In this document: piece after piece, positions 1-64,000 of the stretch
Layout: each line of letters starts with the position of its first letter
How positions within the stretch are numbered: the stretch's first letter is position 1
DNA from: Clostridia bacterium
GTDB taxonomy: Bacteria; Bacillota; Clostridia; Christensenellales; CAG-138
Direction: 5' to 3'
DNA length: 64,000 nucleotides
Assembly: GCA_017429985.1 (NCBI GenBank)
Contig: JAFRNW010000018.1
Location: forward strand, 259,120 to 323,119
Program-made: the position numbers and the translations under genes
Notes under the pieces: generated by a model
What the model was told of the DNA's origin: nothing
What the model saw: only the letters and a program-made list of their open reading frames with translations
The model's database searches: none

Positions 1-1611
1 GCATTTGAAGAGCGGCAGCGTCTTGGAGCAGCTGTTCATGGGGACTGTCAGCGCGTGGTTGCCGTAAGGACCGGTATTCGCATCTACTTTCATGTAAATC
101 GCCGTAATCTGCCCGTCCTTATTGCCGCCCATCTTCACGTATACCTTCATGGGATGCCTGGTGGAGTTGGCTATGAACTCCTCTTCCCTCGTATTGTGAT
201 AGAGCACGGGGCGCCCGGTGACAAACGAAGCGTAGCCGGTCAGATCCTCCACTAGGATATCCTGCTTGGACCCGTAGCCTCCGCCGACTCTGGTCTTGAT
301 CACGTGTATCTTGTTCTCTGAAAGACCCGTCACCCAGCTCACGATGCGGCGCACGTGATAAGGCACCTGCGTGCTCGCATAGATGATGAGCCTGCCGTTC
401 TCCATCTTGGAGAAACAGATATGGGTCTCGAGCGGTGTATGCTGGATCTGGCTGGTCTGGTAAGTCGCTTCGACCACTGCGTCAGACTCGGCAAAAGCCT
501 TGTCCACATCGCCTATGCCGCCATGATTGGAAGCCGCCACATTGTGGAGTATGTCTCCGTGAAGCGGGAACTGATAGAGCACATGCCCTTCCCTTTCATC
601 ACCCGAGAGCTTTGCATTGTATTCGTCCAGATCTGCGGGAGCGCCCGCGTTGTATTGCACATAGCCGTTATGGACCAAAGGTGCGCCTTCTGCCATGGCT
701 TCTTCTACAGTGAATACAGCCGGGAGCGGCTCATACTCCACTTCTATCAGGTTTCGCGCCTCTATCGCTTCTTCGAGCGTCTCCGCCACGATCGCGGCAA
801 CCCGGTCTCCGACGTGCCTGACTTTTTTATTGAGCAGCTTGCGGTCATGGGGCGACGGCTCAGGATTGCCCTGACCTGCCGACATGTATGTAACATCGGG
901 GCAGTTATATGCCGTAATCACCTTGATAACGCCCGGAAGCGCCTCCGCCTTTGATGTGTCGATCTTATTGACGTAAGCGTGCGCATAGGGCGAGCGAAGC
1001 ACTACCATATAGCAGGTATCACTGTCGACATAGTCCTCCACGAACGCTCTTTCTCCGGATACCAGCTGAGGCGCGTCGATCTTGGGCTTATTCTTGCCCA
1101 CGGACTTAAGATGCGGCCTGAATTCCGGCGCTATCTTCGTCTTATACTCTCCGTATTTGAGCTTTTCCTTTATCAGCTCGGCAGCAAGATAATACTGTTC
1201 GTAGCCGGCATCGCGGATGAAGATACCGGAGAGCACGTCTTTTACATCCTCTCTGGACGGATCCGGATTTGTCTCAAACAGCCAGGTCATCAGAAGCGCT
1301 GCTGCCGGCGCGTTGTAAGCGCTCTGCACCACTCCAGCGTCTATCAGGGCCTGCTGCACGACGGTCAGATTCATCGAATTGCCCAGGCTGTCGGGCGTGC
1401 GTATCTCACAGCCCTCCGCCTCGCCTGCCAGCACCAGATTGGAGAACACGGGGATGCCGTCCAGCAGCACGGTGTCGCTGCCGCAGAACCCTTCGGCGTC
1501 ATCACTGTCTCTGACAGCGAAGTTGCCGTTTTTAAGAAGCAGCTCGCGAAGTCTTGCGCACGGACCGATATCTATGGAACGCTTTTTGCCGTTTATAATA
1601 CAGTTGATCAT
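1..1611 (-). CDS. xdhD: XdhD-type molybdenum hydroxylase with a degenerate Fe-S-like N-domain fused to a molybdopterin-binding domain. Only the N-terminal 537 codons are present; the C-terminus lies beyond the left edge.
   Basis: The minus frame is open from position 1 to the ATG at 1611-1609, with GGAGG upstream. My translation reads MINCIINGKKRS..RDSDDAEGFCGSD..VVQQALIDAGVVQSAYNAPAAAL..SGIFIRDAGYEQYY, followed by RSPYAHAYVNKIDTSKAEALPGV, HVGDRVAAIVAE and RVGGGYGSKQD. This is collinear with the E. coli XdhD layout as I remember it. The start overlaps the upstream stop codon (ATGA). Confidence 0.8.
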   Translation of the reverse strand, partial: MINCIINGKKRSIDIGPCARLRELLLKNGNFAVRDSDDAEGFCGSDTVLLDGIPVFSNLVLAGEAEGCEIRTPDSLGNSMNLTVVQQALIDAGVVQSAYNAPAAALLMTWLFETNPDPSREDVKDVLSGIFIRDAGYEQYYLAAELIKEKLKYGEYKTKIAPEFRPHLKSVGKNKPKIDAPQLVSGERAFVEDYVDSDTCYMVVLRSPYAHAYVNKIDTSKAEALPGVIKVITAYNCPDVTYMSAGQGNPEPSPHDRKLLNKKVRHVGDRVAAIVAETLEEAIEARNLIEVEYEPLPAVFTVEEAMAEGAPLVHNGYVQYNAGAPADLDEYNAKLSGDEREGHVLYQFPLHGDILHNVAASNHGGIGDVDKAFAESDAVVEATYQTSQIQHTPLETHICFSKMENGRLIIYASTQVPYHVRRIVSWVTGLSENKIHVIKTRVGGGYGSKQDILVEDLTGYASFVTGRPVLYHNTREEEFIANSTRHPMKVYVKMGGNKDGQITAIYMKVDANTGPYGNHALTVPMNSCSKTLPLFKC

Positions 1612-2420
1612 GCCAGCACCTCCTTACGGGCGTCCGCGATGAATTTCACGATGGTCGTCCCGAGCAGATAGCGTTTATACTCCTCGCTTCCGAACATGTC
1701 CGTCGGTATTTTTGCCTCAAACTTCCTTGCCCATTCCATGATCGTTTCTTCGGAAACCTCCGGATCGGCTGCGATCAGTTCCTCCGCGGAACGAAGTTTG
1801 AAAAGGCCGGTGTTCTTCAGGGCTGCCCCGATGGAGATTCCTTTCCCGTCCGGATCGAAACCGTACGCAAGGTTCATAACGGAATGGCTCATGGCGGTAT
1901 TCGCGTACCGTTTCAGCAATACCTTCCTGTCCGGATCGATTCCGATCCTGAGGATCAGCGCGTCGCCGAGTTTTCCCGCCTTGCGCATGTCCAGATATCT
2001 GCATACGCAGCACTCCTCGTTTTTCCCGGATTTCTCCGTATATACGACGATAGCCCTTGCAGCGAGCAGCGCCGGAACGAGATAGGAATCGTCACGGAGA
2101 ATCGCCGTATTCCCTCCCACCGTTGCCATATTGCGCTTTGTTCTGGACGCCATCAGTCTGCAGGCCTCCCTGAACCAGACCGGAACATCCGGGCTTTCAA
2201 CAGCCTCCTGGAACGTCGTGCATGCGCCGATCCAGACCTTGTCCCCATCCTTTCTGATCCCGTGCAGCTTGCCGATCTTCTTGAGAGAAATCAACGTGCC
2301 GGCGGCAACGGAAGAATTCAGTCGATTGATCTCCGTTCCTCCCGCCAGAAAGACAGCATCCGGACATCTCGCCTGCAGTGCCTCCTTGATTGTGCCGGCT
2401 ATGATGAGTTTGTCTGCCAT
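1608..2420 (-). CDS. ygfM: FAD-binding-type subunit partner of XdhD (YgfM-like)
   Basis: ORF 1608..2495 trimmed to the internal ATG at 2420 (AAGGGG upstream; MADKLIIAGT..). It carries AVFLAGGTEINRL and ATVGGN FAD-domain motifs. Its size and its position directly upstream of xdhD mirror E. coli ygfM-xdhD. Confidence 0.7.
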   Translation of the reverse strand: MADKLIIAGTIKEALQARCPDAVFLAGGTEINRLNSSVAAGTLISLKKIGKLHGIRKDGDKVWIGACTTFQEAVESPDVPVWFREACRLMASRTKRNMATVGGNTAILRDDSYLVPALLAARAIVVYTEKSGKNEECCVCRYLDMRKAGKLGDALILRIGIDPDRKVLLKRYANTAMSHSVMNLAYGFDPDGKGISIGAALKNTGLFKLRSAEELIAADPEVSEETIMEWARKFEAKIPTDMFGSEEYKRYLLGTTIVKFIADARKEVLA

Positions 2421-2498
2421 GAACGTTACCCCTTTCTTATTATCCCTGCATGAAGGAAGACGGCGTCCCGTTGGCAACGCCGCCTTTGTTGTCAAAAA

Positions 2499-3002
2499 TC
2501 AATTATCCTCTTTCCATTCCAGTCCGTTCCGCTTATACATCGTTTTCTTCACGGCACGCAGAATGTTTTCGTATCCCGTACAGCGGCAGAGATGTCCGCT
2601 CAGCAGTTTCCTGAGTTCGTCGTCGGTATAGACCTTGCCGCTTTCCAGTATTTCGACAGCCGTCATCACGAACCCCGGTGTGCAGAATCCGCACTGAACA
2701 GCGGTCTCGTCCACAAACGCCTGCTGGATATCGCTCAGTTCCCCGTTCGGTCCGAGCAGGCTTTCCAGCGTGCGGATCTTTTTCCCTCTGGCCCAGACCG
2801 CAAGATAAATACAGGAATTGAAGCATTCTCCGTCGATCAGAACATTGCAGGCACCGCATTCTCCGACCTCGCATCCCTTCTTGACGGATGTCAGGCGGTA
2901 ATCGTTCCGAAGCATGTCCGTCAGGGACGCTCTGCAGTCGACCATGCAGGATACGTCTTTCCCGTTCAGATTGAACTCAACAAGTCTGTACTGGTCCTTC
3001 AT
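2499..3002 (-). CDS. xdhC: Xanthine dehydrogenase-family [2Fe-2S] subunit
   Basis: 167 aa. It contains GCEVGECGACNVLIDG, CGFCTPG and LCRCTGY, which are the two 2Fe-2S cluster motifs of molybdenum hydroxylase small subunits. Confidence 0.88.
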   Translation of the reverse strand: MKDQYRLVEFNLNGKDVSCMVDCRASLTDMLRNDYRLTSVKKGCEVGECGACNVLIDGECFNSCIYLAVWARGKKIRTLESLLGPNGELSDIQQAFVDETAVQCGFCTPGFVMTAVEILESGKVYTDDELRKLLSGHLCRCTGYENILRAVKKTMYKRNGLEWKEDN

Positions 3003-3883
3003 CAGAATGCACCTCCCGCTCTAAGGATGGACGCGCGGAGACAGCGCCTCGCCATTTCCACCGAAATGTGCTGGCGGAACGCTTTGCCGGCACGCCAGGA
3101 ATCTCTCGGGTTGATATCTTCCAGCACCGCCAGGGCAAATTTCCCGACGGTCTCCTCCGAAACGGGAGCGCCGTTTGCAACCGCTTCCGCATGCGGCGCG
3201 CGGACCGGGACCGGCGCCGCTACGCCGTACGCGATTCTTGCGCGTTCGATCGTCTTCTTGTCCGGGGAAAGCCGGACGTTCACGGAACACCCGGTCGTCG
3301 CGATATCCATCGCGTTCCGCATGGCGTATTTCCAGTAATACCCGTAGGTGTTTTCATAACTTGCCTTCGGGATCAGGATGGCGGTCTGGATCTCCCCTTC
3401 CCGGATATCCACCGTACCCGCTTTGATATAGAAGTCCTTGATAGGCAGCCGGCGCACGCCTTCAGGGCCCGTCAGTTCCACGACCGCTTCCCACGCGTGC
3501 AGCGTGGAGGAGGAATCCGCGGAGGTGACGCCGTTGCAGGTGTTCCCGCCGATCGTCCCGATGTTGCGGATCTGCGGTCCGCCGACCTGGTCCACCGCTT
3601 CGCCCAGAACATTGATGTATTTCTGAATGATCGGATCCTTTGTAATATGGGAAAAGCTCGTCAGGGAACCGATGCGGATATTCTCTTCCTCGTCGATCCG
3701 GATCCCGCGGAGCTCGTCCACGAGATAGATGGAGATCAGTTCCTTCCCCGCGCGTTTTCCTTCCCGCATCTGTACGAGTACGTCGGATCCTCCCGCGATC
3801 ACCTGCGCCTCCGGATGTTCGACCCGCAGTTTGACGGCTTCCTCTACGGAGAACGCTTCGTACAGTTCCTTCATATCATACAT
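3002..3883 (-). CDS. xdhB: Xanthine dehydrogenase-family FAD-binding subunit
   Basis: 293 aa with VIAGGSDVLVQMREGK and GTIGGNTC motifs. Its stop overlaps the start of the Fe-S subunit gene by 1 nt. Confidence 0.85.
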   Translation of the reverse strand: MYDMKELYEAFSVEEAVKLRVEHPEAQVIAGGSDVLVQMREGKRAGKELISIYLVDELRGIRIDEEENIRIGSLTSFSHITKDPIIQKYINVLGEAVDQVGGPQIRNIGTIGGNTCNGVTSADSSSTLHAWEAVVELTGPEGVRRLPIKDFYIKAGTVDIREGEIQTAILIPKASYENTYGYYWKYAMRNAMDIATTGCSVNVRLSPDKKTIERARIAYGVAAPVPVRAPHAEAVANGAPVSEETVGKFALAVLEDINPRDSWRAGKAFRQHISVEMARRCLRASILRAGGAF

Positions 3884-3887
3884 GGCA

Positions 3888-6206
3888 TTATTCCTCCTTC
3901 TGCCACGGGTCTTTGATCAGGCCCTCTTCGCAGAACCGTTTGTACAGGTTCTGCGGATGAAGGGGCAGATCGTTCACAGCCACTCCGGTCGCATTCAGAA
4001 CCGCGTTGCGGATCGCCTGCGCGACCGTGCAGGCAGGCGGCTCGCCCAGTGATTTCGTCCCGAACGGATTCGTGGGTTCGGGGTTCTCAACGAACTGCGC
4101 CTCAAGATGCGGATGGTCCATCGCGGTCGACAGCTTGTAATCCAGAAGGTTGTTGTTCAGCACCCTGCCCGTCTTCGGATCGAAGATCAGCCGTTCGGAA
4201 AGGGCGTAGCCGATTCCCATGGACTGGCCGCCGTGGACCTGCGCCTCGGCAAGCGCCGGGTTGATCAGGTTGCCGCAGTCGTGCACGTTGATGATCTTTT
4301 TCACCTGCACTCTGCAGAGCGGGATGTCGACTTCGACTTCCGCGGCGCAGCAGCCGAACGAGTACGCGTTGCTCTTGATCTGGTAAGTTGATTCCGCGGT
4401 GAGATGGTCGCAGTGCACCGTGTCATAAAATGCGGTCGTGGCAAGTTGTGCAAGGGATACCAGAACGCGCCCGTCTCCCTTCCGGACGATATTGCTGTCG
4501 ACAACGTCCAGAATGTCCACCGGCATCCGCGTCATCTCGTGCGCATAATCCAGGATTTTCTTCTTCAGCAGCTTTCCGGTCTGCGTTACGGAGAACCCCA
4601 CCATGTAGGTCTGCCGGGAAGCATAGGCGCCGAGTCCGAAGGGGGTAATATCCGTATCCTGGTTGGACACGATGTGAACATCCCTGTAATCCTTCAGTCC
4701 GACCACATCCGCGGCCATCTGGGAATACGCGGTATCCGCACCCTGTCCGATTTCCGTTTCTCCGACCTGTACCTGGATCGTTCCGTCCTGGTTCAGCACC
4801 ATGCGGCAGGAAGAACATTCAAGGGATATCGGCCAGACGCCCGTGTTATACCAGAACGTTCCGACGCCGACGCCTTTGCGGATATCTCCTGTCTGGTGCG
4901 CATACTCCTTATGCTTCTTTTCGTAATCGATGTAGGCGGTCGCCCTGTCGAGACACTGGTTGTAGGAGTCATAATACTGCTCGGTCTTGAAGAATCCGTC
5001 CTTGAATCCCTTCGGCATGAGGGTCCTTCTGCGGAGCTCCAGGGAATCGATTCCGAGCGCGGTCGCGATATCTTCCGTCGCGCAGTCAAACGCGAAGGAT
5101 GCCTGGGGCATGCCGTAGCCGCGCATCGCCCCGCCGACCGGTTTGTTGGTATAGACCGTGTAGGCGTCCGCTTCCACGTTCGGACACGGGAACATCTTGG
5201 CAAACGCGCCGAGGCCTTTCGCCACGATGGAATGCCCGTGGGAAGCATAACCTCCCTGATCGGAGAAGCATTCCAGCTTTCGGGCAACAAATGTGCCGTC
5301 CGGCTTTACCCATGAAATGATATGGTAACGGATCGCGTGGCGGACGCGGTTGTTGACGAACGTCTCTTCCCTCGAAACATCGATCTTCACGAGTCTGCCG
5401 CCCATTTTCCGGCAGACCCATGCGGTAAGGGGCTCGTACAGGGCATCCTGCTTGTTGCCGAATCCGCCGCCGATGTAGGGCTTGATAATGCGGATATTTC
5501 CCCACGGCTCGCCGAGCGCCTGCCCGGTGATGCGCCTTACGATATGCGGGATCTGGGTGGAGGACACGACAACGACCTTCCCCGCTTCCTCATATGCGTA
5601 ACAGATGAAGTTCTCGATATGGCAGTGCTGCACCGTCTGCGTGTCATACCATTTGTCCACACAGATCAGACCGGGTTCCTTGATCGCTTCCGCGTAGTTT
5701 CCGATCCGTACGTCGGTATGCTTCAGGACGTTGCTCTGGAACAGCTCGCAGTGGATCACCGGCGCATCCGGCTTCATCGCCTCCTGGGCGTCGAGGACAA
5801 ACGGAAGTTCCTCGTATTCCACCTTGACCTTGCGGGCTGCCTGCGCCGCGGCGATTTCGTTTTCCGCGACGATGACGGCGATGTCGTCTCCGTAATAGCG
5901 GACATGCCGGTTCAGTATCCTCCTGTCGGCGGTGTCCTGATGGGACGGATCCGGCGAATACGGGTGTCCCGCTGTCGCGAAATCGATCTCGGGCACATCA
6001 AAACAGGTGAAGATCTTGACAAAACCCGGAACCTTCTCCGCCTCGGACGCATCGATGCTCTTGACATAGCCGTGTGCGATCGTCGAGCGAACGATCCGCA
6101 GCACCAGCGCGCTTCTGTTGTCGCAGAGATCATCCGTATACTTTGCCCGGCCTGTTATCTTGTCATAGGCGTCGACTCTGGTAACGCTTTTCCCTACATT
6201 CTGCAT
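3888..6206 (-). CDS. xdhA: Xanthine dehydrogenase-family molybdopterin-binding subunit
   Basis: ORF 3888..6227. I prefer the second ATG at 6206 because GGAGA lies about 6 nt upstream. Motifs: VTRVDAYDKITGRAKYTDD, IGGGFGNKQD, GQGADTAYSQMAAD, NPFGTKSLGEPP. The A-B-C gene order matches E. coli xdhABC. Confidence 0.88.
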   Translation of the reverse strand: MQNVGKSVTRVDAYDKITGRAKYTDDLCDNRSALVLRIVRSTIAHGYVKSIDASEAEKVPGFVKIFTCFDVPEIDFATAGHPYSPDPSHQDTADRRILNRHVRYYGDDIAVIVAENEIAAAQAARKVKVEYEELPFVLDAQEAMKPDAPVIHCELFQSNVLKHTDVRIGNYAEAIKEPGLICVDKWYDTQTVQHCHIENFICYAYEEAGKVVVVSSTQIPHIVRRITGQALGEPWGNIRIIKPYIGGGFGNKQDALYEPLTAWVCRKMGGRLVKIDVSREETFVNNRVRHAIRYHIISWVKPDGTFVARKLECFSDQGGYASHGHSIVAKGLGAFAKMFPCPNVEADAYTVYTNKPVGGAMRGYGMPQASFAFDCATEDIATALGIDSLELRRRTLMPKGFKDGFFKTEQYYDSYNQCLDRATAYIDYEKKHKEYAHQTGDIRKGVGVGTFWYNTGVWPISLECSSCRMVLNQDGTIQVQVGETEIGQGADTAYSQMAADVVGLKDYRDVHIVSNQDTDITPFGLGAYASRQTYMVGFSVTQTGKLLKKKILDYAHEMTRMPVDILDVVDSNIVRKGDGRVLVSLAQLATTAFYDTVHCDHLTAESTYQIKSNAYSFGCCAAEVEVDIPLCRVQVKKIINVHDCGNLINPALAEAQVHGGQSMGIGYALSERLIFDPKTGRVLNNNLLDYKLSTAMDHPHLEAQFVENPEPTNPFGTKSLGEPPACTVAQAIRNAVLNATGVAVNDLPLHPQNLYKRFCEEGLIKDPWQKEE

Positions 6207-6309
6207 GTGTTGTCTCCTATCGTTCAATGCTTCAGAAAAAAGGGGCCTTATGAATGGCTGACAGACGTCAGCATCCTCAGAAAAATCAAGTCCTACTAAT
6301 ACATAATAA

Positions 6310-6338
6310 ATTATAAAACTTCACGCCTGTCTTTACAA
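6310..6338 (-). promoter_or_regulatory. SigmaA-type promoter candidate for the xdhABC-ygfM-xdhD operon
   Basis: On the minus strand: TTGTAA (6338-6333), a 17-nt spacer, then TATAAT (6315-6310). This would give a leader of about 95 nt before the ATG at 6206. Confidence 0.45.
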
Positions 6339-6581
6339 TGCCGTCACGCTTCCCCGCGTTATTCTAATAAAAGAACAACCTTCCCTTCCGTGATATCCCC
6401 CGGGAAAACCGCGCATGAAAAGCCACGGCAATTGATCCTCAAAAAGCTGGTTCCATGTTCCCCTGGTTCCTTTCCCGGCCCGCAAGCAACAGGAGCCCCG
6501 CACTTTCGCGCAAGACTCCTGTTTGAACTTTTTTTCCCGGATTCTTATAACCCAGCCACGGCAGCCAGCACCGAGCCGGTC

Positions 6582-7235
6582 CTATTGTGGAAGATCCCCG
6601 CCCCCGGGAGGCGTGCACCCGCAGTAATTCTGCCGGTACAGTCCGTACTGCTCGGAGAGCCGGATCGACCTCAGATAACCGGAACGCTTTTTAAAATCAG
6701 AAACCAGATATTTCAGACCGTACTTTCCCGCGGTTTCAAATCCGATCCGGTTCAGGGCGGCGGCGTCTTTATGAGGACTGACGGAAAGCGTCGTACAGAA
6801 CCATTCGTACCCGTGCGCGGCGGCGTATTCCGCCGTCTTTTCCAGCCTCAGGCGGTAGCATTTCAGGCAGCGCTCCCCTCCTTCCGGAAGGTCCTCCAGC
6901 CCCCTTTCGATCTCTTCAAACGGAGCAGGGTCGTAAGGCAGCGTCACCGGTTCCGGGCAGACTCCCTCGGGATGCATCTCCCTGAGAAGTTTCTTCTGGT
7001 TTTCAAGGCGCCTTTTGTACTCCTCTTCCGGACGGATATTCGGATTGTAATAGAATACCTTGATATCGAAAAACCGGGAGAGATATTCCAGTACGTAACT
7101 GGAACACGGCCCGCAGCAGCTGTGCAGAAGAAGGCCCGGCCTGCCGCAAAGCGATTCCAGCACCTTATCGGTCTCTTTCTGATAATTGATTTTTTCCACT
7201 TTTCCGCCGGATTCGGTCGGTTGTTTCACGTCCAT
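6582..7235 (-). CDS. queH: Epoxyqueuosine reductase QueH (DUF208)
   Basis: 217 aa with LLLHSCCGPCSSYVLEYL, YYNPNIRPEEEY, ERCLKCY and NYCGC cysteine motifs characteristic of QueH. Confidence 0.85.
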   Translation of the reverse strand: MDVKQPTESGGKVEKINYQKETDKVLESLCGRPGLLLHSCCGPCSSYVLEYLSRFFDIKVFYYNPNIRPEEEYKRRLENQKKLLREMHPEGVCPEPVTLPYDPAPFEEIERGLEDLPEGGERCLKCYRLRLEKTAEYAAAHGYEWFCTTLSVSPHKDAAALNRIGFETAGKYGLKYLVSDFKKRSGYLRSIRLSEQYGLYRQNYCGCTPPGGGDLPQ

Positions 7236-7299
7236 GCTCCTTTGGCAGGACAGGCTGCTCGGTCCCGTTTTTTCGCTGCAGATCTTCTGTCCTTCAGCA

Positions 7300-8022
7300 T
7301 CAGCGGAAATACCGGTCCCTCTTCGACATGCTTCTCACAAGAAGGAAGGAAATAACGAACAGCGCGGCGATGAAAATGACAAAATATCCCGTTCCTGTCT
7401 CATAGGTCGCGATATAATCATAGGTCCCGTGCAGCAGAGCCGGGATAAAGACGCTGAGAATGCTGAACGCAACGGAAGCGGCCTTGTTGTTCTGATACTC
7501 GTATTTCTTCGATATGCCGTAAAACACGCCCATGAACACGCCGAAACAGGCATGGCCGGGAATCGCGGTCAGCGCGCGGACGATCGCGGCGCCGAATCCG
7601 TACATCAGAACATAGCTGATGTTCTCCCAGAGAGCGAACCCGAGAGATACGAAAACCGCATAGACGACCCCGTCATACTGACAGTTGAATTCAAGCGAGT
7701 TCCAGGAATGCCGCCGCAGCATGAAATACTTCGCGCCTTCTTCCGAGTAAGCAACGATCACAAAATACAGGAGAACGCCGTACAGGGTGTCGTCCTGCGA
7801 CATCGCTTGATCCAGAAGGGAGCAGAAAATGCGCTCCGAAACCATTGCGATCAGCGCGGAAAAGATTCCTGCCTTGACCAGACTCCAGAGCTGCAGGGGT
7901 GATTCTTTATCCAGTCTGTCAAGCCTGTACGTCTGAATCATCAGGAACACCGCCGGAATGATGGCGGCAAGTACAAGAATGAAATTGTACCTGATCAGTG
8001 TGGGCAAAAGAAAGTAAAACAT
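7300..8022 (-). CDS. PrsW-family intramembrane protease
   Basis: 240 aa and multi-pass hydrophobic. It has the AYSEEGAKYF (EExxK) motif plus GHACFG and LLHGTYDY histidine motifs typical of the PrsW family. Confidence 0.7.
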   Translation of the reverse strand: MFYFLLPTLIRYNFILVLAAIIPAVFLMIQTYRLDRLDKESPLQLWSLVKAGIFSALIAMVSERIFCSLLDQAMSQDDTLYGVLLYFVIVAYSEEGAKYFMLRRHSWNSLEFNCQYDGVVYAVFVSLGFALWENISYVLMYGFGAAIVRALTAIPGHACFGVFMGVFYGISKKYEYQNNKAASVAFSILSVFIPALLHGTYDYIATYETGTGYFVIFIAALFVISFLLVRSMSKRDRYFR

Positions 8023-8325
8023 GGGATCACCCGTCTTTCGTTTTGTCTTTGGTTGGCTGAGGGTATGCCGGATTCACGGGACGCAGACGGATCGCGCATA
8101 TAAATCGGTTTCGTTTTCGGACGAAGCAAAAGGCAGCGTTTCCCCTCTCCGGCACAGATTAACAATATCGCAAAAAGGCGCGCCGTTCAACTGGGAATAT
8201 CGAAACCGGGCTGCCCTGCCAAGATAGCTGCAAGCGGATTTCCTCCCGAATAAGACCTTCTTTCTGCCGGTATACCATGGCAGTGCGGATGCACCCGTAT
8301 GTGCAACTTTAATAACTGTTTTCGA

Positions 8326-8354
8326 TTGACGCACAAAAAACAATCCTATATACT
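8326..8354 (+). promoter_or_regulatory. SigmaA-type promoter candidate for the peptide ABC operon
   Basis: TTGACG (8326-8331), a 17-nt spacer, then TATACT (8349-8354). It sits about 90 nt upstream of the proposed start at 8441. Confidence 0.5.
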
Positions 8355-8440
8355 AAATAAATTATAACGATGTGCTATTATATGGGTTTATATGCAGTCA
8401 TATTCGGATAAATCCATCGTATAAGAAAGGGAGTGGGATT

Positions 8441-9352
8441 TTGGGCAGATACATCGTAAAACGAGTTTTGCTCGCCATTGTGACCATTCTGGCTATCTGT
8501 GCGATTACGTTCTTCCTGATGCATGCGGTTCCCGGCGGACCGTTCAACAGGGAAAAGGCTCTGAGCCAAGCTACGATCGACGCTTTGAACGCTCGCTATA
8601 ATCTGGATAAGCCGCTGTTCACGCAATTCATTATGTATATGAAAGGACTGCTTCGGGGCGATTTCGGTGTCTCGCTGAAAAACGGCCGTGAGATCAGCGC
8701 GATCATCGGGGAAAGTTTCCCGATATCCGCCCGGCTTGGCCTGATGGCCATGCTGGTGGCTCTGATCTGCGGAACGGTATTCGGATCGCTGGCAGCCCTG
8801 ACTCGCAATAAACTTCCGGACAGGGTCATCGTCTTTTTCTCAACGCTGTTTACCGCTGTACCCAGTTTTGTGCTAGCAACGCTTCTGCTGCTTGTCTTCT
8901 GCATCCGTCTGGGATGGGTCCCCGTCTGGGACGCCAACAGCACCAATTACATCCTGCCGGTCATTTCTCTGTCCGCCTATCCGATGGCATACATCACAAG
9001 ACTCAGCAAGACCAGCATGCTGGACGCGCTCGGTCAGGATTACGTGCGCACCGCGCGTGCGAAGGGCGTTTCCAAGACGAAGCTGATCTTCAAGCATGCT
9101 CTGAGGAACTCCTTGATTCCGGTCATCACCTATGCCGGTCCCCAGATCGCGTATATCATTACCGGGTCCATGGTCGTGGAAACGATCTTCACGATCGGCG
9201 GAATGGGCGGGAAGTTCGTCAGTGCGATCAACAACCGCGATTACACGCTGATCATGGCGACAACGATCTTCCTTGCCTCCCTGATGGTTGTGGCAACCCT
9301 GGTCTGTGACCTGCTGTACAAGGTCGTGGATCCGCGCATCCAGTATGATTGA
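8441..9352 (+). CDS. Peptide ABC transporter permease (OppB/DppB-type)
   Basis: ORF 8372..9352 trimmed to the TTG at 8441, with AAGGGAG upstream. This gives an N-terminus of (M)GRYIVKRVLLAI typical of the family. The EAA-type loop is DYVRTARAKGVSK. Confidence 0.85.
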   Translation: MGRYIVKRVLLAIVTILAICAITFFLMHAVPGGPFNREKALSQATIDALNARYNLDKPLFTQFIMYMKGLLRGDFGVSLKNGREISAIIGESFPISARLGLMAMLVALICGTVFGSLAALTRNKLPDRVIVFFSTLFTAVPSFVLATLLLLVFCIRLGWVPVWDANSTNYILPVISLSAYPMAYITRLSKTSMLDALGQDYVRTARAKGVSKTKLIFKHALRNSLIPVITYAGPQIAYIITGSMVVETIFTIGGMGGKFVSAINNRDYTLIMATTIFLASLMVVATLVCDLLYKVVDPRIQYD

Positions 9353-9368
9353 GAAGGGAGGTAACAGA

Positions 9369-10436
9369 ATGGAAAACAATTCGGTTCCGAAAAAACGTCC
9401 CTTCAGCCTGCAGCTGGATCTCAGCAAGTTCGAGCCTGCCACGGAAGAGGAAAAACGCCAGCAGGATGTCATGAGCAAAAGCACGACGTTCTTCCGCGAC
9501 GGCATGCGCCGCCTGCTGAAGAACCCCCTTGCGGTCGCAAGTCTGATCGTGCTGCTCCTTGTCATCGCGACCATCGTCATCGCGCCGATGATCGTCCCTT
9601 ACGGATATGAGGAGATCCTCTCCGTGAACGGGCGGCGTGATAAGGGTGCGAAAAACCTGACTCCGTTTGAATACAGCACCGCGGAAAAGAAATATATCGC
9701 GCAGGGCAATTCCCGTTTCCCGCACATCTTCGGAACGGATGAACAGTGCCGCGATTATTTCATCCGGGTGGTGTACGGTGCACGCGTATCCCTGTTCGTC
9801 GGATTCTTCGCCAGCATTATCGTATTGATCATAGGCATGCTGATCGGAAGCATCTCGGGCTATGTCGGCGGAAGAGTCGACCTGATCATCATGCGTATCG
9901 TGGATATCATCTATTCGCTTCCCGACATGCTGATGGTCATCCTCCTCTCGGTCGTTCTGAAGGAGGTGCTCACCTTTAAAACAGGTTCCGTCCTCGCAAG
10001 TCTCGGCACGAACATGATCTCCATGTTCATCGTGTTCGGTGCGCTGTACTGGGTCGGCATGTGCCGTCTCATCCGCGGGCAGATCCTGTCGATCCGCGAG
10101 AACGATTACGTTCTTGCGGCGAAATCGATCGGCGCAGGCAGTGCCCGGATCATCCGCAAGCACATTCTTCCGAACTGTCTGTCGGTTATCATCATCTCCA
10201 CCGCACTGCAGATTCCGTCGGCCATCTTTACGGAAAGCTATCTTTCCTTCATCGGTCTCGGCGTTTCAGCGCCGATGCCGTCTCTCGGTTCGCTCGCCAA
10301 CGCCGCGCGGCAGGGGCTTCAGTCGTATCCGTACAAGCTGATCTTCCCCGCTGCGGCGATCTGCCTGATCGTTCTCTCGCTGAATCTCCTTGGCGACGGC
10401 ATGAGAGACGCGTTTGATCCGAAGCTTAGGAGGTAA
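9369..10436 (+). CDS. Peptide ABC transporter permease (OppC/DppC-type)
   Basis: ORF 9288..10436 trimmed to the ATG at 9369, with GAAGGGAGG upstream. Family loop: NDYVLAAKSIGAGSARIIRKHILPN. Confidence 0.85.
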   Translation: MENNSVPKKRPFSLQLDLSKFEPATEEEKRQQDVMSKSTTFFRDGMRRLLKNPLAVASLIVLLLVIATIVIAPMIVPYGYEEILSVNGRRDKGAKNLTPFEYSTAEKKYIAQGNSRFPHIFGTDEQCRDYFIRVVYGARVSLFVGFFASIIVLIIGMLIGSISGYVGGRVDLIIMRIVDIIYSLPDMLMVILLSVVLKEVLTFKTGSVLASLGTNMISMFIVFGALYWVGMCRLIRGQILSIRENDYVLAAKSIGAGSARIIRKHILPNCLSVIIISTALQIPSAIFTESYLSFIGLGVSAPMPSLGSLANAARQGLQSYPYKLIFPAAAICLIVLSLNLLGDGMRDAFDPKLRR

Positions 10437-10441
10437 CGAAT

Positions 10442-11479
10442 ATGGAACAGAAACAATATGAGCATCTCCTGAGCGTAAGAGATCTTCACACGCATTTTTC
10501 CACTGAAAACGGCACGGTAAGCGCAGTAAACGGTGTCAACTTCAATCTCGATGCCGGCAAGGTCCTGGGCATTGTCGGTGAATCCGGCTCCGGAAAGAGC
10601 GTCACCGCCTATTCCGTCATGCGGATCCTCTCCGAAAATGGATGGATCGATCAGGGCGAGATCCTGTATAAAGGCGACAACATCGTCAAATGGTCTGAAA
10701 AAGAGATGCAGTCCTTCCGCGGACGCTGCGTTTCCATCATCTTTCAGGACCCCATGACAAGTCTGAACCCGGTCTTCACCATCGGCAACCAGCTGAAAGA
10801 GGCGATCACCCTCCATACGGCAAAACGCGGCAAAGAAGCTTACGACCGCGCGGTGGAGCTGATCTCTCTTGTCGGCATCAACGAGCCTGAGAAGCGGATG
10901 CGGCAGTATCCTTACCAGCTCTCGGGCGGCATGCGTCAGCGCATCATGATCGCCATGGCTCTCGCCTGCGAACCGGATATCCTGATCGCCGACGAGCCCA
11001 CCACCGCCCTGGACGTCACGATCCAGGCACAGATCCTGGAACTGATGCAGTCCCTGCAGAAGAAGATGGGTATGGCCATCATCATGGTCACCCATGACCT
11101 CGGCGTTATCGCGGAGATCTGCGACGAGATCATCGTCATGTACGGCGGCCGTATCTGCGAACGCGGTACTGCGGATGAGATCTTCTATAACCCGCATCAT
11201 GAATACACAAAGGGACTGCTCCGCAGCATCCCGACCATGAACTCCAAAAAGCAGAAGCTGGTTCCGATCTCCGGCACGCCGATCAACATGCTGAACATGC
11301 CCGCGGGCTGCGCTTTCTGCCCGCGCTGCGACGCCGCCATGAAGATCTGTCTGGAGGAAATCCCGGAAGAGCTGTTTATCAACGAAAATCACAAAGCCTC
11401 CTGCTGGATCAACGTTCGTGACGGCAAGGGATTCGAAACGCTGCCGGAAACTGCGGAAAAGGAGGAAACAGCCAAATGA
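10442..11479 (+). CDS. Peptide ABC transporter ATP-binding protein (OppD-type)
   Basis: Walker [12 protein letters not shown] signature LSGGMRQR, Walker [13 protein letters not shown], and a C-terminal oligopeptide-type extension with CAFCPRC. Confidence 0.9.
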
Positions 11480-12432
11480 CCAATCTTCTCGATGTTGAAC
11501 ATCTGAAACAGTATTTCCCCATCCGGACCGGTTTTGCAAAAACCACGCCCCTGAAAGCCGTCGATGATATCTCTTTTTCCATCCGGCACGGAGAAACGCT
11601 GGGTCTCGTCGGAGAATCCGGCTGCGGCAAGACGACGGTAGGCAGATCCGTTCTCCGTCTGTATGAGCCAACAGACGGGAAAGTCTACTTTGAAGGAACC
11701 GAAATCACACGGAGCAACATCAAATCGATGCGCAGGCAGATGCAGATGGTTTTCCAGGATCCGTATTCCTCTCTGAATCCGAGGATGACCGTGGAAGACA
11801 TCATCGGCGAGCCTCTCGATGTTCACCGCATGTATTCCAATTCAAAGGAACGCCGTGAAAAGATCCTGAATCTCATGGAGCTTGTCGGTCTGAATGCCGA
11901 ACATGCAACCCGGTACGCGCACGAGTTTTCCGGCGGTCAGCGCCAGCGTATCGGCATTGCGAGGGCGCTTGCCGTCAATCCGAAATTCATCGTATGCGAT
12001 GAGCCTGTTTCCGCACTGGATGTTTCCATTCAGGCGCAGGTTATCAATATGTTCGAGGAACTGCAGGATAAACTGGGCGTCGCCTATCTGTTCATCGCGC
12101 ACGATCTCCTGGTCGTACGGCATATCTCGAACCGTATCGCCGTCATGTATCTCGGCCACATGGTAGAACTTGCAGATTCCGACGAACTGATGGACCACCC
12201 GATTCATCCGTACACGGAATCCCTGCTTTCCGCCGTTCCGATTCCGGATCCCGAGACCGCACGCCACAAACAGCGAATCGTTCTGGAAGGTGATGTCCCG
12301 TCTCCGCTTAATATGCCGACAGGATGTCCGTTCAGGACCCGCTGCCGGTATGCCACCGCCAAATGCGCGGAGGAAATGCCGGACTTCACGGACCGCGGGA
12401 ACGGCCATTTCGTAGCGTGTCACGTGAAATAG
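11476..12432 (+). CDS. Peptide ABC transporter ATP-binding protein (OppF-type)
   Basis: [17 protein letters not shown] and [12 protein letters not shown]. It overlaps the preceding ATPase gene by 4 nt. Confidence 0.9.
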
Positions 12433-12528
12433 TTCCTGAGCCGCTGCAAATCGCATAATTATGCCGATTTTTCGGTTATTATTCAATAAGTGATTGTTAC
12501 AAACCTATAAAAATGTAGCAATCGCTTA

Positions 12529-12557
12529 TTGACTTATTAATATAAAATGTATATAAT
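12529..12557 (+). promoter_or_regulatory. Internal sigmaA-type promoter candidate for the binding-protein gene
   Basis: TTGACT (12529-12534), a 17-nt spacer, then TATAAT (12552-12557). It lies in an AT-rich 175-nt gap after oppF. Confidence 0.5.
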
Positions 12558-12608
12558 TTTCCATTATTCCTTTGAAAAAAGGCATAAATCAATATAGGAG
12601 GAAATAAA

Positions 12609-14411
12609 ATGAAAAAAATCATTGCTCTGGTTCTGACAGCTTGCATGATCTTCGCGCTTGTAGCTTGTGCGAATGGTCAGGTTGATCAGGCAGCCGTTGA
12701 AGCAGCGGTTTCTCAGGTTGCGGAAGCAATTCAGCAGACCGATGCCGCAGCTCCCGAAGCCGAAGAGGAAATCCCGAACGCCGAAGATCTCGTATCCGAC
12801 GCTTTCATCGATCCTCTCACAGAATGGGGACAGTACGATGCCCTGATCGCAGCCATCAAAGCTGAAACAGATACCGCAAAACGTACTGAGATGATGCATC
12901 AGGCAGAAGACATCCTGATGGCAACATGGTGCGTCATTCCGTATTACTACTACAATGACGTCTATCTCCAGAAGCCCTATGTGAGCGGCATCTATTCCAA
13001 CCCGTTCGCAACCAAGTTCTTCATGTACACCAAGATGGACAACGGTGCTGATACCCTCCGTATCAACCTGAGCTCCGAGCCGGATTATCTCGATCCCGCC
13101 CTGAACAGCTCTGTTGACGGCGCGTGCCTCGCAGCGAACTCCTTCTCCGGTCTGTACACCTATGACGCTTCCGGCGCACCGGTTCCGGCATGTGCGGAAA
13201 GCTATGTTGTATCCGAAGACGGTCTCACCTACACGGTCACTCTGAAAGCCGGCCTGAAATGGTCCGACGGTTCCGATCTGACTGCCAAAGACTTTGAGTA
13301 CTCCTGGAAACGTGCTGCTGACCTCGCGACAGCTGCCGACTACCAGTACATGTTCTCCGGCTTTGAGGGATATTCCGATGAAGAGTCTTCCCCCATCAAC
13401 TGCACAGCGCTTGACGACACAACGTTCCAGTTTGTCCTCACCGCGCCCTGCGCATACATGGAAGACCTGATGGCGTTCCCGACCTTCTACCCGATCAAGC
13501 AGTCTGAAGTTGAGAAATTCGACGACTGGACAACCGCTCCCGGTCACTGGGCACAGGAAGCCGGCTTCATTTCCAACGGCGCGTTCGTCCTCACCGCATG
13601 GAATCACAACGAGTCCATGACCTATGAGAAGAACCCCTACTGGTATAATGCTGACCAGGTCTCCATCAACAAGATCGAGTACATGCTCTCCGCTGACGAC
13701 ACAGCGATCTACGCTGCGTACAATTCCGATTCCATCGACTTTGCTGACTCCGTCCCGACAGACGAGATCGCGTCCCTGCTCGACAATCCGGAATTCCACA
13801 TTGTTGACGAGCTCGGCACCTACTACTGCGCTTTCAACTGCAAGAGCTCCCTGTTCGCCGGCATGACGCCTGCCCAGGCTGCCTGCGCACGTAAAGCGTT
13901 CGTGATCCTGATCGACCGTGACTACATCTGCGAGAACATCGGCCAGACCGGCCAGAAACCCGCTACCTCGTTCATTCCGATCGGCATGGCGGACGGCAAC
14001 GGCGGCATCTTCAAGTCCGCTGTGGAAGACAACGCTTACTATGATGGATATGCCATCAACAACGATCCGGAAGCAACCGTTGAAGAGGCCCGCACGCTTC
14101 TGAAAGCCGCTGGCTTCAAATTCGGTGACGACGGTCTGCTCTCCTCCGAGACGCCGATCGATCTCGTTTACCTCACCAACCCGACATCCGGCCACATTGC
14201 AGTTGCTGAGTCCCTGCAGCAGGACCTCGCGTCGGTAGGCATCAAGCTCTCCATTGAGCAGCAGGATTGGAACGTCTTCCTTGAGGAGCGTAAACAGGGC
14301 AACTTTGACTTCGCTCGTGAAGGCTGGATCGCAGACTTCAACGACCCGATCAACATGCTCGAAATGTGGACCACCAACTCCGGCAACAATGACTGCCAGT
14401 TCGGCCGGTAA
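12609..14411 (+). CDS. Peptide ABC transporter substrate-binding lipoprotein (family 5 SBP)
   Basis: 600 aa. The signal is MKKIIALVLTACMIFALVAC with an LVAC lipobox. GGAGG lies upstream. It directly follows the permease and ATPase genes. Confidence 0.85.
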   Translation: MKKIIALVLTACMIFALVACANGQVDQAAVEAAVSQVAEAIQQTDAAAPEAEEEIPNAEDLVSDAFIDPLTEWGQYDALIAAIKAETDTAKRTEMMHQAEDILMATWCVIPYYYYNDVYLQKPYVSGIYSNPFATKFFMYTKMDNGADTLRINLSSEPDYLDPALNSSVDGACLAANSFSGLYTYDASGAPVPACAESYVVSEDGLTYTVTLKAGLKWSDGSDLTAKDFEYSWKRAADLATAADYQYMFSGFEGYSDEESSPINCTALDDTTFQFVLTAPCAYMEDLMAFPTFYPIKQSEVEKFDDWTTAPGHWAQEAGFISNGAFVLTAWNHNESMTYEKNPYWYNADQVSINKIEYMLSADDTAIYAAYNSDSIDFADSVPTDEIASLLDNPEFHIVDELGTYYCAFNCKSSLFAGMTPAQAACARKAFVILIDRDYICENIGQTGQKPATSFIPIGMADGNGGIFKSAVEDNAYYDGYAINNDPEATVEEARTLLKAAGFKFGDDGLLSSETPIDLVYLTNPTSGHIAVAESLQQDLASVGIKLSIEQQDWNVFLEERKQGNFDFAREGWIADFNDPINMLEMWTTNSGNNDCQFGR

Positions 14412-14439
14412 TTGTTAACGGTTATTTGGAACGGTACTT

Positions 14440-14475
14440 ACGGGGTCACAGCAATGTGACCCCGTTTTGTATTTC
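14440..14475 (+). terminator. Rho-independent terminator after the binding-protein gene
   Basis: ACGGGGTCAC-agcaat-GTGACCCCGT (10-bp perfect stem) followed by TTTTGTATTT. Confidence 0.8.
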
Positions 14476-14510
14476 TTCTTTCCGTCCATATCCAACTATG
14501 CTAAACTGAT

Positions 14511-16019
14511 ATGAGTGGTTTTATGATGCAAAACAGAACCAAGCAAAAACCGATTCTTCTGTTCTGCCTGATCAGCGCGCTGCTGATCCTTTTGCTTTGC
14601 ACGAAATCCTCTCCCATCTATCCGCTGAACGACTGGGAAGACGCCAATATCATCTTTACCGTGGGAAAAGGAATGACGCAGGGAAAGGTTCCCTACCGCG
14701 ATCTTTTTGACCAGAAAGGTCCTTTTTCCTTTTTCCTGTATGCGGTCGCGTCCCTGATCTCCGGCACATCCTTTACGGGACTTTATATCCTGGAAGCGCT
14801 TTCCTTTTCTGTCTTTCTGTACTATTCGTATCAAACCGTCTGCCTGTACGAAAACCGGAATGCTTATCTCTGCATCCCCGTACTCGGCATGCTCGTAGCG
14901 TCCGCGATGAGTTTCGCGCACGGGGGGAGCATTGAGGAACTGTTTCTTCCGGCGTATGCTTTCTCCTTTTACGAGCTGTTACGCTGTTTCCGAAGCGACA
15001 TCCCGATCAGGTGGCACAAACTCCTTCTGCACGGATTCCTCGCAGGATGCATGTTCTGGGCAAAATACACGCTGACCGGTTTCTACATCGGATGGCTTCT
15101 CCTGCTGTTCCTTTATCATTTAATGCACCGCCGTACCGGAACCGCTTTTCGTTCGGTCTTCCTGTTTCTTGCCGGAATGGTCATAGCATCCGTGCCGTGG
15201 CTGATTTACTATTCCCTTAACCAAGCGATGCCCGATCTTTGGCAGTATTATTTCTTCAACAATATCGCGGGGTACGGTTCCGCGGAAGAAAACTCTCTCC
15301 TGCTGGCCGTTGTATCCATCATTCGGATGACCGGCGCCACATTGTTCCGGAATCTGCAGTACTCCGTCCTGATAGCAGCGGGTATTCTCTATCTTCTGTT
15401 CAGCCGTAAAACATGCAGGTCTGTTCTGGAAAGGATCGCTCCCGCGGTTCTGTTCCTGTTTGCGACCGCAGGGATCTATGCCGGAGGAACCGGATACCGG
15501 TATTACGGGGTCGTTCTGACCGTTTTTGCGTGTCTTGGATGGATTCCCCTGCTCCGCCTGTTCAACCGCTGCTCCTGTTCCGGGCAGTTCGCAAAACACA
15601 GTCCTGCTGCAGCCTGCCTGACGCTTCTCGTATCCGCCGCGCTTTGCCTCCCGCTTTCTTCCAACACGTACATGCTGCGGATGCGGAAACAGGACCTTCC
15701 GCAGTACCGCTTCGCGGAAACCATGCGCAGCGCTGCGCAGGACGGGTCACCTTCCCTTCTCTGCTATCATATGATGGACGGCGGGTTCTATCTGACGATC
15801 GATTCCGTTCCCGATTTCCGCTGTTTTACCTGGCTGAATTCCGCCACGGAAGAAATACTGAACGAACAGAATTCCTATCTGAAGGATCCCGGGATCGAAT
15901 TCGTTGTTACAAGGAACCGGCAGTATCAGCTTGACGGTTTTACCGTCATCTCGGAAGCAACCTATTCGTATGAAGAAGGAACTCACACTTATTATCTGTA
16001 CCAGAGGAATCCATCATGA
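14511..16019 (+). CDS. Polytopic membrane protein, probable GT-C fold glycosyltransferase (ArnT/PMT-like)
   Basis: 502 aa with many hydrophobic segments. The first loop, YPLNDWEDANIIFTVGKGM..VPYRDLFDQKGP, resembles the acidic first loop of GT-C enzymes. The family assignment is by eye only. Confidence 0.5.
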   Translation: MSGFMMQNRTKQKPILLFCLISALLILLLCTKSSPIYPLNDWEDANIIFTVGKGMTQGKVPYRDLFDQKGPFSFFLYAVASLISGTSFTGLYILEALSFSVFLYYSYQTVCLYENRNAYLCIPVLGMLVASAMSFAHGGSIEELFLPAYAFSFYELLRCFRSDIPIRWHKLLLHGFLAGCMFWAKYTLTGFYIGWLLLLFLYHLMHRRTGTAFRSVFLFLAGMVIASVPWLIYYSLNQAMPDLWQYYFFNNIAGYGSAEENSLLLAVVSIIRMTGATLFRNLQYSVLIAAGILYLLFSRKTCRSVLERIAPAVLFLFATAGIYAGGTGYRYYGVVLTVFACLGWIPLLRLFNRCSCSGQFAKHSPAAACLTLLVSAALCLPLSSNTYMLRMRKQDLPQYRFAETMRSAAQDGSPSLLCYHMMDGGFYLTIDSVPDFRCFTWLNSATEEILNEQNSYLKDPGIEFVVTRNRQYQLDGFTVISEATYSYEEGTHTYYLYQRNPS

Positions 16020-17338
16020 GCGGACCGACACTTTTTGACGATCAAACCAATCAGCCGCTGGCTGCAAGACTGAGGCCGGAAACGCTGGACGAATTTGTCG
16101 GACAAACGCACCTGCTTGGGCCCGGCAAGGTCCTGCGCCGTCTGATCGAAAGCGACCAGATCTCGTCCATGATCTTCTGGGGCCCCCCTGGAGTCGGAAA
16201 GACGACGCTTGCGCGAATCATCGCCAACAGGACAAAGGCAGCTTTCATCGATTTTTCCGCGGTAAACAGCGGAATTAAAGAGATCCGTTCCGTCATGAAC
16301 AGAGCGGAGGAAAATCGGCGGTTCGGCGAGAAGACGATCCTTTTCGTGGACGAGATCCACCGGTTCAATAAAGCGCAGCAAGACGCGTTTCTTCCGTTCG
16401 TCGAAAAGGGCAGTATCATCCTGATCGGCGCCACAACGGAAAACCCTTCTTTCGAGGTCAACGGCGCTCTCCTGTCCAGATGCAAGGTGTTTGTGCTTCA
16501 GGCACTGAAGACGGAAGAGCTCACCGCCCTTCTGAACAGAGCGCTGCAGGATCCGCGGGGTTTTGGCGGCCAGAACATCCGCATGCCGGAAAACATGGCG
16601 GAACTGATTTCCGCGTTTGCCAACGGTGACGCGAGAACCGCACTGTCCACACTGGAAATGGTCGTTCTGAACGGTGATCTGGGTGAAGACGGTGTTATAA
16701 CCATCACCAACGAAACCTTCGAGCAGTGCATCTCCAGGAAATCGCTTCTGTATGACAAGAACGGTGAAGAACACTATAATCTGATCTCCGCGCTTCATAA
16801 GTCCATGCGGAATTCGGATCCGGATGCCGCCGTCTACTGGCTTGCACGCATGCTGGAGGCAGGGGAAGATCCCCTTTATATCGCGAGACGTGTTCTGCGT
16901 TTTGCCAGTGAAGACATCGGACTGGCGGACCCCAGGGCGATCGAGATGGGCGTTGCCGCCTATCAGGCGTGCCATTTCATCGGAATGCCGGAATGTTCCG
17001 TGCATCTCACCGAAGCCGTCATCTATATGTCCATGGCTCCGAAATCCAACGCCATGGACGCAGCATACGCTGCCGCCAAAAAGGATGCCCTGCAGCACCT
17101 TTCGGAGCCCGTTCCCCTCGTGATCCGGAACGGCGTCACGAAGCTGATGCGCGATCTTGATTACGGAAAAGGCTACCAGTATGCGCATGATTACGAGGAC
17201 AAGCTGACCAGCATGCAGTGTCTGCCGGATTCTCTGATCGGCCGCGTTTATTACAAGCCTACGGAGCAGGGGCTGGAAACTCGTTATAAAGACAGGCTCG
17301 CGCAGATCAAAGCGTGGAAAAAGGAACACGGCAAATAG
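16016..17338 (+). CDS. rarA: Replication-associated recombination protein A (AAA+ ATPase)
   Basis: 440 aa with GPPGVGKTTLARIIA and ILFVDEIHRFNKAQQD, plus the MgsA C-terminal region (YDKNGEEHYNLISALHKSMRNSDPDAA). ATGA overlap with the upstream gene. Confidence 0.92.
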   Translation: MSGPTLFDDQTNQPLAARLRPETLDEFVGQTHLLGPGKVLRRLIESDQISSMIFWGPPGVGKTTLARIIANRTKAAFIDFSAVNSGIKEIRSVMNRAEENRRFGEKTILFVDEIHRFNKAQQDAFLPFVEKGSIILIGATTENPSFEVNGALLSRCKVFVLQALKTEELTALLNRALQDPRGFGGQNIRMPENMAELISAFANGDARTALSTLEMVVLNGDLGEDGVITITNETFEQCISRKSLLYDKNGEEHYNLISALHKSMRNSDPDAAVYWLARMLEAGEDPLYIARRVLRFASEDIGLADPRAIEMGVAAYQACHFIGMPECSVHLTEAVIYMSMAPKSNAMDAAYAAAKKDALQHLSEPVPLVIRNGVTKLMRDLDYGKGYQYAHDYEDKLTSMQCLPDSLIGRVYYKPTEQGLETRYKDRLAQIKAWKKEHGK

Positions 17339-17375
17339 GTCTGACAGCCGTCGTTCACCGGCGGGAGGCAAGCAC

Positions 17376-17939
17376 ATGACTGCCTTTGGAAACATGAATC
17401 CCAACGAAAGCATGCCGGAGACTATCAGGATCAGAGACGCGTCACCGGATGACGCGGAACGGCTGCTTGCCATTTACCGCCCCTATGTGACGGACACGGC
17501 CGTTACATTTGAATACGCCGTTCCCGATACGGAATCATTCCGGCAGAGGATCACCCGGACGCTGGAAAACGGATATCCCTATCTTGTCCTGGAACGGGAC
17601 GGGAACATTCTGGGTTACGCCTACGCATCCCGGTTCCGCGAAAGGAAAGCGTATGACTATTGCGCGGAAATATCCATTTATTTGGATATGAATGCCCGTC
17701 ACAGAGGGCTTGGCCGTTACCTTTATGACCGTCTGGAAACGGAACTGAAGGCAAGAGGCATCCGGGATCTGATCGCTGTCATCACGATCCCGTCCGAAGA
17801 GCCCGATCCCTATCTCTCCCCGGACAGTCCACGTTTCCACCGTTCATGCGGGTTCACGGAAGCCGGCTGTCTGCACAGATGCGGATTGAAATTTGAAAGA
17901 TGGTATCATATTTCCTTTATGGAAAAATTCATAAACTGA
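17376..17939 (+). CDS. GNAT N-acetyltransferase (phosphinothricin acetyltransferase-like)
   Basis: 187 aa: IRIRDASPDDAERLLAIY..VTFE, YLDMNARHRGLGRYLYDRLE (acetyl-CoA loop). Confidence 0.8.
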   Translation: MTAFGNMNPNESMPETIRIRDASPDDAERLLAIYRPYVTDTAVTFEYAVPDTESFRQRITRTLENGYPYLVLERDGNILGYAYASRFRERKAYDYCAEISIYLDMNARHRGLGRYLYDRLETELKARGIRDLIAVITIPSEEPDPYLSPDSPRFHRSCGFTEAGCLHRCGLKFERWYHISFMEKFIN

Positions 17940-18005
17940 TCCGTGATACAGCTGTTTTCCTGCTATAATATATAAATATAAAAATGAGAAAAAAGGAGTT
18001 GCATT

Positions 18006-18422
18006 ATGAAAAAAGCATGGAATGAATTCAAAACGTTTGCATTCAAGGGCAACGTTATGGACATGGCCGTCGGCGTCATCATCGGCGCGGCGTTCGGTGC
18101 AATCGTATCCTCTCTGGTCGGCGATATTATCTCCCCGCTCATCGGTCTGCTGTTCAAGCAGGACTTCTCCACGTTGACCGCGACCGTCAACGAGGTCGAG
18201 ATCCATTACGGTGCATTCATTGCCGCTGTGATCAATTTCCTGATCGTGGCCCTTGTTCTGTTCGCCGTCATCAAGGCGTTCAACAAGGCAAGCGACCTCA
18301 AGAAAAAACCCGAGGAAGCCCCCGCTGCTCCGACCACAAAAGTCTGCCCGTTCTGCAAAACGGAGATCCCGATCGGCGCAACCCGCTGCCCGCACTGCAC
18401 TTCCGAACTGGAAGATAAATAA
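18006..18422 (+). CDS. mscL: Large-conductance mechanosensitive channel with a C-terminal zinc-ribbon extension
   Basis: [47 protein letters not shown] is the canonical MscL N-terminus. The tail is [18 protein letters not shown]. Confidence 0.9.
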
Positions 18423-18427
18423 GCGGC

Positions 18428-18946
18428 ATGCAGAATCCGCTGGTTCGGCTGGGGCACAGCCTGATCCCGGAGTTTTCCGCCGACAAGTGGTGGGATCTCC
18501 GTCAGAAGGCGCTGTCCTCCAAAGGATGGAAGCATTATTACTATGCGTACCGGTATGAAAAAATGACCGGCAAATATCATGCGTTCATTCCTCTGGAGTC
18601 GGACATCAAAGGACAGCCCGTCTTTCCCCATGGCATCAGCGGAATCTTTGTCTCCTGCGGGGCCAGGATCGGCTCCGGATGCGTGATCTTTCATCAGGTC
18701 ACGATCGGTTCCAACACCTTTCCCGACAGCAAAAGCGCAGGGGTTCCGATCATCGGGAACGAAGTCTTTATCGGGGCAGGTGCAAAGATCGTAGGGGGCT
18801 GCAAGGTCGGTGACCGGGTCCGTATCGGAGCAAACTGCGTCGTAACGGAAAACATCCCGGAAGACTGCACGGTAGTGCCCGCAAAGAACCGCGTCATACA
18901 GAAAAACGTCCGGCAGGATAACCGCTACCGGACGATCAATCTCTGA
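18428..18946 (+). CDS. Hexapeptide-repeat acyltransferase (serine acetyltransferase-like)
   Basis: 172 aa. Left-handed beta-helix repeats: GARIGSGCVIFHQVTIG, IGNEVFIGAGAKIVGGCKVGDRVRIGANCVV. Confidence 0.75.
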   Translation: MQNPLVRLGHSLIPEFSADKWWDLRQKALSSKGWKHYYYAYRYEKMTGKYHAFIPLESDIKGQPVFPHGISGIFVSCGARIGSGCVIFHQVTIGSNTFPDSKSAGVPIIGNEVFIGAGAKIVGGCKVGDRVRIGANCVVTENIPEDCTVVPAKNRVIQKNVRQDNRYRTINL

Positions 18947-18961
18947 TCGGTACAATATGCA

Positions 18962-18999
18962 AACAGCATGGGAAGTTGATCTCATGCTGTTTTTGTTTG
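18962..18999. terminator. Bidirectional rho-independent terminator between convergent genes
   Basis: AAACAGCATG-12 nt-CATGCTGTTT, with a T-run on the plus strand and an A-run before the stem (a U-run for the minus transcript). Confidence 0.7.
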
Positions 19000-19001
19000 C
19001 G

Positions 19002-19682
19002 TCAGAATATCTGTACAGGCGTGAATTTGAGATAATCAGCGGAGGACAGAACATACCGGATCCCGTCATGCTCTCCGGTAACAGCGGCATGATGCGCTCT
19101 GCCGTGCAAATGCCCGTATACAACGGTTGACACCCCGTGCTCCTTCATGATGGCGGTGGCGGGTGTCTCCGGGTTGACCGGATCAAGCGGCGGAAAGTGT
19201 GTCATCACGATTTTGATCTTCCCGTCAGGCATAGATCCCAGGGTCAGTTTCAGGCGTTCCATTTCCCTGTCATAAATCTTGATGTCTTCCGGTTTTGTCT
19301 CCTCGTTCGGAATGTTCCACAGCCTGGTCCCGCCGATTGCATAGTCTCCCACGCAGAAGGAATTGTTCTGTACGACCAGAATCGAATCCGAAACAGCGCT
19401 CCGGACCTTCGTGACGGAACTCCACCAGTAGTCATGGTTCCCTCGGAGAATGATCTTCGTTCCGTTCAGTCTCCCCAGAAATGCAAGATCGTCCGCCGCT
19501 TCCGCCATGGACATAGCCCAGCTGATATCGCCTGCAACGAGCACAATATCCTCTCCGGAAACTGTTTTCTGCCAGTTTTCCTCGATCTGCCCGGCATGGT
19601 CCTTCCAGACGTCTCCGAATACATCCATCGGCTTTTCGCAGGATAATGACAGATGCAAATCAGAAAGGGCAAAAATCCGCAT
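19002..19682 (-). CDS. Metallophosphoesterase
   Basis: 226 aa with the calcineurin-like motif series: MRIFALSDLHLS, VAGDISW, RGNHDYWW, THFPP, YGHLHG. Confidence 0.8.
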   Translation of the reverse strand: MRIFALSDLHLSLSCEKPMDVFGDVWKDHAGQIEENWQKTVSGEDIVLVAGDISWAMSMAEAADDLAFLGRLNGTKIILRGNHDYWWSSVTKVRSAVSDSILVVQNNSFCVGDYAIGGTRLWNIPNEETKPEDIKIYDREMERLKLTLGSMPDGKIKIVMTHFPPLDPVNPETPATAIMKEHGVSTVVYGHLHGRAHHAAVTGEHDGIRYVLSSADYLKFTPVQIF

Positions 19683-19699
19683 TTGTTTCCTCCCGCCGG

Positions 19700-20293
19700 T
19701 TATTCTCCGCGCTGCACGATCTGATCGATCGCCTGAAGCAGCGCGTCCTTCCCGTCCCCGGTCTCAACGGAATACGGGATGGCATAAGGAACAGCTCCCA
19801 GCTGTTTGGCGACCAGGTTCGCGGCCTGTTTCCGCTTTGTCTTCGCGATTTTATCCGCTTTTGTGGCAATCAGGGTAAAAGGGATCCCGTAATAGACGAT
19901 CCATTCATACATCTGCCTGTCGTCCGCGGTCGGTTCGTGCCGGATATCCAGCAGCAGAAATATGTGCTTGACTCTCCCGTCCGACAGATATTTCTCCATC
20001 AGGGAGCCCCATTGCGTCTGTTCGGATTTCGAAGCCTTTGCGAAACCGTACCCCGGAAGGTCCACGAGAAAGAAGGATTCGTTGATCAGATAGAAATTGA
20101 TCACCCTGGTCTTTCCAGGTGTCTGGGACGTTCTGGCAAGCTTTTTGTTTCCGCACAGGTGGTTGATGAGGCTGGACTTGCCGACATTGCTTCTGCCGAC
20201 AATGGCTATTTCAGACTGCATGGGCGCCGGGTATACTGAACCGGCGCCCGCGCTTGTCACAAATTCCGCTTTTTTAATGGCAAATGGCTGCAT
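19700..20293 (-). CDS. engB: Ribosome-biogenesis GTPase EngB/YihA/YsxC
   Basis: 197 aa: IAIVGRSNVGKSSLIN, DLPGYGFA, TKADK. It lies directly downstream of lon, as in Bacillus lonA-ysxC. Confidence 0.9.
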   Translation of the reverse strand: MQPFAIKKAEFVTSAGAGSVYPAPMQSEIAIVGRSNVGKSSLINHLCGNKKLARTSQTPGKTRVINFYLINESFFLVDLPGYGFAKASKSEQTQWGSLMEKYLSDGRVKHIFLLLDIRHEPTADDRQMYEWIVYYGIPFTLIATKADKIAKTKRKQAANLVAKQLGAVPYAIPYSVETGDGKDALLQAIDQIVQRGE

Positions 20294-22712
20294 GATTCTC
20301 TCCGACGGCCATCGATGCAGCCTGTGACGGAATAAACATCTCAGGCTGTCTGGACAGCGCCTCTTTCAAAACTTCATCCGCGTTTTCCACGAAACGGATG
20401 TCCAGCGCGCTACGGACGCTCTCGGGAACGTCAAACAGGTCATCCTTGTTCTTCATCGGAAGAAGAACGGTCGAAATACCCGCACGGACGGCTGCCAGCA
20501 GCTTTTCGCGGAGTCCCCCGATCGGGAGCACTCTGCCGCGCAGCGTGATCTCTCCGGTCATAGCAAGAGAGGATTTTACCGGGATGCCGGTCAGTACGGA
20601 CGTCAGCGCGGTCATCATCGCAATGCCCGCGGACGGACCGTCTTTCGGAACCGCTCCCTCCGGAACGTGCACGTGCAGGTCCGTTTTTTCGAAGATCTCC
20701 GGATTGATCGACAGCCTCTCCGCATTTGCGCGGACATAGGTCAGCGCAGCCTTTACGGACTCCTGCATGACGTCTCCGAGCTGGCCCGTAAGCTGGAGCA
20801 TTCCCTTGCCCGGGACAGCGGTCGCTTCGATTTCCAGCGTCTCCCCGCCGACACTCGTCCATGCCAGGCCGGTGACAAGCCCGATCTCGCCCTCCTCCGG
20901 GACAGGATCCCGGAAATACTTCCTGGGTCCCAGCCAGGAGATGATCATATCCTCGTCCAGATCCGTATGCCCGATGCCGTTCACGACATTGCAGGCCGCT
21001 TTCCGGCAAACGCTCCCGAGCACGCGCTCGATTTCGCGGACGCCCGCCTCTCTTGTGTATCCGTCGATCAGAAGAGAGATCATCGCGTCGCTGACGGTAA
21101 GCTGTTCCGCGCTGATCCCGTTGCGTTCCATCTGTTTCGGAAGGAGATGCCTCTTTGCGATTTCCACCTTCTCACTGAACAGATAGCTTGGGACCTCCAT
21201 GACCTCCATTCGGTCATAGAGCGGCTTCGGTATCGATCCGGGGTCGTTTGCCGTCGTCAGCAGGAGACACCTGCTCAGATCATACGGGATCTCCAGATAA
21301 TGATCCGCGAACGTGTTGTTCTGCGCGCTGTCAAGCACCTCCAGCATTGCGGACGCCGGGTCTCCGTGTATATCGTTTCCGAGCTTGTCGATCTCGTCGA
21401 ACAGAAGGAGCGGATTGATCGTTTTTGCCTGCCGCATCGCCTCGATGATCCGACCGGGCATCGCGCCGATATAGGTCCTTCTGTGTCCGCGGATTTCCGC
21501 CTCATCATGCACGCCGCCGAGACTCATGCGGACGAACTTGCGGCCCATGGCTTCCGCGATCGCGCGCGCGATGGATGTTTTTCCGACGCCGGGAGGTCCG
21601 ACAAGACAGAGGATCTGTCCCTGCGGGTTTCCCGTCAGTTTTTGAACGGCCAGCATCTCGATGATCCGGTCCTTGACCTTTTCCATCCCGTAATGGTCAC
21701 GGTCCAGTATCTCTCTTGCGTGTTCGAGATCCAGATTGTCTTCCGTCATCTCCGTCCACGGCAGATCGAGAACGCATTCGATATATGCCTGCTGCATCGG
21801 GATCTCATGAGAGCCGGAAGGCATCGCTTCCAGCCTGCCGATTTCCTTCTCAAGTTTTTCGCGGACGGTATCGGGAAGATTCTTTTCCTCCATCTGTTTG
21901 CGATAGAGATCCGCATCGGTCTCCTCTCCGCCGTCCAGCTCGGATTTCACCGCCTTCAGTTTTTCCCGAAGAACGAAATCCCTCTGGTTCTTGTCCATGG
22001 ACTCCTTGATCTTGGAAGCAATACGGCGGTCGGCCTTGATGATCTCCATCTCGTCCTGAATCAGATCCAGAACAAGAACCGCTCTGTCTTCCGCGTCGCA
22101 GGTTTCAAGCACCCTCTGACGGTCCTGCTGCTTTGAGATGCAGTGCCTTGCGACCGCGTCGACAAAATCGGAAAACTTCTCGGTATTGAGAACGGTATTG
22201 CGCTGATCCTGCGTCAGCCGGTCCTTTTCGGAGGCCATTTCCAGGAACCCCTCCGACAGCCGTCTCCGCAGCGCCTCCTGTGTGGCGGCATCGGGTTCGC
22301 GTTCGAACAGTTCCTGTATCTCGGCTTCAAAATATGGCTCTATCCTGGTAAATACGTCAATATGGCCGCGCGAAATGCCGGTCACCAGCAGATGGACAGA
22401 ATCGCTCTGGATCCGGAATACCTGCCGGATCCTGCAGATCGTGCCGTATTTCTCCAGATCGTTCTGCGTGATCTCCGTTCTTTTTGCGTCCCCCTGCATG
22501 CAGAGAAAAGCGAGCGCGTTGTTTTCAAGCGCTTTCTGCATGGCCTGGAGCGTTTTGGATCTCCCTATATCGCAATGCACGATCTCACCGGGCAGAACAT
22601 TCATTCCGCGGAGCGGTATGATCGGCAGCACTTTTGTCTGGACAGGCCCTTCCCAGGGTTCCTTGATCTCTTCCGGTTCAACCAGAAAGATGCTTTCTTC
22701 CATTCTCAGCAA
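20274..22712 (-). CDS. lon: ATP-dependent Lon protease
   Basis: 812 aa with a LON N-domain, Walker A GPPGVGKTSIARAIA, and the protease motif PKDGPSAGIAMMTAL. Confidence 0.95.
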   Translation of the reverse strand: MLRMEESIFLVEPEEIKEPWEGPVQTKVLPIIPLRGMNVLPGEIVHCDIGRSKTLQAMQKALENNALAFLCMQGDAKRTEITQNDLEKYGTICRIRQVFRIQSDSVHLLVTGISRGHIDVFTRIEPYFEAEIQELFEREPDAATQEALRRRLSEGFLEMASEKDRLTQDQRNTVLNTEKFSDFVDAVARHCISKQQDRQRVLETCDAEDRAVLVLDLIQDEMEIIKADRRIASKIKESMDKNQRDFVLREKLKAVKSELDGGEETDADLYRKQMEEKNLPDTVREKLEKEIGRLEAMPSGSHEIPMQQAYIECVLDLPWTEMTEDNLDLEHAREILDRDHYGMEKVKDRIIEMLAVQKLTGNPQGQILCLVGPPGVGKTSIARAIAEAMGRKFVRMSLGGVHDEAEIRGHRRTYIGAMPGRIIEAMRQAKTINPLLLFDEIDKLGNDIHGDPASAMLEVLDSAQNNTFADHYLEIPYDLSRCLLLTTANDPGSIPKPLYDRMEVMEVPSYLFSEKVEIAKRHLLPKQMERNGISAEQLTVSDAMISLLIDGYTREAGVREIERVLGSVCRKAACNVVNGIGHTDLDEDMIISWLGPRKYFRDPVPEEGEIGLVTGLAWTSVGGETLEIEATAVPGKGMLQLTGQLGDVMQESVKAALTYVRANAERLSINPEIFEKTDLHVHVPEGAVPKDGPSAGIAMMTALTSVLTGIPVKSSLAMTGEITLRGRVLPIGGLREKLLAAVRAGISTVLLPMKNKDDLFDVPESVRSALDIRFVENADEVLKEALSRQPEMFIPSQAASMAVGENHAAICH

Positions 22713-22800
22713 ACTCCTTTTTTACTGAATATCAGTATACAGAATCCTCTCTTCCTTCGCAATGGCATAACATTGAAAGAATCGTAACGTTCCGGTGACA

Positions 22801-22823
22801 AGAAAAGGGGCGCAAACGCGCCC
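22801..22823 (-). terminator. Rho-independent terminator after the NhaC-family gene
   Basis: The minus strand reads GGGCGC-guuu-GCGCCC followed by CUUUUCUU. An A-run on the other side makes it potentially bidirectional. Confidence 0.65.
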
Positions 22824-22847
22824 GCTTTTCCGTCTTCAAGCCCGGAT

Positions 22848-24449
22848 TCACGCATCCTTTTTCCTGAGTTTTTTGATGGCGATCAGCGTCAGGACCATCA
22901 GCACGATGGCGAACGGAAGGACGATCAGCGCATTCGGCAAAAGCCCCGCCAGAAGATAGCTGACGAAGCTGACAGCCGCCACCGTGATGGCATACGGCAG
23001 CTGGGTCGAGACATGCGTCACGTGATCACACTGCGCCCCTGCGGAGGACATGATCGTCGTATCCGAGATCGGCGAGCAGTGATCCCCGCAGACCGCGCCG
23101 GCCATGCAGGCAGACACGCAGATGATTCCCAGCGGGTCGGTTAAGGGAAATACCCCGAGCGTGATGGGGATCAGAATGCCGAACGTCCCCCAGCTTGTCC
23201 CGGTCGCAAAAGCGAGGAAGCACGCGATCAGGAATACGATGGCGGGCAGGAGCGACATAAACGAGGACGCCGACCCCTTCACCAGCGTCTCGACAAACTG
23301 CTTGGCGCCGAGCGAATCCGTCATTGCTTTCAGGCTCCAGGCGAACGTCAGGATCAGGATCGCGGGCACCATGGATTTGAATCCCTCGGGTATCTCTTTC
23401 ATCATGTCCGAGAAGGACAGCACCCTCCTGAACAGATAATAGATCACCGTTATCACCAGCGTGACCGCGGAACCCAGCATAAGCCCGACGGACGCGTCCG
23501 AATTGGAGAATGCGTCGATGAATCCCGTTCCTTCGAAAAAGCCCCCGGAATAGATCATGCCGATCACGCAGGAAACGATCAGAACCGCGATCGGAAGGAT
23601 CAGGTCCAGCACCTTTCCTTTTGGATTGCCTTCCTCATTCAGGCTGGCAGAATATGCTTTGACCCCCGAAAACAGGTCTCCTTTCTCGCGCGCGTTCTTT
23701 TCATGTTTTGCCATGGGACCGAATTCAAGGTCTGCCAGCGACAGAACGATCATCATGACGATCGTCAGAATCGCGTAAAAATTGAACGGGATCGCCCGGA
23801 TAAACAGATACAGTCCGTTTCCTTCCTCCACATAGCTCGATACCGCCGCGGCCCAGGATGAAACGGGCGCAATGATACAGATCGGCGCGGCCGTCGCATC
23901 GATCAGGTATGCCAGTTTTGCCCTGGAGATGCCGTGTTTGTCCGTGACCGGACGCATGACGCTGCCCACAGTCAGGCAGTTGAAATAGTCGTCGATAAAG
24001 ATCAGAACGCCCAGACAGACGGTTGCCAGAGAGGCTCCGACGCGCGTCTTGATGTGAACCGCTGCCCATCTCCCGAACGCGGCCGATCCTCCCGCCTTGT
24101 TGATCAGGGCGACAAGCACGCCCAGTATCACGAGGAAAACGAGAATGCCGACATTGTATGCGTCCGAAAGGACCGAAACAATGCCGTCGTTGAACACGTG
24201 GGTCAGGGTTCCCTCAAAACTGAATCCGGAATACAGCAGACCTCCGACTACGATCCCGACAAACAGGGAGGAATAGACTTCCTTGGTGATCAGCGCGAGC
24301 GCGATTGCAATGATCGCGGGCAGAAGCGACCAGAATGTCATATGGAACGGATTGGCGTCCCCGTCTGCCCCAGCCGCCAGAGATATGCCCGATACCGCCA
24401 CGACAGCGATGGCAGCCAGTATCGGAAGGATACGATTTCTTCTTCTCAT
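22848..24449 (-). CDS. NhaC-family Na+/H+ antiporter-type transporter (candidate lysine-linked transporter)
   Basis: 533 aa, polytopic, with NhaC-like regions (DDYFNCLTVGSVMRPV, GDHCSPISDTTI). It is preceded by a lysine riboswitch. Confidence 0.85.
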   Translation of the reverse strand: MRRRNRILPILAAIAVVAVSGISLAAGADGDANPFHMTFWSLLPAIIAIALALITKEVYSSLFVGIVVGGLLYSGFSFEGTLTHVFNDGIVSVLSDAYNVGILVFLVILGVLVALINKAGGSAAFGRWAAVHIKTRVGASLATVCLGVLIFIDDYFNCLTVGSVMRPVTDKHGISRAKLAYLIDATAAPICIIAPVSSWAAAVSSYVEEGNGLYLFIRAIPFNFYAILTIVMMIVLSLADLEFGPMAKHEKNAREKGDLFSGVKAYSASLNEEGNPKGKVLDLILPIAVLIVSCVIGMIYSGGFFEGTGFIDAFSNSDASVGLMLGSAVTLVITVIYYLFRRVLSFSDMMKEIPEGFKSMVPAILILTFAWSLKAMTDSLGAKQFVETLVKGSASSFMSLLPAIVFLIACFLAFATGTSWGTFGILIPITLGVFPLTDPLGIICVSACMAGAVCGDHCSPISDTTIMSSAGAQCDHVTHVSTQLPYAITVAAVSFVSYLLAGLLPNALIVLPFAIVLMVLTLIAIKKLRKKDA

Positions 24450-24476
24450 AAAAGATTCCCCTTTTCAGATTGATCG

Positions 24477-24510
24477 GAAACAAAATGGAGTCATAACACC
24501 GTCACGACTC
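24477..24510 (-). terminator. Expression-platform terminator of the lysine riboswitch
   Basis: The minus strand reads GGAGUC-gugacgguguuau-GACUCC followed by AUUUUGUUU. It sits between the aptamer and the RBS (AAAAGGGGA) of the transporter gene. Confidence 0.7.
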
Positions 24511-24528
24511 CAAGGAGAATCCTTCGTT

Positions 24529-24693
24529 GTCTGACAGCTCTCCGCCCCGCATCAGGGAGCGACAGTCCGGCGGATCTTCTCCGACGGCCCGGGCATCGGA
24601 ACAGCCAGGCTGCTTTTCCGACCCCTCGGCGGTTACACCTTTCCGCTTTTCCAATGCCTGCTGAAAAAAGCGTACTGATCGCAACCGCGCCTC
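24529..24693 (-). promoter_or_regulatory. Lysine riboswitch (L-box) aptamer
   Basis: The minus strand contains, in order, AGAGGCGC, CAGUA, GGAAAGG, GCCGAGG, GCCUGG, ACUGUC and GGAGAGCUGUCA. These are the conserved L-box blocks in the same order as in B. subtilis lysC and the T. maritima aptamer as I remember them. Confidence 0.8.
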
Positions 24694-24881
24694 TAGTCAT
24701 GAATTTTCATTTGTTTCTTTCGGTATCATACACCCAAATCCGTATGATTTCCACAGAAATATTCATATTTTCCGAATATTACTACAAATTGTTCCGATGT
24801 TCTTTTCACTCCTTTTTCAATCGGCTGTATCAGATTGCCGTTTGCGCGTGCTACAATATCAGCAACGGGAGGGCTACGCAA

Positions 24882-25913
24882 ATGAACAGATTCTTATACG
24901 GTATGATGGCTTCTCTTCTGTTGGCCTGCGGATGTTCCTCCGGCATGTCGACAGGACAGTCCGAAACGCCCCCTGCGGTTTCTCCTTCCGTTTCTCCCGC
25001 TACATCGCTCATTCAGGATACGTTATCCTTTTCAGAATCTGATACCCTTTCCGGATTCACCGCTTCCTCCGGGCTTTTGCCGCATCATATCCTTTCCGTT
25101 GCACCGGGGGTAACGCTGGACGCCGACGGTCTTTCGCTTGACAAGGTAAACAACGAAGCGACTGAGATCACCGACGACGCTCTGTACACGGGCAGCGAAG
25201 CGATGATCTTTACCGACAATTCGATCATCCGTCTGAACAACAGCATGATTTCCGGAACCGCCCCCTATGCCCACGCACTGTGGCTTGGCAATCAAAGCAC
25301 CTGTTCCATGCAGCATACCATCCTCGTGACAACGGATATCGGCCAGGCAGCCGTTGCCGCTTTTGACGGCTCTTCGCTGGATATGACCGACTGTATCCTT
25401 GCTTCCATCGGAGATGGGGCGTCCTGTCTGATGCTGCTGAACAGTCACGCCTTCGCTGCTAAATCCGAGTTCACGGTCCGGGATTCCCAGACCTCGTATT
25501 CCGTCTCTTTGGGAAACAGCGTCCTGTCGCTATCCGATTCCAATCTGTCCGGAAACATCCAGTATTCCGATCCCTGCTCGGTTTCCTGTTCGAACTCCGC
25601 CATAACCGCAGAGCTGTTTGCGGAAGGCAGCGACGCAGAGTTGTCCCTTTCACTGATATCCGGAAGCGTTCTGACCGGCCGCTCCTATGACGACTCGGCA
25701 TTGAGCCTGAATATCAGCCTGGATGAGTCAAGCACATGGAACCTGACCGAAGATTCTTTTGTTGCGGAATTTCACGATGCGGATCAGAGCCTGTCCAACA
25801 TCATCAGCAACGGTTATTCGCTCTATTACAATTCCGAATACGAGGGCAACGAATGGCTCTCCAGCCTCACGTTTTCTCTCCCGGGAGGAGGTTATCTGAT
25901 CCCGCTCATCTGA
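24882..25913 (+). CDS. Secreted lipoprotein of unknown function (Ser/Thr-rich, beta-helix-like repeats)
   Basis: ORF 24654..25913 trimmed to the ATG at 24882, with GGGAGGG upstream. The signal is MNRFLYGMMASLLLACGCSS with a lipobox. The sequence is repetitive and S/D/L-rich. The C-terminal SxWNLTEDSF..NGYSLYYN..LPGGGYLIP pattern recurs in Firmicute lipoproteins. Confidence 0.6.
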   Translation: MNRFLYGMMASLLLACGCSSGMSTGQSETPPAVSPSVSPATSLIQDTLSFSESDTLSGFTASSGLLPHHILSVAPGVTLDADGLSLDKVNNEATEITDDALYTGSEAMIFTDNSIIRLNNSMISGTAPYAHALWLGNQSTCSMQHTILVTTDIGQAAVAAFDGSSLDMTDCILASIGDGASCLMLLNSHAFAAKSEFTVRDSQTSYSVSLGNSVLSLSDSNLSGNIQYSDPCSVSCSNSAITAELFAEGSDAELSLSLISGSVLTGRSYDDSALSLNISLDESSTWNLTEDSFVAEFHDADQSLSNIISNGYSLYYNSEYEGNEWLSSLTFSLPGGGYLIPLI

Positions 25914-26028
25914 CGTTTTTTGTCTTTCCTTCCTATGACGGCGCTCTTTTTGTCTTTATTAAAAACAGCCCGGTTCTCTGCCGAACCGTGCCGTTTTTTC
26001 CGTTTATTCTTTTCAGAAACAACCGGCT

Positions 26029-26262
26029 TTACGCCTGTATATTGGGGACCATCAGTTTCTGCCCGACCCGGATCGACTTGTTCCCGTCCATTCCGTTCAG
26101 GAAGCGGATCTGTTCCGGAGTGGTGTTGTATTTTTTCGCTATCAGGGACAGTTTATCCCCTTCCTGCACAACATAAAACGTGCACGGTCCGATGTATTTT
26201 TCAAATTTGTCAGCCCCGCCGCTTATATTCCCAAGAATTACATCGTTCAGTTTGCTGTCCAT
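26029..26262 (-). CDS. Small LysM-domain protein
   Basis: ORF 26029..26313 trimmed to the ATG at 26262, with GGAAGGAGAA upstream. The LysM core is YVVQEGDKLSLIAKKYNTTPEQIRFLNGMDGNKSIRVGQKLMVP. There is no Sec signal. Confidence 0.75.
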   Translation of the reverse strand: MDSKLNDVILGNISGGADKFEKYIGPCTFYVVQEGDKLSLIAKKYNTTPEQIRFLNGMDGNKSIRVGQKLMVPNIQA

Positions 26263-26325
26263 AACGCGTTCTCCTTCCTTCTGACCTGGACCAATTATAC
26301 CATATGCCTGCATGAAATACTCCCG

Positions 26326-27483
26326 TTACCGTTTCTTCTTCAGCAACGAAACGATCCCAATGATTGCAACCGCCACCAGCCCGATCCCAAGAATCAGGAA
26401 CTGTTTTGTGTGGTCCTTCTCGGTCACAGTATTGATAACCGCGTCCAGATCCAGCTTTCCCGATGATTCATCACGGAATACGATTTCCGTCTTGGATTTG
26501 CCTTTGGCGACTCTTCTTCCGCTGCCGAATGACTCCGTCTGACCCGCAGATACCTGAACCTGCTCCGAAGTGGCTGATTCCTCCGCGTCCGTTCCGGCGG
26601 AAGAAAGAAGACCGCTCAGTCCGCCGAACGAATGTCCTCCCCATCCTCCGGGCATTCCTCCTCCCTGCGAAGGATCTTCCTCTAAATCTGCGTAAAACAC
26701 CAGATCTCCGGTGGATCCTGGCGGGATCGTTTTGATGTACTCAGTCGTCCCGTCAGCCAGAGTCCATCCCAGAAATTTGTATCCTTTCAGAGAGACTGCC
26801 GGGAGTGTGACCGCCTGATCATCCGCCGTATAGCTCACAGCGCCGTCAATATCCTGAATAACGATTTCTTCCCCGTTTATGATTGTTTTATATGTGATGC
26901 TGTATTCTCTGGACAAGACATGGTTTTGTGTGCCTATGCTGTAAGTCCCGGTGTCTGACACGAGGCCGATCACCTCCAGCACGTCTTTCCAGGAAGCGGT
27001 TTTTTTCCCCGGCAGATTCCCGGTCAAGTCCCCGTTCCCATTGATTGATGCGGCGGCATCGCTTCCGGTGTCTTCCGATCCGTCAGCGTATTTGATTGTT
27101 GCAACCGTTTCTCCCGCAGCTGCACCTGTAATCGTCACGGTGCTCCTGTAGCGGACAAAAAATCCGACTCCTTTGCTCACATCGTCCAGAACCGCGTTAT
27201 AGTCTTTGTCCGTAAAGATCATCAAACCACTGTGTGTCCATGAAAATCCATTCTTATTGATCTTGACCGGATAACCGATCGTGATAGGTCCCGAGGTAGG
27301 GATGTCCGCGCCGAGAGTGATTTCCCCCGTCTGATTCCCAAGCTCCTGAAGAAGTTCGTCCGCTGTTGCAACAGTTACTCCTTCCGCTCTGGCGGCTGCG
27401 GGCATAACGATCATTGCCATGAATACTGTCGCCATGAAAATCATCAAACCGTGTTTTTTTCTGCCGAGAATACTGCGGATCAT
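26326..27483 (-). CDS. Cell-surface protein with an N-terminal signal peptide and a C-terminal membrane anchor
   Basis: 385 aa. Signal: ..MIFMATVFMAMIVMPAAARAEG. An internal GYKFLGWTLADGT..GDLVFYADLE segment resembles the Listeria-Bacteroides (InlB B-type) repeat. There is a Gly-rich linker. The C-terminal TM segment is FLILGIGLVAVAIIGIVSLL followed by KKKR. Confidence 0.6.
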   Translation of the reverse strand: MIRSILGRKKHGLMIFMATVFMAMIVMPAAARAEGVTVATADELLQELGNQTGEITLGADIPTSGPITIGYPVKINKNGFSWTHSGLMIFTDKDYNAVLDDVSKGVGFFVRYRSTVTITGAAAGETVATIKYADGSEDTGSDAAASINGNGDLTGNLPGKKTASWKDVLEVIGLVSDTGTYSIGTQNHVLSREYSITYKTIINGEEIVIQDIDGAVSYTADDQAVTLPAVSLKGYKFLGWTLADGTTEYIKTIPPGSTGDLVFYADLEEDPSQGGGMPGGWGGHSFGGLSGLLSSAGTDAEESATSEQVQVSAGQTESFGSGRRVAKGKSKTEIVFRDESSGKLDLDAVINTVTEKDHTKQFLILGIGLVAVAIIGIVSLLKKKR

Positions 27484-27683
27484 TTTCCCCTCCTAAAACA
27501 GGACCTGTTACCTATTCCCTCTGTGGTTCATTACTGATAGTATAAAGATCGATATTGTCAGAACTATGTCACAAATCCAAAACCGTATTCCAAAGTTCCA
27601 AATTCTTTCTTTTATCGTGCCATTGTTCTGCCACACATTCCAGATATAATCATTTCTGCATCAATAACCTGGAGGTTTTCCAC

Positions 27684-29393
27684 ATGGAACAGGTCGATTC
27701 CGCATATGAAACTCTGCGCAAGCAGAAAGCAAAGAAAAAGAAAATCCGGACTGCCATCATCTGGGCTGTTATCATCCTGATTCTGGCAATCGGCGGTTTT
27801 ATGATCTACCGCGCTCTTTCCGCCGCAAAAGAAACACCGGCCGGAGGCGTGCTCCGTTACCGTTATGTCAGGATCGCTGAAGGTGAAATCCATACGACCA
27901 TCACCGGAAGCACAACTCTGAGCGCTGCCGATTCCGCTTCTTTCACCGCCGCAGCGGATGCGCGCGTAGAAGCCGTATATAAAGCGCCAGGCGAAACGAT
28001 TGAGGAAGGCGAGACCGTCATGGAACTGTCCAGCAGCTCGCTCGAGAACAAGCTGGAGGATCTGTACGCGGATCTCCTGAAGATACAGACCAAAATGACA
28101 GGCATCACAAAAACAAAATCCAATCTCAACATTACTGCCGTCCGGAAAGGAACCGTCAAAGATATCCGGGTGTCGGAGGGTGATGCGGTCGATTCCAGCC
28201 GTTATCTCTGCCTGATTTCCACAGACGGCCTCATGAAGATCACGATAGACGCCGCGGAAGGATTAAGGCCGTATGAAACGGTTCAGGTCACCGTAGGGTC
28301 CTCCACTGTCCCCGGCACCGTTGAGGAAATCAAAAACGGAAAAGCAACCGTGACCATACAGGACAGCAATTATGCGGTCGGCGAATCCGCCTCGGTCGGA
28401 CTTCCGGACGGAACTTCTCTCGGAAGCGGAAAACTCGAGGTCAATGAAGCGGTCGTCATCACATCGACTCCCGGCCAAATCGCGGAAGTGAAAGTTTCCG
28501 AAAATCAGGAAGTCAAGAAGAATGCCGTCCTGTTCGTGCTCGCGTCCGGCGCATATACTTCCACATACCAAAGCTATTACGAGCAGGAGCAGGATCTGCT
28601 CGACCAGATCTCTGCCATCGAAGACCAGCTCACGATCAAAGCGGAATGGCCGGCGCTTGTGACTTCCATCAGTGTAAAAGCAGGGGATGATGTTTCCTCC
28701 GGCGCGGCTCTCTGTTCCCTTACCGCGTCTTCCGGTTACCAGATCTCCCTCGGCATCGATGAGCTGGACGTTAAGGACGTATCCATCGGACAGGACGCAA
28801 AAATCACGCTGGACGCAATTGAGGATCAGGAATACACCGGTACCGTTACCAATCTTTCCTATGCCGGAACCGGAAGCTATGTAACGACTTATACGGCAAC
28901 CATCACAACGGAACCGATAGAGGGTGCTTATCCCGGAATGAGCGCAGACGTGGAGATATACACCAGCTCAAGCGGCGTTTCTCTGCTTGTCCCTGTTAAC
29001 GCGGTCCAGTATGAAGGTGACAGCACATTCGTATATCTGGTCCCCGACGGTTTTGATCAGTCTCAGAGTGAATCCGTTGATCTGGACAGCTTTACAAAGA
29101 TCTCTGTTGAAACCGGGATGTCGAACGGATCGTACATCGTTATCACCGGGGAAGACCTCCAGGTTGGAGATTTCCTGTGCGTTCCGACCATGGAGACCAC
29201 CTCCGTCTATTCTCCGTCCACAAGCAGCAACACTTCCATGACCATGTTCGGGGGCATGGGCGGCGCATCCATGCCGTCAGGTATGAGTGGATCCATGCCG
29301 TCAGGTATGGGCGGTTCGATGCCGTCAGGCATGGGTAGCGGCGAACGTCCGCGCGGTGATTTCAGCGGCGGAAACTGGACGCCCCGGGGCTAA
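27684..29393 (+). CDS. HlyD/MacA-type membrane-fusion (periplasmic adaptor) protein with a Gly/Met/Ser-rich C-terminal tail
   Basis: ORF 27555..29393 trimmed to the ATG at 27684, with GGAGG upstream. It has an N-terminal TM segment (AIIWAVIILILAIGGFMIY), lipoyl/beta-barrel-like segments, and sits directly upstream of MacB-type ATPase and permease genes. Confidence 0.8.
   Translation: MEQVDSAYETLRKQKAKKKKIRTAIIWAVIILILAIGGFMIYRALSAAKETPAGGVLRYRYVRIAEGEIHTTITGSTTLSAADSASFTAAADARVEAVYKAPGETIEEGETVMELSSSSLENKLEDLYADLLKIQTKMTGITKTKSNLNITAVRKGTVKDIRVSEGDAVDSSRYLCLISTDGLMKITIDAAEGLRPYETVQVTVGSSTVPGTVEEIKNGKATVTIQDSNYAVGESASVGLPDGTSLGSGKLEVNEAVVITSTPGQIAEVKVSENQEVKKNAVLFVLASGAYTSTYQSYYEQEQDLLDQISAIEDQLTIKAEWPALVTSISVKAGDDVSSGAALCSLTASSGYQISLGIDELDVKDVSIGQDAKITLDAIEDQEYTGTVTNLSYAGTGSYVTTYTATITTEPIEGAYPGMSADVEIYTSSSGVSLLVPVNAVQYEGDSTFVYLVPDGFDQSQSESVDLDSFTKISVETGMSNGSYIVITGEDLQVGDFLCVPTMETTSVYSPSTSSNTSMTMFGGMGGASMPSGMSGSMPSGMGGSMPSGMGSGERPRGDFSGGNWTPRG
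29265..29336 (+). repeat. Three in-frame 24-bp tandem repeats inside the MFP gene
   Basis: The three units are gcatccatgccgtcaggtatgagt, ggatccatgccgtcaggtatgggc and ggttcgatgccgtcaggcatgggt. They encode (A/G)SMPSGM(S/G) three times. Confidence 0.9.
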
Positions 29394-29408
29394 GGCAGGA
29401 GCAGATAT

Positions 29409-30089
29409 ATGATTCTGATGAAGAACATATCCAAAACGTTTTACGTCGGCGATGAGATCGTCAGGGCGCTTCAGGATGTTTCCCTGCATATCCGCCCGAA
29501 CGAATTCGTTGCGGTCTGCGGTCCTTCCGGTTCGGGTAAAACCACCCTCATGAACATCATGGGATGTCTGGATAATGCCGATTCCGGGACCTATCTTCTG
29601 GACGGTGTGGATGTGGCGGAATGCAACGACCGCCAGCTTTCGGACATCCGGAGTCTGAAGATCGGCTTTATCTTCCAGCAGTTCAATCTTCTGGACCAGA
29701 TGAACGCCCTCGAAAATGTGGAACTGCCTCTGATCTATCAGAAAGTCGGCGTCAGGGAACGGATTGAACGTGCCAAGGAAGCGCTGGATCTGGTCGGGCT
29801 GAGCAATCGGATCCACCACAAGCCTTCCCAGCTTTCAGGCGGACAGCAGCAGCGCGTTGCGATTGCCCGCGCGCTTGCTTCCAACGCCAGAGTCATTCTT
29901 GCGGATGAGCCTACCGGAAACCTGGACAGCAAGTCCGGCGAGGATGTTATGAATCTTATCGGAAATCTTACCGAAAAAAACTGCACCGTGGTACTGATCA
30001 CGCACAATCCCGACGTCGCGAAAATGGCGCACCGCACGATCTACGTGCATGACGGACGCATCTATCAGGAAAAGGAGGGCATCATCTGA
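29409..30089 (+). CDS. MacB/LolD-type ABC transporter ATP-binding protein
   Basis: 226 aa: [44 protein letters not shown]. Confidence 0.9.
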
Positions 30090-30090
30090 C

Positions 30091-31260
30091 ATGACCATGT
30101 TTTTGAACACCGTGCGGCTTGCTCTCCGCTCCACGCTTTCAAACAAAATGCGCTCTTTCCTGACCATGCTCGGCATCATTATCGGCGTTGTCGCCGTCGT
30201 TATGCTCATGTCCATCTCAAACGGCGCTACCCAGACGATCACAGACGCGATCTCCTCAATGGGAACAGACCGGCTCACGATCATGGTTACCAACAGCGAC
30301 GTTTCCCTGAAAGCGCAGGATTACGACGGTCTGCTGGAGTATTCCGATTATATCGCCGCCGTTTCGCCGTATCTGTCGATTTCGGGAACCGCAAGATATA
30401 AGTCAGAATACACAAGCGCCAGCGCAGTCGGCGTCACGGAAAACTATATGTCCATCAATGACATGGAACTTCAGGCGGGGCGCGGAATCGTTCCGTCCGA
30501 TCTGGAATGGCGGACGGATGTCGCTGTGATCGGAACGGAAATCGCGGAAGAACTGTACGAAAGCTATGACGTGATCGGCAAAACGCTGACCATGAACGGC
30601 AAAACATTCACGGTCGTCGGTCTTCTCGAGGAAGCCGGCACCACACTCACAGGCTCGCTGGATTCCTCTGTTCTGATCCCTCTGACCTCTGCGCAGCGGA
30701 TATCGGATACCACCGACATTACGACCGTTTATGTCAAATCCGTTTCGTCTGATGTGATCGAGCAGGCTCAGACTGTCGCAGAGCTTTACATGAAGAATCT
30801 GACGCAGGACGAGGATTCCTACAGTGTATTCAATCTTTCGCAGCTTCTGGATACCCTTGACACCGTCATGAACACCATGTCCCTTATGCTTGGAGGAATT
30901 GCCGCGATCTCGCTGATCGTCGGAGGTATCGGGATTATGAATATCATGCTGGTTTCCGTAGCGGAACGCATCCGTGAAATCGGTATCCGCAAAGCGATCG
31001 GCGCAAAGAGAGGGCATATCCTCTCTCAGTTTCTGATAGAGGCGGTTGTTCTGTCCGTTATGGGGGGCCTGATTGGTCTTCTGGTATCCGAGATCGGGAT
31101 GAAGGTCGTCAGTCATGCTTTTGGAACGGAGCTGAATGTTGATTTCAGCGTCGCGGTTGGCGCACTTCTTTTCTGTACGGTCATAGGTGTGATCTTCGGC
31201 ATCTATCCCGCCAATAAAGCATCCAAACTGACACCTATCGATGCGCTCCAGCGGAAATAA
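30091..31260 (+). CDS. MacB/FtsX-type ABC transporter permease
   Basis: ORF 30049..31260 trimmed to the ATG at 30091, just after the ATPase stop codon. It has the N-terminal TM segment, extracytoplasmic domain and C-terminal FtsX 3-TM module (ERIREIGIRKAIGAKRGHI). Confidence 0.85.
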   Translation: MTMFLNTVRLALRSTLSNKMRSFLTMLGIIIGVVAVVMLMSISNGATQTITDAISSMGTDRLTIMVTNSDVSLKAQDYDGLLEYSDYIAAVSPYLSISGTARYKSEYTSASAVGVTENYMSINDMELQAGRGIVPSDLEWRTDVAVIGTEIAEELYESYDVIGKTLTMNGKTFTVVGLLEEAGTTLTGSLDSSVLIPLTSAQRISDTTDITTVYVKSVSSDVIEQAQTVAELYMKNLTQDEDSYSVFNLSQLLDTLDTVMNTMSLMLGGIAAISLIVGGIGIMNIMLVSVAERIREIGIRKAIGAKRGHILSQFLIEAVVLSVMGGLIGLLVSEIGMKVVSHAFGTELNVDFSVAVGALLFCTVIGVIFGIYPANKASKLTPIDALQRK

Positions 31261-31280
31261 GTTTCAGATAAAAAAAGATT

Positions 31281-31310
31281 CAGCGGCCCGCATGGGCCGC
31301 TGTGTTTTTC
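31281..31310. terminator. Bidirectional rho-independent terminator
   Basis: CAGCGGCCC-gcat-GGGCCGCTG followed by TGTTTTTCTG on the plus strand. An A-run at 31271-31277 provides the U-run for the convergent minus gene. Confidence 0.75.
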
Positions 31311-31334
31311 TGTATTCATACTGTATTCGGAACG

Positions 31335-31814
31335 CTACTTTGAAAAAACGCATTCCCTGCAGCTATCGTCCTGCGCTCCGGTCCATTTCAGTTTTCCGCT
31401 GTCCACTTCAAAATATCCGGTTCCATTCGTGTACAGAATGTCGTGAGACGGTCCTTCCGGACTGTCATCCGAGGCAAAGTACTCATTGATGCAGTCTGAA
31501 TAGACAAGCCTGTCCCCCTCCAGCACGGCTTTCATCTCCCATCTGTAATACGCAAACGCGGAATCTGACCATGATACGACGATATGGAGACCGCTTTCGC
31601 CTGCTTCCGCCTCCATCATTGCCCTTTGGCTGTATTCGTCCTCGTAATCCCCGTCAAACACCGAATAGTCCGTTTTCTGCTGCACATCTTCCGTTATCTC
31701 AGGTTCCGGAACGGCCGTTACCGCAACCGCCGCGTCCTGCTGTACCTTTTTTGCGCCGCATCCTGCCACCACGATCAGCAGCGCTGCTGCAGTGAAAATC
31801 ATCCATTTTCTCAT
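31335..31814 (-). CDS. Lipoprotein of unknown function
   Basis: 159 aa. The signal is MRKWMIFTAAALLIVVAGCG with a lipobox. I recognised no family. Confidence 0.6.
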   Translation of the reverse strand: MRKWMIFTAAALLIVVAGCGAKKVQQDAAVAVTAVPEPEITEDVQQKTDYSVFDGDYEDEYSQRAMMEAEAGESGLHIVVSWSDSAFAYYRWEMKAVLEGDRLVYSDCINEYFASDDSPEGPSHDILYTNGTGYFEVDSGKLKWTGAQDDSCRECVFSK

Positions 31815-31928
31815 CTTTGATACTCCATTCGTTTGTACTTTCCGCCCGAAAAAAACTGCTCCTCAGATGATGCTTCGGAGCAGAACATGTCCCTCATGGA
31901 TCGATATGCGCTTTTTTATTCCGCAGGA

Positions 31929-33092
31929 TCATTTCCCGCCGAACACGTCCGAAATGAATCCGCCGACAGAATCAAAGAATCCCGTGACTCGTTCAAAGAC
32001 GCCGGATACGGTTTTGGAGACCTTCTTCGCGGTATCCGCTTTCTCGGACAGATTGGAAAGCTCTTCCTGAAGTTCCGTCTCGTTCAGACCTTCCAGCTTT
32101 CTGCACAGTCTGAGGATCCGGTTTACCTGGGCGTCTGTGATTTCGACAAAATTGGCATCCGCAATGTTCCGGATCTCCGCCCGGACCTCTTCGTCGTTCA
32201 TGTTCTTCGTCTGGTCCAGGATGCCTTTCAGTTCCGAAATCAGTTCCGTGGCCTCTTCTTTTCCGATATCCCTGGACAGATCTCCGGTCAGCACGAGCTC
32301 TTCTGCGCCGACCTTCTTTGCCGTCCGGGACAGCTGATCCCCGGTAACCACTTCATATGCTTTGTAAATACCGGTCAGAGCTCCGGTCCCGGAAACCGGA
32401 TACGGCGCGCTGACGATCACCCTTGCGTCGGTGACACCGGCCGTGGTAAGGGCGTTGATATACATGCTTTCCGCACAGTAATTGATGTTATGCAGCTTCA
32501 CGGAAAGCCCGGAACCCTTCTCGAGAACGGTGATATAGCAGCAGGAAAGCGCAACCGTGCCGATCTTTTTATCGGGAACGATGCCTTCCAGATATTCCCG
32601 CTCCTCGGAATTGGTAACCTTCAGCTCCCTGACGGAACCCATCTTGATGCCAAAGTCGGAATATACCGCTTTCCGCTGCGCGTCGGTAAGATCCGCGCCC
32701 ATCGTAACGCACTGGTCCTTGACAAGAACGCCGGCGCCGGAAGGCTTTTCAGAAGCGGTGGGAATTGCGGGCTCAATGACGATCGGCTCAATGATGACCG
32801 GTTCCTGTGTCTCAGTGGAAGCGGGGGACTCCACAGGGGTGGCAACGGGCTCCGGCGTCACGTCCGGTACCGGAGTGGCCGTCGGATCAGGCTCATCCGT
32901 CGGCTCGGGCTCGGGGGTGACTTCCGGTTCGGAAGAAGGAGACGGGGTTTCCTCCGGCTCGACCGTCTGCGTGGGAGAAGGCGTTGCGGTTTCCTCGGGC
33001 AGCGTGTCGCCGTCTTCAGCAAAAGCAACGGGCAGAAACAGCCCCAGACAGAATATGACCGCTAAAATAATGGCAACGCTCTTTTTCAGCAT
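31929..33092 (-). CDS. Secreted DUF1002 (YpuA-like) protein with a Pro/Thr/Glu-rich linker
   Basis: 387 aa with a signal peptide and a PEPEPT-type low-complexity region. The core, GADLTDAQRKAVYSDFGI..VTNSEEREYLEGIVPDKKIGTVALSC..YPVSGTGALTGIYKAYE, resembles DUF1002. Confidence 0.65.
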   Translation of the reverse strand: MLKKSVAIILAVIFCLGLFLPVAFAEDGDTLPEETATPSPTQTVEPEETPSPSSEPEVTPEPEPTDEPDPTATPVPDVTPEPVATPVESPASTETQEPVIIEPIVIEPAIPTASEKPSGAGVLVKDQCVTMGADLTDAQRKAVYSDFGIKMGSVRELKVTNSEEREYLEGIVPDKKIGTVALSCCYITVLEKGSGLSVKLHNINYCAESMYINALTTAGVTDARVIVSAPYPVSGTGALTGIYKAYEVVTGDQLSRTAKKVGAEELVLTGDLSRDIGKEEATELISELKGILDQTKNMNDEEVRAEIRNIADANFVEITDAQVNRILRLCRKLEGLNETELQEELSNLSEKADTAKKVSKTVSGVFERVTGFFDSVGGFISDVFGGK

Positions 33093-33417
33093 TAATTGCC
33101 TCCTTCACACAAAAAAAGCGAAAAGTATCACTTTTCGAATAGAAGTATAGCAAATATTTATGAACGTGCCGCTACAAGTTTGTTAACTTGCTGTGACGAC
33201 ATGTTTATCCGGCCAGAATCGGCCATTATCCGCCGATTGTTCCCGAAACACCATCCTCCTGATGTCCGGAAAACGGGTCTTTCAGAACCGTGTTTTCCCC
33301 GCGCCTTCCCCGCAGATTTGCAGCCATCGTATCCGCGTGCCTGTGCCTCGTCTGCTTTGACTTTATCGGCATGTTCCATTACAATAAGTACCAGAGCATC
33401 TGAAAGGAGTACCTTGT

Positions 33418-33951
33418 ATGCAATATCAGGGAACCTTTAAAATTGGTCTGAAAGAAAACTTCCGGTACAACTGGTTCATTTCCAACCGAAGAATGATCGT
33501 AACGTCTGTCGTTGTGTTTGCGCTTATTCTGCTGCTCAATGCCTTTCTGGGATTCATCTACCAGCGGGTCGAATCCTTCGGTGCCGGGATCCTCGCGTAT
33601 CTCCCCTATGCGCTGGGCGGTGCGGTATTGATCTATCTGTTCAGCCTTCTTTTTATGTATATGCGGCTCAGAACCTTGTACAAAAAGAAACAGCTGGATC
33701 CTTTCGAGCAGAAGATCATCATTAACCGCGAGGGCGTGCACGGAGCCTCTGCAAAGGGGGATATCGATCTGCCGTTCAACAAGATCGGAATGATCCGGGA
33801 ATCGGGCACCGACTTCGTGATTTTCGTAACGGATACACACGCCTATGTCCTGCCGAAGAATCAGATGAAAAACCCTTCCGAGGATTCCGAAACCATCCGG
33901 AAGATCCTCCGCAAGTATATGGATGCATCCAAACTCCGAATAAAGGGCTGA
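33418..33951 (+). CDS. YcxB-like membrane protein
   Basis: 177 aa with two central TM helices. The C-terminal FVIFVTDTHAYVLPKNQM segment is typical of YcxB-like proteins. Assignment is by eye. Confidence 0.5.
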   Translation: MQYQGTFKIGLKENFRYNWFISNRRMIVTSVVVFALILLLNAFLGFIYQRVESFGAGILAYLPYALGGAVLIYLFSLLFMYMRLRTLYKKKQLDPFEQKIIINREGVHGASAKGDIDLPFNKIGMIRESGTDFVIFVTDTHAYVLPKNQMKNPSEDSETIRKILRKYMDASKLRIKG

Positions 33952-33969
33952 ACCCCTTGAAACAATCAA

Positions 33970-34004
33970 CGCCTTGACCCGTTCAAGGCGCTTTCTCTTT
34001 ATTT
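33970..34004 (+). terminator. Terminator-like hairpin after the YcxB-like gene
   Basis: CGCCTTGA-cccgt-TCAAGGCG followed by CTTTCTCTTTATTT. It sits only about 27 nt before the sbcD start, so read-through is likely. Confidence 0.5.
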
Positions 34005-34030
34005 GTATCGTTATCTGTATCGGAGGACCC

Positions 34031-35167
34031 ATGAAGTTCTTTCATCTTTCCGACCTGCACATCGGGATCCGGTTCAAGGAATACAGCCTTCTGGATGACC
34101 AGAAGTATATCTTCCGTAAAGTTTTTGATCTCATCGATTCCGAGAATCCTGACGCGGTCGTCATCGCTGGCGACATCTATGATAAACCTTCTCCACCTGC
34201 GGAAGCGGTCGCGGTTTTCGATGACTTCCTTTCCGCTCTGCACGACAGGCAGGTTCACGTCCTGATTATCAGCGGGAATCATGATTCGCCGCAGAGGATC
34301 GCGTTCGGGTCCAGGTTCGTGGATCAGCGGATCCATTTGTCGCCGGCATATGACGGATCCGTCAAAGCGGTAAAAATCGGCGACCGTTTCGGAACGGTTT
34401 CCTTTTATCTGCTCCCCTTTGTAAAACCCTCAACGGTGCGCCAGTTTTTTGATGAAGAGCCCGTCCCCACCTATACCGACGCCATACGAACGGCCATCGC
34501 GCACATGGATATCGATCCGGGCGGAAGAAACGTTCTCGTTGCTCACCAGTTCGTCACCGGCGCGCAGACCTGCGAATCGGAGGAAATAACCGTCGGAGGC
34601 GCCGGCAATGTGGATCGTTCGGTCTTTGCCCCGTTCGACTATGTCGCGCTCGGACATCTTCACGGACCGCAGAACATCGCGGGCGATCCCCGCATCCGCT
34701 ACTGCGGAACACCGCTGAAATACTCGTTTTCCGAAATCACACAGACCAAGTCCGTAACGGTGGTAGAGATGGAGCAAAAGGGCGCTGTTTCGGTCCGGCA
34801 GATTCCTTTGGTCCCGCTCCACGACATGCGTGAGATCCGGGGAACCTATAACGAGCTGACCTTTAAAAAGAATTATGACGGAACGGCGGTGGACGATTAT
34901 CTCCATGCCGTCCTGACCGATGAAGAAGACGTTCCCAACGCTCTTGCCAGGCTCAGAACGATCTATCCGAACATCCTGGCGCTTGATTATGACAACACCA
35001 GAACCAGAAGCAGCGCGTCTTTCGCAGCGGGTACAGCCGTTGCGCAGAAAAGCGCCATCGAACTGTTTATGGAGCTGTATGAGAAGCAGAACGGCCAGCA
35101 GATGAGCGAAGAGCAGAAGCAGTATTCCATAGCACTCTTCGAGAAAATCAGGGAGGGAGAACGATGA
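34031..35167 (+). CDS. sbcD: Exonuclease SbcD (Mre11-type nuclease)
   Basis: ORF 33974..35167 trimmed to the ATG at 34031, with GGAGGA upstream. Motifs: MKFFHLSDLHIG, AGDIYD, SGNHDS, GHLHG. Confidence 0.9.
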   Translation: MKFFHLSDLHIGIRFKEYSLLDDQKYIFRKVFDLIDSENPDAVVIAGDIYDKPSPPAEAVAVFDDFLSALHDRQVHVLIISGNHDSPQRIAFGSRFVDQRIHLSPAYDGSVKAVKIGDRFGTVSFYLLPFVKPSTVRQFFDEEPVPTYTDAIRTAIAHMDIDPGGRNVLVAHQFVTGAQTCESEEITVGGAGNVDRSVFAPFDYVALGHLHGPQNIAGDPRIRYCGTPLKYSFSEITQTKSVTVVEMEQKGAVSVRQIPLVPLHDMREIRGTYNELTFKKNYDGTAVDDYLHAVLTDEEDVPNALARLRTIYPNILALDYDNTRTRSSASFAAGTAVAQKSAIELFMELYEKQNGQQMSEEQKQYSIALFEKIREGER

Positions 35168-37941
35168 GACCGCTGAAACTGACCGTCTCCGCATTTGGTC
35201 CGTATGCGGACCGGATCACGCTGGATCTGGACCGGCTGGGCGAAAGCGGCCTGTATCTGATCACCGGTGACACGGGAGCCGGTAAAACCACCATTTTCGA
35301 CGCAATCACGTTCGCTCTGTTCGGAGAAACGAGCGGTGAGACCCGAAACCCCTCCATGCTCCGTTCCAAGTATGCCGATCCCGATACGCCTACCGAGGTC
35401 GAGCTGGTATTTGCATACGGAAACAAAACCTATACCGTAAAAAGAAATCCGACGTACCAGCGTCCAAGCAGGCGCGGAACCGGATTCACGACCTGTTTTG
35501 CCAATGCCGAGCTGCATTTTCCGGACGGTCGTCCTCCGGAAACGCAGGTTTCACGGGTCAATAAAGCCATTGAAGAGATCATCGGCCTGTCCTTCAGTCA
35601 GTATTCGAGAATTGCATTGATCGCGCAGGGGGAATTCCAGAAGCTGCTGACCGCGGATACGAAGGAACGCCAGGGGATATTCCGCAGCATATTCAAAACG
35701 GAGGTTTTCGAACAGTTTCAGAGTGCCCTGAATCTCAGGGCAAGGGATCTCGCCCGCCAGTGTGAAACGACACAGAACAGCATCAGTCAGTACCTGTCCG
35801 GCATCCGGTGGGATGAAGGCAGTCCTCTCTCCCGGGATGCAGATCTGGCGAGCCAGGGAAAACTGCCTCCTGCGGATATCGATGCCGTGATCCAATCGCT
35901 GATCGACTCCGACATTCATCTCAGAAAGGAGCTGACGGCGGAAATAGAGCGTTCCGATAGGGAAATCGAAGCCGTATCGGTCCGTATATCTGCCGCGGAA
36001 GAAGCACAGAAAAACAGGGCCGCGCTGCTGGAAGCCCGCAGATCCCTTTCCGGTTCGGAAGCGGAAGAATCCCGGCTTCTGGCTGCTTTGACCCGGGAAT
36101 CCGAAAGAAAGCAGGATATGGACCGGATCGCGTCAGAATGCGCTTCCCTTGAAAAGGACCTGACCGCATACAACGAACTGGACAGCATCGAAAAGGCCGT
36201 CACAGATACAAAAAAAGCCCTTCAAAGCGATTTTGAAGGCCGCATCACGGTCAGCCGGAAGCTGAACGACCGAAAAACAAACCGGCTTTCCCTGCAGGAA
36301 GAGCTGCAGTCGCTCGATGACGCCGGCGAAAACCTCATCCGGCTGACGCAGCAGGGTGATAATCTGAAAAAACAAATCGCCGATCTGAACAGTCTGCAGG
36401 AGACTCTGAACCGTTACGGTCAGCTGCTTCAGGCGCTGACGGAAGCGCAGAAGAGGTTCCGCGAAGCGCAGCTTCGTGCCGACGATCAGGCAGGAAAAGC
36501 CAGACTGCTGCGTTCCCAGTTCAATGCCGAGCAGGCCGGTCTGATGGCCGCTTCCCTGACGGAAGGCCAGCCGTGTCCTGTCTGCGGTTCCACGCATCAC
36601 CCAAATAAAGCCGCCGCTTCCGAAACCGCGCCTTCCGAAGCAGAAGTTACGCGGTCTGAAAAAGCAGCGTCAGCCATGCAGGAAGCCGCCAGCCGCGAAA
36701 GTGAAAAAGCACACGAAATTCGGGGAAAAATAGATACCATGGCCGGTTCCCTGCGCGAGCGCGCTGTCTCTCTCGCCGGCACGGACGATTTGAACGATCT
36801 GGATTCTGTTCTGTCTGAAACTCTCAAAACAAGCAAACGGCTGCTCTCGGAATGCGAAGAAAATTGCGCGCGGGAAAGGAGCCGTGTCGCCCGGAAAAAC
36901 AAGCTGAGCCTGCTTCTTCCCGATTATGACAAAGAGATTCAGGAACTGTCCGACCGGCAGGGAATGCTTTCCGAGGCTGTTTCCGCCCACAAGGCAAAAC
37001 TCGACGCTCTTTCAGAGCAGGCGGCTTCTGTCCGGTCAGGACTGCGTTACCCGGCAAAAAAACAGGCCGTGGATAAAATCGACTCCCTCCGGAAACAGGT
37101 CTCCGGGTACGAGGAAACCATGAAAAAGCTCCGGGAGGACCACAGCAGCAGTAAAGCCGCCAGCGCCGGATTCAGGGGGCAGATCCATCAGCTGGAAACC
37201 ATCCTGAAAGATGCCCGCGAAGAAGACATTGACGGCCTGGTCCATGAAAAAACCGTCCTTACCGACACCCGCCGCCTGCTGGATGCGAAGCGTGAATCTG
37301 CGGGCATCCGTCTGGAGGCCAATTCCGGCGTGCAGACGAATGTCAGGCATTGTTCGGAAGAATTACAGGAACTGGACCGGAAATACCAGTGGATGAATGC
37401 GCTGTCCGAAACGGCGAACGGGAATCTGAAGGGCAAGGAAAAAATATCTTTGGAGTCGTATGTCCTTGCCGAGTATTTTGACCACATTCTAAGGCGCGCC
37501 ACAAAGCATATGATGCGGATGTCCTCGGGGCAGTATGATCTGATCCGCAATAAGTCGTCCGAATCCCTCCGGAGTCAGAGCGGACTGGAACTGAATGTCC
37601 TTGACCACGTTAACGGTACGGAACGCAGCGTCAGGACGCTTTCCGGGGGCGAATCGTTCCTCGCTTCCCTCTCCCTTGCGCTCGGGCTGTCGGAAGAAAT
37701 CATGGAAACCGCGGGCGGGATCCGTCTGGATGCCATGTTCGTGGATGAAGGGTTCGGATCGCTGGATGACGAAACGCTCCAGCAGGCCATGCGCGCGCTG
37801 CAGAGTCTGACGGACGATCACCGCCTTGTCGGAATCATATCGCATGTCTCGGAACTGAGAAGCCAGATCGATAATCAGATCGTCGTGAAAAAGGACAGGA
37901 CAGGAAAAAGCTGCGCGGAAATCCGTACCGAGCAGCGCTGA
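35164..37941 (+). CDS. sbcC: Exonuclease SbcC (Rad50-type ATPase)
   Basis: 925 aa with Walker A GDTGAGKTTIFDAI, long coiled coils, the zinc hook CPVCGSTHHP, signature LSGGESF and Walker B MFVDEGFGSLD. 4-nt overlap with sbcD. Confidence 0.9.
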   Translation: MRPLKLTVSAFGPYADRITLDLDRLGESGLYLITGDTGAGKTTIFDAITFALFGETSGETRNPSMLRSKYADPDTPTEVELVFAYGNKTYTVKRNPTYQRPSRRGTGFTTCFANAELHFPDGRPPETQVSRVNKAIEEIIGLSFSQYSRIALIAQGEFQKLLTADTKERQGIFRSIFKTEVFEQFQSALNLRARDLARQCETTQNSISQYLSGIRWDEGSPLSRDADLASQGKLPPADIDAVIQSLIDSDIHLRKELTAEIERSDREIEAVSVRISAAEEAQKNRAALLEARRSLSGSEAEESRLLAALTRESERKQDMDRIASECASLEKDLTAYNELDSIEKAVTDTKKALQSDFEGRITVSRKLNDRKTNRLSLQEELQSLDDAGENLIRLTQQGDNLKKQIADLNSLQETLNRYGQLLQALTEAQKRFREAQLRADDQAGKARLLRSQFNAEQAGLMAASLTEGQPCPVCGSTHHPNKAAASETAPSEAEVTRSEKAASAMQEAASRESEKAHEIRGKIDTMAGSLRERAVSLAGTDDLNDLDSVLSETLKTSKRLLSECEENCARERSRVARKNKLSLLLPDYDKEIQELSDRQGMLSEAVSAHKAKLDALSEQAASVRSGLRYPAKKQAVDKIDSLRKQVSGYEETMKKLREDHSSSKAASAGFRGQIHQLETILKDAREEDIDGLVHEKTVLTDTRRLLDAKRESAGIRLEANSGVQTNVRHCSEELQELDRKYQWMNALSETANGNLKGKEKISLESYVLAEYFDHILRRATKHMMRMSSGQYDLIRNKSSESLRSQSGLELNVLDHVNGTERSVRTLSGGESFLASLSLALGLSEEIMETAGGIRLDAMFVDEGFGSLDDETLQQAMRALQSLTDDHRLVGIISHVSELRSQIDNQIVVKKDRTGKSCAEIRTEQR

Positions 37942-37967
37942 CCGGGAATCAATATCCTGATAAAATA

Positions 37968-37995
37968 CATGCGTGCCGGCAATCGCCGGCACGCA
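37968..37995. terminator. Strong hairpin between the convergent sbcC and permease genes
   Basis: ATGCGTGCCGGC-aatc-GCCGGCACGCAT, a 12-bp perfect stem. The U-tract is better for the minus transcript (GUAUUUUAUC) than for the plus transcript. Confidence 0.6.
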
Positions 37996-38055
37996 TATTA
38001 TTCACTGAGAAATGGAGCAATCTTGTCATTTCCTTATAATGGTCTTAAGAGAGCA

Positions 38056-39378
38056 TTATTCGTAGTCTTCGAGTTTGAACTCGTAGTCCTTGCCGGGCAG
38101 GACCGCGTTGGCAATGATACCAACGAGAGCCGCAACGGCGAGACCGCCGAGCTGGATCGGTCCGAGTACGAGCGGATAGGTGTTGAAGCCAAGTCCGCAG
38201 ACAAGGATCAAAGCAGCGATCAGGATGTTACGCATGTTCTTGAAGTCAACCTTGTTCTCAACGATCGTGCGAATACCGGTTGCAGAGATCATGCCGTAGA
38301 GAACCATTGAAATACCGCCGATGATGGAGGCAGGAATGGTCTGGATGAACGCTTCGAAGATGGAGATGAATGACAAGATGATCGTGAAGCATGCCGCAAT
38401 GAGCATGACCTTCGGATCATAGACCTTGGTCAGAGCAACAACACCGGTGTTCTCGGAATAGGTCGTGTTGGCGGGGCCGCCGAAGAGACCTGCGAGGGAG
38501 GTGCCGATACCGTCGCCGAGAAGGGTACGGGTCAGACCGGGATCTGCGATGAAGTTCTTGCCGCAGGTAGCGCCGATCGCGCAGATATCGCCGATATGCT
38601 CAACCATGGCCGCAACAGCAACAACGACGAACGTGATGATCGCGTTGGCTGCCATGCCGCCGTCCATCGCTCCTCCGAAGAGCAGCGGGAGCGGAGAGTA
38701 TGTTGCAAAAGGCGGAACCGAAATGATCTTCGAACCAGCAAGAGTGGAGAAGTCGACCCAGGGGAGTCCGAACAGAGCGTTGCCGGAAACCAGGGAGATC
38801 AGAGCGCCGACTACATAGGATACGATGATGCCCATGAGGACCGGGATGATCTTGATCATTCCCTTGCCGAACAGGTTCGTGCAGACGATGACCACGATTG
38901 CCAGGATCGCAAGGATCCAGTTGGTCTGCGCATTGTTAATAGCAGAAGCGGAGAGAATCAGACCGATGAGAACAATGATCGGGCCAGTAACAACCGGCGG
39001 GAACAGTCTCATGATCTTCTTCGGTCCAAAGATGGCAATCAGGGCAGCAAGGACGACATACAGAAGACCGGCACAGACAACACCAAGTGTTGCATACGGG
39101 ATCTTAGCAAGTTCGCCGTTTGCAACAGATGCAAATGCGCCAAGGAATGCGAAGGAAGATCCGAGGAAAATCGGGATCTTTTTCTTCGTGATGAAATAGA
39201 ACCAGATTGTACCGATACCGGCGCAGAAGAGGGTAACAGAAATGGATAGGCCGGTAAGAATAGGTACGAGAACGGTTGCACCGAACATTGCGAATACGTG
39301 CTGGAGTCCGAGAACGATCATTTTGCCCGTTCCGAGCTCTTTAAAGCCATCGTATACGCCATCAACTTTCTTTTCCAT
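38056..39378 (-). CDS. NCS2-family nucleobase permease, closest by eye to the UraA/PyrP (uracil) type
   Basis: 440 aa. GLQHVFAMFGATVLVPILTG, KKIPIFLGSSFAF, VEHIGD and PANTTYSENTGVVALTKVYD line up with E. coli UraA motifs (LQHLFAMFGATVLVP, GKIPAYLGSSFAF, EHVGH, NTTYGENIGVMAITRVYS). Confidence 0.88.
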   Translation of the reverse strand: MEKKVDGVYDGFKELGTGKMIVLGLQHVFAMFGATVLVPILTGLSISVTLFCAGIGTIWFYFITKKKIPIFLGSSFAFLGAFASVANGELAKIPYATLGVVCAGLLYVVLAALIAIFGPKKIMRLFPPVVTGPIIVLIGLILSASAINNAQTNWILAILAIVVIVCTNLFGKGMIKIIPVLMGIIVSYVVGALISLVSGNALFGLPWVDFSTLAGSKIISVPPFATYSPLPLLFGGAMDGGMAANAIITFVVVAVAAMVEHIGDICAIGATCGKNFIADPGLTRTLLGDGIGTSLAGLFGGPANTTYSENTGVVALTKVYDPKVMLIAACFTIILSFISIFEAFIQTIPASIIGGISMVLYGMISATGIRTIVENKVDFKNMRNILIAALILVCGLGFNTYPLVLGPIQLGGLAVAALVGIIANAVLPGKDYEFKLEDYE

Positions 39379-39511
39379 GGTTTACCTCCTGTTATTGAAT
39401 AGATAAGGGTCTCCATTCCTCACAAGGAACCTATTTGCTTCTTCTCAGTGATTTATTGGAAGCGGATCACGGTTTTGCCGCTCACCGCGCCAACACGTAT
39501 GGATCAAATGA

Positions 39512-40129
39512 TCAGTAGGGTTTCATTTTGCTGTAGCATTCCTGGGAGACAATTTCCTTCAGCATCTCCCCGCGGATTTTTTTCTGCCTTGAAAAATAGA
39601 ATTCCAGTTCCTCGATATCCTTCTTGTCTCTGATTTTGGACGGATCGTCAATCAGTGACAGACAAAGATTCGTGAGATCGTAGCAGCGGTTCATGATCAG
39701 ATTGATTTTCTTTCCGATCAGATTGATCGATGTCAGATACTCCTGCGTTTTATGCCGCATGCTGAACATGGTTTTGATCTGCTCAATGTCCTCGGCATCC
39801 ACGCCACGGTTGAATATCTCGCGGATGCTCTTCGCCTGATCTTCCGGAGGAAGCGCGCGAACGTATCCCCCCTCTCCCGTTTCATATCTGACCCTGTCAA
39901 CCACATTGCTCCCGTTCAGCACACGATCCGTGACCGTGCAGTAGGCTTCCGCAAACGCATCGATGAACGGCTGGATCTTCTTCTTCCTGTACTTGGAAAG
40001 AAGCAGGATCATCGCTATGAGCGCAAGTATGACGACAATTCCCGATAACTGCTGCAAACTGTTTCCGGTCCTTTCCGGAACGAATTCGGATCGGGGACTC
40101 CGCACAGGGCAGAGCCCCCGTCTTTTCAT
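39512..40129 (-). CDS. Hypothetical single-pass membrane protein (AT-rich ORF)
   Basis: 205 aa with one TM segment (LSGIVVILALIAMILLLS) and a charged helical C-terminal part. No family recognised and the start is uncertain. It lies between the Mo subunit and permease genes. Confidence 0.4.
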   Translation of the reverse strand: MKRRGLCPVRSPRSEFVPERTGNSLQQLSGIVVILALIAMILLLSKYRKKKIQPFIDAFAEAYCTVTDRVLNGSNVVDRVRYETGEGGYVRALPPEDQAKSIREIFNRGVDAEDIEQIKTMFSMRHKTQEYLTSINLIGKKINLIMNRCYDLTNLCLSLIDDPSKIRDKKDIEELEFYFSRQKKIRGEMLKEIVSQECYSKMKPY

Positions 40130-40138
40130 TCCTCAGGT

Positions 40139-42448
40139 TTATTTCTTGGCTTTCAGTGCTGCAAGCACAACATCCGGCATGAGCGGCATCCGCGTGAATC
40201 TGACTCCGGTCGCATTGGCAACCGCGTTTGCGATCGCAGGCGCGCCCGGAACCATGACGATTTCACCGATACCACGTGCTCCGTAAGGACCTGTCGGCTC
40301 CGCATTCTCAACGACCTCAACGATCAGTTCCGGCATATCGTCGAATGTCGGGATCTTGTAGTCCACGAAGCTCGGGTTCATGACCTTTCCTTCTTTGAGT
40401 TTCAGTTCTTCCCAGAGCGCGGTTCCCATTGCCTGGACCATGGCGCCTTCCGCCTGTCCCTCATACATCTGGGGGTTGATGACCTTGCCGGCGTCAAAGA
40501 CGGATACCATCTTCAGCACCTTTACCTTGCCGGTGTCAAGATCCACCTCAACCTCAGCGCCGTTGACGCCCATCGTCCAGAATGCAACCGGTTTCGGGGA
40601 AAGACCGGTCTTAATGTCCGCCGCGATGTTGTTCGGAACCGTATAGGAACCGACGCCGATCATCGGGCCTGCAATACCGCTCTGGTCCGGAAGCATCAGA
40701 CCGAGTGCGAAAGTGGAGATCGGGACTTTTATGTCCGGATAGAACACTCTGCGGACATACCCGTCTTCCAGATACAGGTCCTTCTTCCAGGTTCCCATCT
40801 TGATCTGGGCAACTTCAAGGATCTTGTCCCTGAGATCTTCCGCAGCAAGTTTCGTCGCGTTGCCGGCGCAGTACGTGGAACGGGACGCAACCGTCTGCCA
40901 CTCGTACGGGGTATGATCCGTATCGCCTGTCCTGACTGTGATCTTGCTGACGTCGACCGTCAGTGTTTCAGCGGCGATCTGTGCCATGACCGTGTCAGAG
41001 CCCTGGCCCATATCATGGCAGGAGCAGAGAAGAATGAACGTTCCGTCCTCATTCATGCGGATAATGACGGAAGACTGTGCATCTGTCGGCATGGACGGCG
41101 CTTTCCAGCCGCCCGCCAGACCTTTGCCGCGGACCTTTCTCGGATTGCCGGAAGGCTCGCAGGGCTTGTCGTACTCGATAAGAGCAGCTGCCTTTTCAAG
41201 GCATTCCTGATAGCCGGCAACATCAATGACCTGACCTGTTGCGGAGACGCCGCCCGGACGGATTCCGTTGATACGGCGGATATCCAGAGGCGATATGCCC
41301 ATTTCGTTTGCAACCATATCCAGGTTCTGCTCGATTGCGAAGTGGATCTCACTCATGCCGAAACCGCGGTACGGACCGCCGACCGGGTGGTTCGTGTAGA
41401 CGCAGTAGCTGTCTGTCGCGATGTTCTCGATATCATACGGACCGACACAGCCCCATCCTGCTGCTTTAACGATGTTTACGCCGTACTCTGTGTAGGCGCC
41501 GCCGTCCCATGCCAGCACGTTCTTCGAGCCGATGATCTTTCCATCCTTGTTGACCGCTGTCTGGATACGGATATGCAGTCCCTGACGGACGTATGCATAC
41601 TGGAACTCGTCTTCACGGGTGTAGGTCAGTTTGACCGGACGTCCGGGGCAGAGCATAGCCAGCGGAATAACGATACCTTCCAGCGTTGTTCCCGCTTTAC
41701 AGCCGAATCCGCCGCCAACCGCTTTACTGATAACGCGAATCTTGTTGAGCGGGAAATCGAATGTTTCCGCCAGCGCACGGCGGACAGCAAACGGAGACTG
41801 GCAGGCAGCCCAGATGCACAGTTCGCCGTCCGGCATATACTGCGCGGTGCAGGCGTGCGGCTCGATCGGTACGTGCTGCACGTGCGGAATATAGAAGCTG
41901 TTGTCAAATGTCTTGTATGCTTCCTTGAACGCCTTTTCGGCATCTCCCTTGCGCAGGACGTAGTGGTGGGAAATATTGGTGCCTTTCTGCGGATAGAAAA
42001 TCGGAGCTACCTTGTATGTGTGCAGATCGGGGTGGATCAGCGGCGCATCCGGTTTCATGCCGTCCAGGGAATCAAACACCGCGGGAAGCTCTTCATACTC
42101 CACTTCGATCAGTTTGCAGGCTTCTTCCGCGATTTCTTTGGACTCCGCGGCAACAGCCGCGACAGGCTCTCCTTTGAATTTCGCGGTACCGACCGCCAGA
42201 AAGTTTTTGTCTTCCAGATACAGGCCGGCACGTTTCTTATAGTATTCACCGGTAATAACGCAGCGAACGCCATACAGCTGCTCCGCTTTGCTTGTGTCGA
42301 TCTTCAGAATTTTCGCATGCGCATAGGGGCTGCGCTTGACCTGCGCGAACAGCGGACGGGAAAACTGAATATCATCCGCGAATTGTGCAGATCCGGTTAC
42401 TTTTTTAATGGCATCAAGCCGTTCTACGGATGTTCCGACAACTCTCAT
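40139..42448 (-). CDS. XDH/aldehyde-oxidoreductase-family molybdopterin-binding large subunit
   Basis: 769 aa: VERLDAIKKVTGSAQFADD, RSPYAHAKI, VGGGFGCKAG, GQGSDTVMAQIAAE, PYGARGIGE. Confidence 0.9.
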   Translation of the reverse strand: MRVVGTSVERLDAIKKVTGSAQFADDIQFSRPLFAQVKRSPYAHAKILKIDTSKAEQLYGVRCVITGEYYKKRAGLYLEDKNFLAVGTAKFKGEPVAAVAAESKEIAEEACKLIEVEYEELPAVFDSLDGMKPDAPLIHPDLHTYKVAPIFYPQKGTNISHHYVLRKGDAEKAFKEAYKTFDNSFYIPHVQHVPIEPHACTAQYMPDGELCIWAACQSPFAVRRALAETFDFPLNKIRVISKAVGGGFGCKAGTTLEGIVIPLAMLCPGRPVKLTYTREDEFQYAYVRQGLHIRIQTAVNKDGKIIGSKNVLAWDGGAYTEYGVNIVKAAGWGCVGPYDIENIATDSYCVYTNHPVGGPYRGFGMSEIHFAIEQNLDMVANEMGISPLDIRRINGIRPGGVSATGQVIDVAGYQECLEKAAALIEYDKPCEPSGNPRKVRGKGLAGGWKAPSMPTDAQSSVIIRMNEDGTFILLCSCHDMGQGSDTVMAQIAAETLTVDVSKITVRTGDTDHTPYEWQTVASRSTYCAGNATKLAAEDLRDKILEVAQIKMGTWKKDLYLEDGYVRRVFYPDIKVPISTFALGLMLPDQSGIAGPMIGVGSYTVPNNIAADIKTGLSPKPVAFWTMGVNGAEVEVDLDTGKVKVLKMVSVFDAGKVINPQMYEGQAEGAMVQAMGTALWEELKLKEGKVMNPSFVDYKIPTFDDMPELIVEVVENAEPTGPYGARGIGEIVMVPGAPAIANAVANATGVRFTRMPLMPDVVLAALKAKK

Positions 42449-42924
42449 TTGTCATAGACCCCCTTCTCTGCGACCGCTTCAATTGCTTCAACGATCTTTT
42501 TATATCCCGTGCAGCGGCACAGGTTTCCGCTCATGGCTTTCTTGATCTCATCCCTTGTCGGATGCGGATTGTCACGGAGAAGTGATTCAGCGCTCATCAG
42601 CATGCCGGGCGTGCAGAAGCCGCACTGCAGAGCCATGTGCTCAATAAAGGATTCCTGCAGCGGTGAAATCTGGCTGCCTTTTGCAAGGCCTTCGACGGTT
42701 TCAATATGCATTCCGTCCAGCTCAGGCGCGAGGATCAGGCAAGCGTTGACCGCCTTGCCGTCCACGATAACCGTGCAGGCACCGCACTCACCGGCGCCGC
42801 AGCCTTCCTTTGTGCCTGTCAGTGCGAGATCCTCGCGGAGGACGGACAGGAGCGTGCGGTTTGCAGGAACGCGGAGCTCGATCGGTTCATCATTTACGAA
42901 AAACTTGACAAGATATTCTTTCAT
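42445..42924 (-). CDS. [2Fe-2S]-binding small subunit of a molybdenum hydroxylase
   Basis: 159 aa: GCGAGECGACTVIVDG, CGFCTPG, LCRCTGY. 4-nt overlap with the large-subunit gene. Confidence 0.9.
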   Translation of the reverse strand: MKEYLVKFFVNDEPIELRVPANRTLLSVLREDLALTGTKEGCGAGECGACTVIVDGKAVNACLILAPELDGMHIETVEGLAKGSQISPLQESFIEHMALQCGFCTPGMLMSAESLLRDNPHPTRDEIKKAMSGNLCRCTGYKKIVEAIEAVAEKGVYDK

Positions 42925-42936
42925 TTCCGTTCCTCC

Positions 42937-43767
42937 TTACGCCAGCTTGGTAAGCACATCGCGGACGATGTACGAGACCATGTCAAGACGATACTGTTTG
43001 GAAGCACGAACGTCGTCGATCGGATTGACTTCCGTCGGAGCCAGTTCCGCAGCCTCATCAATCAGTTCTTTGGTCAGTTTCTTGCCGGCAAGCAGTTCTT
43101 CCGTCTTTTTCAGGCGGAGCGGGGTCGGAGCAACGGAACCCATGGCAATGTGGTACTCGTCGCCGAATTTCAGTACCGTACCGCACACGGTGGAAAGATC
43201 CACCTGGTCTCTTCTGGCAATCTTACGGAATTCTCCTTCTGCCTCGCGGTAAGGCACCCGGATGCCGGTCACGAGTTCTCCGCGCTCCAGCGCTACCTTG
43301 CGGACGAACAGAATAAACTCTGTGATCGGAATCTCACGCTTGCCGTTCGGCCCGAGGATCTCAAGGACAGCATCATAGCAGTACAGCGGGGTCGCCGTAT
43401 CCGCCAAAGGAGATGCATTGACGATGTTTCCCACGCAGGTCGCGCGGTTGCGCACCTGTCTGGATCCCACGGATTCCGCCGCGGCTGCAAGGGTCGGATA
43501 GTATTTCCGAACGTCCTCGTTTCCCGCGATCTCATTCATGGTAGCCAGACACCCGATGTGCAGTCCTTCCTCTTTCGAGAAAGTGATGCCATCCAATCCC
43601 GGAATCTTCTTTAAATCGATGACATACTCCGGGGTCAACAGATAGTCGCGCATACGCACAACTATGTCCGTGGCACCTGCCATAAAGACAGCCGCTTTGT
43701 CATACTCTTCCTTGAGTCTGACGGCCTCCTCCAATGTCTGGGGAAGCAGATACTGGAAATCCTTCAA
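42937..43767 (-). CDS. FAD-binding medium subunit of a molybdenum hydroxylase (CoxM-like)
   Basis: 276 aa: VFMAGATDIVVRMRD, ATCVGN. The FAD-FeS-Mo gene order is the CoxMSL-type arrangement. Confidence 0.85.
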   Translation of the reverse strand: MKDFQYLLPQTLEEAVRLKEEYDKAAVFMAGATDIVVRMRDYLLTPEYVIDLKKIPGLDGITFSKEEGLHIGCLATMNEIAGNEDVRKYYPTLAAAAESVGSRQVRNRATCVGNIVNASPLADTATPLYCYDAVLEILGPNGKREIPITEFILFVRKVALERGELVTGIRVPYREAEGEFRKIARRDQVDLSTVCGTVLKFGDEYHIAMGSVAPTPLRLKKTEELLAGKKLTKELIDEAAELAPTEVNPIDDVRASKQYRLDMVSYIVRDVLTKLA

Positions 43768-43816
43768 AGTTCTACCTCCTTTTTATAGGTCTGATTTATC
43801 GTAGAATTTCCCTTTA

Positions 43817-44419
43817 TCAGGTACTCCTGATTTTCAATAAACTGTCGTAATCGTCCGGTGTGTCAACATCAAGCCCGCATCCAACGTCATCCGTCAGAAC
43901 GTATTCCGTTTTTCCGGCGCAGGCTTTGAATCCCCCGTGCAGCCCGTTCTGTCCGTCATAAACCGCGAGCAGTTCAAGGCAGGCTCTGGATAGAAGAGGC
44001 GGATGAAGCCGTTTCATTCCCTGACTCGGAAAAACAAGATCGGCTTCCGTTTCCTCCATCTTCCGGATCAGTCCCGGCAGGATCTTGGGCGGAACTGCCG
44101 GCATATCTCCCGGAAGCAGGAACGCTGCGTCGACGGCCGGATCCTTCAGCACGTCTCTGATGGCGATCTGTGCGGAATCAAACATTTCCGTCGTTTCAAA
44201 CCGGTCATTGTGGAGCCACCTGACCGTCCTGTCCGAAAGAGCTTCCCGGATTTCCTCAGCCCTGTACCCGGTCACGACCCGCACGTCCGTGATTCCTGCC
44301 TGAAAAAACACATCCACGGAATGCGCGATCAGCGGCTTCCCGTTCAGGGGAAGCAAAGGCTTGAATCTGCCCATCCTTCTGGACATCCCGGCAACAAGAA
44401 CCACTCCAACCGTCTGCAT
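43817..44419 (-). CDS. mocA: Molybdenum cofactor cytidylyltransferase (MocA/MobA-like nucleotidyltransferase)
   Basis: ORF 43817..44506 trimmed to the ATG at 44419, giving MQTVGVVLVAGMSRRMG (the LAAGxSxRMG-type motif). DVDTPDDY is near the C-terminus. The RBS is weak, so the start is tentative. Confidence 0.7.
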   Translation of the reverse strand: MQTVGVVLVAGMSRRMGRFKPLLPLNGKPLIAHSVDVFFQAGITDVRVVTGYRAEEIREALSDRTVRWLHNDRFETTEMFDSAQIAIRDVLKDPAVDAAFLLPGDMPAVPPKILPGLIRKMEETEADLVFPSQGMKRLHPPLLSRACLELLAVYDGQNGLHGGFKACAGKTEYVLTDDVGCGLDVDTPDDYDSLLKIRST

Positions 44420-44510
44420 AAATACTTTTACCGGATCCCAATCCTTTCCGCCGGGGCGGGCTCTCTCTGTATCTGCGAAAAACACACAGTAATACTGCGT
44501 GCTCAATCAA

Positions 44511-44858
44511 TCAAAATATAGGTATCGAATCAATGGGGCAATTCCAAGAATTACGGATTTTATGATGTTCCACGCCTGCGCCAAACGACGCAGTCCGTAC
44601 CTCAAGATAACACTTCGGCGAAGCTCTGAATGATCCATCGGAATCAACAGATGTGAAGATAAGCAATAACTGACCATCATAATCCCCGGATTTGAACCTG
44701 GTGAAAACAAGAATACGACCGAAACTGTCTCGCTCCAGCTCGGAAATCTCATTAAACTCGAAGTCATTTATCTGCTTCTGGTATAATGCGGCCGTCAGAT
44801 CCATGGTGGCTTTTCTGACAGCTTCTTCCGGTTCTTGTCCGCCAAATAAACGCATCAT
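44511..44858 (-). CDS. Hypothetical protein (AT-rich orphan ORF)
   Basis: 115 aa. GAGGAAG lies upstream of ATGATG. The middle of the sequence looks plausible for a beta-rich fold (GRILVFTRFKSGDYDGQLLLIFTSVDSDGSF). No family recognised. It is visibly more AT-rich than its neighbours. Confidence 0.4.
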   Translation of the reverse strand: MMRLFGGQEPEEAVRKATMDLTAALYQKQINDFEFNEISELERDSFGRILVFTRFKSGDYDGQLLLIFTSVDSDGSFRASPKCYLEVRTASFGAGVEHHKIRNSWNCPIDSIPIF

Positions 44859-44989
44859 AGCTTCCTCGTTAATCAGTTATAGGATAACGCAAATCGCATT
44901 TTATTTCAAGCGATTCAAAAAATGAAACTTGTTACCCCAAAAATTTTTTACCCGTGAGAATGCAGCCTTTTTCCAGTGAACCCGCGGTA

Positions 44990-45799
44990 TTATGCATCCT
45001 CAAATCCGTCAAACGCAACAATTCTCGTTACACAGGCTTCCCCTCCGACCAGCTTCCACGGAAACGCTCCAATCACGCAGCGTTTATTAGAAAGCTTATC
45101 GATATCACCGCCGAGGCATTCCGCATGAATTGCTTCATAAGGCTGTTTGAACAGTTCAATATGCATCGCCTGATAGTGATCCGGCCAGGGATAGAGCTCC
45201 GCCAACGTTTTTCCGTAACGGGCGAAAAGCTTCTCCTCGCATTTTTTCGCTTCCTTCGGTTCCCAGTCACGAATCTTCGTGTTCATCGGATGATCTGCAC
45301 TTCCGCAGTCCACTCCGATCCAGCGCAGCTTCTTGTCACGCACCCATTGCACAAAGTCCATATCCGGTCCCGGATGACGGATCATATACCGTTTCTCATC
45401 CGCTGTCCCGGGCATGTCCCAGCCGTATTTATGATATCCCGTATTGATGATCAGGATGTCTCCCTCTCTCACTTCGACTCTTTTTTCAATATCTTTGGAT
45501 GTATAGATTGCGAAGTCATCTTCACCGAACTCGTCAGAAAGATCGACCACCACGCCGGGATGACAAAGCTTTGTCAGTTCAAGAGAGGCCATGTCGCGTC
45601 CGGCGGTATCAAAATGGATCGGTCCGTCCAGATGCGTTCCCACATGATTGCTGTGGGTCAGAACCTGCCCATTTGCCCCGTTCGGTGCCAGCCTCTTAAA
45701 AAATTTCATTTCAAGCGGCTCCATCGTCGGCCACGGCAGGCATCCAACTCCAAATTTACAGGAAAGATCATAAACTGTAATATCAGACCATTTGCTCAT
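44990..45799 (-). CDS. Cyclase-family metal-dependent hydrolase (kynurenine formamidase / isatin hydrolase superfamily), copy A
   Basis: 269 aa with HVGTHLDGPIHF, which matches the family HxGTHxDxPxH motif. It is a paralog of the next gene. Confidence 0.85.
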   Translation of the reverse strand: MSKWSDITVYDLSCKFGVGCLPWPTMEPLEMKFFKRLAPNGANGQVLTHSNHVGTHLDGPIHFDTAGRDMASLELTKLCHPGVVVDLSDEFGEDDFAIYTSKDIEKRVEVREGDILIINTGYHKYGWDMPGTADEKRYMIRHPGPDMDFVQWVRDKKLRWIGVDCGSADHPMNTKIRDWEPKEAKKCEEKLFARYGKTLAELYPWPDHYQAMHIELFKQPYEAIHAECLGGDIDKLSNKRCVIGAFPWKLVGGEACVTRIVAFDGFEDA

Positions 45800-45924
45800 T
45801 TGGTAATCTCCAAATAAGGCTTTCCCTTCAAGTCATCCGAATCTGTCAGACCGCACTTTATTGTCCGCTGATTCATCATTCTTCGCAGGAAAACAGATTT
45901 GTGTTGATTCCTGTTGCCCATTTG

Positions 45925-45954
45925 AAAAAAGGGCGGTCGCAGAAGGACCGCCCC
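45925..45954 (-). terminator. Rho-independent terminator between the two cyclase paralogs
   Basis: The minus strand reads GGGCGGUC-cuucugc-GACCGCCC followed by UUUUUUCAAAU, starting about 12 nt after the stop of copy B. Confidence 0.8.
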
Positions 45955-45965
45955 GAAATAATGCA

Positions 45966-46775
45966 TCAGACATCCTCAAAACCGTCGAACGCGACGATAC
46001 GGGAGATGCAGCTCTCGCCCTCGACCAGCTTCCACGGGAAGCAGCCGATAACGACACGCTTGTTGGACAGCTCATCGATCTGGCCGCCAAGGCACTCGGC
46101 ATGAATTGCCTCATAGGGCTGGCAGAACAGTTCGATATGCATTGCCTGATAATGATCCGGCCACGGATACATCTCGTTCAGGGTCTTGCCGTACTTCTCC
46201 TGGAACTTCTTGTCGCACTTTGCGGCTTCCATCGGCTCCCAGTCACGGATCTTCGTGTTCATCGGGTGGTCTGCGCTTCCGCAGTCAACGCCGATCCAGC
46301 GGATCTTCTTTTCACGGACCCATTTCACGAAGTCCAGATTCGGACCGGGGTGACGGAGCATATAACGTTTTTCATCCGCTGTTCCCGGAGCATCCCAGCC
46401 ATATTTATGATAGCCGGTGTTGATGATCAGGATGTCGCCCTCTTTGACTTCCACACGTTTTTCAATGTCCTCGGCGGTGTAAATGCCGAAATCGTCCTCG
46501 CCGAACTCATCGGAAAGGTCAACAACTACGCCGGGATGCACGAGCTTTGTGAGCTCCAGGGACGCCATATCGCGGCCTGCTGTATCAAAATGGAGCGGAC
46601 CGTCAAGGTGAGTACCAACATGGTTGCTGTGTGTCAGCAGCTGGCCGTTTGCACCGTTCGGAGCGAGACGTTTGAAGAACTTCATCTGAAGCGGCTCATA
46701 GGTCGGCCACGGCGGCGTGCAGATGCCAATCGGGATTGAAAGATCATACATCTTGATGTCAGACCATTTACTCAT
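45966..46775 (-). CDS. Cyclase-family metal-dependent hydrolase, copy B
   Basis: 269 aa with HVGTHLDGPLHF. AGGAGGACA lies upstream. By my hand count it is roughly 80-85 percent identical in protein to copy A. Confidence 0.85.
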   Translation of the reverse strand: MSKWSDIKMYDLSIPIGICTPPWPTYEPLQMKFFKRLAPNGANGQLLTHSNHVGTHLDGPLHFDTAGRDMASLELTKLVHPGVVVDLSDEFGEDDFGIYTAEDIEKRVEVKEGDILIINTGYHKYGWDAPGTADEKRYMLRHPGPNLDFVKWVREKKIRWIGVDCGSADHPMNTKIRDWEPMEAAKCDKKFQEKYGKTLNEMYPWPDHYQAMHIELFCQPYEAIHAECLGGQIDELSNKRVVIGCFPWKLVEGESCISRIVAFDGFEDV

Positions 46776-46845
46776 TTGTGTGTCCTCCTAAAAAAATATG
46801 TGTGTATTGTTTTTGGCATGATCAGTGCCACAAAGCCTTGTTGAG

Positions 46846-46874
46846 GGGATGGATGACCCGATGTCATCCATCCC
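46846..46874 (-). other. Intercistronic 12-bp perfect stem-loop (no U-tract)
   Basis: GGGATGGATGAC-5 nt-GTCATCCATCCC, in the 110-nt gap between the DUF1116 gene and cyclase copy B. Confidence 0.5.
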
Positions 46875-46885
46875 TGCCGTTCATG

Positions 46886-48310
46886 TTACGCCCATTCTTC
46901 CGCACAGGCAGCAAGCGCCTTCTTGAAGCACTCTTCCGGCGGATTCACGATGCCCGCGCCGACCTGGCCGACACCGTAGTCCTTGTGGGCAATACCCGTA
47001 TTGATGATCGGACGGATACCCGTCTCGATGACCTTGAGCAGATCGATACCTGTCGCACTGCCGCGGAAGTCGAGTGCCGGGATCTTATAGGACTGGCCTT
47101 CGCCGACCGTGATCTCATACATGGTCTTCGAGTAGTTCAGCGCGTCGCTGACCTGGCCGCCAACGAACTGTACGATCGCCGGTGCGGCCGCCATGCAGAA
47201 GCCGCCGATACCGGCAGTTTCCGTGATGCAGGAGTCGCCGAGATCGGGTGCTGCGTCGCACTCATCGAATCCCGGGAAGTACAGGCCCTTGACCATCTCT
47301 GCAGGACCGGTGAACCACTTGTTGGGACCGAGACCCGCGATCCGGATGCCGAAGTCCGTGCCGTTACGGCACATTGTCGCGAGCACCGTGCAGTACGGGA
47401 TGTCGAAGATCGGATCCATCGTGCACTTGCAGGCGGGCATCGAGATGTTCAGGAACGTGTGGTTGTTCCCGTTGATGAAGTTAAAGGCATCGATCTTATC
47501 CTGCTCCGGAATATCCAGAGCCATGATGGACGGAACGAGTTCGCGGATCAGCAGGGACGTTCCCGCTTCGTTACGGTTGTGCGCTTCGTCGCCCATCTGG
47601 AGCAGTTTGGAGATCAGGACCTTGACGTCGATCTCGCCTTTGAGTTTCATCGCGTCACGCAGGACCGGATACAGTTTTTTCTCCATCCAGCGGAGACGCT
47701 CGAACACTTCTTCATCGCATGCGCCGAAGCGGAGCACCTTGCCGAGGCCTTCATTGAACGTGCAGTATGCACGGTTTCCGAACGCCTTGTTTTCAAGGAT
47801 CCACACGGGCATATGATAGGTGACGACGCCGGCCATCGGACCGACTGCGCTGTGCATATGGCAGGGATCGAATTTGATCTTTCCCGATGCAGCGAGTTTT
47901 TCTGCTTCCGCAATGTCCTTTGCGCGTCCCTCATAGATCAGGCCGCCCATGACAGCGCCCCTCTGCGGTCCGCACATACGGTCCCAGGTGATCGGAGGTC
48001 CGGCATGCAGGATCGTGTCTTCGGTCATTCCGGGGATCACTTCACCGGCAATGCCTACGCCGACAATCGTCGGCTGGGCGGCAAGAATCCGTCTGAGCGC
48101 CTCTTTATTGGCCTCCTGAATCTTCTCGAGGAGTTCAGGTTTTTTCAGTTTACGAAGATTTCCGGCAGCTACTTTGTCGCCGCCTGCAACCGGCTTCCAG
48201 TCCACATGGACCGCGGGAACACGCTGGCTCTCGAGATCTTTGTAGAAGGACTCGATACCGAAGTTGACGACGTGCAGTTCTTTTGCGAACAAATCATTCA
48301 GCTTACTCAT
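46886..48310 (-). CDS. DUF1116 protein (YlbE/AllG-like)
   Basis: 474 aa starting MSKLNDLFAKELHVVNFGIESFYKDLESQ.., directly downstream of an FdrA-type gene as in E. coli fdrA-ylbE. Family assignment is by eye from the N-terminus and context. Confidence 0.75.
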   Translation of the reverse strand: MSKLNDLFAKELHVVNFGIESFYKDLESQRVPAVHVDWKPVAGGDKVAAGNLRKLKKPELLEKIQEANKEALRRILAAQPTIVGVGIAGEVIPGMTEDTILHAGPPITWDRMCGPQRGAVMGGLIYEGRAKDIAEAEKLAASGKIKFDPCHMHSAVGPMAGVVTYHMPVWILENKAFGNRAYCTFNEGLGKVLRFGACDEEVFERLRWMEKKLYPVLRDAMKLKGEIDVKVLISKLLQMGDEAHNRNEAGTSLLIRELVPSIMALDIPEQDKIDAFNFINGNNHTFLNISMPACKCTMDPIFDIPYCTVLATMCRNGTDFGIRIAGLGPNKWFTGPAEMVKGLYFPGFDECDAAPDLGDSCITETAGIGGFCMAAAPAIVQFVGGQVSDALNYSKTMYEITVGEGQSYKIPALDFRGSATGIDLLKVIETGIRPIINTGIAHKDYGVGQVGAGIVNPPEECFKKALAACAEEWA

Positions 48311-48323
48311 TGTACGTTCCTCC

Positions 48324-49901
48324 TTACTTCAGGTTTGCAAGGACACGCTCAACGAAACGCGTGGCCTGTGCATTGGACGGAAGTACGACAGCACCGGCAT
48401 CCTCAAGCTTCTTCTGTGTCCTGGACAGGCACTGCGGGTCACCCTCTGTGCCACAGACTTCCACGACGCAGCAGAGATAACGTCCCTCTTTTTCCGCTTC
48501 AGCTTTCGCAGTCCGGATCGCGTCGGAAAGATCAGCCGCGGGATCCTCATGGGAGCCGTATCCGATAACGCAGTCACAAAGAATAACAGCGCATTCCGGA
48601 TCCTTTCCATCCGTAATAACACGCTCTGCGCGGAGGCTGGGATCGATCATCGGGTGCGGACGGCCGACGGTGAATTCATCATCGCCAAAGTCAAGGAAGG
48701 TATGCTCCTTGCTTGGGCCGGTACGCGCATTCTCCAGCTTATCCTCGGCATGCAGCGGGATATTGGAATAGATATGACCGAGTTTGTCGATCATCAGTTT
48801 CATGGCCTCGTCGCAAAGCGTTCCGCCGGTATAGAAGCCGCGGACATATTTCTGCGATTTTGCCATCTTGCCGGCGATCTCCTTCGCCATGGCCTCGGCT
48901 TTGTCATTGCCCATCGTAAAGTCGACGTAATCCTTCAAAGGTTCGCCGCGAAGCAGTGCAACTGCCTTGTGCGCAGCATCTTCAAGGGATTTCGCCGCGA
49001 TAAGCCCCTTCGCCTCGATCTCTTTCGGATCGCCGCCGATGAATTCAACCACGACCGGTTTCCCTGCATCTTTTGCGATGTCAAGGATCATGCTGGCAAT
49101 CTCAGCGGCCGGGGGTTTCGAAACAAGCGTGATGACCTTTGTGTTCGGATCGTTGATCAGGGCATCCAGTCCGAGCTTCATCATCAGGCCGCCGATGTCC
49201 TTCTTCAGATCACGGCCGCCGGTTCCGATAACCTGGGAAACGCCTTCGCCCAGCTGTGCAATGATCGAGCTGACTTCCTGCGTTCCTGTACCGGAAGCGC
49301 AGACCATTCCGATTCCGCCTTTCGGCACAACGTTTGCGAACGCCAGCGGAATGTTGTTAATAATCGCCGTGCCGCAGTCAGGTCCCATGACAAGAAGTTC
49401 ATGCGCATAGGCATATTCCTTCAATGCCTTTTCCTCTTCGATCGTTACGTTATCGGAGAACAACATAACGTTAATGTCGCGGTCGAGGCAGCTCTGTGCA
49501 ACATCAGCTGCGAATTTTCCGGGAACTGAAATAACCGCCATATTCAGATCGGGATCGACCTTGATGGCGCCTTCCAGTGTCGGCGGATAATAGGTGGATT
49601 CCTTCTGCTCGGATTTTTTGTTGAGCAGCTCTTCAACCTTCTTCTGTGCTGCTTCAAAAACCTCTTCCGAATCACACTCAACGGCTACAAAGAAGTCATT
49701 GGATGTAACATTTGCATCAAACTCCGGGGTGGCAAGTCCGATATTATGGGCAATCTCAACATTAAGATCGGTTCCCATACCGACCAGTGCTTCTTTCACA
49801 CCGTCAAGTTTCTTAAGGTCTTTGGAGATCAGCATGAGGGTTACGGAATCATAGTAAGCATTTTTTCTGATTTCCAGTTTAACCACTATTTTTCCCTCCA
49901 T
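48324..49901 (-). CDS. fdrA: FdrA-type protein (succinyl-CoA-synthetase-alpha-like; AllF-like)
   Basis: 525 aa. N-terminus: IRKNAYYDSVTLMLISKDL (compare E. coli FdrA FQDSVSLMIISRKL). CoA-ligase-like core: LLVMGPDCGTAIINNIPLAFAN, VCASGTGTQEV, IGTGGRD. Confidence 0.85.
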   Translation of the reverse strand: MEGKIVVKLEIRKNAYYDSVTLMLISKDLKKLDGVKEALVGMGTDLNVEIAHNIGLATPEFDANVTSNDFFVAVECDSEEVFEAAQKKVEELLNKKSEQKESTYYPPTLEGAIKVDPDLNMAVISVPGKFAADVAQSCLDRDINVMLFSDNVTIEEEKALKEYAYAHELLVMGPDCGTAIINNIPLAFANVVPKGGIGMVCASGTGTQEVSSIIAQLGEGVSQVIGTGGRDLKKDIGGLMMKLGLDALINDPNTKVITLVSKPPAAEIASMILDIAKDAGKPVVVEFIGGDPKEIEAKGLIAAKSLEDAAHKAVALLRGEPLKDYVDFTMGNDKAEAMAKEIAGKMAKSQKYVRGFYTGGTLCDEAMKLMIDKLGHIYSNIPLHAEDKLENARTGPSKEHTFLDFGDDEFTVGRPHPMIDPSLRAERVITDGKDPECAVILCDCVIGYGSHEDPAADLSDAIRTAKAEAEKEGRYLCCVVEVCGTEGDPQCLSRTQKKLEDAGAVVLPSNAQATRFVERVLANLK

Positions 49902-50788
49902 ATTGAAGTATGTATGATAGCTAATACAATACCGGTAAGAGTGTCCGTGCCGGATGTGGACCCAAATGAAGCAACCCGAAACGCTGCTTTGCTGATAAGG
50001 TCCGCATCCGAGCCGTAGAAAAGTAGCTTGAGCAGGTGTAGGACGTCTTCGGATATCTGTCCTTTGCTTACCTGCAATAGAAATGTACCGCTGATGCGGT
50101 TCGTTTTCCCGGCGGCAGCAACTGCCGCGCGGGAAATGGTCTGGCTGAGCAGATAATCCTCTTCAGCCTGCGCTTTCACCTGCATGACCGAAAAGAATCC
50201 ATTCAGCAGATCGTCTGATGACGGAGTCAGTCCGATTCCGCATCCGGCGATTCTCTCTGCGGCACGCTCAGCCGCCTCGGGATCTTTTGCCTCGATTGAG
50301 CGGTATAGTTCGGGCAATCTCGGGTTGATCAGGTCGGCGTACACATTCCCTGGAAGGTCTACCGCCAGATTCGATAACCCGTTTTCATCTCCGATTTCAC
50401 GCAGAACCTTCAGTAAAGGTTCCGGATCAGGTCTCACAACTTCTGCAAAACATCCCGAAGGAAACGCACCGGCAACCGACATATCGACCTGCTGTACCCC
50501 TGAAAGAGATACATACAGATCCTCGCCGATCCAGATCCCTTCGCCGTCCGCTTTCACCGGATCTCCCGTATGGATCCCCTCTGAAAGAAAGGATATCATT
50601 TCGGCTGTCCGGCAGGAGAACGGCTGCAAGCCTCTTCCCTTACATAGTATCGAAATCATCCCGATATCCGTGTCCAGATTGACTGCACGTTCGAATACGG
50701 AATGAACTTCGCCTTTCGGGCTCGTGATAAGCAGTGTGCGAAACAAGGTTCCGCACACTGCATCGATCCTTACTATACGCGGAACCAT
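49886..50788 (-). CDS. DUF2877 protein (YlbF/AllH-like)
   Basis: 300 aa. The IAGCGIGLTPSSDDLLNGFF motif matches the GxGxGLTPSGDD signature I associate with DUF2877. 16-nt overlap with the fdrA-like start. Confidence 0.7.
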   Translation of the reverse strand: MVPRIVRIDAVCGTLFRTLLITSPKGEVHSVFERAVNLDTDIGMISILCKGRGLQPFSCRTAEMISFLSEGIHTGDPVKADGEGIWIGEDLYVSLSGVQQVDMSVAGAFPSGCFAEVVRPDPEPLLKVLREIGDENGLSNLAVDLPGNVYADLINPRLPELYRSIEAKDPEAAERAAERIAGCGIGLTPSSDDLLNGFFSVMQVKAQAEEDYLLSQTISRAAVAAAGKTNRISGTFLLQVSKGQISEDVLHLLKLLFYGSDADLISKAAFRVASFGSTSGTDTLTGIVLAIIHTSIWREK

Positions 50789-50803
50789 ACGGGTCCCTGA
50801 TGA

Positions 50804-51175
50804 TTACGCCTTCTGGAAAATGAAGCCGTACTGGGGCTCGGTAACGGTCTCTTTGTATTTGATGACCTTGTCCCTGACCTGACCGACAGTCGCTACAAGC
50901 TCCATGCCGGTCTCGATGCCGTCATCAAAACCGATCTGGCCGGTCGCGCGGACGCCGTTCGGGAATTCTACGATTCCGAAGTTGAGCCACGGAACCATGT
51001 ATCCCTCAGGAAGGTTATAAACACGGGTCCAGGTCAGCAGTTTGCATTTGCCCTCGAGCGGTACTTCCTCGAACTCACGGCCGTCGCAATCGGGATTCTG
51101 GCACACGATGTAACGGGGATGATGAAGCTTACCGCATTTCTTGCACTTATAAGCATACATTTTCATTTCTTCCAT
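50804..51175 (-). CDS. DUF35 zinc-ribbon/OB-fold protein (thiolase-partner type)
   Basis: ORF 50804..51181 trimmed to the ATG at 51175, 7 nt after AGGAGGG. It has a zinc ribbon (CKKCGKLHHPRYIVCQNPDC) followed by an OB-like region. It lies directly downstream of the thiolase-fold gene. Confidence 0.8.
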   Translation of the reverse strand: MEEMKMYAYKCKKCGKLHHPRYIVCQNPDCDGREFEEVPLEGKCKLLTWTRVYNLPEGYMVPWLNFGIVEFPNGVRATGQIGFDDGIETGMELVATVGQVRDKVIKYKETVTEPQYGFIFQKA

Positions 51176-51188
51176 GATCATTCCCTCC

Positions 51189-52385
51189 TTATTTCGTGGT
51201 CAGAATGGTTGCAACGACGTTGTTGCCGAAACCACCGAAGTTGATTGCCAGCGCTGTCTTGGCTCCTTCGACCTGACGCTCACCAGCTTCGCCGCGAAGC
51301 TGTTTGACCAACTCAACGATCTGGGAAACACCGGTCGCACCAAGCGGATGACCTTTTGCTTTCAGACCGCCGGATGTATTGATCGGCATCTCGCCCTTGA
51401 TCTCGGTCTTTCCTTCACGGGCTGCCAGATGGCCGGTGCCGCGCGGGAAGAGACCTGTTTCTTCGGACTCTGCGATCTCGAGAATCTGGAACGCGTCATG
51501 AAGCTCTGCAACATCGATATCCTTCGGGGTAAATCCGGACATCTTGTACGCCATCTGAGCGGAAAGACGGACGGCCAGCAGGTCTGTCGGGACTTCACGG
51601 TTGGCAACGACATGAGTATCTGTTGCGGAACCGACACCGGCGATGCGGATGAACTTCTTGCCGCCGAAGCCCAGCTCTTCCTGTTTGTCCTTTGCAACAA
51701 GCAGAACAGCGGCAGCGCCGTCGGAAACCGGGCACATATCAAACTGGCGAAGCGGATCCGCTACCAACGGGTTGGTCGCGTTGATGATTCTTTCGTCCGT
51801 GATACGGTCGAGTTTAACGACATTGCGGATATGCGCTACGGGGTTCAAGCAGGCATTCGCATGATTCTTGACAGAAACGATGGAAAGATCCTTGCTAGTT
51901 ACACCGTATTTGTCCATGCAGAGACGTGTGAAAAGTCCCGCAAAGGAGGGAAGTGTGCAGCCGTATTTGTACTCTGCTTCCGGATGGAGCATCGTAGCAA
52001 CAAAGTCGGTTCCTTCCCAGCCGGTTACGGCACGCATTCCTTCTGCACCGACTACGAGAACGCAGTCGCATACGCCGGAAGCAATTGCCATGAATCCGAG
52101 TTTGACAGCGGATGCACCGGAGGCAGGACCATTCTCAATGGTCTCAGCCATGGCAGGACGGAGATTCAGCGTGTCGACCACAGCGGAAGCGAGTCCGCTG
52201 ATACGCTGAACCATTCCGGCAGCCATCGTTCCGATGAATACCTGATCAATAACATTTTTACGGCCGGTCTTAGCACCTGCATCATCCATGGCCTCAAGCG
52301 CAGCCTGGCAGGTCATGTCGATGAACGGAACATTGGACTTGCCGAATTTGGTGTGGCCAATGCCAACGATACCTACTTCGCGCAT
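51189..52385 (-). CDS. Thiolase-fold protein (SCP-x/archaeal type) that apparently lacks the catalytic cysteines
   Basis: 398 aa: MREVGIVGIGHTKFGK, FDMCPVSDGAAAVLL, NTSGGLKAKGHPLGATG. The position where the nucleophilic Cys is expected reads ENGPASGASA, and the C-terminal CxGG position reads NFGGFG. Confidence 0.8.
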   Translation of the reverse strand: MREVGIVGIGHTKFGKSNVPFIDMTCQAALEAMDDAGAKTGRKNVIDQVFIGTMAAGMVQRISGLASAVVDTLNLRPAMAETIENGPASGASAVKLGFMAIASGVCDCVLVVGAEGMRAVTGWEGTDFVATMLHPEAEYKYGCTLPSFAGLFTRLCMDKYGVTSKDLSIVSVKNHANACLNPVAHIRNVVKLDRITDERIINATNPLVADPLRQFDMCPVSDGAAAVLLVAKDKQEELGFGGKKFIRIAGVGSATDTHVVANREVPTDLLAVRLSAQMAYKMSGFTPKDIDVAELHDAFQILEIAESEETGLFPRGTGHLAAREGKTEIKGEMPINTSGGLKAKGHPLGATGVSQIVELVKQLRGEAGERQVEGAKTALAINFGGFGNNVVATILTTK

Positions 52386-52406
52386 TTCTTAAGTCCTTTC
52401 TGTCGA

Positions 52407-53087
52407 TTAGACGTTCAGCTTAGCGGGCATATGGAGAACTTCGTTTGCTTCGATGACCTCGGGGAACAGCTCAGCTGCCGGACGGATACCGACGTTCTTG
52501 TTCGCTTTATGCTTCTCCCAAAGCGCACGGGTAAGAACAAATGTCGGAACGCCGCCGAGCTCATGCGGGCACTGGAAACGATCTTCGAGTTCATACTCGA
52601 TCATCCAGCGTTTGAATCCGTTCGGAGACTCTGCAACGATCCAGACCTCATCCTGATTCATGAAGTCAAAGTGATATTCCATCTTCGCAGCAAACAGCTG
52701 AGCACCAACACGAGCACCACGTTTCAGTGTCATCGTATGGTAGGACATACCGACTTTTTCATTCACAAGACGACCGTTTACGATACCGGCGATCTCGCCG
52801 TTGACAGCACCTACGAAGAAGTACTCGTCCTGTACACGATGCCGCAGCATGCCAAGGCCTTCCGCAATAATACGGGCAGAAACGATGTCATAGAAATCCT
52901 TGGGATGATCGAGCAGCGGGCGGATGCCTTCGACGATCATTTCGATCTCTTCCGGTTTTGCTTCACGAACCAGCATGTCCTCGCCGGTTGTCAGCGGGAT
53001 AACCTTCGGCTCATACGGTTTCAGGCCGATTGTTGGCGGACGAAGCTTTGCTTCCATTTCGTCGACGATAATGTCATACTTACCCAT
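52407..53087 (-). CDS. Hypothetical protein, possibly a GNAT-fold acyltransferase
   Basis: 226 aa with GGAGG upstream. FFVGAVNGEIAGIVNG followed by KRGARVGAQLFAAKMEYHF resembles the GNAT beta4-alpha3 acyl-CoA loop. The call is weak and by eye. Confidence 0.4.
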   Translation of the reverse strand: MGKYDIIVDEMEAKLRPPTIGLKPYEPKVIPLTTGEDMLVREAKPEEIEMIVEGIRPLLDHPKDFYDIVSARIIAEGLGMLRHRVQDEYFFVGAVNGEIAGIVNGRLVNEKVGMSYHTMTLKRGARVGAQLFAAKMEYHFDFMNQDEVWIVAESPNGFKRWMIEYELEDRFQCPHELGGVPTFVLTRALWEKHKANKNVGIRPAAELFPEVIEANEVLHMPAKLNV

Positions 53088-53152
53088 TGTGTGTGCCTCC
53101 TTAAAGATTTGATGTGATAATTAAGACTTGCCCCAGACCGGGGTCCAAATAT

Positions 53153-53181
53153 ATTCTAACGCGGGAATGCAATCTTGTCTA
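53153..53181 (-). promoter_or_regulatory. SigmaA-type promoter candidate for the GNAT-like/thiolase/FdrA/cyclase operon
   Basis: On the minus strand: TAGACA (53181-53176), a 17-nt spacer, then TAGAAT (53158-53153). It lies about 65 nt upstream of the ATG at 53087. Confidence 0.45.
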
Positions 53182-53305
53182 TACCATTCTTGCATTATTT
53201 TTTCGCCAATGATGTCCCGTTTTTTGTCGGATTCTTTTTGACCTGCCCGTTTTTCTCCATTAGGAAATGCTAGTTTTTCCCATTGTTTGGGGATATTTTT
53301 ACATC

Positions 53306-53353
53306 GTTCCATAATGCGGAACTATATGTTTCATATGTTCCGTATTATGGAAC
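53306..53353. promoter_or_regulatory. 48-bp near-perfect palindrome made of two 17-bp GTTCC-N7-GGAAC boxes (candidate operator)
   Basis: GTTCCATAATGCGGAAC (53306-53322), then tatatgtttcatat, then GTTCCGTATTATGGAAC (53337-53353). The second box is the reverse complement of the first with one mismatch. Confidence 0.5.
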
Positions 53354-53619
53354 ACATGAAAGGAGTGTCCATTTTTGCAGGATGTCATCTTGATTCCTGC
53401 ATAATTAATCTCAAACAGCATCCGTTTCTCTTTCAAAAAGCATCTCAAACCGTCACTTCTCCGCGCACCAGCCGCCCAGCAGTTCCCAATATTTGGGCAA
53501 AAACACATATCTGTCCTATTTCGTACAGTTTCATTTTCGGAACCGCTTCCGTTATCCTGCAAAAATTATTCGCTCCGCCGTGTTGATCGCTAAGCGCATA
53601 TCCGAAACGTTTTTCACGC

Positions 53620-53650
53620 AAAAAAAGACGGATCCCGATACGGACCCGTC
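53620..53650 (-). terminator. Rho-independent terminator of glnN
   Basis: The minus strand reads GACGGGUCC-guaucg-GGAUCCGUC (9 bp including one G-U pair) followed by UUUUUUU. Confidence 0.85.
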
Positions 53651-53682
53651 CTCAGATGACGTGATTACGGATTAATAATTAT

Positions 53683-55818
53683 TCACTCCGCGATTCGGAA
53701 CAGCATTTCGCCGTAGCTCGGAAGAGGCCAGAAATTCTTCCCTATGATGCATTCCATCGCGTCTGCTGCCTGCCGGAGCGTTTCCATTTTGGGCTGAACC
53801 TTGTCTCTGAATCGGATCGCCCGTTCGCTCGCGTCTTCCGCGTCCGGAAGTTTCGCTATTGCGCTGTCCAGCGCTTCCACAGCCAGTCTGCACTCGTTCA
53901 TTTTCCGGTTGATTTCCCGCAGCAGCACGGCCTGCGTCGGCGCTTCAATGGATACCTGCTGGCACCGCGCGACAGAATCCGCGAGCATTCCGCTGTATTC
54001 CGCAGCTGCCGGGATAATCATCTGCTTCGCGATTTTGACCATGGTAACCGCTTCGATCAATCCAAGCTTTGTATAGTTCTGCAAAGCAATTTCGCATCTT
54101 GCCTGAAGTTCTTCTTTTGAGAAAACAGCGTGCTTTTTAAATACGTCTCTGGTCTGTTTCGAGAGAAAGACCTTGATCGCATCCACCGTGTTGTCAATAT
54201 TCGGAAGCCCGCGTTTCTTCGCTTCCGCCACCCAGGCGGAATCATAATTGTTTCCGTTGAATATGACGCGCTTGTGTTTGTCATACAGTTCTCCCGAGAC
54301 GCGCAGCCATTCCTCGTCGAAATCATCCGCCTTTTCAAGGCGGTCCGCTATGCGGCAAAGCTCCTCTGCGACGATCGTGTTCAGCACGGTATTGGGCAGA
54401 CCGAGGGACTGGACGGCGCCGACCATACGGAATTCGAATTTGTCTCCGGTAAACGCCATCGGGGAAGTCCTGTTCCTGTCGCTGTTGTCTCTCTTTATGT
54501 CCGCTATTGTGGACACGCCGATATTCAGCACGTTTGCGCTCGCAGGATCCACGTTCCCGCTCGACACGAAATGCTCCAGCTTCTTCTGCAGTTCCTCGCC
54601 CAGAAATACCGACATGATCTGGGGCGGCGCCTCGTTCCCGCCCAGGCGGCATTCATTGCCCAGGCTTGCGCAGGACATCCGCATCATCGGCGCAAAGTCA
54701 TCCACAGCGGAGATGACGGCCAAAAGAAACGTGCTGAATAATCTCCCGTCCTCGTTCTTTCTTGTCGGTCTGAGCAGATTCTTTCCGCTGTCCGTTGTCA
54801 GGGACCAGTTGTTGTGCTTGCCGCTCCCGTTCACGTTCCGGAACGGTTTTTCATGCAGGAGGCACATCATGCCGTGTCTTTCCGCAATTCTCCGCATCAT
54901 CTCCATGACAAGCTGATTCTGGTCCACCGCAAGATTTGCCGAGACAAACAGCTGCGCCAGCTCATACTGGGATGGGGCCGCTTCATTATGCTCCGTTTTG
55001 CACGGAACCCCCATTCTCCACAGGGACTCATTCAACTCGCGCATGAAGGACATGACATTTTCAGGCGTTGCAGCGTAATACTGATCCGCAAGCTCCTGTG
55101 CCTTTGACGGTGCCGCGCCGTACAGCGTTCTGCCCGTATATACAAGGTCTTTTCTCTTCAGAAACGCGTGCCTGTCAACAAGGAAATACTCCTGTTCGGC
55201 TCCGACAGTCGGCGTGACCCTTACCGTTTCCGTATCCCCGAGAACTCTGAGGACACGCAGGGACTGACGGTTCAGCGCCTCCATGGAACGCAGAAGCGGG
55301 GTTTTTTCATCCAAGGCTTCTCCGGAGAAGGAACAGAAAGCTGTCGGAATGCAAAGGCATGCGGATCCGTCCGGATTCCGTTTGATAAAGGCCGGGCTGG
55401 TACAGTCCCATGTCGTATAGCCTCTCGCTTCAAATGTCGCGCGCAGGCCTCCGGAAGGAAAAGAGGATCCGTCCGCTTCCCCGCGGATCAATGCTTTTGC
55501 GGAAAATGCGGTGATCGGCATACGATCCAGCTCGTCCGGCTGCAAAAACGCGTCCCTTTTCTCCGCAGTGGTCCCCGTCATAGGCTGAAACCAGTGCGTA
55601 TAGTGCGTAGCGCCTTTTTCGATCGCCCATTTCATCATCGCGTCCGCTACTTCACCGGCGACCCGGAACTCAAGGCTGTTCCCGTTCTTCACAGCATTCT
55701 GAAGTGCGGCATATACCTCAGGCTTCAGCCGTTCTTTCATCACGCTGTCAGAAAAAACGTCCTTCCCGAACATCGGATAAGCTTCCAGTACGATTGTTTC
55801 CGGCATATTTGAATTCAC
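53683..55818 (-). CDS. glnN: Glutamine synthetase type III
   Basis: 711 aa. THYTHWFQPMTGTTAEKRDAFL and the overall length are typical of GS-III. The ORF-track start at 55818 is a GTG; an alternative ATG lies at 55806. Confidence 0.9.
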   Translation of the reverse strand: MNSNMPETIVLEAYPMFGKDVFSDSVMKERLKPEVYAALQNAVKNGNSLEFRVAGEVADAMMKWAIEKGATHYTHWFQPMTGTTAEKRDAFLQPDELDRMPITAFSAKALIRGEADGSSFPSGGLRATFEARGYTTWDCTSPAFIKRNPDGSACLCIPTAFCSFSGEALDEKTPLLRSMEALNRQSLRVLRVLGDTETVRVTPTVGAEQEYFLVDRHAFLKRKDLVYTGRTLYGAAPSKAQELADQYYAATPENVMSFMRELNESLWRMGVPCKTEHNEAAPSQYELAQLFVSANLAVDQNQLVMEMMRRIAERHGMMCLLHEKPFRNVNGSGKHNNWSLTTDSGKNLLRPTRKNEDGRLFSTFLLAVISAVDDFAPMMRMSCASLGNECRLGGNEAPPQIMSVFLGEELQKKLEHFVSSGNVDPASANVLNIGVSTIADIKRDNSDRNRTSPMAFTGDKFEFRMVGAVQSLGLPNTVLNTIVAEELCRIADRLEKADDFDEEWLRVSGELYDKHKRVIFNGNNYDSAWVAEAKKRGLPNIDNTVDAIKVFLSKQTRDVFKKHAVFSKEELQARCEIALQNYTKLGLIEAVTMVKIAKQMIIPAAAEYSGMLADSVARCQQVSIEAPTQAVLLREINRKMNECRLAVEALDSAIAKLPDAEDASERAIRFRDKVQPKMETLRQAADAMECIIGKNFWPLPSYGEMLFRIAE

Positions 55819-55902
55819 CGCCCTGCGAAAAAGAATTGAATTGCTTCATAGATTATCACAGGGAATCAGCAGTTGCAACGCCAAAACAGCAAATTCAGTA
55901 TA

Positions 55903-55960
55903 TGTGGGGAATTTTTCTTGATATTTAATAATTATATATATGTGTGTGGGGAATTTTTCT
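55903..55960. repeat. Two identical 16-bp direct repeats upstream of glnN
   Basis: TGTGGGGAATTTTTCT occurs at 55903-55918 and 55945-55960, a 42-bp period. On the minus strand each copy is followed by a -10-like box (TATACT and TATAAT). Confidence 0.85.
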
Positions 55961-55971
55961 CTTAAAATCTT

Positions 55972-56000
55972 ATAAAAAGAGCTCCGGGATAACCCGGAGC
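55972..56000 (-). terminator. Rho-independent terminator of rplL
   Basis: The minus strand reads GCUCCGGG-uuau-CCCGGAGC followed by UCUUUUUAUA. Confidence 0.85.
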
Positions 56001-56020
56001 ACATGAATCGATCAAAAATC

Positions 56021-56386
56021 TCATTTGACTTCGCAAACAGCTCCAACTTCCTTGAAAGCAGCAACGATCTTGTCGGCTTCTTCCTTGGAAACCTGCTCTT
56101 TAACGGCTTTCGGAGCGTTATCGACAACGTCTTTCGCTTCCTTGAGGCCAAGTCCGGTGAGCTCACGGACAACTTTGATAACCTTGATCTTCTCGGGTCC
56201 GATCTCTTTGAGAATAACATCGAACTCGGTCTTCTCTTCAACTTCTGCTGCCGGTGCGGGACCTGCAACTGCAACCGCGGTCGCCGCCGCGGAAACGCCA
56301 AATTCAGCCTCCAGAGCCTTGACGAGATCTGCAAGCTCAAGAACGGACATCGCTTTGATATCAGCAATCAATTGTTCCTTATCCAT
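56021..56386 (-). CDS. rplL: 50S ribosomal protein L7/L12
   Basis: ORF trimmed to the ATG at 56386, with GGAGGA upstream. Sequence: [39 protein letters not shown]. Confidence 0.95.
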
Positions 56387-56440
56387 TTTAAAATCCTCCA
56401 ATAATTATTATTCTAAAATTTGTGTGTCAGCAGATCCTGT

Positions 56441-56941
56441 TTACTCTGCTTTGCTCTTTGCAATCTGATCGAGTACGATTGCAAGTCCGGAAATCGGCGA
56501 CATCATGCTGCCGAGCAGACGTGCGATAAGCACTTCGCGGGACGGCAGGTCGGCGATGCTGCGGATAGCATCCGTGTCCATGAACTCGCCTTCAACGATT
56601 CCACCTTTCAGCGCGCACTTCTTGCTCTTGTCGCTGAACGTTTTCAGTACCTTTGCAGCAGAAACCGCGTCCTGATAACCAAACGCAAAAGCGGAAGGTC
56701 CCTTCAGAAGCTGCTCAAACTGCGCATCAACATTGGCTGCTTCACAGGCACGTTTGACGATATGATTTTTCAGAACGACATATTCCACGCCTGATTTACG
56801 CATTTCATTACGCAGTGCTGTATCTTCAGCAACGGTAATTCCGCGGTAATCAAATACGACGACGGTCTGTGCTTTCGCAAATTTTTCTTTCACTTCTTCC
56901 ACCTGAGCGGCTTTGATTTCAATATTCTTTGCGTTTGCCAT
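56441..56941 (-). CDS. rplJ: 50S ribosomal protein L10
   Basis: ORF trimmed to the ATG at 56941, 9 nt after GGAGGTG. It shows L10 family features and sits in the rplJ-rplL gene order. Confidence 0.93.
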   Translation of the reverse strand: MANAKNIEIKAAQVEEVKEKFAKAQTVVVFDYRGITVAEDTALRNEMRKSGVEYVVLKNHIVKRACEAANVDAQFEQLLKGPSAFAFGYQDAVSAAKVLKTFSDKSKKCALKGGIVEGEFMDTDAIRSIADLPSREVLIARLLGSMMSPISGLAIVLDQIAKSKAE

Positions 56942-57100
56942 GCTGTGTTTCACCTCCTCATAAGATTTTTGATTTCATACAAAAACGCTTCCCGTCACAG
57001 ACAGAAAGCGTCAAACACACCATGATGTTTTTTGCCTCGGCAGGATTTACATATCCTAGGATACTACCGGCTGTCTGCGGCGATATTCATTTTTTCAGCC
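56942..57100 (-). promoter_or_regulatory. Probable L10 (rplJ) leader autoregulatory RNA
   Basis: A leader of about 160 nt lies between the promoter and the rplJ start. It is structured and GC-rich (GCCGCAGACAGCCGG..CCUGCCGAGGC). Firmicute rplJL operons normally carry the L10 leader at this position. I have not verified it against a model. Confidence 0.5.
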
Positions 57101-57107
57101 ACTGCGC

Positions 57108-57137
57108 AATATATCATAACGCAGCGGAAGCTGTCAA
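57108..57137 (-). promoter_or_regulatory. SigmaA-type promoter for rplJL
   Basis: On the minus strand: TTGACA (57137-57132), an 18-nt spacer, then TATATT (57113-57108). Confidence 0.6.
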
Positions 57138-57145
57138 TACCGTAA

Positions 57146-57835
57146 TCAGAACTTCATTGCGTTGAACTTGACACCGGGGCCCATTGTGGAAGAAATGACC
57201 AGGCTCTTGATGTAAGTTCCCTTTGCAGCCTGCGGTTTTGCCTTGATGATCGCGTCCATCAGCGTGTTCAGGTTCTCTTCGAGCTTGTCGACGCCAAAGG
57301 AAGCTTTTCCGATCGGGCAGTGGCAGATGGACGTTTTGTCTACTCGATACTCGACTTTACCGGCTTTGATGTCGGAAATAGCTTTCGCAACATCCATTGT
57401 GACGGTACCGCTCTTCGGGTTCGGCATCAAGCCTTTCGGTCCGAGGATACGGCCGATACGTCCGACAACACCCATCATATCAGGGGTCGCAACGCAGACA
57501 TCAAAATCAAACCAGTTTTCTGTCTGAATCTTCTTGACCAGTTCTTCATCGCCCACGTAATCTGCTCCGGCTTCCTGTGCCTCACGTGCCTTGTCTGCCT
57601 TTGCAAAAACAAGAACGCGGACTTTCTTTCCGGTACCGTGCGGGAGAACGACCGCACCGCGGACCTGCTGATCAGCATGACGGGGGTCTACGCCCAGCCG
57701 GATGGAAGCTTCGATCGTTTCATCGAATTTCGCCTTAGCGGTGGCCAGAACGGCTTCCAGACCTTCTCTGGGGTCATACAGTCTGAGATTGTCGATAGAC
57801 TTCTTGCTTTCAATATACTTCTTGCCGTGTTTCAT
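57146..57835 (-). CDS. rplA: 50S ribosomal protein L1
   Basis: 229 aa: [12 protein letters not shown].., [21 protein letters not shown]-type motif ([14 protein letters not shown]). Confidence 0.95.
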
Positions 57836-57846
57836 CCTGTACCTCC

Positions 57847-58272
57847 TTAATCGCTGACGACGATGCCCATGCTGCGGGCAGTGCCTGCGACCATGCTCAT
57901 AGCCGCCTCGACAGATGCCGCGTTCAGATCAGGCATCTTCAGCTCGGCGATTTCCTTAACCTGAGCCTTGGTAATCGTTGCGACCTTAGTCTTGTTCGGT
58001 ACGCCAGACGCTTTTTCGATGTTCGCTGCCTTCTTAATGAGAACAGCGGCCGGAGGCGTCTTTGTGATGAAAGAGAATGTATGATCCTGATAAACAGTGA
58101 TCACGACCGGAATAATCAATCCGACCTGTTTGTTGGTCTTCTCATTGAATTCTTTGCAGAATCCCATGATGTTCAGACCGTGCTGGCCAAGTGCCGGGCC
58201 TACCGGCGGCGCGGGTGTTGCTTTTCCCGCCGGAATCTGCAGCTTCACATAGCCTACAATTTTTTTTGCCAT
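57847..58272 (-). CDS. rplK: 50S ribosomal protein L11
   Basis: 141 aa: [32 protein letters not shown]. Confidence 0.95.
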
Positions 58273-58365
58273 AGCGGTTCCTCCTACTGAATTTTGTGGT
58301 GCGAACGGGGTGCCTCCCCTTCCACATCTATTACCAATATGCCGAAAGCGGCATATACTGGGCGA

Positions 58366-58941
58366 TTAGATCTTCTGAACCTGAACGAAATCCAGTTCCA
58401 CAGGGGTTTCTCTTCCGAACATGGAAACTGTCAGCTTGACTTTCTGGCGTTCAGGATCCAGTTTTTCGACTCTGCCGATGAAGTTTTCGAGCGGTCCGGA
58501 TACGACGCGGACTTCCTCGCCGATGTCAATGTTCAGAACGATCGGGATCCTCTCGACTCCCATAGCCGTCACTTCCTCATCGGAAAGCGGGACCGGCTTG
58601 CTTCCGGGGCCGACAAATCCGGTAACGCCGCGGGTGTTTCGAATCACGTACCATGTTCTGGGATTCATGACCCATTCCACGCTGACGCCGCCGTCGCTGC
58701 GTTCTTTCTCAACGGTATCTACAAGAATCTTTACCATGACATAGCCAGGATACACCTTGCGCTGAACTACCTTCTTCTTCCCGGTCGCGGTTACTTCGAT
58801 CGCTTCCTCGGTCGGATACTTCACCTCAAGAACTGTGTCCTGCATTCCGAGATTTTCAATGGATTTCTCAAGGTCTTCCTTGACGCGGTTTTCATACCCG
58901 GAATATGTATGAACAACAAACCATCTTGCTTCCTGGCCCAT
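58366..58941 (-). CDS. nusG: Transcription termination/antitermination factor NusG
   Basis: 191 aa: WFVVHTYSGYENRV, and a KOW region VRVVSGPLENFIGRVEKLD. Confidence 0.95.
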   Translation of the reverse strand: MGQEARWFVVHTYSGYENRVKEDLEKSIENLGMQDTVLEVKYPTEEAIEVTATGKKKVVQRKVYPGYVMVKILVDTVEKERSDGGVSVEWVMNPRTWYVIRNTRGVTGFVGPGSKPVPLSDEEVTAMGVERIPIVLNIDIGEEVRVVSGPLENFIGRVEKLDPERQKVKLTVSMFGRETPVELDFVQVQKI

Positions 58942-58945
58942 AATG

Positions 58946-59227
58946 TCACCCGATATGAATGCTCTCCAGCGCGCCGATTCCAGTACTGAAGATAAAATCG
59001 AGCACGTAGATGATGAGAGCCATAGCGATTACAAATACAAAAACAGCAATCGTGTGAGAAACAAGCTCTTTTTTGGTCAGCCATGTCAGTTTCTTGACTT
59101 CACCGATCATCTCCTGAAGATAACGGACAATACGGAAACGGGAAAGGCCCTTCTGCCCTTTGTCCTGATTCTTGGATTTGCTCAGTTTCTTGGACTGATC
59201 CTGATTTTTGATGTCAGTCTTGGCCAT
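58946..59227 (-). CDS. secE: Preprotein translocase subunit SecE
   Basis: 93 aa with a basic N-terminal extension followed by EVKKLTWLTKKELVSHTIAVFVFVIAMALIIYVLD. It sits between rpmG and nusG. Confidence 0.85.
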   Translation of the reverse strand: MAKTDIKNQDQSKKLSKSKNQDKGQKGLSRFRIVRYLQEMIGEVKKLTWLTKKELVSHTIAVFVFVIAMALIIYVLDFIFSTGIGALESIHIG

Positions 59228-59248
59228 AATGATTTCCTTCCAGACCGA

Positions 59249-59398
59249 TTACTTGGACTCGCGATGCACCGTGTGCTTGCGGCAGAAACGGCAGTATTTC
59301 ATGAACTCAACACGATCAGGATCGTTCTTCTTGTTCTTGAAAGTGTTGTAATTTCTCTGCTTGCATTCAGTACATGCCAAACAAATCTTTACCCGCAT
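59249..59398 (-). CDS. rpmG: 50S ribosomal protein L33
   Basis: ORF 59249..59491 trimmed to the ATG at 59398, with GGAGGA upstream. Sequence: [49 protein letters not shown]. Confidence 0.9.
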
Positions 59399-59561
59399 TA
59401 TATGTATCCTCCCCATAGGTTCTTGTACATTAAAATAGACCCCGAAAAAGGGGACCTTGATTAGGTTACCATAAGGAAGGAACCGTGTCAATCGATTTTT
59501 TCAGATAAATCGGTGTTTTTTTGAGCTTTTTTCCATGAGATTTTTCAGAATTCACAAAAGA

Positions 59562-59609
59562 ACCAGGCCTTCTCGCCGATGTCGGCAAGAAGCCTGGTCC
59601 GTTCGTTTC
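59562..59609 (-). terminator. Rho-independent terminator of malQ
   Basis: The minus strand has a long hairpin, GGACCAGGCUUCUUGCCGAcaUCGGCGAGAAGGCCUGGU (one bulge), followed by UCUUUUGUG. Confidence 0.75.
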
Positions 59610-59642
59610 AAATCCTCCCCGCAGACGCCAGGAAACAGCTGT

Positions 59643-61121
59643 TCAGCATCTTCCGTATCGTTCTGTGAGCTCGCGGATTCTCTTGGAAAGTGCTTTGGTC
59701 AGAGCTCCCTCCGAAATCCGGAACTGCCAGTTGCCGTCCGCTTTTCCGGGCGTATTCATCCTGGGGCTGCCGTCCAGCAGATAATCCTGGATCTGCGCCA
59801 CGAACAGTTTGGCGACCGAACTCATCCCGCCGCGGATCATCCCGTTCTCATACCCTTCCCCGGCGTTAAGCCCAAGGTACTTTACCGCCATGTCGACGTC
59901 GTCGGATGAAGCCTCATGGAACCAGGATTCCAGCGTGATATTATCATGTGTCCCGGTATAGCAGATACAGTTCTCGGAATACTTATGAGGGAGATAGTCG
60001 CTGGGTTCTCTTGAGTCAAACGCAAATTCCAGGACCTTCATGCCCGGCCACCGGCTCTCCTTCAGGAGTGTTTTGACCGTTTCGGTTAAATAGCCAAGAT
60101 CTTCCGCGATAAACTCCGTGTCCTTGAACCACCCGTTCAGCGCGCTGACGATCTTCATTCCCGGACCCTTCCGCCATTCTCCGATCCTGGCGGTCTTCTC
60201 GCCGTACGGAACCGCCCAGTATTCGTCAAATCCGCGGAAATGATCGATCCGGATCACATCAAACAGTCTGGATGCGCCTCCGATCCTCCGGATCCACCAG
60301 CCGAACCCGTCCTCCTCCATTTTATCCCATCGGTACAGCGGGTTGCCCCAAAGCTGTCCGTCTGCCGTGAAATAATCCGGAGGAACGCCGCTGACGGAAT
60401 CCGGGATCCCCTGCTCATTCATTTCAAAAAACTGCTTTTCCGACCAGGTATCGGCGCTGTCCATCGCGACATAAATCGGAACATCCCCGATCACGCTGAT
60501 TCCCTTTTGTTTCAGATAGCCTCTCAGCTTTTCCCACTGCTGATAAAACAGATACTGGATGTATGTGAACAGTTCAATGTCTTTCCGGAGTTCCTGTCTG
60601 TACCGGTTCACTGTTTCCGGCTCTCTCATGCGGATCTTTTCATCCGGCCATTCCGTCCATGCCTTCATTCCGAAATGACGCTTGCACGCCATAAAAAGGG
60701 CATAATCCGGAAGCCAGGACGCGTTCTCCTCTTCAAACCGCCTGACAGCTTCCCTGTCCCGCTCCCATCCCCGCATTTTTGCTTTCTCGAGAATCGGAAA
60801 ACGGTGCTGATAGACCTTTGCGTAGTCCACCCGTTTCGGGTCGGTTCCCCAATCGCACGCCAGGACCTCCTCTTTTTGGAGGAGTCCGTCTTCGATCAGG
60901 AAATCCAGATCAATATAGTATGGATTCCCTGCATAGGTGGAAAAACTCTGATAGGGAGAATCGCCGTAGCTGGTTGGTCCGAGCGGAAGCATCTGCCAGT
61001 ATTTCTGACCTGCTTCGGCAAGAAAATCCGCAAATTCATATGCTTTTTTCCCCAGTGTCCCGATCCCATACGGAGAGGGAAGGGAAGAAACCGCAGCCAA
61101 TATACCTGAACTTCTATTCAT
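59643..61121 (-). CDS. malQ: 4-alpha-glucanotransferase (amylomaltase)
   Basis: 492 aa: GILAAVSSLPSPYGIGTLG, WQMLPLGPT..DSPYQS, IGDVPIYV, RIDHFRGF. Confidence 0.9.
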   Translation of the reverse strand: MNRSSGILAAVSSLPSPYGIGTLGKKAYEFADFLAEAGQKYWQMLPLGPTSYGDSPYQSFSTYAGNPYYIDLDFLIEDGLLQKEEVLACDWGTDPKRVDYAKVYQHRFPILEKAKMRGWERDREAVRRFEEENASWLPDYALFMACKRHFGMKAWTEWPDEKIRMREPETVNRYRQELRKDIELFTYIQYLFYQQWEKLRGYLKQKGISVIGDVPIYVAMDSADTWSEKQFFEMNEQGIPDSVSGVPPDYFTADGQLWGNPLYRWDKMEEDGFGWWIRRIGGASRLFDVIRIDHFRGFDEYWAVPYGEKTARIGEWRKGPGMKIVSALNGWFKDTEFIAEDLGYLTETVKTLLKESRWPGMKVLEFAFDSREPSDYLPHKYSENCICYTGTHDNITLESWFHEASSDDVDMAVKYLGLNAGEGYENGMIRGGMSSVAKLFVAQIQDYLLDGSPRMNTPGKADGNWQFRISEGALTKALSKRIRELTERYGRC

Positions 61122-61127
61122 GTTGTC

Positions 61128-61970
61128 TTAACCCTTTACTGCGCCTGCCGCGACGCCCTTGATAATGTATTTCTGGCAGAACAGATAGAAAACGATCACC
61201 GGGATAATACTCAGAAGAATCAGAGCCATCGTGGCGCCGAGGTCAACTGTTCCGTAACTGCCTTTCAAAAACTGAATCAGAATCGGTATGGTCATATACT
61301 TTTTCCTGTCCAAAACAAGATAGGGCAGAAGGTAATCGTTCCATACCCACATGATTTCCAGTACGCCGACAGAAATCATGGTCGGTTTCAGCATGGGGAA
61401 TACGACACGGAAGTATGTCTGGAGGGGATTGCAGCCGTCTATGTAGGCCGCTTCCTCAATTTCGATCGGGATTGTCTTAACAAAACCTGTGAACATAAAG
61501 ACGGCTAGTCCCGCCCCGAATCCGAGATAAACGATTGGAATCGTCCACGGGGTGTTCAGCGACAGCTCGTCTGCCGTTTTGGAAAGCGTGAACATGACCA
61601 TCTGGAACGGAACGACCATGGAAAAGACGCACGTATAGTATACTGCTTTACAAAAACGGCTGTTAACCCGGTTAATATACCACGCTGCCATTGAAGTGCA
61701 GACAAGGATCAGCAAAGTTGATGTCAGCGTAATGGACAGGCTGTAGAATGCGGCCTTAAAAAAAGGATAGTTTCCTAGCGTAATGCCGGTTTCAAAGTTT
61801 TTGAATCCCGCATACGACTGCGCGGTCGGAAAGGCAAACGTCTCCGTTTTCACGAATGTGTTGAGCTTAAAGGAGTTCAGAACAACAGTTAAGATCGGCA
61901 ACACATAAATCACGCAAATGACCGTAAAAAGCACTGTCATAAATGTGCTGAGTCGTTTCTCGTTTCTCAT
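61128..61970 (-). CDS. Carbohydrate ABC transporter permease (MalG-type)
   Basis: 280 aa. EAA loop: EEAAYIDGCNPLQTYFRVVFPMLKP. Confidence 0.9.
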   Translation of the reverse strand: MRNEKRLSTFMTVLFTVICVIYVLPILTVVLNSFKLNTFVKTETFAFPTAQSYAGFKNFETGITLGNYPFFKAAFYSLSITLTSTLLILVCTSMAAWYINRVNSRFCKAVYYTCVFSMVVPFQMVMFTLSKTADELSLNTPWTIPIVYLGFGAGLAVFMFTGFVKTIPIEIEEAAYIDGCNPLQTYFRVVFPMLKPTMISVGVLEIMWVWNDYLLPYLVLDRKKYMTIPILIQFLKGSYGTVDLGATMALILLSIIPVIVFYLFCQKYIIKGVAAGAVKG

Positions 61971-62884
61971 TACTGCTGCACCTCCCTCTTATGCGTATAC
62001 TGAAGCTGGATCAAGCTGATGGCCGCCACAAGGATGAAAAACAGGACCGCCTTTGCCTGGGCAGTTCCTCTTGCACTGACATTCGCTCCGTAGAATGTGT
62101 TATAGATGTTCAGCGCCAGCATTTCCGTTGTCTTGACAACGGTTCCGTCCGCATTCTGAATAAACGGCTGGCCTCCCGTCAATGCAAGGTTCTGATCGAA
62201 CAGTTTGAATCCATTGGACAGCGTCAGGAACATGCAGATCGTAATGGACGGCATAACATTCGGGATCGTAACATGGAACAGTGTCTGCCAGCGATTCGCG
62301 CCGTCAATCTTCGCGGCTTCCAGCATGTCGTCCGGCACCGCCTGGAGACCGGCGATATAAATAATCATCATGTAACCGATCTGCTGCCAGAGCATCAGGA
62401 TGATCAGTCCCCAGAAACCGTATTTGGTCTCGAGCAGAATGGATGTGTTCATGGAGGACAGAATGCCGTCGAATATCATCGACCAGATGTATCCGAGCAC
62501 AATACCTCCGATCAGGTTCGGCATGAAAAATACCGTCCTGAAAAGATTTCTGCCCTTGATTTTCTGTGTCAGTGCATAGGCAACAGCAAATGCAAATAAA
62601 TTGATCAACACGACAGACACTACCGCAAATAATGCCGTATACCAGAACGCGTGCATGAAAGTCGGATCATTTAAGGCCTTTGCATAGTTTCCGAAGCCGG
62701 TCAATTTCGCATCGCTCGTCGTTCTGAACGTGCAGAACGACAGATAGATTCCACGCAGAAACGGATAAACGAAACCGATAATAAATGATAGCAGCATCGG
62801 TAAAAGAAAAAGCGGAAACCATTTTCGCAGAGATTTCTGAATCAGCGAATCGCCTGACAAGACTTTTCTTTTTTTATTTCCCAT
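61970..62884 (-). CDS. Carbohydrate ABC transporter permease (MalF-type)
   Basis: 304 aa. EAA loop: LEAAKIDGANRWQTLFHVTIPNV. 1-nt overlap with the downstream permease gene. Confidence 0.9.
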   Translation of the reverse strand: MGNKKRKVLSGDSLIQKSLRKWFPLFLLPMLLSFIIGFVYPFLRGIYLSFCTFRTTSDAKLTGFGNYAKALNDPTFMHAFWYTALFAVVSVVLINLFAFAVAYALTQKIKGRNLFRTVFFMPNLIGGIVLGYIWSMIFDGILSSMNTSILLETKYGFWGLIILMLWQQIGYMMIIYIAGLQAVPDDMLEAAKIDGANRWQTLFHVTIPNVMPSITICMFLTLSNGFKLFDQNLALTGGQPFIQNADGTVVKTTEMLALNIYNTFYGANVSARGTAQAKAVLFFILVAAISLIQLQYTHKREVQQ

Positions 62885-62985
62885 TTCACAACGCTCCCCG
62901 CAGTCAAGTAATTATGCGTTGAAACATGCCATTTGAAAATGGCGGAGCGAAAAGAGTCCGCCCCGCCATTTACTGTCCGAGATGA

Positions 62986-64000
62986 TCAGCCGGCATTGGC
63001 CGCCTGATACTGTGCTGCCCAGCCTTCCACAAACGCGGTTTTTACTAACTCCCAGTTTGCATCTGTCGGGTCCGCATCGTAGAGGTTCATTGCCGAGACA
63101 ACGCCGCTGCGCCACTCGTCTACATTCGGAGTATAATTGAACGCCCAAGTCATGACGTATTTTCCAGCGCCGGCATATTCGTTTGCCTGTTTGAGGAATA
63201 CGTTCGCAGGAGCTGCAGCCTGTTTATAGGGGATAGCGCCGAATGTATCCGCAAGTTTCTTTGTAGCATCCGCGTCGGTTACCATCCAGTACATGAAGTC
63301 CAGCGTTGCCTGGATATCCTTCTCTTTCGCTCTTCCGTTCACTGCCCAGCAGTTCTCTGTTCCGCAGTTCAGACCGGCATTCTCTTCGCCGTCCACGCCG
63401 CAGTAGAAGGGAATCATCGCGAGATCTTCATCGGCAATGCCGTATGTGTCATGCAGCGCGGAGTACTCCCAGTTGCCGTTCTGATAAAAGACCGCCTCGC
63501 CCTTTCCGAATTCTGCTTCCGCATCATGACCGCCGGTTGCAAGCGTAGAAGTTTCAAAAGCGGAGTTCTGGATATACAGATCCCACAGGTTCTTGAAATT
63601 GGCAAGATAGGTTCCTTTGATCGTAGCAGGGGTTTCGGTCCAGCCGCCGTCATCATTGGACTCATAGTACAGGGCAGCATTGGCAAGATGGCCGGAGAAA
63701 CGCCAGCTAGAGCTGGGATCCATGTCGGAAGATGTGAACGCATCAAAACCAAGCTCTGCGGCACGGCTGTGAATGTCTTCCACAACCGCTTTCAGAGACG
63801 CAAAGTCCTTGATCTCGTCAAGAGAATGGCCCGCTTTCGCAAGGAGCGCCTTGTTCACGATAATGCCAAAGCACTCATAGCAGTAACCGATTGAGCAGAG
63901 TCTTCCGGATGTGTCATAGAGGTTGTACGCATCTGTATTCAGTTCTTTCGCTACAGCGGTATCCTTCAGATCATAGCAATAATCGCCCCAGGTCTTGACG
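62986..64000 (-). CDS. Carbohydrate ABC transporter substrate-binding protein (C-terminal part; N-terminus beyond the right edge)
   Basis: The listed ORF starts at an internal GTG (63858), but I checked that the frame stays open to position 64000 (..GYCYECFGIIVNKALLAKAG..). It is SBP family 1-like and sits upstream of the two permease genes. Confidence 0.8.
   Translation of the reverse strand, partial: VKTWGDYCYDLKDTAVAKELNTDAYNLYDTSGRLCSIGYCYECFGIIVNKALLAKAGHSLDEIKDFASLKAVVEDIHSRAAELGFDAFTSSDMDPSSSWRFSGHLANAALYYESNDDGGWTETPATIKGTYLANFKNLWDLYIQNSAFETSTLATGGHDAEAEFGKGEAVFYQNGNWEYSALHDTYGIADEDLAMIPFYCGVDGEENAGLNCGTENCWAVNGRAKEKDIQATLDFMYWMVTDADATKKLADTFGAIPYKQAAAPANVFLKQANEYAGAGKYVMTWAFNYTPNVDEWRSGVVSAMNLYDADPTDANWELVKTAFVEGWAAQYQAANAG

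Follow-up and report, generated by a model that had tools for sequence, protein, structure and literature searches.

Among the described systems closest to the locus analysed here is the aerobic oxidative pyrimidine pathway of Mycobacterium and Rhodococcus, in which uracil and thymine (EC 1.17.99.4) are degraded by uracil/thymine dehydrogenase, barbiturase and ureidomalonase. Two purine pathways are oxygen-independent and combine an XDH-family first enzyme with ring-opening amidohydrolases, ending in glycine or diaminopropionate: the xanthinase route, which uses a UbiD-type decarboxylase, and the reductive 2,8-dioxopurine urate route (XdhD, YgfK, SsnA, HyuA, YgeW, YgeY and YgeX), which also has a carbamoyltransferase and a carbamate kinase. 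The protein family to which barbiturase belongs is confirmed (PMC4051656, PMC3758960), and the clostridial xanthinase pathway is that of Tong et al. 2023, as cited in PMC12507026. E. coli AllFGH converts oxalurate and Pi to carbamoyl phosphate and oxamate (PMC11326118), so an earlier sequence-only reading of this locus was correct in naming FdrA/YlbE/YlbF as the oxamate carbamoyltransferase. According to a 2025 paper, the pyrimidine routes are still only Pyd, oxidative, Rut and URC.

The window analysed here (the whole stretch of DNA, 64 kb) contains an island of 15 minus-strand ORFs at 53087..38056, with terminators on both sides (Table 1). We lean, with somewhat better than even confidence, towards reading it as an operon for pyrimidine catabolism by the oxidative (barbiturate) route, in a form that needs no oxygen. 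Uracil and/or thymine would be imported by a UraA/RutG-type permease. Hydroxylation at C6 by the Mo/FAD/2Fe-2S enzyme, for which the MocA-like protein would serve as maturation factor, would then yield barbiturate or 5-methylbarbiturate. The cyclase-family hydrolase would then cut a ring N-C(=O) bond to yield ureidomalonate (N-malonylurea), and the AllFGH homologue would phosphorolyse this N-acylurea to carbamoyl phosphate and malonamate, after which a carbamate kinase encoded elsewhere would produce ATP, CO2 and NH3. In the fifth and weakest step, the GNAT, Cys-less thiolase-fold and DUF35 proteins would take the C3 amide to acetyl-CoA and CO2 (and NH3), the GNAT protein making a CoA thioester and the thiolase-fold protein decarboxylating it; other lineages would instead use an amidase, a malonate CoA-transferase and a biotin-dependent Na+-pumping decarboxylase. 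Full-text literature searches found no characterised pathway with the island's gene set and no prior description of the route or its enzymes, in keeping with the earlier suggestion that the island may encode an undescribed route.

Like the aerobic oxidative pathway, the proposed route runs through barbiturate and ureidomalonate to malonate and begins with a Mo/FAD/Fe-S dehydrogenase. However, its ring would be opened by a PF04199 cyclase-family hydrolase rather than by a barbiturase of the 'Toblerone' (cyanuric-acid-hydrolase) fold, and its ureide would be split by AllFGH-type phosphorolysis, which gives carbamoyl phosphate and therefore ATP, rather than by hydrolysis to urea and malonate. The island's hosts are also strict anaerobes. 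With the E. coli AllFGH-AllK branch (PMC11326118) the island shares the three-subunit FdrA/DUF1116/DUF2877 enzyme (identities in Table 1) and, as proposed, the splitting of an N-acylurea by phosphate into carbamoyl phosphate and an amide, but allB/C/D/E and allK are absent from the window. Ureidomalonate is an analogue of oxalurate, one carbon longer. With the two purine routes the island would share oxygen-independent nucleobase breakdown that starts from an XDH-family enzyme and ring-opening amidohydrolases. Homology to the urate-pathway genes is limited to generic XDH-family and MocA matches, and the proposed end product, malonate, differs from those of both purine routes.

Table 1. Features of the island and its flanks (window positions)
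Feature	Position	Strand	Family or basis
Terminator-like hairpin upstream of island	53653..53624		between-terminator boundary
Candidate operator, 48-bp palindrome	53306..53353	.	two GTTCC-N7-GGAAC boxes, 14 bp apart
Sigma-70/SigA-like promoter	53153..53181	-	TAGACA-17-TAGAAT, 10/12 matches; consensus match only
ORF1, predicted GNAT-fold protein, 226 aa	52407..53087	-	AlphaFold2 + Foldseek
Thiolase-fold protein without nucleophilic Cys	51189..52385	-	PF22691, PF00108; Pfam + NCBIfam
DUF35 Zn-ribbon protein	50804..51181	-	PF12172; BbsA-like over residues 9-104
AllH-like (DUF2877) protein	49886..50788	-	PF11392; 23% identical to E. coli YlbF
AllF/FdrA-like subunit, AllFGH-type carbamoyltransferase	48324..49901	-	NF004760; 39% identical to E. 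coli FdrA
AllG/DUF1116-like subunit	46886..48310	-	PF06545; 44% identical to YlbE
Cyclase-family metal hydrolase 1	45966..46775	-	PF04199
Terminator-like hairpin + T-run between the cyclase genes	45930..45954	-	9 pairs, 7 G-C
Cyclase paralogue 2	44990..45799	-	PF04199; protein 83% identical to cyclase 1
orf115, orphan	44511..44858	-	no family match
MocA-like nucleotidyltransferase (MCD cofactor maturation)	43817..44506	-	PF12804; 27% identical to E. coli MocA
FAD subunit, XDH-family hydroxylase	42937..43767	-	PF00941, PF03450
2x[2Fe-2S] subunit	42445..42924	-	PF01799, PF00111
Molybdopterin subunit	40139..42448	-	PF01315, PF02738, PF20256
205-aa protein, one N-terminal hydrophobic segment	39512..40129	-	no family match
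NCS2 permease, pyrimidine (UraA/RutG) clade	38056..39378	-	PF00860; NAT motif TTYSENTG
Strong terminator-like hairpin closing operon	37967..37998	-	14 pairs, 9 G-C

Families were assigned by Pfam and NCBIfam profile searches of the ORF translations, which recovered those named by the sequence-only reading for every ORF with a profile match; ORF1, orf115 and the 205-aa ORF matched no profile in either collection. Spacing computed from the coordinates is tightest at AllH/AllF, which overlap by 16 nt, and widest between cyclases 1 and 2 (166 nt), reproducing the 15 co-directional ORFs and the range of a 16-nt overlap to about 170 nt read earlier, and the sigmaA-like promoter, 48-bp palindrome and inter-cyclase terminator of that reading were all located. 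The palindrome is the best inverted repeat within 400 bp upstream of ORF1, and no regulator gene lies near it. Orthologous operons carry long palindromes of differing sequence at -110 to -260. From cyclase 2 onwards the operon is more divergent than in its first half.

The island is not a chance arrangement, because the identical gene order recurs across many species: it is common to Oscillospiraceae, Anaerolineae, Synergistota and Thermotogota. Relatives of cyclase 1 (63–95% identity) occur in at least 593 species, and hundreds of species of anaerobic and gut bacteria carry the operon in conserved form. Among 80 species loci around an island-type cyclase, the cyclase is linked to AllG in 73, to AllF in 66, to the XDH subunits in 39–43 and to an NCS2 permease in 43; where the locus spans at least 18 kb (n = 48), the counts are AllG 47, AllF 46, NCS2 35 and XDH Mo subunit 31. 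The co-localisation anticipated earlier is therefore strong. It counts against the proposed pathway that about one third of related loci, including trio-bearing Christensenella types, have no XDH genes within 10 kb, and that the window has no malonamate amidase, carbamate kinase or electron-acceptor partner. Of the 80 loci, 10 have a linked carbamate kinase.

In sister loci the GNAT/thiolase/DUF35 trio is replaced by malonate decarboxylase, dicarboxylate CoA-transferase and amidases. For example, Lachnospiraceae loci have a decarboxylase module (MdcA, MmdA-like carboxyltransferase, BCCP, OAD gamma and beta, and amidase) directly upstream of AllF-AllG-cyclase-XDH-permease, and its MdcA scores 799 bits against TIGR01110 (cut-off 789). 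Anaerotruncus-type loci have a family III CoA-transferase with a carboxyltransferase, and an Alkaliphilus locus has a formamidase- or aliphatic-amidase-like CN-hydrolase with a dicarboxylate CoA-transferase. The trio (26 loci) never co-occurs with the CoA-transferase (24) or with amidase/MdcA/carboxyltransferase (12). Genuine members of the Na+-translocating malonate/methylmalonyl-CoA decarboxylases (MdcA/MadA, MmdABCD) thus stand at the trio's position in sister loci; they are absent from the window and bear only on the nature of the C3 product, which from these replacements appears to be malonate or methylmalonate.

Against solved structures the permease matches UraA best (191 bits, versus 38 for UapA), and its identities and scores descend from RutG (37%, 228 bits) and UraA (34%, 209) to UacT (26%, 122) and XanQ (25%, 60). 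In TM10 it carries the E-N signature of UraA and RutG, whereas purine carriers have Q-N; among 48 cluster-linked permeases, 41 have UraA or RutG as best match and 32 have the E-N motif. A cytosine-deaminase-like amidohydrolase gene follows the cyclase in 10 loci. We favour a pyrimidine over a purine because of the UraA/RutG permease, the malonate-decarboxylase swaps and these cytosine-deaminase-like genes. Of the "pyrimidine or purine" offered by the sequence-only reading, the first is retained and the second disfavoured, and the permease clade and malonate-decarboxylating sister modules also support its specific idea of uracil or thymine to barbiturate to ureidomalonate.

No sequence feature fixes the exact substrate, so uracil and thymine might not be physiological: another pyrimidine-like heterocycle giving an N-acylurea and a malonate-type unit could be used, such as cytosine/isocytosine derivatives, 6-aminouracil, or modified or xenobiotic pyrimidines including barbiturates and fluoropyrimidines. 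The cytosine-deaminase-like genes would fit this, XDH-less loci could begin with an already oxidised ring, and environmental loci with 2-3 cyclase paralogues and two GNAT paralogues suggest a range of substrates. We consider it unlikely, if the best placed of the alternatives, as uracil and thymine are abundant natural ligands of UraA/RutG-type carriers and known oxidative-pathway substrates.

For the proposed C6 hydroxylation, the Mo subunit falls under all NCBIfam equivalog cut-offs (top match XdhA), and among solved structures 4-hydroxybenzoyl-CoA reductase, rather than xanthine dehydrogenase, is its closest relative; true XDHs score below other family members. Its GGGFGCK-A motif has no Glu802 equivalent, but it retains the GARGIGE Glu, taken here to be catalytic, and the FAD subunit lacks the extra Cys cluster insertion typical of reductase-type enzymes. 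By these motifs and scores the enzyme is no canonical xanthine dehydrogenase, yet it looks competent as a hydroxylase, and we propose that the molybdopterin subunit belongs to a uracil/thymine dehydrogenase. The MocA-like protein matches the MocA and DVU_1551 families, both under cut-off. In the cyclase family alignment the HxGTHxDxPxH residues are invariant, and cyclase 1 is proposed to be the ring-opening amidohydrolase, a 'barbiturase' analogue.

The same enzymes could act in another order, with the cyclase opening unoxidised uracil to 3-ureidoacrylate, the AllFGH homologue giving carbamoyl phosphate and 3-aminoacrylate, which would hydrolyse spontaneously to malonic semialdehyde and NH3, and the XDH-family enzyme acting last, as an aldehyde oxidoreductase, to form malonate. 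This would account for the XDH-less loci and for the many loci, the window included, without an amidase; the XDH family includes aldehyde oxidoreductases, which are among the Mo subunit's relatives, and xanthinase hydrolyses the pyrimidine ring of xanthine directly (PMC12507026). However, xanthine is hydrolysed directly only slowly, and uracil, being more aromatic, should be a harder substrate still (an argument made in PMC12507026), and the only characterised AllFGH uses an N-acylurea, not a vinyl-urea. Moreover, about 25 loci have a linked gene for an amidase, a CN-hydrolase or a cytosine-deaminase-like amidohydrolase, and in distant phyla cyclase and XDH lie side by side even in loci that lack AllF and AllG. 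We therefore regard this order as quite unlikely, ranking below a different pyrimidine substrate.

A purine operon (xanthine, urate or hypoxanthine) is improbable and ranks lower again. In it, the XDH would interconvert purines and the cyclase would make a ureido compound by opening either xanthine at its pyrimidine ring or urate at its imidazolone ring; the carbamoyl group would be removed by the AllFGH homologue. Hints of purines exist in PucR-family regulators (20 of 80 loci), in an adenine deaminase adjoining cyclase-XDH in one Thermotogota locus, and in the Mo subunit's sub-cut-off XdhA match. Against them stand a permease that is not of the XanQ/UacT/UapA type, the missing Glu802 equivalent and low-scoring true XDHs, and malonate decarboxylase genes that fit poorly with purine carbon skeletons. 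A homologue search of the window found no AllA/B/C/D/E/K, YgeW/X/Y, HyuA, YqeA, YgfK, SsnA or RutA-D, and neither xanthinase-route nor 2,8-dioxopurine-route genes are present, which agrees with the earlier view that the island is neither the E. coli allantoin regulon nor the ygeW-type urate cluster.

Returning to the barbiturate-type route, the AllF protein scores 500 bits against NF004760 (cut-off 433), and the ~55-residue N-terminal module of AllG aligns with the module at the C-terminus of FdrA in E. coli, so the module is fused to a different subunit here. Because AllF and AllG are just 39–44% identical to the sole characterised enzyme, we infer rather than assign the substrate. True oxamate carbamoyltransferases in a variant of allantoin/oxalurate (or parabanate, s-triazine/biuret) degradation to oxamate or oxalate are very improbable. 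In their favour, the island has a member of each AllFGH family, the linked family III CoA-transferase has a likeness to oxalate CoA-transferases as well, and in nitrifier MAGs AllFGH adjoins biuret and triuret genes (PMC12625717). On the other side, the 64 kb lack AllA/B/C/D/E homologues, MdcA clears a malonate-specific equivalog cut-off, the decarboxylases belong to the biotin type and not to the TPP-dependent oxalyl-CoA decarboxylases, and the Mo hydroxylase and uracil-type permease would be left without a role.

The AllH-like protein (AF2 pLDDT 91) had no significant match in a PDB fold search, and some sister loci have no detectable AllH, a difference from E. coli. Conversely, in some metagenomic loci cyclase and GNAT are accompanied by AllH while AllF and AllG are missing, so the order of the fourth and fifth steps could differ; for example, N-malonylurea and CoA could give malonyl-CoA and urea.

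ORF1 is a GNAT-fold protein by structure prediction only (AF2 pLDDT 88; Foldseek matches to GNAT acetyltransferases at probability 1.0, TM about 0.5); the fold named earlier is thus supported, but not by Pfam or NCBIfam. Its family is small and dedicated, contributing just 141 clusters to a set of 1.84 billion representatives, and distant relatives likewise adjoin an island-type cyclase, occurring with biotin decarboxylase but never with amidase or CoA-transferase. ORF1 is proposed to bind CoA, forming or handling a malonyl/malonamoyl thioester. By our own rough estimate the amide-to-thioester conversion is thermodynamically marginal, and we know of no GNAT protein that performs it.

In the thiolase-fold protein, GPASG stands where the best solved thiolase has ACASG (alignment to 7yvy), with Pro replacing the nucleophilic Cys in all 20 of 20 orthologues aligned; it was therefore rightly called Cys-less, and it is not a thiolase. 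We propose that it acts on a CoA ester, as a decarboxylase or a lyase. For the last step, given in the earlier reading as C-C cleavage, decarboxylation or malonyl/malonamoyl thioester handling is likelier than a thiolytic cut, because the nucleophile is missing. Structure matches include PDB 6esq/6et9, the archaeal thiolase/HMG-CoA synthase/DUF35 complex, and 6ok1, the Ltp2-ChsH2(DUF35) aldolase; Ltp2 is a thiolase fold working as a lyase. These share an SCP2- or archaeal-type thiolase fold, a DUF35 Zn-ribbon and a third CoA-binding partner, but that partner is HMG-CoA synthase or a hydratase rather than a GNAT fold, and the context here is nucleobase catabolism. The proposed logic would resemble that of the archaeal complex, where an unfavourable intermediate is channelled into a favourable reaction. 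DUF35 Zn-ribbon proteins are the usual partners of SCP2- or archaeal-type thiolases.

Two small ORFs complete the island. Homologues of orf115 were detected on contigs of the same species only, which makes it a doubtful gene. The 205-aa ORF, previously called a membrane protein, is not polytopic: judged by eye it has a single N-terminal hydrophobic stretch and otherwise looks soluble, and weak syntenic homologues (30–40% identity) occur in 14 of the 80 loci.

The 15 consecutive minus-strand ORFs of the island (53087 down to 38056) lie where the sequence-only reading had placed them, and their computed spacing, at its extremes a 16-nt overlap (AllH/AllF) and a 166-nt gap (cyclase 1/cyclase 2), agrees with its range of a 16-nt overlap to about 170 nt. 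Profile-HMM searches against Pfam and NCBIfam returned the families it had named: a thiolase-fold protein, DUF35, DUF2877 (AllH), FdrA (AllF), DUF1116 (AllG), two cyclases, a MocA-like protein, the FAD, 2Fe-2S and Mo subunits of an XDH-family enzyme, and an NCS2 permease. That reading had proposed an N-heterocycle catabolic route, an interpretation which our comparisons support and sharpen towards pyrimidines. It is very probable that the operon serves to catabolise a nucleobase-type N-heterocycle, with carbamoyl phosphate and a malonate-type unit as the products, and we lean modestly towards a specific barbiturate model.

In the barbiturate model, whose first four steps we infer from homology and gene context, uracil or thymine would be taken up and then hydroxylated by the Mo enzyme to barbiturate or 5-methylbarbiturate. 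The cyclase would hydrolyse barbiturate to ureidomalonate (N-malonylurea), which the AllFGH homologue would phosphorolyse to carbamoyl phosphate and malonamate. The fifth step, from malonamate to acetyl-CoA or acetate, CO2 and NH3, is the least certain in the window. In the aerobic oxidative pyrimidine pathway, uracil and thymine are oxidised to barbiturate and the ring is then opened to ureidomalonate. The proposed hydroxylation and ring opening follow this chemistry, while phosphorolysis follows the single characterised AllFGH enzyme, that of E. coli, which acts on oxalurate, a compound one carbon shorter than ureidomalonate. The operon's overall chemistry, as proposed, matches the oxidative pathway, but its parts differ: where that pathway has a barbiturase of the AtzD/cyanuric-acid-hydrolase family (the family to which barbiturase belongs is documented in PMC4051656 and PMC3758960) and a hydrolytic ureidomalonase, the window has a cyclase and an AllFGH homologue, and neither of those other families occurs among the 15 ORFs. 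Judged by family, the enzymes for ring opening and ureide splitting have no homology to those of the oxidative pathway and would conserve energy, and the terminal module appears new. The substrates named here are candidates, as no sequence feature fixes them.

The main rival keeps the operon's logic and changes the order of its chemistry: the cyclase would open uracil directly to ureidoacrylate, and the Mo enzyme would finally oxidise malonic semialdehyde. This would account for the missing amidase, none having been found in the 64-kb window (a search that also returned no carbamate kinase, CoA-transferase, MdcA, OTCase, PucR or XdhC; no electron acceptor is encoded there either). However, the known substrate of AllFGH is an N-acylurea, amidases are linked in about 25 loci, and the cyclase and XDH genes are tightly adjacent, all of which fit direct opening of uracil less well.

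Gene linkage was counted by tblastn with the window proteins in the 80 best cyclase-bearing species loci, with a subset of 48 loci that span 18 kb or more. AllG was linked in 73 of the 80, AllF in 66 and AllH in 49; XDH subunits were linked in 39-43 loci and the NCS2 permease in 43. In the longer loci, AllG reached 47/48 and AllF 46/48. XDH was absent within 10 kb in about a third of loci, Christensenella types among them. The core order AllH-AllF-AllG-cyclase(-XDH-permease) recurs in Oscillospiraceae, Christensenellaceae, Lachnospiraceae, Flavonifractor, Anaerotruncus and Anaerocolumna, and also in Alkaliphilus metalliredigens, Tissierellia, Coriobacteriales, Anaerolineae, Synergistaceae and Thermotogota, so co-localisation is clearly conserved across distant taxa. 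Cultured candidate carriers are Flavonifractor sp. An82 / F. plautii, Anaerocolumna aminovalerica DSM 1283, Alkaliphilus metalliredigens QYMF, Anaerotruncus colihominis and A. massiliensis, Clostridium rhizosphaerae and Maledivibacter halophilus. Carbamate kinase was linked in 10 of the 80 loci, and ten loci carry a cytosine-deaminase-like amidohydrolase 3' of the cyclase.

The modules attached to this core vary by lineage in mutually exclusive groups. Module (a), the window type, consists of a GNAT-fold protein (ORF1), a Cys-less thiolase-fold protein and a DUF35 protein (26 loci). Module (b) is a family III CoA-transferase resembling dicarboxylate and oxalate CoA-transferases (24 loci), sometimes with a formamidase-/aliphatic-amidase-like CN-hydrolase or with a carboxyltransferase. 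Module (c), found in Lachnospiraceae loci, comprises an amidase-signature amidase, MdcA, an MmdA-like carboxyltransferase, BCCP, and OAD gamma and beta; its MdcA passes the malonate-decarboxylase equivalog cut-off (799 vs 789 bits). Module (a) was never found together with (b) or (c) in the 80 loci, and the simplest reading of this exclusion is that all three would handle one core product, an amide-bearing malonate-type C3 unit (C4 from thymine).

ORF1 has no Pfam match, so the earlier description of it as GNAT-like stands on fold: its AlphaFold2 model (pLDDT 88) matched GNAT acetyltransferases by Foldseek only (probability 1.0, TM 0.45-0.56, 10-16% identity). One of its segments, R-G-x-R-x-G-A, is by resemblance a putative counterpart of the CoA pyrophosphate-binding loop. 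The family is tiny, a search of 1.84 billion representatives at E <= 1e-3 giving 141 clusters, and the Flavonifractor protein is present on 739 contigs. The thiolase-fold protein was correctly read as Cys-less, with Pro in place of the nucleophilic Cys (GPASG vs ACASG) in the window and in 20/20 aligned orthologues, and it falls below the cut-off of all NCBIfam thiolase models. Lacking that residue, it is not a thiolase. It has a GHP motif with His345, and the GNAT protein has a conserved SYHT motif.

Distant GNAT members (34-45% identity) adjoin cyclase, XDH and AllFG on metagenomic contigs that almost never carry the thiolase and DUF35 genes, sometimes carry a biotin carboxyltransferase and OAD-beta pump, and have no amidase or CoA-transferase. 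This pattern suggests a division of labour in which the GNAT would replace amidase plus CoA-transferase, making a malonyl thioester from malonamate or N-malonylurea, and the Cys-less thiolase/DUF35 pair would replace the decarboxylase. There is precedent for the decarboxylation of malonyl thioesters by GNAT folds and by ketosynthase or thiolase folds that lack the Cys, and for driving an unfavourable step with a favourable one in the archaeal thiolase/HMGCS/DUF35 complex. By our rough estimate, conversion of an amide to a thioester, pulled by decarboxylation, is approximately thermoneutral. An alternative order, in which N-malonylurea and CoA would give malonyl-CoA and urea, draws some plausibility from contigs that carry AllH, cyclase and GNAT but lack AllF or AllG; in the barbiturate model, the AllFGH step comes first.

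The sequence-only reading had left pyrimidine and purine side by side, and the permease settles most of that question. Its best solved relative is UraA (191 bits; UapA, the permease for uric acid and xanthine, reaches 38 bits), and against E. coli carriers it ranks RutG (37%, 228 bits) and UraA (34%, 209 bits) above UacT (26%, 122 bits) and XanQ (25%, 60 bits). Its TM10 signature is E-N (TTYSENTG), as in UraA and RutG, whereas purine carriers have Q-N; the TM8 Glu is present (VEHIGD). UraA or RutG was also the best match for 41/48 cluster-linked permeases. By sequence, then, the permease belongs with the NCS2 pyrimidine (UraA/PyrP/RutG) transporters.

The XDH-family Mo enzyme is encoded as three subunits (Mo, FAD and 2Fe-2S). 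In the Mo subunit, the motif GGGFGCK-A places Ala after GGFGxK, vs the purine-binding Glu of the bovine enzyme (Glu802, after GGFGGK), and the GARGIGE motif retains its Glu, which we take to be catalytic. The subunit falls below every NCBIfam equivalog cut-off, including those of the XDH models (XdhA, PucD, XdhB; 543 vs 780, and so on). It scores 336 bits against 4-hydroxybenzoyl-CoA reductase vs 185 bits against bovine XDH, and CO dehydrogenase and nicotine or quinoline enzymes likewise score above bovine and Rhodobacter XDH. The FAD subunit has no extra Cys cluster. On these features, the Mo subunit does not qualify as a canonical xanthine dehydrogenase. We know of no reference sequence for uracil/thymine dehydrogenase (EC 1.17.99.4).

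A purine catabolic operon is hinted at by PucR-family regulators in 20 loci and an adenine deaminase neighbour in one, but PucR-type regulators are not known to be purine-specific, and we rejected purine as the main model on three grounds: the clade of the permease, the motif in the Mo subunit and the presence of malonate decarboxylase genes in sister loci. The pyrimidine half of the earlier proposal thus stands and the purine half is disfavoured. The window also lacks the signature genes of the 2,8-dioxopurine urate cluster (ygeW/ygeX/ygeY/ssnA/ygfK/hyuA) and of the Rut pathway: tblastn of YgeW/X/Y, HyuA, YqeA, YgfK, SsnA, YqeB and RutA-D against it gave no match.

All three OXTCase subunit families are co-encoded: PF00549, PF02629 and NF004760 above cut-off for AllF, PF06545 for AllG and PF11392 for AllH. 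Identity to the E. coli proteins is 39% for AllF (FdrA), 44% for AllG (YlbE) and 23% for AllH (YlbF). The E. coli trio was named in the earlier reading as oxamate carbamoyltransferase, and rightly so: Kim and Kim 2024 demonstrated for it the reaction oxalurate + Pi <-> carbamoyl phosphate + oxamate (PMC11326118). Unlike the E. coli operon, the window lacks carbamate kinase (allK) and allB/C/D/E, and the E. coli AllA/B/C/D/E/K proteins have no tblastn match anywhere in it at E <= 1e-3, in line with the earlier view that this is not the E. coli allantoin regulon. A true oxalurate pathway was rejected because these all genes are absent, and context points to a malonyl analogue of oxalurate as the candidate substrate.

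The AlphaFold2 model of AllH (pLDDT 91) has a beta-rich N-terminal domain and a helical bundle, and it matched no PDB fold at E <= 0.001 (best TM 0.17), so there is no sign of a hidden amidase or kinase in it. AllH/DUF2877 may have a fold as yet absent from solved structures. A divergent AllH gene occurs with a cyclase and a GNAT-like gene on one contig (L138) where AllF and AllG are absent within 10 kb, so AllH may also act apart from these two proteins. A conserved module of about 55 residues (…VxNxG…F…HVDWKPVAGGNKKLA…) is attached differently in different lineages (see table); in Alkaliphilus, Lachnospiraceae and Anaerotruncus-type loci it stands as a separate mini-ORF with allF and allG on either side. 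The module is probably where AllF and AllG meet.

Both window cyclases match PF04199 (E 5e-35 and 5e-32) and keep the HxGTHxDxPxH metal site, with H52, H56, D58 and H62 invariant in the family alignment. Their homology to solved kynurenine formamidases and isatin hydrolases is remote only (43 bits), and on sequence they belong to PF04199 (kynurenine formamidase/isatin hydrolase type). The cyclase stands out for its conservation, with relatives 63-95% identical in at least 593 GTDB species genomes, and the Anaerotruncus-type cyclase is present on 522 contigs. Several metagenome contigs (L097, L106, L107, L110, L129, L166) carry 2-3 cyclase paralogues 40-57% identical to the window's, some with two GNAT paralogues, and XDH and AllG adjoin; this hints at additional ring-opening steps or a wider substrate range. 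In Omnitrophota-type MAGs (L009, L083, L084), a 68%-identical cyclase is followed 25 nt on by an OTCase-like gene, with no AllFG or XDH nearby. We gave this neighbour little weight as support for a ureido product; it may be just argF because its protein passes ornithine carbamoyltransferase equivalog cut-offs.

Four routes of pyrimidine degradation are known: Pyd (reductive), Rut, URC and the aerobic oxidative one. To our knowledge, uracil and thymine disposal by strict anaerobes other than Pyd users is poorly mapped, and no gene has yet been assigned to uracil/thymine dehydrogenase. A paper from 2025 on the anaerobic breakdown of urate shows four pyrimidine routes and no others. Searches of the openly available full-text literature turned up no paper linking the gene combination to a characterised pathway; what they did return was work on E. 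coli AllFGH, papers on xanthinase and the 2,8-dioxopurine route, and chemistry papers. We tentatively propose, with rather more doubt than confidence, a fifth, previously unrecognised pyrimidine route that would occur widely among strict anaerobes, common gut Clostridia among them. This O2-independent barbiturate pathway would be built from non-homologous parts: a Mo-dependent uracil/thymine dehydrogenase (its first gene assignment), a cyclase-family barbiturate ring hydrolase, an AllFGH-type 'malonurate transcarbamylase' that saves the ureide bond as ATP, and a new GNAT/Cys-less-thiolase/DUF35 complex that converts malonamate (or N-malonylurea) directly to acetyl-CoA and CO2 without amidase, CoA-transferase or biotin. 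If true, this would give a function to an abundant unannotated gene cluster, a candidate gene for uracil/thymine dehydrogenase, a second substrate to the newly discovered AllFGH transcarbamylase family and a new use to the thiolase/DUF35 scaffold. It would bear on gut nucleobase and nitrogen economy and, more speculatively, possibly on bacterial handling of pyrimidine analogues (fluoropyrimidines, barbiturates).

Coordinates of signals, modules and neighbouring genes in the window and in compared loci
Feature	Location	Strand	Context
Terminator-like hairpin	53653..53624	-	End of upstream type III glutamine synthetase gene
Terminator-like hairpin	45954..45930	-	Between cyclase paralogues
Terminator-like hairpin	37998..37967	-	3' of permease gene
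Promoter-like site	53181..53153	-	TAGACA-17-TAGAAT; sequence match
48-bp palindrome	53353..53306		Upstream of promoter-like site; two GTTCC-N7-GGAAC boxes, 14 bp apart
Approx. 55-residue module, window	48137-48310		N-terminus of AllG
Approx. 55-residue module, E. coli (L093)	17181-17348		C-terminus of FdrA
Approx. 55-residue module, L007	8477-8647		
Approx. 55-residue module, L090	8455-8628		
Approx. 55-residue module, L091	8396-8584		
AllH-cyclase-GNAT-like genes, L138	7785-10726		AllF/AllG absent within 10 kb
Cyclase and OTCase-like genes, L009	10001-11737		Omnitrophota-type MAG
Neighbours, window	53683-58000		rplKAJL + glnA
Neighbours, Anaerotruncus-type L091/L092	11860-20807		tuf-fusA-rpsG-rpsL-rpoCB

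Both the promoter-like site and the palindrome noticed earlier ahead of the ORFs were located (see table), and a search of the island for Rfam families and riboswitches gave no family match, only a single chance-level hit. Four orthologous operons (L014, L017, L021, L064) have long near-perfect palindromes at -110 to -260 from the ORF1 orthologue, an Anaerocolumna example being AACTAGCTCCCGTTTATAATTTAATTATAAACGGGAGCTAGTT. The palindromes share this relative position and yet differ greatly in sequence, which suggests fast-diverging operators for a regulator encoded elsewhere than nearby.

The island is flanked by rplKAJL and glnA-III on one side and by sbcDC, a MacB-type ABC exporter and maltodextrin genes on the other, all housekeeping genes. 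Contigs of a single uncultured species (MAG GCA_017429555.1) encode identical proteins, and the nearest other species among the matches listed are Oscillospiraceae-type MAGs. The two halves of the operon differ. From ORF1 to cyclase 1 (45966-53087), proteins are 88-95% identical to those of the nearest species (L010), with AllH at 48%; in 38056-45799, identity to any of the 80 loci is at most 83% for cyclase 2, 69% for the XDH subunits and 78% for the permease. The two cyclase genes share 75-81% DNA identity with a 976-bp period and a terminator in between. The operon is mosaic in make-up, and its cyclase-XDH-permease module looks to have been replaced through lateral transfer. Besides ORF1, two ORFs match no family: the 205-aa ORF has just one hydrophobic segment, at its N-terminus, and its syntenic homologues, found in 14/80 loci, are weak, while orf115 was found only in contigs of its own species and so may not be a real gene. 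Core translation/transcription operons directly adjoin the cluster in two unrelated lineages, the window's and the Anaerotruncus type, which is possibly a coincidence.

Follow-up and report, generated by a model that had tools for sequence, protein, structure and literature searches.

A conserved gene cluster around an AllFGH-type trio in a Clostridia bacterium points to predicted anaerobic breakdown of a pyrimidine-like ring

Background

The closest described relative of the gene trio considered here is AllFGH of Escherichia coli, the sole biochemically characterised member of its kind, which acts on oxalurate. The purified enzyme interconverts oxalurate plus phosphate and carbamoyl phosphate plus oxamate with Mg2+ only, needing neither CoA nor nucleotide, and in the AllFGH-type chemistry known so far an N-acylurea is split by phosphate into carbamoyl phosphate and an amide (PMC11326118).

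In the arginine deiminase, agmatine and anaerobic allantoin/oxalurate fermentations, a ureido compound is likewise phosphorolysed to carbamoyl phosphate, from which ATP is obtained via carbamate kinase. The aerobic oxidative pathway of pyrimidines employs uracil dehydrogenase, barbiturase and ureidomalonase, and DUF35/zf-ChsH2 OB-fold proteins are the usual scaffold partners of SCP-x-type thiolase-fold enzymes. Here we compare these systems with a locus in a 64,000-nucleotide stretch of DNA from a Clostridia bacterium (contig JAFRNW010000018.1), the whole of which is called the window below; all features of the locus lie on the minus strand.

Results

The trio consists of AllH, the DUF2877 subunit (49886..50788, 300 aa; PF11392, E 6e-22), AllF, the FdrA subunit resembling succinyl-CoA synthetase alpha (48324..49901, 525 aa; PF00549, 9e-38, and PF02629, 2e-10), and AllG, the DUF1116 subunit (46886..48310, 474 aa; PF06545, E 4e-94), and the three lengths are identical in independent gene calls on metagenome contigs with identical proteins. 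AllF scores 499.9 bits on the NCBIfam FdrA model NF004760 (cut-off 433) and is also assigned PF27530 in the precomputed annotation; it matches PDB 3DMY at 6e-87, and AllG matches PDB 3CLQ at 3e-141. The same three families are adjacent in E. coli K-12, with identities of 39% for AllF, 44% for AllG and only 23% for AllH (YlbF), whose AF2 model (pLDDT 92) matched no fold in the PDB at E<=0.001. AllF and AllG align with their E. coli counterparts over most of their length except for a shifted tail: residues 11-55 of AllG match residues 429-473 of 3DMY, and the C-terminal tail that E. coli carries on FdrA corresponds to the N-terminal ~59 residues of AllG in the window. Many residues are invariant in both systems, among them H416 of AllF (in GRPH416PM), the only invariant His of this subunit in the conservation analysis; AllF also carries a CoA-binding domain and a GPDC176GT motif. 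Judged by these matches, the trio truly belongs to the AllF-AllG-AllH type.

The first-pass annotation had described the trio as tightly packed, permuted in order and outside any allantoin context. The ORF coordinates bear out the packing, with a 16-nt overlap of AllH and AllF (49886-49901) and a 13-nt gap between AllF and AllG (48311-48323); the E. coli order that it gave, fdrA-ylbE-ylbF and then a carbamate kinase gene, was verified in NC_000913, where ybcF comes last, and the E. coli trio is an oxamate carbamoyltransferase with AllK as its carbamate kinase (PMC11326118). The order H-F-G does differ from the F-G-H of E. coli, but it is no peculiarity of this locus, as it is the commonest among 80 related loci. 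As for allantoin, tblastn of the 64-kb window with E. coli AllA, AllB, AllC, AllD, AllE, AllK (carbamate kinase), Gcl and GlxK gave nothing at E<=1e-3, and Pfam scans of its other large ORFs found no allantoin-pathway or carbamate kinase genes, just as had been noted; what had been missed is that the trio nonetheless stands in a nucleobase-catabolism context of molybdenum hydroxylase, cyclases and NCS2 permease.

In fact a 15-kb cluster is built around the trio, in the order GNAT-fold protein, Cys-less thiolase-like protein, DUF35 protein, AllH, AllF, AllG, two cyclase-family amidohydrolases, MocA, a three-subunit hydroxylase and, at the end, an NCS2 permease; no ATP-grasp domain was found in any of the 15 cluster proteins, trio included. 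A promoter-like site overlapping two 17-nt palindromes (GTTCC-N7-GGAAC; 53306..53371) is a candidate operator that shows no conservation in the related loci. The unit from the GNAT gene to the cyclase is bracketed by terminators: a terminator-like hairpin at 45930..45954, with a 9-pair stem (7 GC pairs) and then a T run, closes this first transcription unit, and another with a 14-pair stem at 37967..37998, 3' of the permease, marks the cluster end. Convergent SbcCD genes lie beyond it. The cluster also encodes a 115-aa protein (44511..44858), present on identical contigs, and a membrane-anchored protein, hyp205 (39512..40129), with one N-terminal hydrophobic segment and homologues at the equivalent position in Clostridia loci; neither has a Pfam match.

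The first gene of the operon encodes a GNAT-fold protein, hyp226 (52407..53087), which has neither a Pfam nor a PDB sequence match, while Foldseek places its AF2 model (pLDDT 89) among the GNAT acyl-CoA N-acyltransferases with probability 1.0, and 2347 homologues were found. We propose it as the converter of malonamate to malonyl-CoA, a role in which, amide to thioester, we know of no precedent for a GNAT protein. The next gene encodes a thiolase-like protein (51189..52385; Thiolase_N/Thiolase_C_1 domains) with best PDB matches 7YVY, 4YZO, 6ESQ and 7PXP, in which, as aligned with the archaeal thiolase 7YVY, Pro replaces the catalytic Cys (ENGP87ASG). The ENGPASG motif is invariant in 33/33 orthologues, which also retain HDAF, NTSGG and GHP, meaning that the acyl-accepting Cys is gone and the enolate-stabilising motifs are present; a malonyl-CoA decarboxylase or a non-thiolytic partner is the proposed role. 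It is followed by a DUF35/zf-ChsH2 OB-fold protein (50804..51181; PF12172, 1e-05, and a weak BbsA-like NCBIfam match), the gene of which invariably adjoins the thiolase-like gene in the related loci. The SCP-x/archaeal-type thiolase fold with a DUF35 partner recalls the archaeal thiolase/HMG-CoA synthase/DUF35 complex, BbsAB, Ltp2-ChsH2 and PhlABC; unlike these, all orthologues of the window protein have Pro for the nucleophilic Cys, a GNAT-fold protein makes up the third partner, and in sister loci a Na+-pumping decarboxylase takes the place of the pair.

Behind the trio lie two cyclase-family metal-dependent amidohydrolases, A (45966..46775; PF04199, 5e-35), with a conserved HxGTHxDxPxH metal motif, and B (44990..45799), a tandem duplicate 83% identical to A; the cyclase is single-copy in relatives. 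Members of this family open cyclic amides and six-membered 1,3-dicarbonyl rings (PMC10470551, PMC6117287), and cyclase A is proposed to hydrolyse barbiturate to ureidomalonate, though the enzyme could alternatively cleave a C-C bond by analogy with dihydrophloroglucinol cyclohydrolase (DPGC). Next come a MocA-like molybdenum cofactor cytidylyltransferase (43817..44506; PF12804, 1e-32, and TIGR03310 at 109 bits, under cut-off) and a hydroxylase of the xanthine dehydrogenase family with FAD (42937..43767; PF00941 and PF03450, XdhB models below cut-off), 2x[2Fe-2S] (42445..42924; PF00111 and PF01799) and molybdopterin (40139..42448) subunits. On the XdhA model (cut-off 780) the molybdopterin subunit scores 543 bits, as against 1171 bits for the window ORF 3888-6227, and by these scores it is not an XdhA orthologue; it retains the equivalents of Arg880 and Glu1261 and has Ala for that of Glu802, and we propose it as a uracil/thymine dehydrogenase. 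A bona fide XdhA set is found elsewhere in the window (2532-6227). The NCS2 nucleobase permease (38056..39378) is nearest to the uracil permease (272 bits) and RutG (251 bits) models, ahead of the xanthine permease model (180 bits), all three scores being under the equivalog cut-offs, as is every Mo-subunit and deaminase assignment in this study.

The gene content, conservation and module replacements of the related loci were observed directly, in 80 loci, 52 of which are well flanked and come from many anaerobic phyla; the same cassette occurs in Anaerocolumna aminovalerica, Flavonifractor hominis and one 3.7-Mb genome contig. AllF-AllG followed by the cyclase is found in 49/52 well-flanked loci, the Mo hydroxylase in 37/52, the NCS2 permease in 30/52, a PucR regulator in 17/52 and a linked carbamate kinase in 12/52, and homologues of AllC, AllD and AllE in 0/52. 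Cytosine-deaminase-like genes, which would suit a pyrimidine substrate, occur in 9 loci; 8-oxoguanine-deaminase-like genes and PucR regulators are present in some, and these would agree just as well with a purine-like or pterin-like substrate. An AtzD-family ring-opening amidohydrolase, found in 2/52 loci (L058 and L072), never co-occurs with the cyclase; these two enzymes resemble cyanuric acid hydrolases more than barbiturases, and such loci support the general logic of ring opening and ureide cleavage, not barbiturate in particular.

The downstream modules are interchangeable. Among the 52 loci, GNAT (26 loci) and amidase/CN-hydrolase/CoA-transferase III (16) never co-occur (Fisher p = 1e-6), nor do thiolase-like/DUF35 (22) and Na+-decarboxylase (5; p = 0.065), the loci in both comparisons not being phylogenetically independent. 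The GNAT gene always has a thiolase-like gene or a Na+-decarboxylase adjacent, the latter in 3 loci, and in about half of the related loci the trio has no thiolase-like gene with it. In sister loci the cluster-linked amidase is nearest to malonamidase E2 (1e-56, runner-up 1e-45), and the decarboxylase is a Na+-pumping complex of the methylmalonyl-CoA-decarboxylase type, built from an MmdA-type carboxyltransferase (884 bits), a biotin carrier and the components OAD_gamma and OAD_beta. Altogether these replacements point to malonamate and malonyl-CoA, the malonate-specific evidence coming from the sister loci and not from the window.

Discussion

We propose that the trio performs the central step of an operon for nucleobase-ring catabolism and not for allantoin degradation, a reading for which belief and doubt are about evenly balanced, and every substrate of which we infer from the genes. 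Uracil or thymine would be taken up via the NCS2 permease and hydroxylated at C6 by the molybdenum hydroxylase to (5-methyl)barbiturate, and the ring of barbiturate would be opened by the cyclase-family metallo-amidohydrolase to ureidomalonate. AllHFG would then convert ureidomalonate and phosphate to carbamoyl phosphate and malonamate; the former would give ATP, NH3 and CO2 by a carbamate kinase encoded elsewhere in the genome, and the latter would be turned by the GNAT-fold protein into malonyl-CoA, which the Cys-less thiolase-like/DUF35 pair would decarboxylate to acetyl-CoA. We found no paper on such a pathway.

The proposed passage from uracil through barbiturate to ureidomalonate, with molybdenum-type hydroxylation first, is like that of the aerobic pathway in Rhodococcus and Nocardioides (PMC3758960). 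However, the ring opener would be of the cyclase family instead of an AtzD-fold barbiturase, and phosphate would split ureidomalonate into carbamoyl phosphate and malonamate, where the aerobic route hydrolyses it to urea and malonate; moreover the cluster hosts are strict anaerobes, and the proposed design conserves energy. It differs from the carbamoyl-phosphate fermentations in that the transferase is AllFGH-type, not an OTC/ATC-fold transcarbamylase, and the ureide would derive from a pyrimidine ring. As for E. coli, its link to AllK is echoed by the carbamate kinase of the 12 window-clade relatives, whereas the window has neither that gene nor allantoin genes, couples its trio to a hydrolase of the cyclase family, a Mo hydroxylase and a GNAT/thiolase-like/DUF35 module not found in E. 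coli, and has ureidomalonate as predicted substrate in place of oxalurate.

The trio might instead be an oxamate carbamoyltransferase acting on oxalurate as in E. coli, with oxalurate supplied by a non-allantoin route, for example by a cyclase opening parabanate or some other oxidised purine or imidazolidine product that the Mo hydroxylase helps to make; we regard this reading as unlikely. The one characterised enzyme has this activity, PucR-type regulators are present, and the CoA-transferase III of sister loci, with 380-386 bits on the CoA:oxalate CoA-transferase model and about as many on other family-III models, would suit a route from oxamate through oxalate to oxalyl-CoA; yet homologues of AllB, AllC, AllD and AllE are absent from the window and from 80/80 loci, subunit identity to E. 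coli is only 23-44%, the linked amidase is nearest to malonamidase E2, and oxalyl-CoA has no alpha-carbon, so that neither an MmdA-type biotin decarboxylase nor thiolase-fold enolate chemistry could act on it. Slightly less likely again is purine fermentation, where the cyclase would open xanthine to 4-ureido-5-imidazolecarboxylate, a step of the classical clostridial pathway, and the trio would split off its ureido group to give carbamoyl phosphate and 4-amino-5-imidazolecarboxylate. The xanthine-dehydrogenase-family enzyme and NCS2 permease of the cluster, the bona fide XdhA set of the window and PucR regulators in relatives would agree with it, as would the fact that, to our knowledge, most genes of the classical pathway have yet to be assigned. 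But its product is an amine and not an amide, which offers no explanation for the amidase, CoA-transferase, GNAT, decarboxylase and thiolase-like modules, and the permease is nearer to uracil permease and RutG than to xanthine permease, with the Mo subunit short of the XdhA cut-off.

The first-pass annotation is partly supported in its interpretation. Its suggestion that the trio may process another N-carbamoyl or N-acyl amide, with ureidomalonate among the substrates to be assayed, is favoured by the cyclase after the trio, the carbamate kinase in 12/52 loci and the malonyl-type modules. Its other suggestion was an ADP-forming enzyme of acyl-CoA or acyl-phosphate type that works with the CoA-type enzymes nearby; in the form of a synthetase harvesting the thioester made by the neighbouring thiolase, this now appears improbable: the homology of AllF to succinyl-CoA synthetase alpha, with CoA-binding domain, GPDC176GT and His416, and the thiolase-fold and GNAT-fold genes immediately upstream would fit, but no ATP-grasp domain was found in the cluster, the orthologues of the thiolase-like protein uniformly lack the nucleophilic Cys, about half of the loci do without that gene yet 12/52 have carbamate kinase, and E. 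coli AllFGH is independent of CoA and nucleotide (PMC11326118). More improbable still for the window is an s-triazine/biuret route, in which the ring of cyanuric acid or of another such triazine is opened and the trio phosphorolyses biuret or carboxybiuret to carbamoyl phosphate, as it leaves the Mo hydroxylase and malonyl-type modules of the window-type cluster without a role; it plausibly applies to L058 and L072, where a cyanuric-acid-hydrolase-like enzyme replaces the cyclase beside AllHFG, with carbamate kinase also in L072, and nitrifiers have allFGHK co-located with biuret/triuret genes (PMC12625717).

Conclusions

To sum up, the conserved operon that joins the trio with a hydrolase, a molybdenum hydroxylase and a transporter points to a predicted anaerobic breakdown of a pyrimidine-like ring, a route that would probably yield ATP.

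Family membership of the trio and comparison with E. coli

The AllHFG trio is encoded on the minus strand by three tightly packed genes, and the positions and packing reported in the first-pass annotation hold: AllH (DUF2877; 49886-50788, 300 aa; PF11392, E 6e-22) overlaps by 16 nt with AllF (FdrA; 48324-49901, 525 aa; PF27530, with PF02629 (CoA_binding) and PF00549 (Ligase_CoA)), which is followed after a gap of 13 nt by AllG (DUF1116; 46886-48310, 474 aa; PF06545, E 4e-94). The same protein lengths are given by gene calls on independent metagenome contigs encoding identical proteins. AllF reaches 499.9 bits with the NCBIfam FdrA model (cut-off 433), and with most of the length aligned the identities to the E. 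coli K-12 subunits are 39 % for AllF, 44 % for AllG and 23 % for AllH. Moreover C176 and H416 of AllF, the latter being its single invariant histidine, and many polar residues of AllG show at least 97 % conservation across 73-78 sequences, among them those of E. coli. Domains, alignments and conserved residues agree in placing the trio, as far as protein families go, within the AllFGH family.

The point where AllF and AllG are split varies in this family. The tail of about 50 residues that ends E. coli FdrA forms the start of the window AllG, whose residues 1 to ~59 match it, and three architectures are found family-wide: ~474 aa, where AllG bears the tail (the window type), ~420 aa as in E. 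coli, and AllF-AllG fusions of ~1000 aa, which many relatives have. As for AllH, the predicted model (pLDDT 92) consists of an N-terminal beta domain and a C-terminal helical domain carrying the invariant motifs GCGxGLTPSSDD and GSTSGxD; at E<=0.001 it has no structural neighbour in the PDB, and no mechanistic clue was gained from it.

AllFGH was characterised only in 2024. The E. coli enzyme, the only characterised member, interconverts oxalurate and phosphate with carbamoyl phosphate and oxamate, and its assay requires Mg2+ and neither CoA nor nucleotide (PMC11326118). The E. coli gene order given in the first-pass annotation, the trio genes and then a carbamate kinase gene, is confirmed by the RefSeq record (fdrA-ylbE-ylbF-ybcF), while the "permuted" order of the present trio is no peculiarity, H-F-G being the commonest arrangement among related loci. 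The E. coli proteins AllA, AllB, AllC, AllD, AllE, Gcl, GlxK and carbamate kinase have no tblastn match in the 64-kb window, and its other large ORFs were identified as unrelated genes only when scanned with Pfam, in agreement with the earlier reading that allantoin genes and a carbamate kinase are absent from it. Since the trio, unlike the E. coli allantoin enzyme, has neither allantoin genes nor an adjacent carbamate kinase in the window, its context fails to be that of a functional orthologue. A neighbour-joining tree of AllG places the window sequence and 78 retrieved sequences apart from E. coli, although with a single E. coli-type sequence included it is not a rigorous test of orthology.

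Genes around the trio

Read along the minus strand in the direction of transcription, the cluster encodes a 226-aa protein (hyp226), a thiolase-fold protein, a DUF35/zf-ChsH2 protein, AllH, AllF, AllG, two cyclase-family (PF04199) amidohydrolases, a 115-aa protein (hyp115), a MocA-like cytidylyltransferase, the FAD, 2Fe-2S and molybdopterin subunits of a hydroxylase of the xanthine-dehydrogenase family, a membrane-anchored protein (hyp205) and an NCS2 permease. It is flanked by SbcCD and, at the opposite end, by ribosomal-protein genes, both unrelated to it. Terminator-like hairpins are located 3' of the upstream glutamine synthetase gene, the first cyclase gene and the permease gene, and these positions suggest two transcription units. 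The hairpin between the two cyclase copies (45930-45954) is a strong one; the copies themselves (45966-46775 and 44990-45799, minus strand) are tandem duplicates, 83 % identical, and the related loci examined have a single copy. No match to the AtzD family was found in the window, where the candidate for ring opening is the cyclase-family enzyme and not a pair of AtzD/Toblerone-fold barbiturase and ureidomalonase.

The hydroxylase of the cluster is an XDH-family enzyme other than XdhA, its molybdopterin subunit scoring 543 bits with a model for XdhA whose cut-off is 780. This subunit keeps the equivalents of Arg880 and Glu1261, the equivalent of Glu802 being Ala. Two further gene sets for molybdenum hydroxylases lie outside the cluster at 43-6227 (minus strand). 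The first is a genuine xanthine dehydrogenase (XdhA/XdhB/XdhC), whose Mo subunit (3888-6227; 1171 bits with the same model) is the true XdhA, and the second is partial, at the window edge (43-1470). Comparison of the active sites of the two window Mo subunits did not discriminate their substrates. The permease scores 272 bits with the model for uracil permease, 251 with RutG and 180 with xanthine permease, all below the equivalog cut-offs. Hyp205 (39512-40129, minus strand, 205 aa) has no family match, and in Clostridia loci its position between the cyclase or hydroxylase genes and the permease is conserved. Searches of Pfam and of PDB sequences returned nothing for hyp226, hyp205 and hyp115.

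Upstream of the operon, two 17-nt palindromes GTTCC-N7-GGAAC (53306-53322 and 53337-53353, 31 nt apart) overlap a promoter-like site, and these are the only two in the window, for which 0.17 are expected. The double palindrome is absent from related loci and gives no information on the effector; it may be a lineage-specific operator. An Rfam scan of the whole window found in the cluster no riboswitch that would name the ligand; the lysine riboswitch at 24527-24704 (minus strand, 86.8 bits) and the ribosomal protein L10 leader at 56971-57098 (minus strand, 51.1 bits) are unrelated to it.

The thiolase-like protein (51189-52385, minus strand) aligns end to end with the archaeal acetoacetyl-CoA thiolase 7YVY, with Pro87 at the position of the catalytic Cys. 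The motif ENGPASG is invariant in 33/33 cluster-linked orthologues from several phyla, and the motifs HDAF, NTSGG and GHP, which serve thioester-enolate stabilisation, are kept. With Pro87 in place of the nucleophilic Cys, the protein is predicted to be unable to form an acyl-enzyme and hence is no conventional thiolase; a decarboxylase or lyase with the thiolase fold is a possibility. For hyp226 (52407-53087, minus strand), the model (pLDDT 89) matches GNAT acyl-CoA N-acyltransferases with a Foldseek probability of 1.0, and a GNAT fold is thus predicted. Its family has about 2300 members, is without a Pfam model or PDB sequence match, and always heads the GNAT/thiolase-like/DUF35 module.

Gene content of related loci

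Close AllG homologues with 69-98 % identity are abundant in Clostridia, and the same cassette is present in Anaerocolumna aminovalerica, in Flavonifractor hominis and on a 3.7-Mb genome contig. With each GTDB species represented by one genome, at least 593 AllG relatives were found, of which the best 80 loci (53-88 % identical) were analysed by a tblastn panel and unbiased clustering of ORF families, with counts taken in the 52 loci flanked by 6 kb or more at either end. A cyclase follows AllF-AllG in 49 of these 52 loci; a Mo hydroxylase is present in 37, an NCS2 permease in 30, a PucR regulator in 17, a carbamate kinase beside the trio in 12 and a cytosine-deaminase-like amidohydrolase in 9. 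Homologues of AllC, AllD and AllE are found in none of the 80 loci, and accordingly in 0/52. A variant cluster occurs in Lachnospiraceae (L023-L027; for example Lacrimispora indolis, L024 5788-20539), with the order PucR, AllH, AllF, AllG, cyclase, 8-oxoguanine-deaminase-like and cytosine-deaminase-like amidohydrolases, DUF6198, short-chain fatty acid transporter, carbamate kinase, NCS2 permease and PyrF; neither a Mo hydroxylase nor a GNAT or thiolase-like module is encoded in it.

Downstream of the trio, modules replace one another across the loci. The GNAT protein is present in 26 loci, and an amidase-signature amidase, CN-hydrolase and/or family-III CoA-transferase in 16, with no locus shared (Fisher p = 1e-6, phylogeny-uncorrected). 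The Cys-less thiolase-like/DUF35 pair is found in 22 loci, each with the GNAT protein, while five Halanaerobiales-type loci (L073, L080, L082, L083 and L088) have instead of this pair a four-subunit Na+-translocating biotin decarboxylase, composed of an MmdA-type carboxyltransferase (884 bits), OAD_gamma, a biotin carrier and OAD_beta, whose genes sit between AllH and AllF; three of the five also have the GNAT protein. The best solved relative of the cluster-linked amidase is malonamidase E2 (1e-56, the next being 1e-45). Taken together, these replacements indicate that the non-carbamoyl product of the trio would be the amide of a malonate-type acid, which is made into (methyl)malonyl-CoA and then decarboxylated.

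Predicted pathway and its alternatives

Anaerobic pyrimidine catabolism is known chiefly from the reductive route to beta-alanine, and to our knowledge the oxidative route via barbiturate is known from aerobes only, where hydrolytic enzymes waste the ureide bond. The reductive route, via N-carbamoyl-beta-alanine, was rejected for this cluster, which is without reductase, aminotransferase and dehydrogenase. From gene content and its conservation, the exclusivity of modules, the folds and the missing Cys, we infer substrates and GNAT and thiolase-like roles for another route, a prediction built wholly on genomic inference. Uracil or thymine would be hydroxylated to (5-methyl)barbiturate by the Mo enzyme, and the ring would be opened to ureidomalonate by the cyclase-family hydrolase. 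Precedents within this family are isatin hydrolase and, for the opening of a six-membered 1,3-dicarbonyl ring, dihydrophloroglucinol cyclohydrolase (DPGC) (PMC10470551, PMC6117287). AllHFG would then phosphorolyse ureidomalonate to carbamoyl phosphate and malonamate; the GNAT protein, in place of amidase plus CoA-transferase, would turn malonamate into malonyl-CoA, and the thiolase-like/DUF35 pair, in place of the Na+ pump, would yield acetyl-CoA. Carbamoyl phosphate would give ATP via a carbamate kinase, necessarily encoded outside the window in this genome. DPGC-like C-C cleavage of barbiturate to acetylurea is judged unlikely, because sister loci have malonamidase-like and (methyl)malonyl-CoA-decarboxylase-type modules.

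Since oxalurate, on which E. coli AllFGH acts, and ureidomalonate are both N-acylureas, the ureidomalonate pathway seems the best supported one. That the trio makes carbamoyl phosphate from a ureide generated by the cyclase is quite probable; that this ureide is ureidomalonate has about an even chance, and the detailed roles of the GNAT and thiolase-like proteins are put forward tentatively. The intermediates would be those of the aerobic oxidative pyrimidine pathway, whereas the ureide hydrolysed there would be phosphorolysed here, and the fold of the ring-opening enzyme differs. A full-text search of the literature found no description of an anaerobic barbiturate, ureidomalonate or malonamate pathway.

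Among the alternatives, an oxalurate-specific enzyme, its substrate supplied by a route other than allantoin, is improbable though the strongest of them, and it leaves the enolate-type decarboxylase modules and the malonamidase-like amidase unexplained. Slightly less probable still is the classical clostridial xanthine route via 4-ureido-5-imidazolecarboxylate, by which every amide and CoA module stays unexplained. The idea of the first-pass annotation that the trio works as an ADP-forming acyl-CoA synthetase has in its favour the alpha-type character of AllF, with its CoA-binding and ligase-CoA domains, the invariant H416 and PDB matches to SCS-alpha at 1e-13 and weaker; it fails, and is very improbable, because no ATP-grasp family was found in any of the 15 cluster proteins, the trio included, because the thiolase-like neighbour has no nucleophilic Cys, and because in roughly half of the related loci no thiolase-like gene accompanies the trio.

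Two of the 52 loci, in Flavonifractor porci (L058) and Clostridiales VE202-15 (L072), have instead of the cyclase an AtzD-family ring-opening amidohydrolase closest to the Moorella cyanuric acid hydrolase (L058 3692-4798; L072 2476-3573). In both loci AllHFG, an NCS2 permease and a membrane transporter accompany this gene, and in L072 a carbamate kinase does so too. A role of the trio as biuret or carboxybiuret phosphorylase is suggested there, and allFGHK is reported beside biuret and triuret genes in nitrifiers (PMC12625717); for the present window, a triazine/biuret role, plausible in these two loci, is the least probable reading of all.

Implications

The whole proposal, which we regard as possible rather than likely, is a complete and undescribed fermentative oxidation of uracil or thymine via barbiturate with energy conserved twice, in which a ureidomalonate phosphorylase feeds carbamate kinase, and a GNAT exchange of amide to CoA thioester is pulled by a Cys-less thiolase-fold decarboxylase in a DUF35-scaffolded complex, AllFGH being a broad class of acylurea phosphorylases. 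If true, the reactions of the GNAT and thiolase-fold proteins would be new types for their folds, and functions would be gained for several unannotated families, namely hyp226, the thiolase-like/DUF35 pair and the window-type cyclase subfamily. Since the cluster is present in cultured strains, the predictions are directly testable. AllFGH would have a second substrate and a general acylurea phosphorylase role, its substrates by clade being oxalurate, ureidomalonate and biuret or carboxybiuret. Moreover the predicted pathway would be widely distributed among anaerobes, and would mean that ATP and acetyl-CoA are obtained from pyrimidine rings in many strict anaerobes, such as Oscillospiraceae, Flavonifractor, Lachnospiraceae, Spirochaetota, Thermotogota and Halanaerobiales.
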